Source: a virus | IMG/VR virus record: IMGVR_UViG_3300037076_000108 | Strand: one strand, 5' to 3' | DNA length: 26,379 bases | Shown: positions 1-26,379 of the stretch, piece after piece | How positions within the stretch are numbered: position 1 is the stretch's first letter | How the letters are laid out: each line of letters begins with the position of its first letter | The notes under the pieces: model-generated | Databases searched by the model: none | What the model saw: the letters and a program-made list of their open reading frames with translations, nothing else | Told to the model about the DNA's origin: nothing | Program-made: the position numbers and the translations under genes

Positions 1-1383
1 AGGTGTCGATGCGATAACCATCAACATAAGCTCTACCAGATTCCATTCCAACTGCTAGTTTGTCATTATTTCCCCATTGGTACACATCATTTACTTTAGG
101 AACCAACGGATACCCAGGAGGCGGATTCTGTGGGTCAATCGGGGCCGGTGGATAAATTCCACGATTGATCTTAGCAGGAGTAGGATCTGCAATGATGTAA
201 CTGGTTGTAGTATCAGCGACTTGATTTGGCTTGTAATCTTGATCCAATTGTGCCGTCTTCGTCAGTCCGATGTAATTTGTGATGATGAAGCTCTGTCCTG
301 CGCCTGATCCATTAGACAGGTAGATCTGCATGTTGTTGTACGTGTCATCTAACGCAGACGCAGATGTTGCCAAACTGATCGTGGCGGGTGTTGATGGTAG
401 AACTTCTACAGTCGCTCCAGTTACCACACCAGCAGTGACGAACGATGTATCCAAATGCTCACGCACGTCAATGGCAAAATTGCGTACTGCAAAATCTCCG
501 TTGGCATCGTTCATGCGGGTTGCCATTTCTTTCAATACGATGCTATATGTGTCGGTTGTGACCTTTGCCTGTGTTTGACTGTTGATAAGACGTATCAATT
601 CCACAAAGTTTTGATCGGTACTCGTATCATTGATGTCCTTACTTGTCAGCGTGAGGTCGATCTTATAACGGTGAGCGCCCGGTGCAGCGTAGTTGGTGCT
701 GCTCTGTGCATTGTCATTCAACGAAGGATCTTCTTCGGGCGTAACAATGGATTCTGCTATTTCAAGTCCTACACGACAGCTAACAACATTCGAGTACTTA
801 TTCAACAAAAGGTATTGCCGTTCGACTCGTACAAAGAAGCCCCAAATGTAATAAACACCTTCGTCAATTTGCGCTGATATTGCAAGACCTGTGGGAGCAT
901 TGATTTCGACGGCGGCGAGACCTGTTGTCGAATTGAGTAGAGATATCGTTTCCCCACTGGCGAATACTGTTGCTCCATTTTCTCCTGTATTCAGATACTT
1001 TACATAGATCGTCGGAGAATCGGTGTTGACTGCCGGAACTGAGTAGACAACTTGTGCCTGCAATTTTGTTGTCTGCCCTTGAATAATTTGGTTGTTGAAG
1101 AGTGTCAGATTGATCGGGATTGGAGTAATTCCAAGAAATCCAAACGTCGGTTGCAGCCGCACATAGTTGGTTTTTGCGTCTGTAGCAACCTGCCCCGGAA
1201 TGACCATAGAGCCATGCTGATAGATCGAATTTCCCAAGTACGTCAATTGCTGCTGGAGAATAGTCTGCTCTTGCGTAAGTTCACGGGCTTGTACCGCTAC
1301 AGACGGGCGAAACAAAATGCGATAAAAGTGCTTCGTCTCGTTGTAGTCGTCGTTGTACGGTGTGATGTTGAAATTCAGAGGCA
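1..1383 (-). CDS. Structural protein in the baseplate/tail-fibre module (gp9/gp10 position); partial, start at 1383, 3' end beyond window
   Basis: Minus-strand ATG at 1381-1383, 37 nt after the gp8-like stop. I translated by hand more than 460 codons with no stop down to position 1. The ORF track omits it because there is no stop inside the window. Position after gp6/gp7/gp8 homologues matches the T4 gene order. CTAAATAA motif lies 14 nt upstream. Confidence 0.55.
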
Positions 1384-1422
1384 TGTGTGTTCTATGTGTT
1401 ATTTAGCCGTGTTTCCAAAGGC

Positions 1423-2985
1423 TTAAAACTCGACAACAATCTTGATGTCTTCCACCTGATCGGAAGAACGAGCAATTGGACGGCGATTTTCCAGGTATAC
1501 AATTTCTCCTTCAAACGGAGCCAGATCTGGACTGGTGATGTTCGCTATCTTATAGACGCTAGTTCCATTTGGAGTAACATTCCAATTTGGAGTTATGGTA
1601 GCCGTTCTGTTCACGCCAACATAACCAGAAACCTTTCGTATCTGGCCGCTTCCCGTGCCGCCACTAATAAGCATCGTCTGTCCAGTATAAGCCTCCGAGA
1701 CTGCCGATGCCGAATTTGGAAGTACGATGGTGCTTGATGTTCCGTTTGTTGCGGTGTCGGTCGTGGTCAGAAGCACACCAGACGCCACCGATCCTACAAT
1801 GGTTTCACCAGGAACGAAGCTGCCAACAACTTCTGACAGTCTCACAATTTTGTTGACTGTATCGTAGTCAATAACAACTCCAGTTGTATAACTCGTACTG
1901 CCAGCTACCACTTCATCGGGAACGAATGTAGTTCCGCTCACTGTACCAAACGTCAGGCGAAGCATTTGATCGTAATCAAGCGCAACAGCCGATGTGATGC
2001 CATCTTTCAGCAACGGATTCTTCAAAATTCCAACCCGGCGATAATCGTTCGAGATGGTGAAGGTTCCGTGTTCGTCATAGGTGAGCTTGCTATCAATCAT
2101 CACAAAGAAGCCGCCCAATTCCGATACCGGATCTGCACCGTGACCTGAAAATGGAGAAATAACAGCCTTTGCAACAGCGCCATTTGCTCCTACGCCGCCT
2201 CCAGTGATGACAATGTTGGCCCACGAGTAACCAGTGCCAACACTATTCACAACGATGCTAGTGACGTGCCCACCGCTGATAACTGGTGTCACAAATGCAC
2301 CAGAACCATCGCCCACAATAGTCACTGTAGGTGTGGTTGTATACTGTGTGCCGATGCTTACCATATCAATACGATCAAGCGATCCTGGAACAGCGGCCTG
2401 TTGAACCAACCATTGTTGCGAACCATCATTTGCTGCCAACTTCTGCACCGGGTACCATTCGTTTGTCACAAAGTTCAACACAGAAGCCGAACTTACAGTG
2501 TACATGTATTTCCATTGATAACCGTCTGCTAAAGCAGGCTGTGGAGTTGCCGTCGTGGTACTTGTCGGTTTTACAGTAGAAGCCACGCCGCCACCATTGC
2601 TAATGCACTTATAAACATTGAGCGCATCAGTGACGACAAAAAACGGAGGAAGCCCACCAGAAGGATCAAACAAGTCGATGCCATTCTGATATTGCGTATA
2701 AACTGTACCGGATGACCAATCATACCGTGGCACTACGAGACTCACATTGCTTGGAGAAATGAGCTTTGCGGAGAGCATGTCACGGAACGCAGCGCTTTCT
2801 TCATACTCACAATCAATCGGAGTCGGCGGTGAATTATCATTGCTACCGGCATAAGGAAACGCCCCTTGGTCCCACGGTAACGTGCGCCCGATGAAGAGGT
2901 AAAGATGTTCTGATGGATCTGAGAAACCGCTGATAAACTGATCTGCGGCATAAACTCTCATGTTTGTTGTGACAATTGCAGCCAT
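1423..2985 (-). CDS. Baseplate wedge protein, T4 gp8-like
   Basis: 520 aa. N-terminus (LYLFIGRTLPWDQ...PYAG...VVPRYDWSSGTVYTQY) and C-terminus (GEIVYLENRRPIARSSDQVEDIKIVVEF) align, from my memory of the T4 sequence, with T4 gp8 (IFITFGRSEPWSS...IPRRDWGDTRYPDPY... and GEMIYMENRPPIIMAMDQTEEINILFTF). CTAAATAG motif and GGAGAA SD upstream. Confidence 0.8.
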   Translation of the reverse strand: MAAIVTTNMRVYAADQFISGFSDPSEHLYLFIGRTLPWDQGAFPYAGSNDNSPPTPIDCEYEESAAFRDMLSAKLISPSNVSLVVPRYDWSSGTVYTQYQNGIDLFDPSGGLPPFFVVTDALNVYKCISNGGGVASTVKPTSTTTATPQPALADGYQWKYMYTVSSASVLNFVTNEWYPVQKLAANDGSQQWLVQQAAVPGSLDRIDMVSIGTQYTTTPTVTIVGDGSGAFVTPVISGGHVTSIVVNSVGTGYSWANIVITGGGVGANGAVAKAVISPFSGHGADPVSELGGFFVMIDSKLTYDEHGTFTISNDYRRVGILKNPLLKDGITSAVALDYDQMLRLTFGTVSGTTFVPDEVVAGSTSYTTGVVIDYDTVNKIVRLSEVVGSFVPGETIVGSVASGVLLTTTDTATNGTSSTIVLPNSASAVSEAYTGQTMLISGGTGSGQIRKVSGYVGVNRTATITPNWNVTPNGTSVYKIANITSPDLAPFEGEIVYLENRRPIARSSDQVEDIKIVVEF

Positions 2986-3017
2986 TGTATTCTCCGTAAT
3001 CTATTTAGGCACCATTT

Positions 3018-6000
3018 TTAAGGTGTGATGTTGCTAATACCAACCTGCATCTGAGTGGTTGTGATCTTGATTCTGGACAAACCAGTTATATTGTGATCGG
3101 TTTCAGCCGTGATTCTGCTGACGCCCGTATGAGTTTTTGGTACCGTCACCCGGACTCTCAAAACACCAGTGCGTGTGCGTGTCGTTGTGGCCCGAATTCT
3201 GGACACACCTAACTCAACCTTGATGGTGGTTTTTCGGATAGACGAGATACCATTTTGTGTCTTCGTTTTGGTCAAGCGAATTTCAGACAAACCAGTTATT
3301 GTTTGTAGTGCGGTGGCCTGAATTCTGGTTGCACCAATTCGAGTCTTTGTGTTGATAGCCTGAATTCTCGACACACCCAAGTCTGTCATCTGTCTGGTTG
3401 TAGCTTGGATTCTGGACACACCAGTATGTGTCTTGTTTGTGACAATTGCGAGCTTCGATGTTCCATGCTGTACGTGCGGAGTCGTGATCTGGATTCTGGA
3501 GACGCCGAAAGATGCTGGATTATGTCTTACCTGAATTCTCGACAAACCAGTCTGACCTTGGAAGTTGGAATGGCGAAGTGCTGAGACGCCAGTCAGATTA
3601 TGATGTGTTGTTACGTAAATTCTGGACACACCGCTTTGGGTGTATGTTCTGGTCTGACGAATACGAGAAATTCCACTCTGGAACTTTCTCTTTACAATCC
3701 AGTAGTGACCGCCCTGTGTTTGCTGTTCAGCAGTACGCAAGATACGAGTCGTTCCAAATTGATTCTTGATGGTGGTATTGTGAAGAATGACGCCTCTTTC
3801 AGAAGCCAGCATCGTGCGAAGCGCCTGATACGCCGAATCAATCTCAAAATCGTATATCGCCCGATCATAGAAAATTGCGTAGACCAATGTCCCATTGAAG
3901 TACCCCACCGGAGACGAAGACCCGGAACTGGAAGCCTGCTTGTACTCATTGGTGCCGAAAGTTGTTCTTGCATACAAAGATGCCGGTTGCTCTGTTGGTG
4001 CATAGTTTGACGACGGTTTTCCAAAGTACCAACCTGTCGTATTGATCGTAGGAACTACAGGATAATTCGAGTACGTTACGGAATCTGCTCTACTATTGCT
4101 AACATTACCACTCAACTTTCCTTTGTCGAAACGGAGAACGGCCATGAAGTAGTTGCCATCTTTTATAGTCCCTGTTGGGAAGTCTACCGATTTTGCAGTG
4201 TTGTTGTACTGAACCCGGAAGGAGACGCCACCGCCAGCCCGCACGTCTACAGAAAATCCATTGTCGGACGACGAGTTGATACAATTGACAATCGACATGT
4301 TCGTAGAAATGTCGGGACACAAAGCGATGACAAGAACTGAGCACTGAGACAAGTTTAGTGGTACGCCGGTCGCATTAACAATTTCACTATGCGACGAATC
4401 AAGCTGTACGCCAGCGACCACCCACGTGCCATCAATTGTTTCAACTAGAATGGTATTGCCTAGAACGCCGTCGAACTCGCCCATAGAATTCGGACTGACA
4501 TTGTAGACGATTTGCGGGTCCATACCTTCAAGGAAGTTGTACTCTACAACATCTCCAATTGTCGGAATGGTGCCTGGAGTGTAGATTGCCACATCACTGT
4601 CTACACAAAGATTTGAGTGTTTGGTTTCCGGCGAAACAATCAAGTCGGAGAGAACGATATTTTGAAGATTGCCGATCTGCGTGTTGCCGAACTGCGACCA
4701 GTAGTCTTCATTCGGTGGCGGATACGTCTCACCGAAGCCATCAAACGGCGGGAAGCCCACGAATCTGAATTGTGAGATGGATGCTCTGCTCTGGCCGATA
4801 GGTCCAACCAAGGTCGATGATAGAGCGGATTGAATTTGAATATTGGCATCAGGCGAAATTTTTGTGCGCTGGTCTGGGAAGTTTACAAACGAACCGATGG
4901 TGCGGTTCTTTAGGTTTGCGATCTGTGTGTTTCCCGGCCCAGTGGGAGACCAATAATTTTGATTTGGATACGGATACAAAACGTCCCACTTCACATTCGG
5001 TGGGAAGGCAATGAACTTCATCCAGTCAAAATCTTTGTTCTTTGAGCCGATAACTTTCGGAATGATCGTGTTCAGTTGTCTGGTGTAGATTACCCGTCCA
5101 GTATCATTGACTTCCCAAGGTTCATAAAGAGCAGCTTCAATGAGCGCATATGCGGCTTGTAGTTCCGCCTTTTGACCTACAGTCAACGTGCTGTACGTAT
5201 ATGGTAAGTTGGTGTAGGTAACATATGTGCGCCATGCTTGATCTAGTTCCGCTGTGTACAGAGTGTGGAACCGCACCAACTTATTTTCGATCTGAAGAAT
5301 GTTTTCACGAATGATTCCCAAAAAGTTCGTTTCGGGTTTTGACTCTAAAACTACAGAGCCGAACATCATCATGCCAGCCGGATGCAACAGCGCCTTTACC
5401 ACATCACGATACTTGTCAATGGTCTCACCCACTCGAATGTCGTAAGAGAAGTCTTGCCAGTAGTATGAGTCCTGAATGATCTTATTTGAGCTTGCAAAAC
5501 TGTCCGGTGTTGTTGGGAATCCGCCGACGCCGCCGTCTCGTCCCTGCAACCATCGGCCAGCAGTTTGTGCAACGATGCCCAACACAGGAGGTAGCACGCC
5601 GCCCGATCCCTTTTCTGTATGAATGGTAACGGAAGGTGTTGCCAAAAATCCAAGACCGAAGTCAATAATTGCGATGGACTTGATGCCGCCACGCACGTGT
5701 GTGATCGAATATTGTGTAGTGCTGTCTGGAATGGTGATCCACGGAAGATCTACCGTCGCTACTTTCGTTGTTCCGTTGTATGACACAACAGTTCTACGCT
5801 GACCAACTCCGGTTCCGCCAACAAGAGTGATTTCATCACCCACAAAGAAGTCATCAGTTGAAATTTCGTTGGACGACAACAGAATCTCATTTGGGTTTAG
5901 AAGATCGGCATCGGTGTACGAAGAGTGTACATCCGAGAAGAAGTACATGCCCGGAATACAAATAGCGTCATCCATCGGATTGCCGTCTGTGTTGATCGGC

Positions 6001-7214
6001 GCTGTCGCTGGCCCGAAGAATGGCTGAAGATAATAGACCGAAGGTGGAATGCCGCAACTACCAGTAAAATAGGTCTGAAAAATAGACGTGATAATTGCTT
6101 GCGCTGACGACAATGATCCGCCGCCATCAATCGTGATAAGCTCACCTACTTTATAGTTGTCTCCTGGTGTGAGGATCGGCAAATGCTGCAAAAGCTGGTA
6201 AGCAGATTCGTAACGGAGTTGATTATACGGTTCCAATAAGTCCGTCGTAGAACCCAAATCGGTTTGTGGCGGCGGTGGAACGTTATAGACGATCTTAACC
6301 TGTTCTGGAAAGCCAGTATTCGGATCAATTTGGAAGCCGCCAACGATGCTCGAAAGCGTCATTGTCGTGATCGTGCCTTGCGGAATCAACTGCTGTGTGA
6401 CTGACTCGACTTTTGCCGTGGCACCAGAGTAAACACCAACCAAGTTGCGATTCAAATAGTCAAATGTCAAATCCGTAGTCGTCGTCTTCATTACGTTCTG
6501 GACGAACCAAATACCATCAGACGCACGGAACAAGTCAACTTTCGGGTAGTACAGTTCAATCTCTTCGCTGAACAGGCAACGGAAGATGAACCTAAAAGAG
6601 TTCTCTGTGCCTCTCGCCTGATAAAACTGCTTGATGTGCTTGAGAACTTCACGAGGGTTGGCTAAGATCGTACCAGGAATGAGGTACATGAATTCATCTC
6701 TGAAGTATTGGATGAACCGATCTAAGGTGTAGTCAATGTCTCTGTACTCGACCAACTTTTCGGGACTGTAAGAGTCTCGAATTTCCATCAGTGTGTTTGG
6801 CGGCGGGATGTTGTTGGGATCGAATGTGTCAACCAAAGTCACGGTCCAGGTTGTTGGATCATAACTCTTGATCTTGTGCGTATGCCCCTTTGCTGGACCG
6901 TTCAAGCACACAATGAACATATTTCGGTAAGCATTCAAATATGTTGCGGCCTGGGTGATCGTCTCTGTGATTGGCGCTGATGCTTGGGCGACTGCTTTTT
7001 GTGCATCTACGGCTGCTTGTGTAGTCAGAACAACAGTGTTGACCGACGTACCGACAACTTTTCCATTCCATACCGGCGTTCCGAACGTTTCCAGCCATTC
7101 GTAATAGGCTTTCAGAAACGAGACGAACATCGGATCGGTTTCCTGTACGAAGTCAGGAAGCTGGCCCGAAATTATCTGTGATATTGTCCTTGGTGTTTTT
7201 GGAATCGTCGGCAT
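3018..7214 (-). CDS. Giant baseplate wedge protein, T4 gp7-like, with C-terminal 11-aa tandem repeat array
   Basis: 1398 aa. Segment FYQARGTENSFRFIFRCLFSEEIELYYP matches T4 gp7 FYSTKGIEASYKFLFKVLYNEEVEIEIE (recalled). Gene order gp6-gp7-gp8 as in T4. The last ~190 aa are ~17 repeats of TGVSRIQxTTx. Start tightly coupled to gp6-like stop (TAA-GGGGTAAGGA-ATG). Confidence 0.8.
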   Translation of the reverse strand: MPTIPKTPRTISQIISGQLPDFVQETDPMFVSFLKAYYEWLETFGTPVWNGKVVGTSVNTVVLTTQAAVDAQKAVAQASAPITETITQAATYLNAYRNMFIVCLNGPAKGHTHKIKSYDPTTWTVTLVDTFDPNNIPPPNTLMEIRDSYSPEKLVEYRDIDYTLDRFIQYFRDEFMYLIPGTILANPREVLKHIKQFYQARGTENSFRFIFRCLFSEEIELYYPKVDLFRASDGIWFVQNVMKTTTTDLTFDYLNRNLVGVYSGATAKVESVTQQLIPQGTITTMTLSSIVGGFQIDPNTGFPEQVKIVYNVPPPPQTDLGSTTDLLEPYNQLRYESAYQLLQHLPILTPGDNYKVGELITIDGGGSLSSAQAIITSIFQTYFTGSCGIPPSVYYLQPFFGPATAPINTDGNPMDDAICIPGMYFFSDVHSSYTDADLLNPNEILLSSNEISTDDFFVGDEITLVGGTGVGQRRTVVSYNGTTKVATVDLPWITIPDSTTQYSITHVRGGIKSIAIIDFGLGFLATPSVTIHTEKGSGGVLPPVLGIVAQTAGRWLQGRDGGVGGFPTTPDSFASSNKIIQDSYYWQDFSYDIRVGETIDKYRDVVKALLHPAGMMMFGSVVLESKPETNFLGIIRENILQIENKLVRFHTLYTAELDQAWRTYVTYTNLPYTYSTLTVGQKAELQAAYALIEAALYEPWEVNDTGRVIYTRQLNTIIPKVIGSKNKDFDWMKFIAFPPNVKWDVLYPYPNQNYWSPTGPGNTQIANLKNRTIGSFVNFPDQRTKISPDANIQIQSALSSTLVGPIGQSRASISQFRFVGFPPFDGFGETYPPPNEDYWSQFGNTQIGNLQNIVLSDLIVSPETKHSNLCVDSDVAIYTPGTIPTIGDVVEYNFLEGMDPQIVYNVSPNSMGEFDGVLGNTILVETIDGTWVVAGVQLDSSHSEIVNATGVPLNLSQCSVLVIALCPDISTNMSIVNCINSSSDNGFSVDVRAGGGVSFRVQYNNTAKSVDFPTGTIKDGNYFMAVLRFDKGKLSGNVSNSRADSVTYSNYPVVPTINTTGWYFGKPSSNYAPTEQPASLYARTTFGTNEYKQASSSGSSSPVGYFNGTLVYAIFYDRAIYDFEIDSAYQALRTMLASERGVILHNTTIKNQFGTTRILRTAEQQTQGGHYWIVKRKFQSGISRIRQTRTYTQSGVSRIYVTTHHNLTGVSALRHSNFQGQTGLSRIQVRHNPASFGVSRIQITTPHVQHGTSKLAIVTNKTHTGVSRIQATTRQMTDLGVSRIQAINTKTRIGATRIQATALQTITGLSEIRLTKTKTQNGISSIRKTTIKVELGVSRIRATTTRTRTGVLRVRVTVPKTHTGVSRITAETDHNITGLSRIKITTTQMQVGISNITP
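3036..3602 (-). repeat. About 17 tandem 33-bp coding repeats (consensus on + strand approx ctgRattctSgacacacc) encoding TGVSRIQ-type 11-aa units
   Basis: The period is visible directly in the DNA and in the translated C-terminus of the 1398-aa ORF (GVSRIQITT / TGVSRIQATT / LGVSRIRATT ...). Confidence 0.8.
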
Positions 7215-7224
7215 TCCTTACCCC

Positions 7225-9030
7225 TTACGCATTCGCCAAAACCATTACTGATACGTCTGTCGGTTGGATGAACAAAATATTATTCCTAACCGGGATGATG
7301 TCATTCTGTTGCGGAGTCATTGTCAAGGAGACGTTGCCAGCACTATCCACTTGATATGGCATGAATTCCTGCAATGTAATCTCCCCTGTTGTGTAATTTA
7401 TCGTGCCGCAAGACGCACGCACTACGGCGTCTGGAATACCAATGCCACTCTGAACCAACTGTACATTCCCATTACTGTCATCTTTTAGGTTGTAAGTATA
7501 CCCATTCACATACGGGACCAATAACTTTGGATCATGAACGACAACAAAGCTGGACGACGAAAGCGTCCCTGGCACAACCGGATTGAAAAAGTTCAAATCG
7601 TAGTTCGCAATCAAGTCCAACGCTGGCTTGAAAAGTTTTTTAATCTGAAGCGTGCTCAAATTGTTTGTGATACTTGAGTCGCTGCTGTCAATAGCGGACA
7701 GGAATTTGGAATAGCGAAACTCCAAGTCGAACTTATCCAAGTTTAATGCGGCATAGTTGATAATGGAGTTGTACGCTGCGTTTCTGATATCTCCTTCTGT
7801 CTTGAAGGTATTTGCCGGATTGTACTTCACGATACAATTGACAATGATGAAGGTATAATCCGGGTCGATGAATTGTGGGATGACAGAAACAATGTTACGT
7901 GGGCGGATGAGGTTGGACAAAACCAACGACTTCGCCTCTTCGGTCACAACGAATCCATTCACCGGCTTAATCGAAATGAAGACCTTACCATATTGCGGCG
8001 GTACGTTCTCTTCGCCGCCCCATACAGTTACAGAGTCGGCATTTGAATAGTTCTCTGTAACCTGAAGCACATAGTCTGCCGCCGTGACTGCACGCCCCTG
8101 CGTCTCAAAATTTTTCGGAGCGGAGAAACGAATTTCATCTGTGGTCTCTGCGTCCAATCCACCAGCAGCCGGTACCAGTGTCACGACCGTTGTAAGGTTG
8201 GCAGGATAGCCAGCCAAAGGAATAGTCGGAGAAAAGGACGATGCGCCGTTTGCAATAGGGCCGTCCGAAATGACGTAATCTACGATGACGATGTTTCCAT
8301 CCACCAAGGCACTACCAATAACACCATCACCGAATTTGATTTCAAACTGCTGGTTTTCAACTTCTTGAAGGAAGTACGCATTTGTATCAACCCTCAATTC
8401 GAGCAAGTTATCAGCCAAAACATAACTCGTCAACGCCGTATTAGTTATTGAATGCTGAACACGAACGACTATCTGGCTGGTGTCAATGCTCGAACTCGGC
8501 AGCAAAAATCTCTGATTTGGTACTGTAGAGTCCACGGTGATTCTGTAAGTGTATGGAATACCATTGACTAATGTTACATCCGGGAATACGAATTTGCCGT
8601 TTTGAACTGTGGTTCCATACGCCCGATCCGTAATGAATGTATAGACCTTGCCATCCACATTAGAAGAAAACGTGGAATTCTCTTCGATGACTGCACCCAT
8701 TGCGTTGTCGTTAGGTGTGATCGTAATACTTACCGTCGCCTGTGCAGATGTTACGGAACGTGGCGTGTAATTCATCATCTTCGCCAGCGAGACAACAGAA
8801 GACCGAAGGTTGGCCGAATCCAGGAACATTTCGTTGGCGATCATATTCATGTAGAAAGCATTGTAGTGTGTGTTATACGCCAAGATGTCTAACAATACCG
8901 ACAGGCCAGCGCCATCGAAGTCGTAGTCCTTGAACTGCGTCTGTGAACGAAGGTAATCCCGGAGAGATACTTTGATTGTGTCGAAATCCAAATACGAGAC
9001 AAGAAGTTTTGATGAGTTAATTGTTGACAT
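7225..9030 (-). CDS. Baseplate wedge protein, T4 gp6-like (baseplate J family)
   Basis: 601 aa. N-terminal DYDFDGAGLSVLLDILAYNTHYNAFYMN...ANLRSSVVSLAKMMNYTPRS is characteristic of gp6/gpJ-like baseplate proteins. Sits between the gp25-like and gp7-like genes. Confidence 0.75.
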   Translation of the reverse strand: MSTINSSKLLVSYLDFDTIKVSLRDYLRSQTQFKDYDFDGAGLSVLLDILAYNTHYNAFYMNMIANEMFLDSANLRSSVVSLAKMMNYTPRSVTSAQATVSITITPNDNAMGAVIEENSTFSSNVDGKVYTFITDRAYGTTVQNGKFVFPDVTLVNGIPYTYRITVDSTVPNQRFLLPSSSIDTSQIVVRVQHSITNTALTSYVLADNLLELRVDTNAYFLQEVENQQFEIKFGDGVIGSALVDGNIVIVDYVISDGPIANGASSFSPTIPLAGYPANLTTVVTLVPAAGGLDAETTDEIRFSAPKNFETQGRAVTAADYVLQVTENYSNADSVTVWGGEENVPPQYGKVFISIKPVNGFVVTEEAKSLVLSNLIRPRNIVSVIPQFIDPDYTFIIVNCIVKYNPANTFKTEGDIRNAAYNSIINYAALNLDKFDLEFRYSKFLSAIDSSDSSITNNLSTLQIKKLFKPALDLIANYDLNFFNPVVPGTLSSSSFVVVHDPKLLVPYVNGYTYNLKDDSNGNVQLVQSGIGIPDAVVRASCGTINYTTGEITLQEFMPYQVDSAGNVSLTMTPQQNDIIPVRNNILFIQPTDVSVMVLANA

Positions 9031-9076
9031 TTATTATCATCCACCCTGCATTTTTTCCATATTGAATTGGCTTGTG

Positions 9077-9601
9077 TTAATGTATCGTTCTCCCGATAAC
9101 AACACGAGATAATCCCATCGCCTCACACCATTGTTTAAGACCAACCCTTTCTATACGCCTACCGTCAAGATGAATGGCTACAAAAGGTTTTTCCTTTGAT
9201 TCAGCAATTCTTTCACAACTTTCGGAAGTAAATTTTCGTCCTATGCCCGCCTGTCGAATTTTCTCTTTTGCTTCTGGAGTATGCTTTCTCCCTTCCATAA
9301 CTCCATCACCACCAACTGAACTGTTGTATCCGGCGACAAAAGTATTCTGTTCTGATATGGCGGTACGCTCCATATCTTTGGCTTCGTTCGCAGACCAACA
9401 CACTGCCACAATTTCATGTGTCCAGCAATCCGTTCCGTACTTTCGGATAGCGTTCCAAAGTTTCACCGTTTTAGTCGTTTTTCTTGATGGAATACGGGCC
9501 AATTTTATATGTTCTCTCCATCGCTCTTCCATTGTTTTGGAAGAGTATCCAATATATGCCTTTCCGGTCATCGTGTTAGTATGCTTGTAAATGGTGTACA
9601 T
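9077..9601 (-). CDS. GIY-YIG homing endonuclease (Seg/I-TevI-like), free-standing
   Basis: N-terminal IYKHTNTMTGKAYIGYSS...RWREH is a GIY-YIG motif. Inserted between the gp25-like and gp6-like genes. Its start overlaps the gp25-like stop (TAATG). Confidence 0.8.
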   Translation of the reverse strand: MYTIYKHTNTMTGKAYIGYSSKTMEERWREHIKLARIPSRKTTKTVKLWNAIRKYGTDCWTHEIVAVCWSANEAKDMERTAISEQNTFVAGYNSSVGGDGVMEGRKHTPEAKEKIRQAGIGRKFTSESCERIAESKEKPFVAIHLDGRRIERVGLKQWCEAMGLSRVVIGRTIH

Positions 9602-9996
9602 TATCTCAATCTCTGGAGGAAGAAGGAAATGTTCTGCACCTGAGTGATGTTCAGCACATAAAAGGTGATGTTCACATTGTACCCGTCTTCGTTATAGTTC
9701 TCCGTTACAACCACACTTTGTAACTTCGCTCTTGGCTCAAAGTTCTGAATCACATCCGTGATCGACCGTTGGATGCTCAAAGCTGTGATGCTTGTAATGT
9801 TCTCAAACAACATCGCCGTCACGTTGCACCCAATCTCAGAATGGAAGGGGCGCTCATAATGCTTTGTGAGCACCAGATTCATGACAGAGGCTTTGACGGC
9901 ATCAAAATCGTACAAGATACCGATGTCCTTTTTCACGGGGTTCGCAATAAAGGACAGATTCAAGTCGCTGTAACGTTGGTAAATGTTCTGTGGCAC
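9601..9996 (-). CDS. Baseplate wedge protein, T4 gp25-like (GPW/gp25 family)
   Basis: 131 aa, same size as T4 gp25. ERPFHSEIGCNVTAMLFENITSITALSIQRSITDVIQNFEPRA aligns with T4 gp25 SRPFDPEFGCDLSDQLFENMTPLTADTVERNIESAVRNYEPRI (recalled). GTG start follows a CTAAATAGGAG motif. Confidence 0.85.
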   Translation of the reverse strand: MPQNIYQRYSDLNLSFIANPVKKDIGILYDFDAVKASVMNLVLTKHYERPFHSEIGCNVTAMLFENITSITALSIQRSITDVIQNFEPRAKLQSVVVTENYNEDGYNVNITFYVLNITQVQNISFFLQRLR

Positions 9997-10048
9997 ACTC
10001 CTATTTAGTGCGTCAACTTAGGAACATCAATTACTTGAGTGAGATATA

Positions 10049-10339
10049 CTAACCGCCGTTGGCAAAGACGTTTGGAGAGCCTACAGCATCGAAATCGCCG
10101 CAGGAAATTTGATCGCCAATTCGAGCAACTGGTTTGTTGTTTGCAAAGACGGTCGGAGACCCCGTAGCCTGGAGACCATCGTGGCAAACCGGGCCGCAAC
10201 AATGCGTCGGCCAATGGTCGCCTACACGGTGAATTGGAATGGCATTTGCGAAAACATTTGGACTAGCGAGATCATTTGGGCGGGCGGGGAAACAGCCGTG
10301 GCCGGTGCTCATGTCACCAAGACGAACGATATTTGGCAT
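10049..10339 (-). CDS. PAAR-repeat spike-tip protein (T4 gp5.4-like)
   Basis: 96 aa, Gly/Cys/His-rich, with repeated SPNVFANxxPIHRVGD / SPTVFANNKPVARIGD / SPNVFANGG units typical of PAAR domains. Lies immediately downstream of the gp5-like gene. Confidence 0.8.
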   Translation of the reverse strand: MPNIVRLGDMSTGHGCFPARPNDLASPNVFANAIPIHRVGDHWPTHCCGPVCHDGLQATGSPTVFANNKPVARIGDQISCGDFDAVGSPNVFANGG

Positions 10340-10345
10340 ACGCTG

Positions 10346-10633
10346 CTATTTAACAGCGAACGGCATCGTGATAGCCTTGAATAAAAAGAAGAGAAGCAAG
10401 ATCGTACAAAGCAACTTTGCAAAGAAGACGGACTTGTCTCGATACCATTGGCGCTGTACTGCGACAAAGCCGTCACCAAATGCCCACCATATCAGACGGA
10501 ATGGCGCACATAGGAGCCACCATACGGCGCTGAAGATGAATATAGCAACGTGCTTGATGAAACGGCCAACATACCAGAACACAATGCCGATGAAAAGTAC
10601 AATCCAGCCAAGGAAGTTCATGATGAATATCAT
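10346..10633 (-). CDS. Small integral membrane protein (about 3 TM helices), unknown function
   Basis: 95 aa, strongly hydrophobic (FIMNFLGWIVLFIGIVFWYVG...). Packed 11 nt after the gp5-like stop and 6 nt before the PAAR start. Confidence 0.5.
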   Translation of the reverse strand: MIFIMNFLGWIVLFIGIVFWYVGRFIKHVAIFIFSAVWWLLCAPFRLIWWAFGDGFVAVQRQWYRDKSVFFAKLLCTILLLFFLFKAITMPFAVK

Positions 10634-10644
10634 TGTAGCACGTT

Positions 10645-12045
10645 TTAGCAGTCTTTTTGCGATGCCAAAATTGGTGATGGATCTCCCTTCGTTTCCTTCA
10701 CCGGATCTGAATACGATTCACTTCGGGATTCCGTCATGCCCAATGATGCCGGGAACGGTGGAATGTTTGGTGCCGATGGACCAGATGGAGTTGCATGTTG
10801 GCTGACGCCGGAATTCCAATGCACAGCCGGGGCATCGCCAGAAAGCGTGCCGCCGCCCGTCATGCTGAATGAACCACCAGCCGATTGCACAATGGAACCA
10901 CCAGCAGCATCAGTCATCGAACCACCGGCATCACGAGTGCTGCTTCCGCCAGCTTTCATAGTCTGGCTTCCACCCACTTCAAGATCGTCACTTCCTGCAA
11001 TCTTCACTGTGCGACTGCCGCCGATGTCCGTAAGATAATCTCCCTTCACCTTCTCGGTGTAGTTGCCTTGGACGTGAACATTCAAATCTCCATCAACCTG
11101 TAAGTTTGCATTAGACCGGCAATAGATGTTAGCTTCACCATCTACTGTGATGTTCATGTTGTTTTGAAAGTGTGAATACGAATTTTCCATCGTAACTTCA
11201 AACTTCTTACCGACAATTTTGATGACGAGGTTTCCTTCTTGGTCAATTTCGATTCGAGTCAGTGTACGATGGGCTAAGTGAATGCGCTCTGCGCCGGGTG
11301 TGTCATCAATTTCGATAACGTGGCCAGATTCAGATTCATAGACGTGATTGTACGGATATTGCGCCGCATAAGCGGACGGCGGCTCAACCCATTTTCTTCC
11401 AGGCTTCGGATGTACAAAGGCAATAGGAACACCACCGAATTCTGGACCTGGACGGCCAATGTCACGTTGCCGTTTCTGGACGCCGATAATAGTATCTTCA
11501 ACGTTTTCCGCACGGGCGAGACGATTCACATCTGATTCACCAATGACGCAGCCCCACGGATGAGTCTGTCTCGGATAGAGCGATGCGGTGCTTTCGTTTT
11601 GAACTTGTGCGCCGGAACCATCATTCGGATAGAAGCGTGACTTGATTTTACGTGGCGCTGTGTCTGTGTTGTGAAATGGCTTGCCCGGATCATAGAAACC
11701 AATACCCGGTTGCGGAGCTTCTTCCGGGATACCAGCGATGGTGCCAAGAATGATTGGCTCTTGAGCGCTTTGATTGTCTTTGAAAAATCCAAACACCCAT
11801 GTACCTTCGGCGGGGCCGGTCGGTGAATGTCCCAAGCCGTTCATTCCCTGATTCCAGGTGATTGGCTGATAGACGTAGGCCCAATGCAATTCGCACGTCG
11901 GTATCAACTGCTTGTCTTCTGTGTGAGCACCGAGAATGCGTACTCGTAGCCGCCCAAGTTTTTTGGGGTCTCGCCGGTCTTCGACAACGCCTACCCACCA
12001 GTAGAAGCTGTCCTTTCCCATGAAATTCGTTTCTGATTTTGCCAT
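10645..12045 (-). CDS. Baseplate hub / central spike protein, T4 gp5-like (OB-fold N-domain plus C-terminal beta-helix, no lysozyme domain)
   Basis: 466 aa. N-terminus FYWWVGVVEDRRDPKKLGRLRVRILGAHTED is a gp5/VgrG-type OB fold. C-terminus has GGSxT-type repeats (VGGSQTMKAGGSSTRDAGGSMTDAAGGSIVQSAGGS) like the gp5 triple beta-helix. Followed by the PAAR gene. Confidence 0.8.
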   Translation of the reverse strand: MAKSETNFMGKDSFYWWVGVVEDRRDPKKLGRLRVRILGAHTEDKQLIPTCELHWAYVYQPITWNQGMNGLGHSPTGPAEGTWVFGFFKDNQSAQEPIILGTIAGIPEEAPQPGIGFYDPGKPFHNTDTAPRKIKSRFYPNDGSGAQVQNESTASLYPRQTHPWGCVIGESDVNRLARAENVEDTIIGVQKRQRDIGRPGPEFGGVPIAFVHPKPGRKWVEPPSAYAAQYPYNHVYESESGHVIEIDDTPGAERIHLAHRTLTRIEIDQEGNLVIKIVGKKFEVTMENSYSHFQNNMNITVDGEANIYCRSNANLQVDGDLNVHVQGNYTEKVKGDYLTDIGGSRTVKIAGSDDLEVGGSQTMKAGGSSTRDAGGSMTDAAGGSIVQSAGGSFSMTGGGTLSGDAPAVHWNSGVSQHATPSGPSAPNIPPFPASLGMTESRSESYSDPVKETKGDPSPILASQKDC

Positions 12046-12060
12046 CGGATTTATATAGCG

Positions 12061-12447
12061 GTGCCTCTTGACAAAGTTGATACATCTATGGTAGTCTTAA
12101 TCATGCAGGAAATCATAAGCTACAGCGCAATGATCTGGAAGGACGAAGAGCGCACCGACTTCGTTGTTGTTGGTCACGACGGCGAATATGCCGACATGAG
12201 CAACCCGAATGGCGAGATCATCCGGGAACGGTACTTCATTCAAGCAGAGGACGCTCTAGGGCATCGTCGGACGTGGGGCGGATATTACGAGACCCTGGAA
12301 GCCGCTGAAGCAGCCTACAGCCTCCTAGCGCCTCCGGTGGAGTTTTGGGAAGACGCTCGGCCTTGCTACGGTAGCGAAGCCTGGACTCCTGAAGTGGACG
12401 CCGAAGAAGCTGCAATGGAACGTGAAAATGATCGGTGGGAGCGCTAA
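12061..12447 (+). CDS. Hypothetical protein, first gene of a plus-strand small-gene operon; true start may be a later in-frame ATG (12088, 12103 or 12130)
   Basis: 128-aa ORF, acidic C-terminus. Divergent from the gp5-like gene. A TTGACA hexamer lies inside the annotated 5' end. Confidence 0.45.
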   Translation: MPLDKVDTSMVVLIMQEIISYSAMIWKDEERTDFVVVGHDGEYADMSNPNGEIIRERYFIQAEDALGHRRTWGGYYETLEAAEAAYSLLAPPVEFWEDARPCYGSEAWTPEVDAEEAAMERENDRWER

Positions 12448-12448
12448 C

Positions 12449-12649
12449 ATGTATTGGGCAAAGCCACAAGAACTTTCGATGAAAAACAAATCCATCGGTG
12501 ATGCCGGGACCAAAGGATTTTGGTACCCAGTGACCTACAAAGGCAACATTCTAATTCATGCTGATGGATCGCCGGTTGGGAAAATTTTCGCCCTGGCCCA
12601 ACAGCCGGTCGATGCATATGGCGTGCCGTTCATGGAAGAATTACGATAA
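12449..12649 (+). CDS. Hypothetical small protein
   Basis: ATG 2 nt after the upstream stop. Its own stop overlaps the next start (TAATG). 66 aa. Confidence 0.45.
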   Translation: MYWAKPQELSMKNKSIGDAGTKGFWYPVTYKGNILIHADGSPVGKIFALAQQPVDAYGVPFMEELR

Positions 12650-12870
12650 TGATTACACTATTCGTCGGTGGACTGATTGTTCTAGCAGTTGGCGGTGTCG
12701 CAATGTACCGATACCTGAACGGGCCGAAAGAGACGCCCAAGACGACCTACCAGGAAATTTGCGATATCAAGGATCGCCTGTACCGTGACATGGTGCGCCT
12801 AGAGGCTCTACAGGGTCATAAAACGGCATCTGAGAATGTTCACCGCATCATGTGCGATGCGAGACTCTAA
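12649..12870 (+). CDS. Small membrane protein (N-terminal TM helix)
   Basis: MITLFVGGLIVLAVGGVAMY... is a hydrophobic N-terminus. Start and stop overlap the neighbouring genes. Confidence 0.5.
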   Translation: MITLFVGGLIVLAVGGVAMYRYLNGPKETPKTTYQEICDIKDRLYRDMVRLEALQGHKTASENVHRIMCDARL

Positions 12871-13121
12871 TGACCGATAACCAGCCAGACGACCTCTACA
12901 ACACACCGACGAACTACCGAGTGCCATTGGTGCCGGTGCTGTTCAAAGTCGGCACGATGTCATCCAACATCTTCCTAGTGCGGAAAAAGGACTTGAAATT
13001 TCTCGCACCAGGATGCCAGCTACGCATCTTTACAGAGCGCTACGACAACGGCATCTCTGTGATGATAGAAGAGCTTCGGAACACCGGCATGGGTCCGCTG
13101 TGGGTCTGTGAACGCTTCTAA
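12870..13121 (+). CDS. Hypothetical protein
   Basis: 83-aa ORF beginning at an ATG that overlaps the upstream TAA. Last gene of the plus-strand operon. Convergent with a minus-strand gene. Confidence 0.45.
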   Translation: MTDNQPDDLYNTPTNYRVPLVPVLFKVGTMSSNIFLVRKKDLKFLAPGCQLRIFTERYDNGISVMIEELRNTGMGPLWVCERF

Positions 13122-13357
13122 GTGACCTTCTTACCGCCGTCTGCCATCGTCACACCAAGTCCAGCAAACTGGTCGGACGAATGGTCAAAATAGCGTACAT
13201 CGTCTTCCGGGCGCACGTGCGGGTGCTTGCCGGTCAGAGCGTCAATCAGGATAAAGACGCCGAACATCAGGAGCATCAAAATGACAGTCATAACACTTAC
13301 TGTAGGGCACGTTGAATGCCAACTTGTAAGTGCTTTGATGTCAACAGAATTGTTCAC
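13118..13357 (-). CDS. Small membrane protein
   Basis: 79-aa ORF with a hydrophobic core MTVILMLLMFGVFILIDALTG. Convergent with the plus-strand operon. The real start may be an internal Met. Confidence 0.4.
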   Translation of the reverse strand: MNNSVDIKALTSWHSTCPTVSVMTVILMLLMFGVFILIDALTGKHPHVRPEDDVRYFDHSSDQFAGLGVTMADGGKKVT

Positions 13358-13493
13358 TTGCTCGACAGAGCTTGTAGAGGAATTCTACGGGGAAACACCT
13401 AAGTCCAAGGAAACACAGCCGTCGTAAAATCCGACCGTGGTGAGGGGCTTTCATACAGGATTCCCGATTTGCTAAATAGCGAAGAGGGAAACC

Positions 13494-13907
13494 ATGCCAT
13501 ACGAAGACCACCAAAAGCAACTTGATTATCTAAGAGAATACAAAAAACGTCCAGCAGTAAAAACAAAACGGGCCGAAGACGCCAAAAAAGAGCGGCTGGC
13601 AGATCCATCTCGAATCAAACGCAATATCGCTAACTACAAGGAACGACTCCACAAAGATATTCTGAAAGCCTACGGCGGGCGGTGTGTGTGTTGCAGTGAA
13701 AGTCATCCGTTATTCCTCACCCTAGATCACATCAATAACGACGGCGCACAGCATCGCAAATCCATCAACTGCGGAAAAGGTAGGGGCGGCACCAAATTTT
13801 ATGCCTGGGTCAAGCGCAATAATTTTCCAAATACACTTCAATTGTTATGCTGGAATTGTAATTGTGGTAAGCATCGCAACGGTGGCACATGTCCACATAA
13901 AGGATGA
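13494..13907 (+). CDS. HNH endonuclease
   Basis: 137 aa. CVCCSESHP...LTLDHINNDGAQHRKSIN...QLLCWNCNCGKH gives CxxC...DH..N...N...CxxC, the HNH pattern. GAGGGA SD and CTAAATAG motif upstream. Ends 4 nt before tRNA-Gly. Confidence 0.8.
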   Translation: MPYEDHQKQLDYLREYKKRPAVKTKRAEDAKKERLADPSRIKRNIANYKERLHKDILKAYGGRCVCCSESHPLFLTLDHINNDGAQHRKSINCGKGRGGTKFYAWVKRNNFPNTLQLLCWNCNCGKHRNGGTCPHKG

Positions 13908-13911
13908 AATT

Positions 13912-13985
13912 TGGAGCGGAGTGCGAGACTCGAACTCGCATCTTGAGACTGGCAGTCTCAGGCACAGCCCTTATACCAACCCCGC
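13912..13985 (-). tRNA. tRNA-Gly(GCC)
   Basis: Manual fold: acceptor GCGGGGT/ACTCCGC, T-arm GCGAG-TTCGAGT-CTCGC, anticodon arm TGAGA-CTGCCAG-TCTCA (anticodon GCC). 74 nt with encoded CCA. Confidence 0.7.
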
Positions 13986-14000
13986 AAAGGGAATAAATTT

Positions 14001-14074
14001 TGGAGCGGACGGCGGGACTCGAACCCGCATCTCAAGATTGGAAATCTTGGGCACAACCTTTATACCACACCCGC
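14001..14074 (-). tRNA. tRNA-Gly(UCC)
   Basis: Paralogue of the previous tRNA on the same scaffold: acceptor GCGGGTG/CGTCCGC, T-arm GCGGG-TTCGAGT-CCCGC, anticodon arm CAAGA-TTTCCAA-TCTTG (anticodon UCC). 74 nt with CCA. Confidence 0.7.
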
Positions 14075-14398
14075 CCATTTCACCGAATGTCCTTCAATAC
14101 CACACTGCATCAAATAATGAGCAGCGTTACAAACACGACAGAGCACATTGAATTTGGTTATGTCAATCTTTCGATTGGCAATATCTCGAATGTGTTGTGT
14201 ATGATGAGCAACCCGGCGCTCTGCACTGCCGCCACCATCAATATGATTTATTTCCAATGCCTCAAAAACATCACATCCACATTGACAGCAGATCGTCCCA
14301 CCAAGAACATTCATTGCTTTCCTACGAAGAGTTTGGAGGTAGTCCCGATAATAACCTTCACGAACTCCCTGCTTCTTTTCGTAGGCTTTTCTCACCAA
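14060..14398 (-). CDS. HNH endonuclease
   Basis: 112 aa. CCQCGCDVFEALEINHIDGGGS...NVLCRVCN is an HNH motif. TTG/GTG start abuts a CTAAATAG motif. The 3' end overlaps the tRNA-Gly(UCC) 5' end by about 15 nt. Confidence 0.7.
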   Translation of the reverse strand: MVRKAYEKKQGVREGYYRDYLQTLRRKAMNVLGGTICCQCGCDVFEALEINHIDGGGSAERRVAHHTQHIRDIANRKIDITKFNVLCRVCNAAHYLMQCGIEGHSVKWAGVV

Positions 14399-14403
14399 TC
14401 TAT

Positions 14404-14799
14404 TTAGGCAACGTGAAAAAGACGAAGAAGGATCAACGTCGAATTCCAGATCACCAGCAACGAAAACAGCGTATTCACGAAGCGCCAGCCCTTCTCCGTG
14501 TTGACAGACGACCGAAGAGTCATGAACCCAACAATCACCAGGACCATCAGGAGCTTTCCAACCAGTAAGCCGGAAAGCAATCCAAGCGCCGGGAAGAAAC
14601 GTGAAATGACTGGATTTGCTTCACCCAATCCACACGAAAACCCGGTCAACGTAGTCATCACGTCGAGAGCTTGCAAAAAGACAAATGCCTGAAAGCCTTT
14701 GTTCGTTGTTAGCGTTGAAACGTTAACCACGAATCCATAGTACCACACTCTGGTACCGATGTCAAGGGTTTGCTGCTTAATCTCGTTTGCGAACGCCAA
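14404..14799 (-). CDS. Multi-pass membrane protein, unknown function
   Basis: 131-aa ORF with several hydrophobic stretches (LGLLSGLLVGKLLMVLVIVGFMTL; LFSLLVIWNSTLILL). The start may be an internal Met. Confidence 0.4.
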   Translation of the reverse strand: MAFANEIKQQTLDIGTRVWYYGFVVNVSTLTTNKGFQAFVFLQALDVMTTLTGFSCGLGEANPVISRFFPALGLLSGLLVGKLLMVLVIVGFMTLRSSVNTEKGWRFVNTLFSLLVIWNSTLILLRLFHVA

Positions 14800-14971
14800 A
14801 ACGAATGATGCCCCAGAACCCGCCCCAGATCACCTTGAAGTTATGACCGTAACCCTTGCCATTGAAGAAGTTTACCACGAACGGCAACACGATCAGAAAA
14901 ATGAATGGATAAAGCAGCCACATCAAGATTCGATACAGCACCAATCCAAAACCGATGTCGAAAAAGCCCAT
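14777..14971 (-). CDS. Small membrane protein (2 TM)
   Basis: 64 aa, LVLYRILMWLLYPFIFLIVLPFVVNFF. GGGAG SD 9 nt upstream of the ATG. Confidence 0.5.
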   Translation of the reverse strand: MGFFDIGFGLVLYRILMWLLYPFIFLIVLPFVVNFFNGKGYGHNFKVIWGGFWGIIRFGVRKRD

Positions 14972-15040
14972 TTGGTTACTCCCTTACAAAACCACAATAC
15001 ATGAAGAAACCATCATATTCATTGTTACCCTTATCCGCCA

Positions 15041-15250
15041 CTACTCGAATCCGATGATTGGTCGGAGTTGTTCCAACACTTCTGTTGCCTGCTTTTTGCT
15101 ATATCTCTGAGAATGTACGGAGTAACCTTCTCCCCACCAGATGTAAAGGAACGTAGATCCGCTTCGGCAATGTGCGTTGACGCCGTAGATGGCTGAGAGA
15201 ATAGGTTCAAGCTCGGCCTCAATTCCCTTTAGTGTCGTTGTTAGTCGCAT
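15041..15250 (-). CDS. Hypothetical small protein (69 aa from internal Met of the 115-aa ORF)
   Basis: ORF only. Overlaps the alternative-frame ORF 15031-15222. Confidence 0.3.
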   Translation of the reverse strand: MRLTTTLKGIEAELEPILSAIYGVNAHCRSGSTFLYIWWGEGYSVHSQRYSKKQATEVLEQLRPIIGFE

Positions 15251-15425
15251 GTTTGTCTCTATCTTGAAAATAGAGGTCGAGTTCATCAAGCAGCACTTCT
15301 CCATTGTCGCCGTCGCCACCAGACTTCCAACAGAAGTAGTCGCTGAAGTCATGCAGATCAACTTGCTCGATAAACCTAAAAATCTCAACAGATCGAGGAT
15401 CGTGCGGGTCCATTACATTCCCCAC
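15219..15425 (-). CDS. Hypothetical acidic protein
   Basis: 68-aa ORF rich in D/E. Confidence 0.35.
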   Translation of the reverse strand: MGNVMDPHDPRSVEIFRFIEQVDLHDFSDYFCWKSGGDGDNGEVLLDELDLYFQDRDKHATNNDTKGN

Positions 15426-15649
15426 ATTTTTTTCAGAAGTGTCTTTGCCTGTTTGTCGTATTTCTTTGGGAGGTCTTCGATGGTAACACCAAGATAGGTG
15501 AACAGAGAAGACATGTATTCGTCCCTATACATCGCATCATTCATTGACCATGCAGTTATGAGAGTGAGCTTACCGTCTACCAGATCGTAGAAAGCATCGG
15601 CTTCGCCCAAATCATCATCACAAAAGGATTTCACGTAAATTGTTCGCAT
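15413..15649 (-). CDS. Hypothetical protein
   Basis: 78-aa ORF following the ArfB-like gene. Confidence 0.45.
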   Translation of the reverse strand: MRTIYVKSFCDDDLGEADAFYDLVDGKLTLITAWSMNDAMYRDEYMSSLFTYLGVTIEDLPKKYDKQAKTLLKKMWGM

Positions 15650-15670
15650 ATTTGTCCTTTACGAAGTAAT

Positions 15671-16051
15671 CTATACGCCACCATTCTCCAGGTACTCAAT
15701 CTTGATCGTGCCGTCTTTCAGACCCTCGTCCACCATCCGGTCAACACGAGCTTTGATTTGTTCTGGAGTTTCTGGGATTTGTTGCCCCATTCGCTTGGCG
15801 CATTCGACTTTGTGCCATTGCTTAAACTTTGGGGTGTTGGCAAGACGCACGAGCGCATCTTCCCGGTTTCTTGTGTTACTTCGGTGGTCTCTACCTTCTC
15901 CGACCGCACCGGAAGCCGTATGGATCAAACGGACGCCACTATTGCTGGTATCCTTGCCGCCACCGCCATGCCCGCCTACGCTAAAGGTCTGCATTTCCAG
16001 ATCCTTCATCGTGACGGAAAATAAAAGTTCTTGCTTCTTCTTTTCACTCAT
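15671..16051 (-). CDS. RF-1 domain / ArfB (YaeJ)-like peptidyl-tRNA hydrolase family protein with degenerate GGQ motif
   Basis: SGAVGEGRDHRSNTRNREDALVRL aligns with E. coli ArfB [27 protein letters not shown] (recalled). At the catalytic GGQ position the sequence reads SVGGHGGGGKD. GGAGTGAAATC SD. Extended -10 promoter 85 nt upstream. Confidence 0.7.
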   Translation of the reverse strand: MSEKKKQELLFSVTMKDLEMQTFSVGGHGGGGKDTSNSGVRLIHTASGAVGEGRDHRSNTRNREDALVRLANTPKFKQWHKVECAKRMGQQIPETPEQIKARVDRMVDEGLKDGTIKIEYLENGGV

Positions 16052-16135
16052 GATTTCACTCCATCTCTGTTGTTAAACACACGTCTGCCGCTTTGGTGCG
16101 TAGCTAAGATGGAGATTGAAATTTCATCTACAGTA

Positions 16136-16144
16136 ATTATACCA
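16136..16144 (-). promoter_or_regulatory. Extended -10 element TGGTATAAT (sigma70-like) upstream of the ArfB-like gene
   Basis: The reverse complement of attatacca is TGGTATAAT. It lies immediately downstream of the MVP terminator and 85 nt upstream of the ATG at 16051. Confidence 0.5.
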
Positions 16145-16146
16145 CA

Positions 16147-16182
16147 ACGAAAAAGGCGGATCGCCCCGAAGAGCGACCCGCC
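16147..16182 (-). terminator. Rho-independent terminator after the MVP-like gene
   Basis: On minus-strand RNA: GGCGGGUCGC-UCUUCGGG-GCGAUCCGCC (9 of 10 bp, CUUCGG-type loop) followed by UUUUUCGUUGUGG. Sits 19 nt after the stop at 16201. Confidence 0.7.
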
Positions 16183-16200
16183 ACCGGCTGCAACGTTGGC

Positions 16201-23707: not shown

Positions 23708-23786
23708 TGGTAGCCGTGGTGGGACTCGAACCCACACTGTTCAGGTTTTGAATCTGTTGTCTCCTGCCAAATTGGACTACACGGCT
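23708..23786 (-). tRNA. Atypical tRNA or tRNA-like, paralogue of the previous one; best fold gives anticodon CAA with a weak 3-bp anticodon stem
   Basis: 79 nt. Perfect acceptor AGCCGTG/CACGGCT and T-arm GTGGG-TTCGAGT-CCCAC. The anticodon region ACAGA-TTCAAAA-CCTGA pairs poorly. Possibly a pseudo-tRNA. Confidence 0.4.
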
Positions 23787-24044
23787 ATAAACTTGTTCAG
23801 GAACTTTCACGATGAAGGGTAGTGTTTGAACCTCCGACCCAAACCTACCGTACTCAGAATTGCGTAGCATCTTAACAATACGCAATTTCCGGTAATACGA
23901 CTTCACTTCTTCTCGTGTTACTTCCACAAATGATTTCATAATTTGTTGAGCCAGGGACGGACCATCGAACCCGTATCGGTTGCCTTTCAGCACGCCCAAT
24001 GTAGCGCCCGGTTTTACCTTTGTTAAACTACCCTGACCCAAGTT

Positions 24045-24132
24045 TGGTGGCCGGGGTGGGACTCGAACCCACACACCCTTGCGGATACCAGCTTTTGAGG
24101 CTGGCGTGTCTACCAGTTCCATCCACCCGGCC
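24045..24132 (-). tRNA. tRNA-Leu(CAA)
   Basis: 88 nt, class II. Acceptor GGCCGGG/CCCGGCC, GGTAGAC D-loop, anticodon arm CCAGC-CTCAAAA-GCTGG, long variable arm, T-arm GTGGG-TTCGAGT-CCCAC, CCA. Confidence 0.75.
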
Positions 24133-24310
24133 AAAACTCTTTGAAAACTGCAAGAACAGTGAGGCTTGCCATTTCTAGCAAGAAGGTGAAGGCTTGCAGT
24201 TTTCAAAATTCATTCCTATCGAAACAAAATCACAACAAATGCCAAGAGCACAACCAAACCCGCTATCAGCGTCAGGGTGCTATCTACCGGCCCTTGTCGA
24301 TCAAACCTGC

Positions 24311-24457
24311 TCATAAATTCGCTTCGATCTCTGACCAGCATTCCTTACAGCGTGCGAATAGATCGCCGTAGCGGTGGCGCATCTCACGGTGGCAGTCACA
24401 ACACCACCAGACCAACTCACATGCCTCTTCGCCCTTCTCTTCGCACGTACAAGGCAT
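24311..24457 (-). CDS. Cys-rich mini-protein (48 aa)
   Basis: MPCTCEEKGEEACELVWWCCDCHREMRHRYGDLFARCKECW. The ATG lies 2 nt after the stop of the upstream zinc-ribbon gene. Confidence 0.35.
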   Translation of the reverse strand: MPCTCEEKGEEACELVWWCCDCHREMRHRYGDLFARCKECWSEIEANL

Positions 24458-24459
24458 TT

Positions 24460-24654
24460 CTACCACTGGTTCCACGGTACCTCGTCTCTGGAAAAACGAA
24501 CCGTCTTCGGATGCTTCGACGTATACAGCCGACTCTGAAACTTTCTGGAGAGAATGATCTCTTCTACAGAAGCCGGTCTCGGCTCGTTCTCTTTCGGAAG
24601 CGTGCCGCAATTTGGACAGCGCCGCCCAACGAACTCTTCATCACAACACTTCAT
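24460..24654 (-). CDS. Zinc-ribbon mini-protein (64 aa)
   Basis: MKCCDEEFVGRRCPNCGTLPKENEP... starts 6 nt after the tRNA-Leu(UAG) 3' end. Confidence 0.45.
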   Translation of the reverse strand: MKCCDEEFVGRRCPNCGTLPKENEPRPASVEEIILSRKFQSRLYTSKHPKTVRFSRDEVPWNQW

Positions 24655-24660
24655 AAAATC

Positions 24661-24747
24661 TGGTGGCCAAGGTGGGAGTCGAACCCACACGCCCTTTCGA
24701 GCACTTGCTTCTAAGGCAAGCGAGACTGCCAATTCCTCCACTCGGCC
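24661..24747 (-). tRNA. tRNA-Leu(UAG)
   Basis: 87 nt, class II. Acceptor GGCCGAG/CTTGGCC, anticodon arm CTTGC-CTTAGAA-GCAAG, long variable arm, T-arm GTGGG-TTCGACT-CCCAC, CCA. Confidence 0.75.
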
Positions 24748-24752
24748 AAACT

Positions 24753-24947
24753 TTAAGAAAACACATTCTGCGCCTGATTGTACGCCCAATCTGGCGGGTC
24801 TTCACACAGCGTCCATGCAAAATGAATCGCTGACAACTGCAAACTCAAAATCCTCGTCTTTGTGGTTTCGGGAATTTTGCTTTCCTTCACGTAAAGATCT
24901 TTGATGCGCTCGTACTGAGCCTGGACTTCATTCTCCGGTCGAATCAT
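24753..24947 (-). CDS. Hypothetical small protein (64 aa)
   Basis: GAGGAA SD before the ATG. Overlapping stop/start (ATGA) with the upstream HNH gene. Confidence 0.5.
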   Translation of the reverse strand: MIRPENEVQAQYERIKDLYVKESKIPETTKTRILSLQLSAIHFAWTLCEDPPDWAYNQAQNVFS

Positions 24948-25285
24948 AATTCCTCTACCAATTCATTATACTCCTGTTCTTCCAATTGTCTATCGGCCTC
25001 CAGGAGCATCCGCTCTTCGTAATGATGGATCGCATGACAATTGGCACAGACGCATTCGCATTTCGCAATTTCTTCTTTCACTTGCTTGAGCGACTTCTGC
25101 AACATCACCGCAGAACCAATCTCGAATTTTTTCTCGCCTGCGCCTGTATGATGGAATTGCAAAGCAGCCGGATGGTTGAACCCACATCTACTGCATGACA
25201 GCGTTTTCTTATACTCTGCAATCCACTGACGAACTTCTGCACGTTTTGCCGCTCGTCTTATTGCGGCGGCTGGACTCTTAGACAT
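24944..25285 (-). CDS. HNH-family endonuclease
   Basis: 113 aa. CSRCGFNHPAALQFHH...KCECVCANCHAIHH is a CxxC...HH...CxxCH arrangement. Confidence 0.6.
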   Translation of the reverse strand: MSKSPAAAIRRAAKRAEVRQWIAEYKKTLSCSRCGFNHPAALQFHHTGAGEKKFEIGSAVMLQKSLKQVKEEIAKCECVCANCHAIHHYEERMLLEADRQLEEQEYNELVEEL

Positions 25286-25310
25286 TACTCATATCTATCA
25301 TCCAAGAAAA

Positions 25311-25386
25311 TGGTCAGGGAGGTTGGAGTCGAACCAACGGCATCTCGCTTCCAAAGCGAGAACTCTGGCCTCTGAGCTACTCCCTG
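25311..25386 (-). tRNA. tRNA-Pro(UGG)
   Basis: 76 nt. Acceptor CAGGGAG/CTCCCTG, D-stem GCTC/GAGT, anticodon arm CTCGC-TTTGGAA-GCGAG, T-arm GTTGG-TTCGACT-CCAAC, CCA. Confidence 0.7.
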
Positions 25387-25501
25387 ATGGTCGGACAGGG
25401 GAGAATGGTTACTCCCTAACTACGATGCTTAACATGTGGTCATTCGTAGTCGTTACCGCTGTAAGGGCGGGATAGGTTCAAACAACCCCTGCTGTCCTAG
25501 T

Positions 25502-25593
25502 TGAGTAGATGAGACTTGAACTCACAAAAGCGCTTTCGCCTCACGCTCACCGGGTTGCGAATCCGGCGTGTTTCCCACTTCCACCACTACTCA
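25502..25593 (-). tRNA. tRNA-like element, class-II length, non-canonical anticodon arm (identity undetermined, possible pseudo-tRNA)
   Basis: Acceptor TGAGTAG/CTACTCA, T-arm GTGAG-TTCAAGT-CTCAT, hairpinned long variable arm. Anticodon region CCGG-ATTCGCAAC-CCGG gives either a 9-nt loop or an A:C mispair. No encoded CCA. The HNH gene stop lies inside its 5' acceptor strand. Confidence 0.35.
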
Positions 25594-26069
25594 AACACTC
25601 TTCGATCTCGTCTCGTCTTCAATGTGTGGCAATTAGAACAAAGTAATTGAAGATTTTCTAACCGATTATCACGATGGTCGCCGTTAATGTGATCCAACTC
25701 AGTCACCTTTTCTCCAAACCATTCCGTCAATCCACATTGGGCGCACACATCAATCAACATATTCTCACGAATCAATCTTTTTTTAAGAGCATCCGAATTC
25801 ATCGAAACACAATTTTTTATCAAATATGATTCAATGTTCTTCTTCGGACCAGTTCGTTTACCCTTACTCCATGCTTGGCCGGTGAAATGAGAAGTATCAA
25901 TCAAAAATTTTTCTGCCAGCAATCGTAGGTACGACTGTAATCCAGTAGACCCTTTTCGATCTAACTTCCGGCATACATCAGCCCAAGAAGAACTTCCATT
26001 CACTACCACACTGAGAGATTCCTTCGTGTGTTTATGATATTTTGGCATACGCAGATTATTTATACTCAC
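25587..26069 (-). CDS. HNH homing endonuclease
   Basis: 160 aa. C-terminal CAQCGLTEW...LDHINGDHRDNRLENLQLLCSNCH is an HNH motif. GTG start inside a hairpin whose loop carries TATAAATA. Confidence 0.8.
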   Translation of the reverse strand: MSINNLRMPKYHKHTKESLSVVVNGSSSWADVCRKLDRKGSTGLQSYLRLLAEKFLIDTSHFTGQAWSKGKRTGPKKNIESYLIKNCVSMNSDALKKRLIRENMLIDVCAQCGLTEWFGEKVTELDHINGDHRDNRLENLQLLCSNCHTLKTRRDRRVFE

Positions 26070-26087
26070 TGCGTATGCCAGATTGAT

Positions 26088-26175
26088 TGGTCGCCGGGGT
26101 GAGGCTCGAACTCACACGCCCTTTCGGACACCAGACTCTCATTCTGGCTTGTCTACCAAATTCCAGCACCCGGCG
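26088..26175 (-). tRNA. tRNA-Leu(GAG)
   Basis: 88 nt, class II. Acceptor CGCCGGG/CCCGGCG, GGTAGAC D-loop, anticodon arm CCAGA-ATGAGAG-TCTGG, long variable arm, T-arm GTGAG-TTCGAGC-CTCAC, CCA. Confidence 0.7.
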
Positions 26176-26292
26176 AAACTTGGTCGTGTCGGAAGAGCGC
26201 TACCCTTCATCTTTAGGCCCTTAATGGCCCTGCCTCACAATCATCAGACTCGGCGTCCCTAAGATATAGCGACTTTGGGCTACGACACGATA

Positions 26293-26379
26293 TGGCGGAA
26301 GGATGGGGTCTCGAACCCCAACATCCGGTTAGGATCTACAGTTTTCAAGACTGTGGTCATTAGGCCGAAACTTGACTTA
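26293..26379 (-). tRNA. tRNA-Ser(UGA), partial (5' end beyond window)
   Basis: CCA, acceptor 3' strand TCCTTCC, T-arm TGGGG-TTCGAGA-CCCCA, anticodon arm ACAGT-CTTGAAA-ACTGT. Same GGAAG-type scaffold as the other Ser tRNAs. Confidence 0.55.

Follow-up and report, generated by a model that had tools for sequence, protein, structure and literature searches.

The window analysed here, a 26,379-nt stretch of viral DNA, contains the motif (C/T/A)TAAATA(G) in front of nine genes, and its sequence and placement make it very likely that this motif is the late-gene promoter of a T4-like phage. It would act as a −10-like TATA box read by the host RNA polymerase together with a phage gp55-like late sigma factor, assisted by gp33 and the sliding clamp, and would switch on genes for the baseplate and other virion parts, three free-standing HNH genes and a phosphatase gene late in infection. 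Some of the boxes lie so close to the start codon that transcription is predicted to begin on its first base (spacing of 5 nt) or 1–3 nt before it (6–8 nt), and we lean slightly towards the reading that these transcripts are translated as leaderless mRNAs.

Abundance and placement of the motif

All nine sites listed in the original prediction were found, each on the strand of its downstream gene. Eight contain an exact TAAATA, usually with a C before it and a G after it; five boxes are of the CTAAATA type, one is a perfect TATAAATA, and the box of gp5 is CTATATA. The total number of TAAATA copies in the window is close to chance (nine versus 7.8 expected). Eight of these nine copies have the coding orientation and are followed by a start codon within 30 nt (hypergeometric p = 1.4e-14), and TAAATA ranks first by enrichment among 633 upstream 6-mers. 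The ninth copy, at 21059–21064 on the minus strand, lies within a listed 70-aa ORF (20935–21147) and has neither the C before the core nor the G after it. When the nine sites are aligned, information rises above background only in the six core positions and in isolated columns at −15, −13, +19 and +30, and no conserved hexamer was found in the −35 region. The 60 nt preceding the thioredoxin, ATP-grasp, KOW, RF-1 domain and vault-like genes, which are of non-virion, auxiliary or accessory type, do not contain the motif.

Such a pattern might be a functionless by-product of AT-rich intergenic composition or of the shared ancestry of the HNH cassettes, since the upstream zones are somewhat AT-richer (43% GC versus 48%), mobile HNH genes lie downstream of three sites, and two sites have the extended GCCTAAATAGATT in common. 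The base composition of the upstream zones themselves, however, gives an expectation of only about 0.47 TAAATA against the eight seen, so that the motif exceeds its background upstream of genes, as had been predicted. The longer form CTAAATAG occurs four times versus 0.41 expected, a count reached in 0 of 100 dinucleotide shuffles. Moreover, the five sites in front of virion genes are kept in relatives down to 51–71% protein identity while their flanks diverge. We consider the probability of a mere by-product to be negligible.

Relationship to the late promoters of T4-like phages

The published gp55-type late boxes are TATAAATA in T4, where it occupies positions −13 to −6, CTAAATA in Aeh1, where it starts at −12, and NATAAATA in S-PM2, the Aeh1 and S-PM2 variants being in-silico ones (PMC1524935, PMC2984593, PMC2988020). 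Like T4 late promoters, the sites described here consist of a 6–8-bp TATA-like box with no conserved −35 element, on the strand of the gene and ahead of genes for the baseplate and other virion parts; one box is identical with that of T4, and the CTAAATA type corresponds to that of Aeh1. Unlike in the boxes of T4, Aeh1 and S-PM2, a G often follows (TAAATAG), and unlike T4-type promoters, many of the boxes are only 5–8 nt from the start codon, which leaves little or no leader.

Membership of the T4 superfamily is indicated by homologues of gp5, gp6, gp8 and gp25, and the nearest cultured relatives are Kyanoviridae. A near-identity DNA search of the window against 50,697 phage records gave no match, and hence there is no annotated close relative among them. 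Neither the window nor L033, a 21.6-kb stretch of the same phage's 34-kb contig, contains genes for gp55, gp33 or gp45; judging by family membership, the phage presumably carries all three, as does its closest cultured relative, Pelagibacter phage HTVC008M. Caulobacter phage Cr30 was rejected as a comparison, because its 25-kb baseplate region contains a single TAAATA; its late box probably differs from TAAATA.

In uncultured relatives whose gp6 is 51–84% identical, the motif is kept in front of the gp5, PAAR, gp25, gp8-like and DUF4815 genes. In more distant relatives it stays in front of gp25, with a distance to the start codon that ranges from 5 to about 40 nt, and most of the long spacers contain a Shine-Dalgarno-like purine run. 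A distance that varies in this way is expected of a promoter, not of a translation signal. In S-PM2 and Melnitz the motif lies 23 and 16 nt, respectively, from gp25 and 39 and 29 nt from gp8, leaving room for leaders, in contrast to the many boxes of the window that lie 5–8 nt from the start codon. In HTVC008M, the gp8-like gene is preceded by TATAAATAG and then 18 nt containing GGAG, and gp25 by TATAAATA, 5 nt and the annotated ATG. The T4-type late promoter proposed in the original prediction is thus supported by the bias in position and strand, conservation at orthologues, the variable distance to the start and identity with the published consensus.

The motif contains two stop codons, and this raises the alternative of a translational or punctuation signal, an AU-rich element whose TAA or TAG ends the upstream frame and which aids re-initiation or binding of ribosomal protein S1. 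At 14400–14407 the TAA indeed terminates the upstream DUF5658 gene, as it does the upstream gene in 3 of the 12 HTVC008M cases with 5-nt spacing, and the TAG at 10346–10353 ends a doubtful 95-aa ORF. At most sites, however, no upstream stop overlaps the motif, and several sites follow a tRNA or a divergent gene. The same motif is also found 15–60 nt upstream of starts, mostly then with an ordinary Shine-Dalgarno sequence, has no complementarity to the anti-Shine-Dalgarno sequence, and is identical with the late-promoter consensus established for this family. A punctuation signal is therefore very improbable.

Distance between the proposed promoter and the start codon

The spacing, defined as the number of nucleotides between TAAATA and the start codon, falls into three classes: exactly 5 nt (gp25, one HNH gene and the phosphatase gene), 6–8 nt, and 15–16 nt. 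Transcription starts were predicted from T4 geometry, in which the last A of the box is at −6; these positions may vary by 1–2 nt.

Two of the three genes in the 15–16-nt class have a Shine-Dalgarno sequence. The promoter of the gp8-like baseplate wedge gene (ATG 2985, minus strand) is CTAAATAG at 3001–3008, with a 16-nt spacing that includes GGAG and a predicted +1 at 2996; motif, spacing and GGAG are all kept in relatives L002, L004, L005 and L006. CTAAATAG also precedes the plus-strand HNH gene (ATG 13494), at 13472–13479, where the 15-nt spacing includes GAGGG and the predicted +1 is 13484. The third gene encodes a DUF4815/VrlC-like structural protein (ATG 1384, minus strand) and has CTAAATA(A) at 1400–1406, a spacing of 15 nt, a predicted +1 at 1394 and no obvious Shine-Dalgarno sequence; L002 has CTAAATAG at the same distance. 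The motif had been correctly noticed here but misplaced at 1398–1405, the CTAAATAA in question being at 1399–1406. The gp8-like and HNH 13494 transcripts would thus have 10–11-nt leaders with a Shine-Dalgarno sequence, and that of the DUF4815 gene a 10-nt leader with none obvious.

The 5-nt class comprises three minus-strand genes. In each of them, T4 geometry places the +1 on the initial base of the start codon, a purine. For gp25 (GTG 9996), with CTAAATAG at 10001–10008, it is the G of GTG, and a leaderless transcript is predicted. Motif, spacing and GTG are kept in L001–L006; in L006 the spacer has GAAGT in place of GGAGT, so that the Shine-Dalgarno-like AGGAG is lost. For T4 gene 25, in contrast to this leaderless layout, use of a Shine-Dalgarno sequence with extended spacing has been described (PMC3014915). 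The HNH gene 14060–14395 (GTG 14395) has CTAAATAG at 14400–14407, and again the G of GTG is the predicted +1. The dual-specificity phosphatase gene (ATG 19615) is preceded by ATAAATA at 19621–19627, with the A of ATG as the predicted +1; the overlap with the 3′ end of tRNA-Ser that had been noticed at this site was borne out and amounts to one base, 19627, of the CCA end.

The three genes with a 6–8-nt spacing, likewise on the minus strand, would have leaders of 1–3 nt. The PAAR gene (ATG 10339) has TTAAATAG at 10346–10353, 7 nt away, with a predicted +1 at 10341 and a 2-nt leader; the motif is kept in L001–L005 at 5 nt and in L006 at 6 nt. At gp5 (ATG 12045), the promoter is the CTATATA variant at 12052–12058, with a spacing of 6 nt and a predicted +1 at 12046, located in a 15-nt gap adjoining a divergent plus-strand ORF. 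It is a two-mismatch variant and, among the nine, the weakest site. The TATATAAAT at 12049–12057 that had been proposed is present, but its ...AAAT part is not kept in relatives; the conserved element is CTATATA, found in L001 and L003–L006 6–8 nt from the ATG. The HNH gene 25587–26048 (ATG 26048) has the perfect T4 consensus TATAAATA at 26057–26064, a spacing of 8 nt and a predicted +1 at about 26051, which gives a leader of about 3 nt.

From the short distances, the original prediction had concluded that there were either very short or leaderless transcripts or mis-called starts. The former applies to six sites, where spacings of 5–8 nt give predicted leaders of 0–3 nt, and the latter only to two HNH genes, for which we rejected the starts of the mechanical ORF list: the motifs stand, but TTG 14398 should be replaced by the likely start GTG 14395, and GTG 26069 by ATG 26048, from whose first residue PHROG 10822 aligns.

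The spacing in HTVC008M, based on annotators' starts, shows a sharp peak at 5 nt, with 12 genes versus a mean of 0.5 per offset (Poisson p = 4.6e-13), and only 2 of these 12 genes have a Shine-Dalgarno sequence versus 98 of 185 other genes. Among the matches listed for the HTVC008M gp55 query in marine relatives (61–98% identity), the pooled loci comprise 53 at 5 nt, three at 4 nt and none at 6 nt. In HTVC008M, 26 nt lie between the starts of the end-protector gene (18916) and the head-closure gene (18943), which are divergent, and this gap accommodates a pair of motifs back to back, each at the 5-nt distance from its own ATG.

Several points weigh against translation as leaderless mRNAs: GTG is the start codon at two of the three 5-nt sites, whereas leaderless translation in E. 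coli strongly prefers AUG; leaders of 1–3 nt are not strictly leaderless; and the abutting genes could be translated from longer polycistronic transcripts. The last point can be developed into an alternative in which the boxes are real late promoters that serve only genes farther downstream, while gp25, PAAR, gp5, the HNH genes and the phosphatase gene are translated from read-through transcripts by coupling or weak initiation. The tight same-strand array of gp5, PAAR, gp25, GIY-YIG, gp6 and gp7 would suit it, as would the PAAR start, 6 nt past the stop of the upstream ORF, and the two GTG starts, a codon poorly suited to leaderless initiation in E. coli. However, the spacing in the window never falls below 5 nt and that in HTVC008M is fixed at 5, not 4 or 6, which points to selection for transcription that begins precisely at the first start-codon base and not just anywhere close to it. 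Furthermore, no upstream transcript could serve both of the divergent HTVC008M genes, and neither HNH 13494 nor the phosphatase gene, located behind a tRNA, has an upstream coding partner for coupling. We regard expression by read-through alone as unlikely, and slightly favour transcription that starts on the first base of the start codon for gp25, HNH 14060–14395 and the phosphatase gene.

Leaderless mRNAs marked by a −10 box a fixed few nucleotides before the start are known from actinobacteria, Deinococcus, haloarchaea and Caulobacter. The pattern described here resembles theirs in its sharp peak of a −10-like element before starts without a Shine-Dalgarno sequence, accompanied by a second class with longer, Shine-Dalgarno-containing leaders. 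It differs in that the element is a phage late-sigma box, not the host housekeeping −10, and in that it belongs to a temporal class of phage genes, not to a host genome. In the literature on T4-like phages and pelagiphages that we searched, no description of leaderless late mRNAs in this phage family was found, and the word "leaderless" occurred only in the citation of a gene-finder paper.

Predicted hairpins at the proposed promoters of HNH genes

At all three motif-bearing HNH genes, the box is located in the loop or apex of an RNA hairpin whose 3′ arm contains the Shine-Dalgarno sequence or the start codon, and the predicted +1 lies inside or beyond the 5′ arm. At HNH 13494, the hairpin (13461–13489, plus strand) has its 5′ arm at 13461–13473 and its 3′ arm, which pairs the Shine-Dalgarno sequence, at 13478–13489; the minimum free energy over the 76-nt region is −23.5 kcal/mol (z = −3.7; 0 of 200 shuffles as stable). 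Since the promoter spans the apex, the late transcript from 13484 would be without the 5′ arm. HNH 26048 has a perfect 12-bp hairpin (26043–26080, minus strand; 26080–26069 pairs with 26054–26043) with TATAAATA in its 14-nt loop and the AUG in its 3′ arm, inside which the late transcript is predicted to start (−20.7 kcal/mol; z = −5.2; 0 of 200 shuffles as stable). At HNH 14395, a local 8-bp hairpin (14388–14420, minus strand), in which UUUUUCAC (14420–14413) pairs with GUGAGAAA (14395–14388), holds the motif in its loop and the GUG start in its 3′ arm. This hairpin is weak: its stem is present in both the minimum-energy and the centroid structures, but taken over the entire region the fold falls short of significance (z = −0.9).

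By pairing the Shine-Dalgarno sequence or start codon, the 3′ arm would keep early transcripts that read through, such as those from the tRNA cluster, translationally silent, and only the shorter late transcripts would be translated. This is probably how the three genes are controlled, judging from the layout of the hairpins. Silent read-through from early or middle transcription is plausible in view of the tRNA genes directly upstream.

The original prediction had called a late-type motif in front of HNH genes notable. This was overstated: such a promoter is the standard arrangement for homing-endonuclease genes, namely T4 I-TevI, I-TevII, I-TevIII and segB and Aeh1 mobE, and for the same genes its location within a hairpin has been described (PMC2988022, PMC3014915). 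In these five genes, as in T4 e, soc and 49, the hairpin around the late promoter sequesters the ribosome-binding site, and the HNH loci have a similar predicted layout. T4 segB lies beside tRNA genes, as do two of the three motif-bearing HNH genes, which are also free-standing endonuclease genes (PMC2988022). Unlike the T4 and Aeh1 hairpin promoters, two of the three HNH hairpins would go with almost leaderless late transcripts and not with Shine-Dalgarno-led ones.

Related loci were searched for with two of the HNH genes; one search returned only matches to C-terminal fragments and the other homologues of at most 57% identity in a wide range of viral contigs, with no orthologous upstream regions in either. 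Hairpins as a general feature of the nine sites were rejected, because shuffled sequences fold as well as the gp8, DUF4815, gp5 and gp25 regions do and the 7-bp hairpin at 10341–10358 (z = −3.1), which has the PAAR motif at its apex, is not kept in L001–L006.

Possible leaderless late genes across the lineage

We tentatively suggest that a T4-superfamily lineage comprising this phage and its relatives, as well as the SAR11 pelagimyophages HTVC008M and Mosig, may place the late promoter exactly 5 nt before the start codon of a subset of late genes and so express them from leaderless transcripts. Phages of SAR11 often have the 5-nt layout; Melnitz, a related phage of OM43, rarely does, and the first 50 kb of cyanophage S-PM2 showed no case of it. 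Besides homing endonucleases, the subset would consist mostly of low-copy virion parts, going by typical T4 stoichiometry (gp25, gp5, PAAR, tube cap, tape measure and end protector). If the suggestion is correct, protein stoichiometry would be governed by this layout, which would follow how well the host can translate leaderless messages; the failure of published searches for late promoters in pelagimyophages would be explained as well (PMC7029224).

For this phage group, of which only a few marine isolates are in culture, the motif can help in annotating late genes, the starts of operons and correct start codons. In fifty years of study, T4-type late transcription has been treated as producing mRNAs with ordinary leaders. 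If leaderless late mRNAs were confirmed, this would mean that such transcription can also be joined to another way of initiating translation, and the distance between promoter and start could then signal protein dosage and host type. Both HTVC008M and Mosig can be cultivated, and SAR11 systems would allow a direct test of the idea.

In a scan of positions 9000–26379 for sigma-70 promoters and terminators, the totals were not above chance. The only matches that looked meaningful flank the vault-like gene, a promoter-like site at 18795–18823 and a strong terminator at 16155–16182.

Placement of the TAAATA motif

All nine copies of the (C/T/A)TAAATA(G) motif listed in the original prediction were found, each on the strand of the gene that it precedes. 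The coordinates of the first copy had to be corrected to 1399-1406, and at the fifth site, upstream of gp5, the string TATATAAAT is present, but the conserved element is CTATATA (12052-12058). The mechanically assigned starts of two HNH endonuclease genes were wrong and were replaced by GTG 14395 and ATG 26048; the alignment with PHROG 10822 begins at residue 1 of the protein that starts at ATG 26048.

TAAATA as such is not over-represented in the window (9 copies versus 7.8 expected). CTAAATAG occurs four times versus 0.41 expected, a count reached in none of 100 shuffles. Eight of the nine TAAATA copies are on the coding strand, no more than 30 nt before a start codon (p = 1.4e-14), where the composition of the upstream zones themselves predicts ~0.5 copies. 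When all upstream 6-mers were ranked without bias, TAAATA came first, with CTAAAT and AAATAG next. This placement is extreme; the frequency of the motif upstream of starts exceeds background, so that the condition named as refuting the original prediction does not hold. Alignment of the nine sites showed that information content is restricted to the box, with no conservation near -35.

The minus-strand gp5 gene and a plus-strand ORF of 128 aa (start at GTG 12061 or ATG 12088) diverge from a gap of only 15 nt (12046-12060), at the core of which is the palindrome TATATA (CGCTATATAAATCCG). Either a late box acting in both directions or a mis-called start of the plus-strand ORF could account for this layout.

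Conservation and probable identity as a T4-type late promoter

We compared the sites with 30 related viral contigs retrieved via gp6. In a close clade (L001-L006; gp6 71-84% identical), the motif is kept before the gp5 (as CTATATA), PAAR, gp25, gp8-like and DUF4815 genes, while the flanks diverge. Placement statistics and conservation together ruled out chance or AT-rich composition as the origin of the motif. In L006, the gp25 spacer GGAGT is changed to GAAGT, with loss of the Shine-Dalgarno-like AGGAG, but box, spacing and GTG stay the same. A TAAATA box again lies upstream of gp25, at distances of 5 to ~40 nt, in most of the more distant contigs and in HTVC008M, S-PM2 and Melnitz; most of the longer spacers contain a Shine-Dalgarno-like purine run. 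Since the gene and the orientation are kept while the distance to the start varies, the box behaves like a promoter and not like a translation signal. It is very improbable that the motif serves as punctuation or as a re-initiation signal: only a minority of sites overlap an upstream stop, at several sites the preceding gene is a tRNA gene or a divergent gene, and the box also occurs a long way ahead of ordinary Shine-Dalgarno-led starts.

T4 late promoters consist of the 8-bp TATAAATA at -13 to -6, lack a -35 element and are read by gp55, gp33 and the sliding clamp (PMC2988020, PMC1524935). Variants predicted in silico are CTAAATA, starting at -12, in Aeh1 (PMC1524935) and NATAAATA in S-PM2 (PMC2984593), and the sites in the window are the same boxes. 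Placement, conservation, variable distance and identity with the published consensus all support the proposed reading, and we consider it highly likely on these sequence grounds that the motif is a T4-type late promoter, a new member of a well-known promoter class. Window genes without the box belong to non-virion (auxiliary or accessory) types. Neither the window nor the fetched sequence of the same phage (L033, a 21.6-kb stretch of a 34-kb contig) encodes gp55, gp33 or gp45, so their presence is assumed from family membership; HTVC008M encodes all three.

In a 25.8-kb region around gp6 of Caulobacter phage Cr30 (37% GC), we found a single TAAATA on either strand and none upstream of the baseplate genes; the late promoters of Cr30 probably have another box. 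In L033, beyond the left end of the window, another TATAAATAG (20938-20946) precedes a gene of unknown function by 49 nt that include a GGAG Shine-Dalgarno sequence, and a CTAAATA (18655-18661) lies within an uncalled small coiled-coil ORF, 75 nt ahead of the next gene.

Spacing between the box and the start codon

Counted from the last A of the box to the start codon, the spacing in the window is 5 nt for gp25, the HNH gene 14060-14395 and the phosphatase gene, 6 nt for gp5, 7 nt for PAAR, 8 nt for the HNH gene 25587-26048, 15 nt for DUF4815 and the plus-strand HNH gene 13494, and 16 nt for the gp8-like gene. Two of the three long spacers contain GGAG or GAGGG, and that of DUF4815 has no obvious Shine-Dalgarno sequence. 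Under T4 geometry (last A at -6), the predicted +1 at the three 5-nt sites is the first base of the start codon, in each case a purine, and the sites at 6-8 nt would give leaders of 1-3 nt. Homology backs these start codons: the gp25 N-terminus M-P-x-N and the PAAR M-P recur in distant relatives, and gp5 aligns from residue 1.

The complete, independently annotated genome of HTVC008M (197 annotated starts) was used as an independent test. The TAAATA-to-start spacing showed one sharp peak at exactly 5 nt, with 12 genes (Poisson p = 4.6e-13); no other offset between 0 and 62 has more than three. The peak was also seen in an annotation-free count. The 12 genes include gp25, the tail-tube cap, DNA end protector, tape measure, tail completion protein and wedge initiator, and only 2 of the 12 have a Shine-Dalgarno sequence, versus 98 of the 185 others. 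Among the matches listed for the pooled marine relatives, 53 fall at 5 nt, versus 3 at 4 nt and none at 6 nt; as orthologous repeats, these cases demonstrate conservation and are not independent counts.

Placement of the box exactly 5 nt before the start codon is a strong pointer, at the level of sequence, to leaderless late mRNAs, which this lineage and the SAR11 pelagimyophages would, somewhat more likely than not, produce. A serious rival, which we regard as rather unlikely, is that the boxes are real promoters whose transcripts serve downstream genes, the abutting genes being translated from read-through RNA; it touches the leaderless step only and not the identity of the promoter. The GTG starts at two window sites favor it, whereas the strict 5-nt peak argues against it, as does the divergent end-protector/head-closure pair of HTVC008M, where two boxes lie back to back in a 26-nt gap, both at 5 nt from their ATG, leaving no room for leaders. 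In the literature searched, leaderless late mRNAs are not described for T4-like phages, and one pelagimyophage study reports that the cyanophage method failed to predict late promoters (PMC7029224). The leaderless-type placement would be a novel form of a known class of box.

In 42 kb of the SAR11 phage Mosig there are four 5-nt genes, and the gp25 box is at 8 nt without a Shine-Dalgarno sequence. In Melnitz (host OM43), one gene has the 5-nt spacing; at ~10 sites the box is 11-33 nt from the start, in most cases with a Shine-Dalgarno-like purine run after it. In S-PM2 we found no 5-nt gene in the first 50 kb, a stretch that includes the orthologous baseplate genes. That the two SAR11 phages often place the box at 5 nt and the related OM43 phage seldom does suggests a link to the translation apparatus of the host.

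Hairpins at the HNH endonuclease genes

Four HNH endonuclease genes are scattered among 12 tRNA genes (2 Gly, 3 Ser, 5 Leu, Pro, Ala; all minus strand, 13912-26175) in the right half of the window. In all three that carry the motif, the box lies inside a predicted hairpin with the translation start region in its 3' arm. The HNH gene 25587-26048 has a stem of 12 perfect base pairs (26080-26069 with 26054-26043; -20.7 kcal/mol, z = -5.2), which places TATAAATA in the loop and the AUG in the 3' arm. At HNH 13494, the stem pairs the Shine-Dalgarno sequence (z = -3.7) and CTAAATAG spans the apex, and at HNH 14060 the GUG start is paired in a weaker stem of 8 bp. The predicted late starts lie inside or past the hairpin 5' arms. 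This layout has been demonstrated at T4 gene e and I-TevI, and is also described for I-TevII, I-TevIII, segB and Aeh1 mobE. In these systems, read-through transcripts are silenced by the hairpin and translation occurs from the late transcript only (PMC3014915, PMC2988022). Like the HNH genes of the window, T4 segB sits in a tRNA cluster. A late box before HNH genes, originally singled out as notable, is therefore expected, since homing endonuclease genes of T4 and Aeh1 share it. No box precedes the fourth HNH gene (24944-25285) or the GIY-YIG gene.

Genome context

The window (26.4 kb, ~48% GC) is a piece of an uncultured T4-superfamily myovirus with nearly all genes on the minus strand. Its left part holds, in transcription order, a gp5-like hub, a doubtful 95-aa membrane ORF, PAAR, gp25, a GIY-YIG endonuclease, gp6, a 1398-aa gp7-like protein, a gp8-like wedge and the start of a DUF4815/VrlC-like giant protein. 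Auxiliary genes in the right half encode thioredoxin, R2K ATP-grasp, KOW and RF-1-domain proteins, a dual-specificity phosphatase and an 848-aa protein with major-vault-protein domains. A near-identity DNA search of 50,697 phage records gave no match; by gp6 protein, the nearest cultured relatives are the Pelagibacter phages HTVC008M (41%) and Mosig, Methylophilales phage Melnitz, Cr30 and cyanomyoviruses. The 34-kb Logan contig SRR12354223_51619 appears to be the same phage, reaching past the left end of the window, because its gp8-like protein is identical and the sequences agree at all sites compared.

The GIY-YIG homing endonuclease gene (9077-9601, minus strand) sits as an insertion between gp25 and gp6, its ATG overlapping the gp25 stop. 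In L001 and L002, gp6 directly follows gp25; in L003-L005, the sequence just upstream of gp6 resembles neither the window nor L001/L002, as if another insert were there. The hydrophobic 95-aa ORF (10346-10633, minus strand), between gp5 and PAAR, was not called by the Logan gene caller, and the gp5-PAAR interval is only ~90 nt in L001-L005; it may be a lineage-specific insertion or no gene at all.

The 848-aa protein (16201-18747, minus strand) matches the shoulder and repeat domains of major vault protein (Pfam PF11978, 1e-19; PF17795) and has no PHROG match. With a sigma-70-like promoter upstream (18795-18823; TTGACA, 17 nt, TATTCT, with TG) and a strong 12-bp GC-rich terminator downstream (16155-16182), its gene looks like a self-contained unit. 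The 126-aa RF-1-domain protein (15671-16051, minus strand; peptidyl-tRNA hydrolase, ArfB-like) apparently has GGGGK at the GGQ position. The C-terminus of the gp7-like protein (3018-3700, minus strand) carries ~15 tandem repeats of ~14 residues each, centred on (T)GVSRI(Q/R).

Follow-up and report, generated by a model that had tools for sequence, protein, structure and literature searches.

The stretch of DNA analysed here, which we refer to as the window, comprises 26,379 nt of one strand of an IMG/VR virus record (IMGVR_UViG_3300037076_000108). Its source is an uncultured, T4-like phage, and megablast of the entire window returned no match; no cultured phage is close. The window carries a block of baseplate genes in the order gp5-PAAR-gp25-GIY-YIG-gp6-gp7-gp8-DUF4815, all on the minus strand (Table 1), in which the gp8-like gene lies directly downstream of the gp7-like gene, after a gap of 32 nt. 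The array that is the subject of this study forms the C-terminus of the giant gp7-like baseplate protein.

Judged by two profile matches and by synteny, the ORF at 3018..7214 is a gp7-like wedge protein. The Pfam family Baseplate_wedge (PF23786) matches aa 165-228 with 37.6 bits (cut-off 27), and phrog_17744 of the PHROGs collection, annotated as 'baseplate wedge subunit', matches with E=2e-64. The ORF sits between the gp6 and gp8 homologues, an order that is also found at the locus of an orthologue (L003) and in T4, and its N-terminus, MPTIPKTPRTISQ, agrees with the consensus of its homologues. Matches to cultured phages in tblastn searches cover only aa 1-630, with less than 40% identity. 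The gp7 protein of T4 is present in one copy per wedge, and by homology we assume the same stoichiometry for this phage, with a single copy forming the (gp6)2-gp7 core.

Table 1. Coding regions of the baseplate block and segments of the gp7-like protein, in nucleotide positions of the window
Feature	Position	Strand	Basis
DUF4815 protein, partial	1-1402	-	
gp8-like wedge protein	1423..2985	-	PF09215; phrog_438, E=2e-111
gp7-like baseplate wedge protein, 1398 aa	3018..7214	-	ORF and translation; stop codon 3018-3020
Terminal half-unit GISNITP, aa 1392-1398	3021..3041	-	
Fifteen canonical units, aa 1181-1391 (14 of 14 aa, one of 15 aa, 1265-1279)	3042..3674	-	
Two atypical N-terminal units, GTTRILRTAEQQTQG (aa 1154-1168) and GHYWIVKRKFQS (aa 1169-1180)	3675..3755	-	
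Linker NTTIKNQF between lectin-like domain and array, aa 1146-1153, 8 residues	3756..3779	-	
Predicted ConA-like lectin jelly-roll domain, ~aa 889-1145	3780..4550	-	AF2, Foldseek, end-points of orthologues
Stretch matched by Pfam Baseplate_wedge, aa 165-228	6531..6722	-	Pfam profile
gp6-like wedge protein, directly upstream of the gp7-like gene	7225..9030	-	PF21379; phrog_219, E=1.5e-161
GIY-YIG endonuclease	9077-9601	-	
gp25	9601-9996	-	
PAAR protein	10049-10339	-	
gp5	10645-12045	-	

A tandem array with a period of 14 residues

The last ~245 residues of the 1398-aa protein (aa 1154-1398, window positions 3021-3755, minus strand) consist of 17 full units, with the initial glycine at aa 1154, 1169, 1181, 1195 and so on to 1378, followed by a half-unit at aa 1392-1398. 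An earlier note on this DNA had recognized a tandem repeat at the C-terminus of the gp7-like protein, which is real, but the period of 11 residues (33 bp) given there is not. Amino-acid autocorrelation peaks at lags 14, 28 and 42 (0.295, 0.286 and 0.267; z=11.5, 10.9 and 9.6 versus shuffled sequences), whereas lags 11, 22 and 33 are at the level of background (z=-0.9, -1.9 and -0.7; 0.072 at lag 11). Nucleotide autocorrelation likewise peaks at 42, 84 and 126 (z=8.2, 8.4 and 7.0; 0.403 at lag 42) and is absent at 33 and 66 (z=0.0 and 0.1; 0.269 at lag 33). The period of the array is 14 aa, or 42 nt, and not 11 aa, or 33 nt, a correction that matters for any model or profile built on the array. 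The motif G-x-[ST]-x-[ILV] recurs at aa 1181, 1195, 1209 and onwards to 1378 with a spacing of 14 and a single spacing of 15, so that 14 of the 15 canonical intervals measure exactly 14 residues, and the copies at the DNA level are separated by multiples of 42, or by 45 across the only 15-aa unit. The motif TGVSRIQxTTx, proposed as the complete repeat, survives as the conserved 11-residue core of the 14-residue unit. Seventeen is the correct number of full units over 3021-3755, but only 13.5 units lie within 3018-3602, where the array had been placed; its extent is 3021-3755, or 3021-3674 if only the canonical units are considered.

The canonical units read G-[VLI]-S-R-I-x-x-T-T-x-x-T-x-x. Glycine at position 1 and an aliphatic residue at position 5 occur in 16/16 units of the window, and arginine at position 4 in 12/16. 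The two atypical units that open the array are kept in close relatives, with a motif G[AH][YF][WY]IVKR[KQ] shared by P0002, P0003, P0004 and P0007, and are a candidate N-cap. At the other end, the half-unit GISNITP corresponds to G[VI]S[NH]I[ST] in the majority of orthologues with a tail, and it is similar to the GV[AS][NSH]I unit with which arrays of the wider family described below usually close.

At the level of DNA the units are strongly diverged. Mean identity between units is 36% for amino acids and 47% for nucleotides (maximum 69%), the longest exact repeat in the array is 15 nt, and Tandem Repeats Finder (TRF), run on the whole window, does not detect the array; contrary to the earlier claim, the period is not obvious in the DNA. 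Identity at lag 42 amounts to 0.47-0.54 at codon positions 1 and 2 and to 0.26-0.37 at position 3, which indicates that selection acts on the protein and that the repeat is old. The view of the array as imperfect, old and selected is thus borne out: no near-identical units exist, and single units can be matched by position to their orthologous counterparts in relatives, as in GTSKLAIVTNKTH / GTSKFAIVTNQTV / GTSLIVFQTDQTQ. Near-identical tandem DNA units, on which slippage would depend, are absent from the array, and the idea that its length varies by slipped-strand events, as suggested before, is not supported.

Orthologues and a widespread repeat family

Orthologues of the gp7-like protein were found on metagenomic contigs of up to 405 kb. 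Seven of them have no tail and end exactly at ...RG[IV]xLP, i.e. at the end of the lectin-like domain; in the tail-bearing ones the final P is replaced and 15 to 22 units plus the half-unit follow, as counted by a register-aware parse (an HMM made from the window's own units under-counted). The comparison of repeat number among relatives proposed in the earlier note therefore reveals variation, from 15 to 22 units or none, with the length differences lying towards the distal end and mapping to old, diverged units; three IMG/VR relatives from different samples have an identical number, 15.5 units. In two orthologues, P0013 and P0015, the last 1.5 units are preceded by an inserted globular domain of ~165-190 aa, and another (P0005) has four extra units inserted inside the body. 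A neighbour-joining tree, built from the conserved N-terminal 640 aa, unites the tail-bearing proteins in a single clade, with the tail-less ones basal except for P0012, which falls inside that clade; this only lightly tested topology suggests one gain of the tail and possibly one loss. Pairwise identities indicate that the tail diverges faster than the body, with 51 vs 79% in P0002, 44 vs 77% in P0003 and 41 vs 68% in P0004. Since some orthologues lack the tail, the array should be dispensable for the assembly of the baseplate.

A phmmer search with the tail against 1.84 billion cluster representatives yielded 389 matches at E<=1e-3, 248 at E<=1e-10 and 70 at E<=1e-30, with a best E-value of 8.6e-119; repeat queries inflate phmmer scores, and 389 is best read as the number of array-bearing clusters. 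The consensus derived from 3023 units of this family is G-[KV]-[AS]-R-I-[TQ]-x-T-T-x-[QRK]-T-[QI]-T. The rule used to select the units fixes G1 and requires an aliphatic residue at position 5 (I 75%, V 18%, L 6%), and outside this rule R4 is conserved in 79% and T12 in 73% of the units. Compared with the family column frequencies, the window array agrees with the consensus at G1, [AS]3, R4, [IVL]5, T8-T9 and T12, its units being more degenerate than those of typical members. The family proteins are 300-2400 aa long and contain up to 48 strictly 14-spaced units, or ~62 units in total, and in many of them a long array separates an N-terminal domain from a small C-terminal one. Among 108 members scanned for partner domains 15 contain LamG_3; Kelch, LRR, fn3, Ig, DUF2341, the Gp77 podophage fibre-tail adaptor and minor-tail PHROGs were also found, and in one protein the array is fused to PAAR, with a borderline score (27.6 bits, cut-off 27). 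The N-terminal domain common to several members is homologous to gp13 of Streptomyces phage Hiyaa, annotated as a minor tail protein. In the four genomic contexts sampled, family genes lie in a T4-like fibre region (L001), in a phage with a P22-type portal and an SU10-type adaptor (L002), next to homologues of the T4 neck protein and gp15, where a small protein consists of the array only (L034), and on a contig with an SU10-type portal (L035). As far as such gene contexts tell, the repeat is present in myo-, podo- and sipho-type phages.

Searches of Pfam, PHROGs and NCBIfam with the tail and with regular family members gave no significant model of the repeat, and sequence and profile searches of the PDB with the repeat found no match. 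Matches to CLZ, Laminin_II and HpHbR were dismissed as coiled-coil models that fit a 7/14 periodicity. Positions 185-258 of phrog_25538, a profile with function unknown, align to ~5 units in some members, with no match to the window tail itself. A tblastn search with the very regular member P0121 against 50,697 cultured phage records gave no match, and a homologue search with a profile of 8 units returned 6 short proteins only. No description of the 14-residue repeat was found in the literature, which is not proof of novelty; in the libraries searched the family appears to be undescribed. Since there is no Pfam or NCBIfam model for a repeat present in at least 389 clusters, it would pass unannotated in metagenomic phage genomes, and with a dedicated profile the tail and fibre genes of uncultured phages could be recognized.

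Predicted fold and possible role of the appendage

An AF2 model of aa 870-1398 shows a jelly roll at ~aa 889-1145 with high confidence (pLDDT ~80-95). In Foldseek it matches the Hc-N domain of BoNT, CBM40 and the tailspike of the cyanopodophage Pan3 (E ~1e-7), with a TM of only 0.25-0.31 over the whole query, which includes the unmodelled tail. No Pfam match was found for aa 839-1153, and the domain that precedes the array is predicted from the model to have a ConA-like, lectin-like fold.

The array itself is modelled poorly, with a pLDDT of 25-45 for the window protein, where the model shows 12-residue strands in a meander, and of 35-48 for P0121; both monomer runs relied on shallow alignments of 19-22 sequences. 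The single-layer β-meander was rejected, as its pLDDT is below 45 and it leaves the aliphatic residue 5 exposed on every strand. The AlphaFold check proposed in the earlier note was thus made, with low confidence all over the array, and the β-rich appendage envisaged there is plausible in view of the composition (T+I+V 37%) and of the tail-fibre, minor-tail and lectin fusions in the family, although its fold is not confidently modelled. That note had set against its own idea an invariant repeat number together with a disordered prediction; as the number does vary, the idea is not refuted. Monomeric β-solenoids are usually modelled confidently by AF2, and the low pLDDT therefore counts against a simple monomeric solenoid. 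Mutual information reveals i,i+2 couplings within the unit (4-6, 7-9, 9-11 and 12-14), which fit β-strands, and gives no signal for an antiparallel register between adjacent units (p with 17-p), as implied by the meander. Covariation of the same position between units does not decay with lag, so that it reflects ancestry rather than contacts. A strand-arc-strand rung would be compatible with the semi-apolar positions 2, 5, 7, 9 and 13 and with the turn-formers (P/D/N) found at position 10.

We propose that the array is a shaft-like C-terminal appendage of a gp7-type wedge protein, drawn from a widespread, unnamed 14-residue repeat of phage appendages. Each unit would be a short β-strand and turn element whose invariant aliphatic residue 5 is buried. 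Stacked on one another, the units would form a rigid rod, with the atypical first two units and the terminal GISNITP half-unit as its caps and a length of ~17.5 x 4.8 Å = 8 nm if one unit corresponds to one β-rung. The tail has a net charge of +32 and a pI of 12.0, the body has a net charge of -35 and a pI of 4.8, and the tails are basic in 11/11 proteins examined. Six cationic fibrils, one per wedge if the stoichiometry is as in T4, might project from the periphery of the baseplate and serve as accessory spacers or adhesion elements in contact with anionic polymers of the envelope, and their length would be adjusted in the course of evolution as whole units are gained or lost close to the distal end. 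That the array is an accessory, rigid, β-rich cationic fibril, one per wedge, facing outwards for envelope contact or spacing, has in our estimate an even chance of being right; this reading follows from the dispensability and fast divergence of the tail, the domains inserted near its distal end and the adhesion-type partners in the family, and contact with the host we infer from charge, variability and partner domains only.

One argument against a rod is that ~15 arginines stacked in register would carry a high electrostatic cost unless counter-ions were present.

The main functional rival to the outward-facing fibril is a latch or strut within the particle, in which the polycationic tail lies on the acidic periphery of the baseplate or bridges neighbouring wedges, stabilising the pre-contraction state without any contact with the host. 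The opposite charges of tail and body, the conservation of cap-like units at both ends, and a unit number that after an apparent single gain stays fairly stable (15-18 in most relatives) would all agree with a latch; nevertheless, several orthologues with an equivalent wedge body have no tail whatsoever, the tail diverges faster than the body on which it should rest, the globular, lectin-like domain inserted near the tip in two relatives fits display to the outside, and the partner domains in the family are of adhesion type, all of which leads us to consider a latch unlikely. Somewhat better placed, albeit still well short of probable, is an obligately oligomeric fibre shaft, either a homotrimeric β-spiral or β-helix, as in other phage fibres, or a heteromer with further array-bearing proteins encoded by this phage, where the tail of gp7 would fold only by pairing of chains. 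Extended, low-confidence strands in AF2 monomers are typical of trimeric fibre shafts predicted in this way, classic fibre architecture is seen in many family members, and the small array-only protein beside the neck protein and gp15 homologues is encoded near the position of the trimeric fibritin in T4. On the other hand, with gp7 present once per wedge in T4 three tails would not be adjacent, neither the 26-kb window nor 20 kb around one orthologue contains another array-bearing ORF, PAAR, to which one member fuses the array, is a monomeric spike tip, and the hydrophobic pattern (2, 5, 7, 9, 13, with G at 1) departs from the adenovirus shaft consensus. A fold that a single chain can adopt is favoured by the occurrence of the array on gp7 and with PAAR, an oligomer by the fibre-like architecture of many members and by the behaviour of AF2.

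The low pLDDT of both AF2 runs, the polar composition and the lack of matches in PDB and Pfam could also be taken to mean that the tail is a basic, low-complexity linker that is intrinsically disordered and lacks a defined fold. This we find improbable, given a 14-residue register that hundreds of clusters keep free of indels, for as many as 48 units in a row, the conservation of R4 and T12 at positions that the unit-selection rule does not touch, the dominance of β-branched residues (T 19%, I 11%, V 7%) and the conserved caps. A contingency locus at the level of DNA, with units of 33 or 42 bp slipping during replication and thereby switching the length of the fibre rapidly, would account for the differences in unit number between relatives and is hardly credible otherwise, as the units are too diverged (47% mean and 69% maximum nucleotide identity, no exact repeat above 15 nt, nothing detected by TRF), the IMG/VR relatives agree in having 15.5 units, and the differences that do exist map to old units. 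The outward-facing fibril can also be extended into a bolder proposal, which we regard as speculative and doubtful, namely that the GxSRI unit is a structurally new β-fibre fold, a monomeric, arginine-laddered, polycationic rod ordered by polyanions, that it serves as a general shaft in all three tail morphotypes, and that on gp7 it would form six whiskers making the first, electrostatic contact between baseplate and host envelope.

Comparison with known systems

Receptor-binding and spacing appendages set the host range of phages, and only a small number of known repeat folds make up the shafts of these appendages. In T4 the protein most closely comparable with that of the window is gp7, with which it has in common the N-terminal wedge region (above the threshold of PF23786). 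The gene order gp5 / PAAR / gp25 / gp6 / gp7 / gp8 is T4-like, T4 itself having 5, segC, 5.4, 6, 7 and 8, and in both phages a GIY-YIG endonuclease, segC in T4, occupies the interval between gp5 and gp6. In contrast to the window protein, which adds the predicted ConA-like lectin domain and the basic array, gp7 of T4 (1032 aa, NC_000866) has no matches to the unit and no lag-14 signal (z=0.2), in agreement with the earlier statement that it lacks such a tail. Being fused to a single-copy wedge protein, the array offers a well-defined case in which a monomeric fold and the function of a polycationic fibril on a baseplate can be addressed.

Triple β-spirals, such as those of the adenovirus fibre and reovirus sigma1, form the shafts of viral attachment appendages and are homotrimers with repeats of ~15 residues (range 15-16), in which G or P forms the turn after an apolar x-phi-x-phi-x-phi strand. 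They resemble the array in having a short, strictly periodic, β-rich repeat with a conserved glycine, alternating apolar positions and a variable number of repeats; they differ in that the period of the window array and its family is 14 rather than 15-16 and that the glycine comes 6 residues after the apolar triplet, and neither a sequence nor a profile match in the PDB was obtained for the array, whose gp7 context argues against a homotrimer. The ice-binding β-roll of Lolium perenne (PF21300) is monomeric, with coils of 14-15 residues and flat, Thr-rich faces, and indicates, as a lead only, that a 14-residue rung is sterically possible. PF21300 has no match to the window tail at E<=10, and its best match among the relatives, to the family member P0118, remains below the gathering score (E=0.068, 13.7 bits, cut-off 30); the repeat studied here differs from this β-roll in being polycationic with a conserved Arg, and AF2 gave no such roll.

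With the other members of the GxSRI family the window array shares the period, the consensus and the GVxNI-type terminal unit, and it differs from them in ending the protein without a C-terminal domain and in being fused to a wedge protein instead of forming part of a free fibre or minor tail protein. A β-rich repeat in a phage appendage is a known kind of thing, seen here in the form of a fusion to a wedge protein.

Repeat units in other protein settings

Tandem 14-residue units of the GVSRI type are not confined to a single position or a single protein. In P0005, an orthologue of the gp7-like protein of the window, four units are found inside the lectin-like body domain (aa 1075-1133), in addition to the C-terminal array. 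A 192-aa protein from another locus, L034, consists almost entirely of the repeat and ends in GVSNIA, and its gene adjoins homologues of the T4 neck protein and gp15. In the T4-like metagenomic contig L001, an in-frame TGA (10985-10987) divides an array-bearing gene in two. It stands exactly where a GVS[R]IQ unit has its Arg codon (CGA to TGA), and past it 15 further units follow in the next ORF with the frame unchanged. This TGA may stem from a nonsense mutation or a sequencing error, or may be a site of read-through.

Genes among the tRNA clusters and in the baseplate module

The tRNA genes of the window specify Gly (two), Ser (three), Leu (five), Pro and Ala, and the stretches between them hold small ORFs and a gene for an HNH endonuclease. 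The 89-nt "repeat" reported by Tandem Repeats Finder at 13910-14074 is nothing more than the two neighbouring tRNA-Gly genes. An ORF of 848 aa gives matches to the shoulder domain of the Major Vault Protein (PF11978, E=1e-19) and to a vault repeat (PF17795, E=1e-7), and none in PHROG; such a protein is unusual for a phage. Directly downstream of gp8 lies the gene for a giant DUF4815 protein, which is kept in all related loci and is 2261 aa long in the orthologue locus.

Features of the window and of L034
Feature	Locus	Position	Strand
DUF4815 protein, N-terminal part	window	1-1402	-
GIY-YIG homing endonuclease, inserted between gp25 and gp6	window	9077-9601	-
tRNA genes (12)	window	13912-14074, 19627-20548, 23473-26175	-
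Small RF-1-domain (peptidyl-tRNA hydrolase-like) ORF, among tRNA clusters	window	15671-16051	-
ORF with Major Vault Protein domains	window	16201-18747	-
Dual-specificity phosphatase-like ORF, among tRNA clusters	window	19178-19615	-
R2K-clade ATP-grasp ORF, among tRNA clusters	window	21990-22757	-
HNH endonuclease	window	25587-26069	-
192-aa repeat protein	L034	2719-3297	

Comparison with T4

The gene for the 192-aa repeat protein occupies a position near that of the fibritin (wac) gene in T4. The GIY-YIG gene is found in a place comparable to that of segC, which in T4 is located between genes 5 and 6.

Follow-up and report, generated by a model that had tools for sequence, protein, structure and literature searches.

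The 26,379-nucleotide stretch of IMG/VR virus record IMGVR_UViG_3300037076_000108 analyzed here (the window) encodes a 126-amino-acid protein that is a genuine RF-1 domain protein. It belongs to a large family, restricted to phages, of ∼120-aa "mini release factors." Members of the family combine a single catalytic domain resembling domain 3 of RF1/RF2 with a family-specific helical C-terminal extension, and they carry neither a codon-recognition domain nor an ArfB-type tail. In the subtype to which the window protein belongs, the catalytic loop was remodeled as a unit and no longer contains the glutamine of the GGQ motif; this glutamine-free (Q-less) loop is conserved under selection across an entire phage clade. 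To our knowledge, all proteins that release peptides on the ribosome are described as sharing a universally conserved GGQ. The Q-less clade is a natural, selected counter-example to that description and offers a natural test of what the glutamine is for.

The positions of the gene, its domains, and its flanking signals are given in Table 1. The open reading frame starts at an ATG at position 16051 on the minus strand, and the protein reads ...TFSVGGHGGGGKDTSNSGVRLIH..., matching the sequence quoted in the initial annotation. The hairpin at 16182-16155 closes an upstream 848-aa gene and so parts that gene from the mini release factor gene; on the minus strand, it is followed by the candidate extended −10 sequence TGGTATAAT, which lies directly upstream of the mini release factor gene and was missed by a scan for consensus promoters because a −35 is absent. 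The gene had been placed in an early-promoter-driven block, but this was not sustained, as the extended −10 stands without a −35 and promoter-like sites in the region were no commoner than in shuffled sequence (5 found versus 6.3 expected). A six-frame search of the window found no second RF-like gene.

Table 1. Features of the mini release factor gene and its upstream flank in the window
Feature	Position	Strand	Basis
Phage mini release factor gene, complete, 126 aa	15671..16051	-	ORF list and sequence, Pfam, PHROG
Stop codon of the mini release factor gene	15671-15673	-	
Family-specific C-terminal extension, residues 75-126	15674..15829	-	AF2, alignment, charge profile
RF-1 (GGQ-type) catalytic domain, residues 11-74	15830..16021	-	Pfam, AF2, Foldseek
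Rebuilt catalytic loop, residues 24-38, S-V-G-G-H-G-G-G-G-K-D-T-S-N-S	15938..15982	-	
Codons for G29-G30-G31, at the G-G-Q position	15959..15967	-	alignment, homologs
Shine-Dalgarno GGAG, 7 nt 5′ of the ATG	16059..16062	-	direct sequence reading
Candidate extended −10 TGGTATAAT (TGnTATAAT), without a recognizable −35	16136..16144	-	direct sequence reading
Intrinsic-terminator-like hairpin, 12-bp stem with 9 G-C pairs and a T-run	16155..16182	-	

Assignment of the protein to the RF-1 domain, which had already been proposed from the letters of the sequence, was confirmed by profile searches. Pfam PF00472 matched residues 11 to 74 on profile positions 5 to 69 of 116 with 40.5 bits (E value, 3e−10; gathering score, 35), and PHROG 3122, "RF-1 domain peptide chain release factor," matched residues 2 to 86 on profile positions 16 to 100 of 136 (68.6 bits; E value, 1.1e−18). 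Searching with phmmer against RF1 chains in the PDB gave an E value of 1e−7. An AlphaFold2 (AF2) model built from 64 homologs (pLDDT, 83.7) consisted of three strands and a helix followed by two additional helices, with beta strands at residues 18-25, 37-44, and 49-53 and the RSxxxN helix at residues 59-71 of the catalytic domain. Foldseek aligned this model to domain 3 of RF1/RF2 with a probability of 1.00, although with an E value of only ∼1e−3 and a TM score of ∼0.45. The C-terminal extension comprises the two additional predicted helices, of which the first (residues 74-88) is basic and the second (residues 96-113) acidic; positions F76, W79, V107, K117, E119, and G125 are conserved in it irrespective of loop type and also align with members of the family from cultured phages.

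Domain 3 of RF1/RF2 was the best match in both sequence and structure. The two share the beta-beta-beta-alpha fold, the two glycines, and the VRxxH and RSxxN motifs, and they align without gaps across the loop; the difference lies in the catalytic glutamine of RF1/RF2, the target of methylation by PrmC, which is a glycine in the window protein. The RF1/RF2 models TIGR00019, TIGR00020, and NF001859 scored 34 to 39 bits through domain 3 only, against cut-offs of 370 to 423. A full-length class I RF1/RF2 is ruled out by these scores together with the length of 126 aa, and as domains 1, 2, and 4 are missing the protein cannot read stop codons. Two other truncated release-factor homologs were considered: C12orf65/mtRF-R rescues split large subunits with MTRES1, and PrfH rescues damaged ribosomes with RtcB. 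Both gave weak sequence and fold matches to the window protein, but they keep GGQ and have partners or recognition domains of their own, whereas the window locus has no linked partner gene. Membership in PrfH was rejected, since the PrfH model TIGR03072 scored 26.2 bits against a cut-off of 166.65 and no RtcB-like family was among the 14 most recurrent neighbor clusters of 61 loci.

The protein had also been aligned with E. coli ArfB (YaeJ) and identified with it, an assignment that did not hold. ArfB and ICT1, which work independently of a codon as small standalone GGQ-type domains, provide the closest functional analogy for a mini release factor. ArfB activity requires its basic tail, which probes the empty mRNA channel, and the tail residues Arg118, Leu119, Lys122, Lys129, and Arg132 (E. 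coli numbering) are needed for ribosome binding and hydrolysis (PMC3950681). That the window protein is an ArfB orthologue sensing the empty mRNA channel through such a tail is nevertheless very improbable. Like ArfB, it is a standalone GGQ-type domain of small size, with local similarity to ArfB in the RSQxxNR-xxAL-xRL helix. The correspondence earlier drawn between RSNTRNREDALVRL and a 14-residue stretch of ArfB falls in this kind of helix; the similarity is real, but the RSQxxN helix is generic and common to all RF-1 domains. Only residues 53 to 72 matched the NCBIfam ArfB model NF006718, with 13.4 bits against a cut-off of 100, while the RF1/RF2 models matched over the whole domain. The ∼24-residue insertion that ArfB carries between strands 2 and 3 is missing from the window protein and from three homologs of cultured phages. 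Residues 90 to 126 have a net charge of −3, compared with what we take to be +13 for the ArfB tail; they do not align to that tail, and the five residues named above have no counterpart (PMC3950681). With neither the inserted helix, the basic tail, nor the GGQ of ArfB, the window protein is refuted as a member of that family by the model score, the missing insertion, and the missing tail.

The extent of the phage family was assessed with a profile search of 1.84 billion cluster representatives, which returned 3590 matches at an E value of <1e−3 and 460 at <1e−10. Nearly all of the best 150 representatives were 70 to 190 aa long. When these 150 were taken together with the window protein, 122 carried GGQ, 17 carried GGS, 6 carried GGG, and 1 carried GGT. 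Searching 50,697 phage records with tblastn identified matches in 212, nearly all of them from Mycobacterium phages with the addition of two Tunturiibacter phages, and the matched genes were annotated as "RF-1 (domain) peptide chain release factor." Identities to Tunturi_4 gp53, Nanosmite gp140, and ScottMcG gp204 were 44%, 41%, and 35%, respectively. These three PHROG 3122 proteins resemble the window protein in size (115 to 126 aa), in being phage borne, often in tRNA-rich genomes, and in pairing the RF1-like domain with the C-terminal F..W...V...K.E..G positions. They differ from it in the loop, as the cultured-phage members keep the canonical G-x-G-G-Q-x-x-N-K where the window protein has G-H-G-G-G-G-K-D-T. 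Fold matches in BFVD extended the set of small RF-1 proteins to phages of Acinetobacter, Pseudomonas, Cellulophaga, and other hosts. In a comparison with representative genomes covering 185,579 species of bacteria and archaea, the Q-less subtype was essentially absent, with matches limited to two tiny MAG contigs. The name release factor is, for the cultured-phage members, an annotation only; a search of the literature on the function of phage RF-1 domain proteins returned annotation-level mentions and found no experimental work.

Residues 24 to 38 of the window protein replace what is usually R-[A/S]-G-G-x-G-G-Q-x-x-N-K-x-x-x. The initial annotation had described the catalytic glutamine as replaced within a glycine-rich loop, and a HMMER alignment to T. 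thermophilus RF1 bears this out, being gapless through the loop with G29-G30-G31 on G-G-Q, H28 on the preceding proline, and G32 on the following glycine. It had named a proper profile alignment with a glutamine in register with GGQ as a result that would refute it; no such register was found. Glutamine occurs in the protein only at positions 7, 21, 78, 90, 91, and 98, and as there is none across residues 22 to 77, no alignment register restores a glutamine to the loop.

The altered loop is not peculiar to the window gene, which goes beyond what had been noticed before. GG[G/S/A]GKDTS was present in 120 of 120 close homologs among the matches listed (64 to 100% identical), in which G29 and G30 were invariant and residue 31, glycine in the window protein, was only glycine, serine, or, once, alanine. 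Across the wider family, the rebuilt loop T-V-x-G-x-G-G-[G/S]-G-K-D-T-S-N was identified in 18 sequences, made up of 17 of the best 150 representatives and the window protein. All 18 had G29, G30, G32, K33, and T35, and 17 had D34 and S36. A column comparison of these 18 with the 122 GGQ representatives found that the two loop types differ solely within residues 24 to 37, where they differ as a block: R24 is replaced by T or S, A/S25 by V, Q31 by S or G, N/H/K at position 32 by G, Q/R/V at 33 by K, N34 by D, K35 by T, T/R/V at 36 by S, and the variable residue at 37 by N. The replacement at position 34 is shared in part, as D34 is also found in 11 of the 122 GGQ-type loops. Both types conserve D17, F23, G27, G29, G30, R41, H44, S47, R57, N62, A66, F76, and W79, and the VRxxH and RSxxN ribosome-contact motifs are kept.

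Glutamine was also missing from loops that are otherwise canonical. GGS was found in P0130 and P0143, in P0224 and P0236 (each pair only 52% identical), and in P0170; GGT was found in P0202, and GGM was found at the IMG/VR locus L075. In some form, the glutamine is absent from about one in six representative clusters of the phage family. Since lineages other than the KD type also lack it, the side chain appears to have become dispensable in the family more than once.

Strong purifying selection acts on the loop. When the window gene was compared with eleven relatives, synonymous sites were saturated (pS, 0.74 to 0.88; pN, 0.13 to 0.46), and the closest pair gave a dN/dS of 0.04. The glycines of the loop are encoded by all synonymous codon forms and its serines by both TCN and AGY codons, yet the amino acids are fixed. 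Saturation at synonymous sites combined with fixed loop residues indicates a selected variant rather than decay. A decaying pseudogene, a sequencing or assembly artifact, or a chance open reading frame could account for the missing glutamine and for nothing else, and we consider the probability of any of these negligible. An identical protein (P0001) is encoded on 10 independent metagenomic contigs from different samples, more than 120 homologs share the loop, and the gene is an intact reading frame with a Shine-Dalgarno sequence in its own terminator-bounded unit; the contigs, the homologs, and the dN/dS value together exclude explanations of this kind.

The window belongs to the large genome of a T4-like myovirus. 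Its baseplate genes, of the gp5, gp25, gp6, gp7, and gp8 types, are found at 1423-12045 on the minus strand, and twelve tRNA genes are distributed between 13912 and 26175, including two for tRNA-Gly at 13912-14074 and one for tRNA-Ser at 19627-19716. The earlier statement that the gene lies beside tRNA genes is thus correct. No nucleotide-level relatives were found among sequenced phages; close protein homologs were located on metagenomic contigs of 242 kb and 400 kb (IMGVR_UViG_3300022555_000003 and ERZ25039501 contig_20886). Across the family, tRNA genes were present within ∼6 to 10 kb at 12 of 17 Q-less loci versus 23 of 65 GGQ loci. Clustering of neighboring genes at 61 non-redundant loci identified a helicase-like gene as the commonest neighbor (14 loci) and revealed no fixed partner gene. 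Nor did it reveal a linked splitting GTPase or hibernation factor, and no RtcB-like family was present in the 14 most recurrent neighbor clusters. Other frequent neighbors, judged by eye from their sequences, were of replication type. Downstream of the mini release factor gene in the window, a 78-aa gene (15413-15649) was considered as a conserved operon partner and rejected because its homologs were confined to copies of the same phage. The upstream gene, which is major-vault-protein-like, was common only to the two closest relatives.

Whether a loop of this composition could still act in catalysis depends on the part played by each residue of GGQ. The role of the glutamine is debated, the candidates being packing of a pocket that selects water, catalysis by the backbone amide, and methylation; the size of the effect that Q→G or Q→S has in RF1 was reportedly addressed by Shaw and Green in 2007. 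The glycines are essential through their backbone geometry, while the glutamine contributes a catalytic main-chain amide, such that Q→P abolishes activity, and a side chain that packs the pocket selecting water as the nucleophile (PMC4691834, PMC6742477, PMC5799190). The record of PDB entry 9mtr describes a GGS-mutant RF1 crystallized in the A site of the 70S ribosome.

Against this background, we give an even chance to a reading in which the mini release factor remains a hydrolase. The loop at the tip of the domain would insert, independently of any codon, into the peptidyl-transferase center of a ribosome or 50S subunit that carries peptidyl-tRNA, and most likely would still promote cleavage of the peptidyl-tRNA ester. 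Proline never occurs at residue 31, and so the catalytic main-chain NH is predicted to be retained; this NH, the kept glycines, and the VRxxH and RSxxN motifs together suggest that ester cleavage is most likely retained as well. With the glutamine side chain absent, the nucleophile pocket would be enlarged, and activity would probably not depend on glutamine methylation by PrmC. The role of the protein could then be to maintain the supply of ribosomes and tRNAs in the infected cell, by freeing complexes that have stalled on degraded host mRNA or through defense nucleases. The position of the gene among tRNA genes and early or replication-type genes would fit such a role, although the tRNA association may merely reflect the large, tRNA-rich genomes of these phages. 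Several other features weigh against hydrolysis. By convention, a homolog without the glutamine, such as Dom34 or MRPS35, is considered to have lost hydrolase activity (PMC6514570). The flanking conserved basic residues R24 and K35 have been lost along with Q31, which may mean that the loop takes up a different position in the peptidyl-transferase center or does not enter it. The domain also has no mRNA-channel sensor or codon reader with which to choose stalled ribosomes.

Of the options offered in the initial annotation, namely, a hydrolytically altered factor, an inactive one, or a divergent variant, all belong in the comparison, and the set was the right one. The inactive option, in which the protein is a catalytically dead binder that occupies the A site or peptidyl-transferase center without hydrolysis, is possible but somewhat unlikely. 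Such a protein would inhibit translation or act as a decoy, have a protective or hibernation-like function, or, in the manner of Dom34, be an adaptor by which stalled ribosomes are marked for splitting. Natural variants without the glutamine are known in Dom34/Pelota, most baeRF-1 families, and MRPS35, and these are read as non-hydrolytic ribosome binders; a blocking role at the center has been proposed for Dom34 and most baeRF-1 families, and MRPS35 is structural (PMC6514570). This precedent of homologs regarded as inactive, together with the joint loss of Q31, R24, and K35, favors a binder, and conserved glycines in a new loop are equally to be expected of a protein that binds the center tightly. 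The catalytic loop of those families is, however, poorly conserved or variable in length (PMC6514570), whereas the window protein retains the exact loop length and both glycines, and the loop is its most conserved part. Residue 31 is G, S, or A and never proline or a bulky residue, a constraint on the pocket that a blocker would not obviously need. The scaffold, the C-terminal extension, and similar genomic contexts are common to both loop types, which fits one shared job better than the opposite jobs of releaser and blocker. A general A-site blocker would also hit translation of the phage itself, and the gene has no linked partner of the kind that a splitting or hibernation role would suggest.

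These two outcomes would carry different consequences. Should the Q-less proteins retain peptide release, they would prove by natural example that the side chain can be dispensed with, and they would be a ready tool for studies of nucleophile selection; if they do not, they represent a new class of phage-encoded ligands of the peptidyl-transferase center. Either way, large phages carry standalone release-factor domains as a widespread, unstudied component of their translation toolkit, beside their tRNA arrays.

It is also conceivable, though rather doubtful, that the GG[G/S]GKDTS loop has acquired a new chemistry or target and does something other than hydrolysis in the peptidyl-transferase center. 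It might, for example, transfer the chain to a nucleophile other than water, act on another ester such as that of an aminoacyl- or modified tRNA, or bind phosphate or RNA off the ribosome. Beyond simple degeneration, the loop has gained the new invariant residues K33, D34, T35, and S36, and the gene lies among tRNA genes. With a small residue 31, the pocket that keeps out nucleophiles larger than water would be opened (PMC4691834). The proposal is drawn purely from such considerations. The occurrence of D34 in GGQ-type loops means that not every new residue is specific to the subtype, and the ribosome-contact motifs kept elsewhere in the domain argue for the ribosome as the target. Inspection also rejected a Walker-A reading of GGHGGGGKD, as the motif GxxxxGK[ST] needs GK[ST] and the loop reads GKD.

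How the two loop types are distributed over the family was examined in trees. In a neighbor-joining tree computed with the loop masked, the topology was star-like and the Q-less sequences were scattered. Identity outside the loop was 0.415 within the Q-less type versus 0.396 between types (473 of 2000 permutations). Monophyly of the Q-less sequences is therefore not supported, given their scatter and a within-type identity no higher than that between types. A broader and improbable view of this interspersion is that GG[G/S]GKDTS is a functional alternative catalytic module rather than a broken GGQ, with the pocket opened and loop cassettes repeatedly switched or exchanged. Such a module would differ in the range of nucleophiles or substrates with which it cleaves or transfers nascent chains; it would also escape anything that acts on the GGQ glutamine, including dependence on PrmC methylation and factors that trap or modify the residue. 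The interspersed loop types would then reflect cassette switching in a conflict between phage and host over the translation apparatus.

Bootstrapping resolved shallow nodes only. Among these, the GGGGKD clade of the window protein was sister to the GGQ protein P0121 (77% bootstrap), which also has the PETPEQI-type insertion found in the C-terminal region of the window clade. Loop type conflicts with this C-terminal indel character, and its distribution could result from reversal, from parallel indels, or from exchange of the loop segment between homologs.

Glutamine is absent from the catalytic loop of several other phage mini release factors (mini-RFs) in which the rest of the loop is canonical. 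These comprise six proteins from the profile search of cluster representatives (P0130, P0143, P0170, P0202, P0224, and P0236) and one encoded at an IMG/VR locus (L075, 5980-6378). The loop variants among them were GGSK[KR]N, GGSNQN, GGSKQN, GGTKQN, and GGMNKN. Serine was common to both members of the pairs P0130/P0143 and P0224/P0236, and identity within each pair was only 52%; these therefore represent conserved lineages rather than sequencing errors.

A different alteration of the loop was identified in P0263, a 260-amino-acid (aa) mini-RF homolog matched in the profile search. Here, the GGxGGQ segment gives way to an insertion of ∼140 aa (TFSA-[...HHCDNPTCINIDHLYL...]-NQNKTQSGVRIIH), and the insertion site corresponds exactly to the catalytic-loop codons. 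Judged by eye, the inserted sequence resembles an HNH endonuclease, and the arrangement looks like a homing element, intron, or intein-like insertion that is read through in frame. In the window, a homing endonuclease gene was found among the baseplate genes, and the corresponding region of L008, a related locus bearing a mini-RF gene, carries GIY-YIG and HNH genes.

Features in the vicinity of the mini-RF gene and elsewhere in the window
Feature	Position	Strand	Details
GIY-YIG homing endonuclease gene	9077-9601	-	Inserted between gp25-like and gp6-like baseplate genes
78-aa ORF	15413-15649	-	Own Shine-Dalgarno (AAGGA); start 21 nt past RF stop codon
Major-vault-protein-like ORF, 848 aa	16201-18747	-	Pfam MVP_shoulder (E = 1e-19), Vault_3 (E = 1e-7)
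Dual-specificity/PTP-type phosphatase, 145 aa	19178-19615	-	Pfam PTP-NADK, PTP-SAK, Tc-R-P families
Thioredoxin	20557-20928	-	Annotation from identical contig L004
R2K-type ATP-grasp protein	21990-22757	-	Pfam R2K_3/R2K_2; annotation from identical contig L004

The 78-aa ORF downstream of the RF gene had no match in Pfam or PHROG, and its homologs were restricted to copies of the same phage; no relatedness could be detected between it and the 76-aa gene at the equivalent position in L008. Upstream, the 848-aa product matches the major vault protein shoulder domain and a vault repeat in Pfam; the PHROG search returned no match. Both of the closest relatives keep this gene directly before the RF gene, with 82% identity in L008 and 74% in L010. 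A vault-protein-like gene is unusual in a T4-like phage.

Twelve tRNA genes were located between 13912 and 26175, including five tRNA-Leu in total, with tRNA-Leu(CAA) present twice, and three tRNA-Ser. Rather than forming a tight array, these genes are spread across 12 kb with small ORFs interspersed among them. The phosphatase gene directly adjoins a tRNA-Ser (19627-19716), and the R2K-type ATP-grasp and thioredoxin genes both lie inside the tRNA-rich block.

Follow-up and report, generated by a model that had tools for sequence, protein, structure and literature searches.

In phages of the T4 superfamily, early genes are read by the host sigma-70 holoenzyme, and a gp55-type factor acts at TATAAATA-like late promoters; to our knowledge, these phages encode no RNA polymerase. 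The early promoters of T4 follow an extended consensus of their own. In E. coli, galP1 is an extended -10 promoter, that is, of the TGn type. In attenuation of the ermC type, leader structures or leader peptides mask a ribosome-binding site, and the autoregulation of release factor 2 offers a loose analogy. Morons, reported by Juhala et al. and by Hendrix et al. (2000), are autonomous extra genes of lambdoid phages.

The locus described here lies in a viral DNA stretch of 26,379 nt, referred to below as the window, and comprises a gene for a major-vault-protein (MVP) homolog:

18747..16201, minus strand: MVP ORF of 848 aa, with its stop codon TAA at 16203..16201

The window carries T4-type baseplate genes, coding for a gp5-like hub, for gp6-, gp7- and gp25-like wedge proteins and for others. 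The gp6-like protein, whose T4-like relatives number in the thousands, shares about 41% identity with its counterpart in Pelagibacter phage HTVC008M. By this gene content, the phage belongs to the T4 superfamily. As in the early units of T4, the predicted sigma-70-type promoters are found amid tRNAs, homing endonucleases and small ORFs, in which the MVP region, variable and accessory in character, is rich, and the T4-type structural genes come with a separate late-type TAAATA motif. The MVP unit may also be called moron-like in its design, by analogy: the gene looks non-essential, is flanked by its own sigma-70-type promoter and factor-independent terminator, both recognised in silico, and has neighbours that differ between related phages. 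In contrast to morons, which reside in lambdoid prophages, it is found in a T4-superfamily and probably virulent phage (no lysogeny genes were seen in the window), and its slightly atypical composition tracks that of each genome.

Viral MVPs have been reported only recently. A bioRxiv preprint of 2023 (10.1101/2023.11.10.566534) described MVP homologs in two gut phages; it gives no expression data and is silent on the promoters, terminators and gene context of phage MVP. The shell of the eukaryotic vault consists of 78 copies of MVP, according to the vault literature as quoted. With regard to the phage protein, the product of the 848-aa ORF is, by homology, a true MVP homolog: it matches the Pfam families MVP_shoulder (1e-19) and Vault_3 (1e-7), and the PDB chains of the solved human and rat MVP structures (1e-15 to 3e-17), with an alignment that is collinear with about residues 458-765 of these structures. 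An AAGGA Shine-Dalgarno precedes the gene at 18765..18761 (minus strand) and is kept in 7/7 lineages. No family containing the protein was found in PHROGs or in NCBIfam. A DNA-level search of window positions 15000-19500 against a phage collection gave no match, so no annotated close relative is present in that collection.

Downstream of the MVP stop codon, there is little doubt about the presence of an intrinsic terminator, as predicted from its sequence and fold:

16147..16182, minus strand: predicted intrinsic (Rho-independent) terminator, made of a UUCG-capped stem of 12 bp, followed by U5 and CGU (16154..16147)

The hairpin (16182..16155, minus strand) reads GGCGGGUCGCUC-UUCG-GGGCGAUCCGCC, and its 12 pairs comprise nine G-C, one A-U and two G-U pairs closed by the UUCG tetraloop. 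A gap of 18 nt separates it from the stop codon, the stem beginning at the 19th nt past the TAA, exactly the distance given in an earlier note on this DNA. That note had read the hairpin and the T-run behind it as a rho-independent terminator; the place and the kind of the element are confirmed, but the stem had been drawn with 10 bp and an 8-nt loop instead of the 12 bp and UUCG found here. Folding of the RNA, which the note had proposed as a check, yields the claimed stem-loop with -23.4 kcal/mol when folded by itself; in context, the centroid structure reaches -24.6, and the z-score is -2.97 compared with shuffles of the same 59 nt. On the 3' side of the stem, U5 (16154..16150) is followed by CGUUGUGG, and the whole U-rich tract, UUUUUCGUUGUGG, begins at the stem base with a T-tract weight of 4.17. 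Every hairpin with a T-tail on both strands of the window was then given a score of the d'Aubenton-Carafa type, with energies from ViennaRNA. The site at 16182..16155 obtains d=39.6 and is the only positive one, the next distinct terminator-like site on either strand scoring -11. In 30 dinucleotide shuffles of the window, the best score averages -1.4 and reaches at most 18.4, so that 0/30 attain 39.6. The MVP terminator is thus the only credible intrinsic terminator in the 26-kb window, far beyond chance. Its hairpin occurs as a single copy in the window. At gathering thresholds, Rfam recognises only tRNAs in the window, and a permissive scan of 15950..16260 returned noise only (E 0.4-2.5, scores far below gathering), so neither this hairpin nor the leader discussed below falls into a described RNA family. 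From the position of the U-tract, the RNA 3' end is predicted around 16150..16146, near 16148. Since this tract contains only five uninterrupted U, some read-through is likely.

The comparison with relatives covered MVP homologs of 35-90% identity in phage and metagenome contigs, namely IMG/VR contigs (L001-L007), JGI metagenomes together with one metagenome-assembled-genome contig (L008-L029), and two published huge-phage genomes, LR756501 and LR756500. A hairpin with a T-tract lies 9-32 nt past the MVP stop in the window and L008-L010, in L005, L001, L004, L015 and L016, as well as in L018, L020, L022, L023 and LR756501, a phage of 735 kb. Strong hairpins with weaker tails follow MVP in L007, L011 and L014, and no terminator was detected past the stop in L002/L012, L029, L017, L019, L021 and LR756500. 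When a hairpin of -15 kcal/mol or better with a T-rich tail was sought within 90 nt, it was present after 10 of 17 distinct MVP genes, compared with 3 of the 132 other ORFs on the same contigs that are 80 aa or longer (Fisher p=4e-9), which indicates that the terminator belongs to the MVP gene and is not a general feature of these genomes. Furthermore, terminators with different stems follow MVP homologs down to about 37% identity; from one lineage to another, the stems show no relation in sequence, but their place and the T-tract persist.

Upstream of the gene, we consider it very likely that a sigma-70 promoter drives MVP, under promoter and terminator rules that were taken as E. coli-like and may not be those of the host. 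A possible regulatory site lies further upstream:

18795..18823, minus strand: predicted sigma-70-type MVP promoter, with -35 TTGACA (18823..18818), a 17-nt spacer and -10 TATTCT (18800..18795)
18851..18882, minus strand: near-palindrome of 32 nt, whose ends are two GAT(G/A)(T/C)ATC boxes (GATGTATC ... GGTACATC)

The promoter, which had been proposed before as TTGACA-17-TATTCT at this place, matches the consensus at 6/6 positions in the -35 and 4/6 in the -10 and carries in addition a TG at 18803..18802 (TGc-TATTCT, 18803..18795). In a simple promoter scan, the window contains 17 sites compared with 15.2 in shuffles, and in-window counts of TGNTATAAT, TGNTANAAT, GATRYATCA, HTAAATA and TATAAAT show no significant excess. 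The motifs of this promoter and of the downstream one, occurring at chance frequency, are therefore not significant in themselves, and it is position and conservation across lineages that carry the weight for both. In the 140 nt before the start codon of seven lineages with at least 58% MVP identity (the window, L008, L005, L007, L001, L011 and L004), TTGAC(A/T/G)-16..18-(TGc)TAnnnT is kept; apart from TTGAC and (TGc)TAnnnT, no block is conserved there, the rest of the upstream flanks having diverged. The distance from the end of the -10 to the ATG is 23-47 nt, and in 6/7 of these lineages the site ranks in the top 0.5-2% of the 120-nt windows of its own locus. Transcription of MVP is predicted to start near G18788.

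The near-palindrome at 18882..18851 begins within the stop codon of the upstream orf136, and 16 of 18 positions of the inverted repeat are complementary. The window, L008, L005, L007 and L001 have one or two GATRYATC boxes 17-59 nt (typically 33-40) upstream of the MVP -35 and hardly any at other places in these loci, the count within the window alone being not significant. Given that the genes upstream of MVP differ between lineages, the box travels with the MVP unit, and we regard the palindrome as a candidate operator or activator site.

As for the time of expression, (C/T/A)TAAATA is found 6-25 nt before wedge520, the gp25-like gene, orf96, and the phosphatase, HNH and orf112 genes, and the hub gene has TATATAAAT in front of it. 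HTAAATA occurs eight times in the window, seven times on the coding strand, and never before MVP or the ArfB-like gene that follows it. The baseplate genes thus bear a late-type CTAAATA motif; from this, from the sigma-70 consensus and from membership of the T4 superfamily, we infer that the host sigma-70 polymerase, in its unmodified form, transcribes MVP as an early gene. Consensus and superfamily both agree with the earlier description of a cassette driven by the host RNA polymerase, the use of that polymerase being itself deduced from them.

The sequence immediately past the terminator points to a new start of transcription, and an extended -10 promoter at this place appears reasonably likely:

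16136..16144, minus strand: putative extended -10 element TGgTATAAT (TGGTATAAT), one copy in the window

Within the element at 16144..16136, the hexamer agrees with TATAAT at 6/6 positions and the TG stands one base upstream of it, and the element lies about 13 nt past the terminator stem, directly behind the terminator as the earlier note had it. At spacings of 16-18 nt, the best -35 candidate has at most 2/6 matches to TTGACA, which fits the extended -10 class of promoters. In this respect, the sequence resembles galP1, with TG one base before a perfect TATAAT and no recognisable -35; it differs from galP1 in that the place of the -35 is taken by the 3' arm of the MVP terminator, a compact overlap of terminator and promoter. 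By chance, 0.66 occurrences of TGNTATAAT are expected per window. Behind the MVP terminator, the same TGGTATAAT is present in L008-L010 as in the window, TGTTATAAT in L007 and TGGTACAAT in L001, in each case 9-15 nt past the stem, so that TGnTA(T/C)AAT occupies this place in three lineages. L004 has TACAAT at the corresponding place, and in L022 TGGTATAAT comes some 40 nt later. Devoid of a terminator, L002 carries TTGACC-16-TGGTATAAC directly past the MVP stop, and no clear -10 was seen after the terminator or hairpin of L005 and L011. Relative to a background taken as the rate per 30-nt window, TAYAAT within 30 nt of the terminator is found in 4/10 lineages compared with 1.0% (nominal P 2e-6), and TGnTAYAAT in 3/10 terminator-bearing lineages compared with 0.13% (nominal P 2e-7); the lineages with an extended -10 are related (69-90% MVP identity), which overstates their independence and makes these binomial P values optimistic. 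The element is kept where the surrounding stems and leaders cannot be aligned. Moreover, an ATG follows the -10 hexamer by 7-11 nt in four lineages, and the first ORF of L007 and of L001 opens with an ATG exactly 7 nt past the -10, as expected of a leaderless mRNA, a spacing that supports the downstream promoter. In the window, transcription is predicted to restart at A16129 or G16128.

The transcript predicted to start here would contain the following elements:

16104..16127, minus strand: seven-codon mini-ORF, AUG AAA UUU CAA UCU CCA UCU UAG (MKFQSPS*)
16059..16114, minus strand: predicted leader helix, in which CUCCAUCU (16114..16107) pairs with AGAUGGAG (16066..16059)
15671..16051, minus strand: RF-1-domain (ArfB-like) gene, 126 aa (Pfam RF-1 3e-10, phrog_3122 1e-18)
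14777..15649, minus strand: packed small ORFs downstream of the ArfB-like gene
14765..14737, minus strand: next predicted sigma-70-type promoter, TTGACA-17-TGgTACTAT

In the ArfB-like family, an invariant GGGGKD stands in place of the catalytic GGQ of release factors. The order of MVP followed by the ArfB-like gene is common to the window, L007, L008 and L011. A profile scan of viral contigs for ArfB-like proteins yielded only L007 again and one homolog of 47% identity, L038, which lies in a different context and has no leader. Between 14777 and 15649, no terminator-like site scores positively, and the small ORFs probably share the transcript of the ArfB-like gene. At the place homologous to the promoter at 14765..14737, L008 has TTGACA-17-TGgTAGACT.

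The mini-ORF begins 2-3 nt past the predicted transcription start and would be near-leaderless. Its relatives are MKFHYPS* in L008 and MLFHYPS* in L007, and a scan of IMG/VR for the motif TTYCAYTATCCATCCTAG gave nine loci and no new lineage, 8/9 being chance matches in unrelated coding sequence and 1/9 the L007 contig. The 3' codons of the mini-ORF provide the 5' arm of the predicted helix. The opposite arm, AGAUGGAG, includes the GGAG that serves the ArfB-like gene as Shine-Dalgarno and would be masked in this way, and the outer pairs take in the AUG of that gene. Such occluding helices, in partly different registers, are predicted with z-scores of -1.8 in the window, -3.5 in L008 and -2.5 in L007. 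RNAalifold of the leader, from three sequences only, shows one compensatory pair and an unfavourable covariation term. Control of the ArfB-like gene by its leader, as modelled from these folds, is accordingly a tentative proposal, and the mini-ORF could be a by-product of the pairing. As in ermC-type attenuation, the short ORF has codons predicted to base-pair with the start signals, Shine-Dalgarno and AUG, of the gene behind it, and, reminiscent of release factor 2, that gene encodes a release-factor-domain protein; unlike prfB, the leader has no frameshift site. A more specific idea, which we rate as a long shot, is a termination-sensing translational switch on the extended -10 transcript, which would open, nearly leaderless, with the conserved heptapeptide mini-ORF M(K/L)F(Q/H)(S/Y)PS-UAG. 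Its last codons would pair with the Shine-Dalgarno and AUG of the GGQ-less gene, and a ribosome lingering at Pro-Ser-UAG would open the helix and turn on the release-factor-like protein. If true, synthesis of a ribosome-rescue-type factor would be coupled to the status of translation termination during infection, and, with the operator-like GATRYATC palindrome added, MVP and the ArfB-like gene would form a regulated module of two units and not just two plain genes.

The same signals can be read in other ways. The terminator could be real and TGGTATAAT not a working promoter, the downstream genes being served by read-through and the hairpin acting as an attenuator that sets MVP high and the downstream genes low. 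The chance expectation of 0.66 for TGNTATAAT, the missing -35 at 16144..16136, the hairpins of L005 and L011 that are followed by no -10 and a modest U5, which makes read-through plausible, all speak for this reading. We nevertheless find it unlikely, because the extended -10 is kept in the window/L008, L007 and L001 despite diverged stems and leaders, the -10 is enriched over background after terminators, an ATG occupies the expected transcription start in four lineages, and L002, in which there is no terminator to read through, has a full TTGACC-16-TGGTATAAC past the MVP stop. A different doubt concerns the hairpin, which might serve mainly as a stabiliser of the RNA 3' end or as a processing site and not as a polymerase stop. 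Very stable UUCG-loop stems are indeed typical of exonuclease barriers, and L011, L016 and L014 keep the hairpin with a poor T-tract; a stabiliser, however, has no need of the T-tract that stands at the stem base in most lineages, and the terminator score of the site is well above that of all shuffles. The two roles are compatible; a mainly stabilising one seems improbable.

It could also be that the sigma-70-like motifs are unused and that the MVP region is part of a long middle or late transcript made by a modified polymerase. Promoter-like sites are no commoner in the window than in shuffles, and a late-type motif, ATAAATA at 19621..19627, lies 0.8 kb upstream and could feed in. Yet the -35 and -10 are the only conserved blocks of the upstream flank in seven lineages, no late-type motif precedes MVP or the ArfB-like gene, and an MVP-specific terminator would be hard to explain within a long operon; we hold this reading to be very improbable. 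Finally, the inverted repeat, a perfect-looking palindrome in an intergenic spacer, might act as DNA, be it as a palindromic binding site for a protein, as a site of recombination or as a repeat element. This explanation, of the lowest probability among those considered, was rejected, since the hairpin occurs once in the window and lineages differ entirely in stem sequence, with the position and T-tract kept, which is the signature of an RNA structure and not of a DNA site recognised by its sequence. We thus retain an intrinsic terminator followed by an extended -10 promoter as the preferred reading.

With regard to the origin of the MVP unit, its gene neighbourhood varies. L007 lacks the phosphatase gene and orf136, so that MVP comes directly after the homolog of the ORF found at 19886..20044 in the window. 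Other genes of the window are present in L005 and L001, but different ones follow MVP there, and the ArfB-like gene is missing, and in L002 and L004 MVP is the only gene shared with the window. MVP has the highest G+C among the window genes (0.530 compared with 0.480 for the window; GC3 0.605). In six lineages, its GC exceeds that of the flanks by 1-8 points and tracks each genome over a range of 0.46 to 0.57, which suggests an old resident of the variable region and not a recent import. A recent horizontal insertion was also considered and set aside, as the composition lends it weak support and follows that of each genome. No MVP-less relative with the same neighbours is present among the loci, all of which were fetched via MVP or the ArfB-like gene. 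The claim that MVP is a self-contained cassette inserted among phage genes is supported by the sequence in its first part, with regard to a promoter and terminator of its own, and is only weakly borne out in the word "inserted".

Taken together, and leaving the details of the leader aside, these sequences make a two-unit architecture likely, with an MVP unit, a terminator and a restart unit. We can propose that the host sigma-70 RNA polymerase begins at the near-consensus TTGACA-17-TGcTATTCT (18823..18795) and makes a monocistronic MVP mRNA, about 2.64 kb long, of which the first 40 nt or so are leader. The polymerase would stop at the 12-bp stem with its UUCG loop and U5 (16182..16150), 18 nt past the MVP stop, and the hairpin would probably protect the 3' end of the mRNA by slowing exonucleases. 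The terminator would also shield the downstream genes from the strong MVP promoter, and a strong promoter combined with a dedicated terminator would fit a protein needed in bulk. At 16144..16136, the -35-less extended -10 would restart transcription, probably more weakly than the MVP promoter, for a unit in which the ArfB-like gene is followed by four to five small ORFs and which extends until the promoter at 14765..14737. This second transcript would open almost directly with the seven-codon mini-ORF, and its leader would fold over the ribosome-binding site and start of the ArfB-like gene, so that translation of the latter would probably be low or conditional.

The signals are textbook in kind and leave the understanding of transcription unchanged; what appears to be new here is a well-conserved instance of textbook elements on an unusual gene. 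The exact RNA ends are predicted, with 5' ends near 18788 and, for the restart, near 16129, and a 3' end near 16148. The promoter-gene-terminator cassette could be cloned as it is, in order to test in bacteria whether phage MVP forms vault-like shells. If anything here proves to be more than textbook, it could be the leader and the palindrome. With regard to the phages themselves, the vault-protein gene would be set apart, across many lineages, as an insulated monocistronic unit, which is probably expressed strongly and early.

Motifs of the form (C/T/A)TAAATA, which resemble T4-type late promoters, lie 6-25 nt ahead of the starts of baseplate genes and of some other genes in the window, but none was found there before the major-vault-protein (MVP) gene or the ArfB-like gene downstream of it, and this distribution suggests that the window holds two promoter classes. 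Ahead of the next downstream gene (a DUF5658 gene in the window), the window and L008, a metagenome contig carrying an MVP homolog, share a second, conserved promoter of sigma-70 type, which has an extended -10; no terminator precedes this promoter.

1400-1406, minus: (C/T/A)TAAATA-type site
3002-3008, minus: the same
10002-10008, minus: the same
10347-10353, minus: the same
14401-14407, minus: the same
19621-19627, minus: the same
26057-26063, minus: the same
13472-13478, plus: the same
12047-12055, minus: late-type site listed with these
14737-14765, minus: second sigma-70-type promoter, TTGACA-17-TGgTACTAT
L008, about 5262-5290: its counterpart, TTGACA-17-TGgTAGACT

In five lineages, one or two copies of a palindromic GAT(G/A)(T/C)ATC box are located 17-59 nt (typically 33-40 nt) upstream of the MVP -35 element. 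The upstream genes differ between lineages, yet the box accompanies MVP. A further copy is present at window 12078-12086, 22 nt ahead of the TATATAAAT that precedes the gp5-like hub gene. Positions in the other contigs, of which L001, L005 and L007 are from IMG/VR, are relative to the MVP start.

18851-18882, minus: two boxes of the window, forming a 32-nt near-palindrome
L008, -173/-115: boxes
L005, -110/-91: boxes
L007, -105: box
L001, -131/-113: boxes

With regard to MVP loci without a terminator, L002 (6550-7520; likewise L003 and L012) belongs to a lineage in which MVP is followed by TTGACC-16-TGGTATAAC and then by eight direct copies of TGGCTACGAAAA, spaced about 30-100 nt apart and accompanied by at least five inverted copies, TTTTCGTAGCC; these repeats make up an iteron-like array. 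L029 (JAKFUT010000352.1), a 20-kb contig binned in an 'Obscuribacterales' MAG, encodes an MVP homolog with 57% identity, and its locus lacks both the terminator and the sigma-70 promoter; the contig may represent a prophage, phage DNA binned in error or a gene of the host.

The window also carries 12 tRNA genes (two Gly, three Ser, five Leu, one Pro and one Ala), all on the minus strand, with homing-endonuclease genes scattered among them, and two accessory genes in the MVP neighbourhood.

13912-14074, minus: tRNA gene region
19627-19716, minus: the same
20242-20548, minus: the same
23473-26175, minus: the same
9077-9601: GIY-YIG homing-endonuclease gene
13494-13907: HNH homing-endonuclease gene
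24944-25285: the same
19178-19615, minus: dual-specificity/tyrosine-phosphatase-like gene (Pfam PTP-NADK, PTP-SAK)
21990-22757, minus: R2K-clade ATP-grasp gene

The leader of the ArfB-like gene, compared (covariation included) in three lineages only, harbours a near-leaderless 7-codon mini-ORF reading MKFQSPS* in the window, MKFHYPS* in L008 and MLFHYPS* in L007. Its 3' codons are predicted to pair with the Shine-Dalgarno sequence and AUG of the ArfB-like gene, and the loop contains an invariant ACGUGUGU block. In L007 (3790-3900), the first ORF past the extended -10 encodes a 34-residue hydrophobic peptide, MRLDLNLNENARNVAVTALICLVLIVGMLCGAIK; this ORF is leaderless, since its ATG lies 7 nt 3' of TATAAT, and represents an insertion preceding the mini-ORF, with no counterpart in the window.

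16052-16135, minus: ArfB-like leader of the window
L008, 3330-3417: leader
L007, about 3900-3973: leader

In the RF-1-domain protein encoded by the ArfB-like gene itself (15671-16051, minus strand), GGGGKD replaces the catalytic GGQ and is invariant in all four aligned homologs; given this substitution, the protein may lack the usual mode of peptidyl-tRNA hydrolysis.
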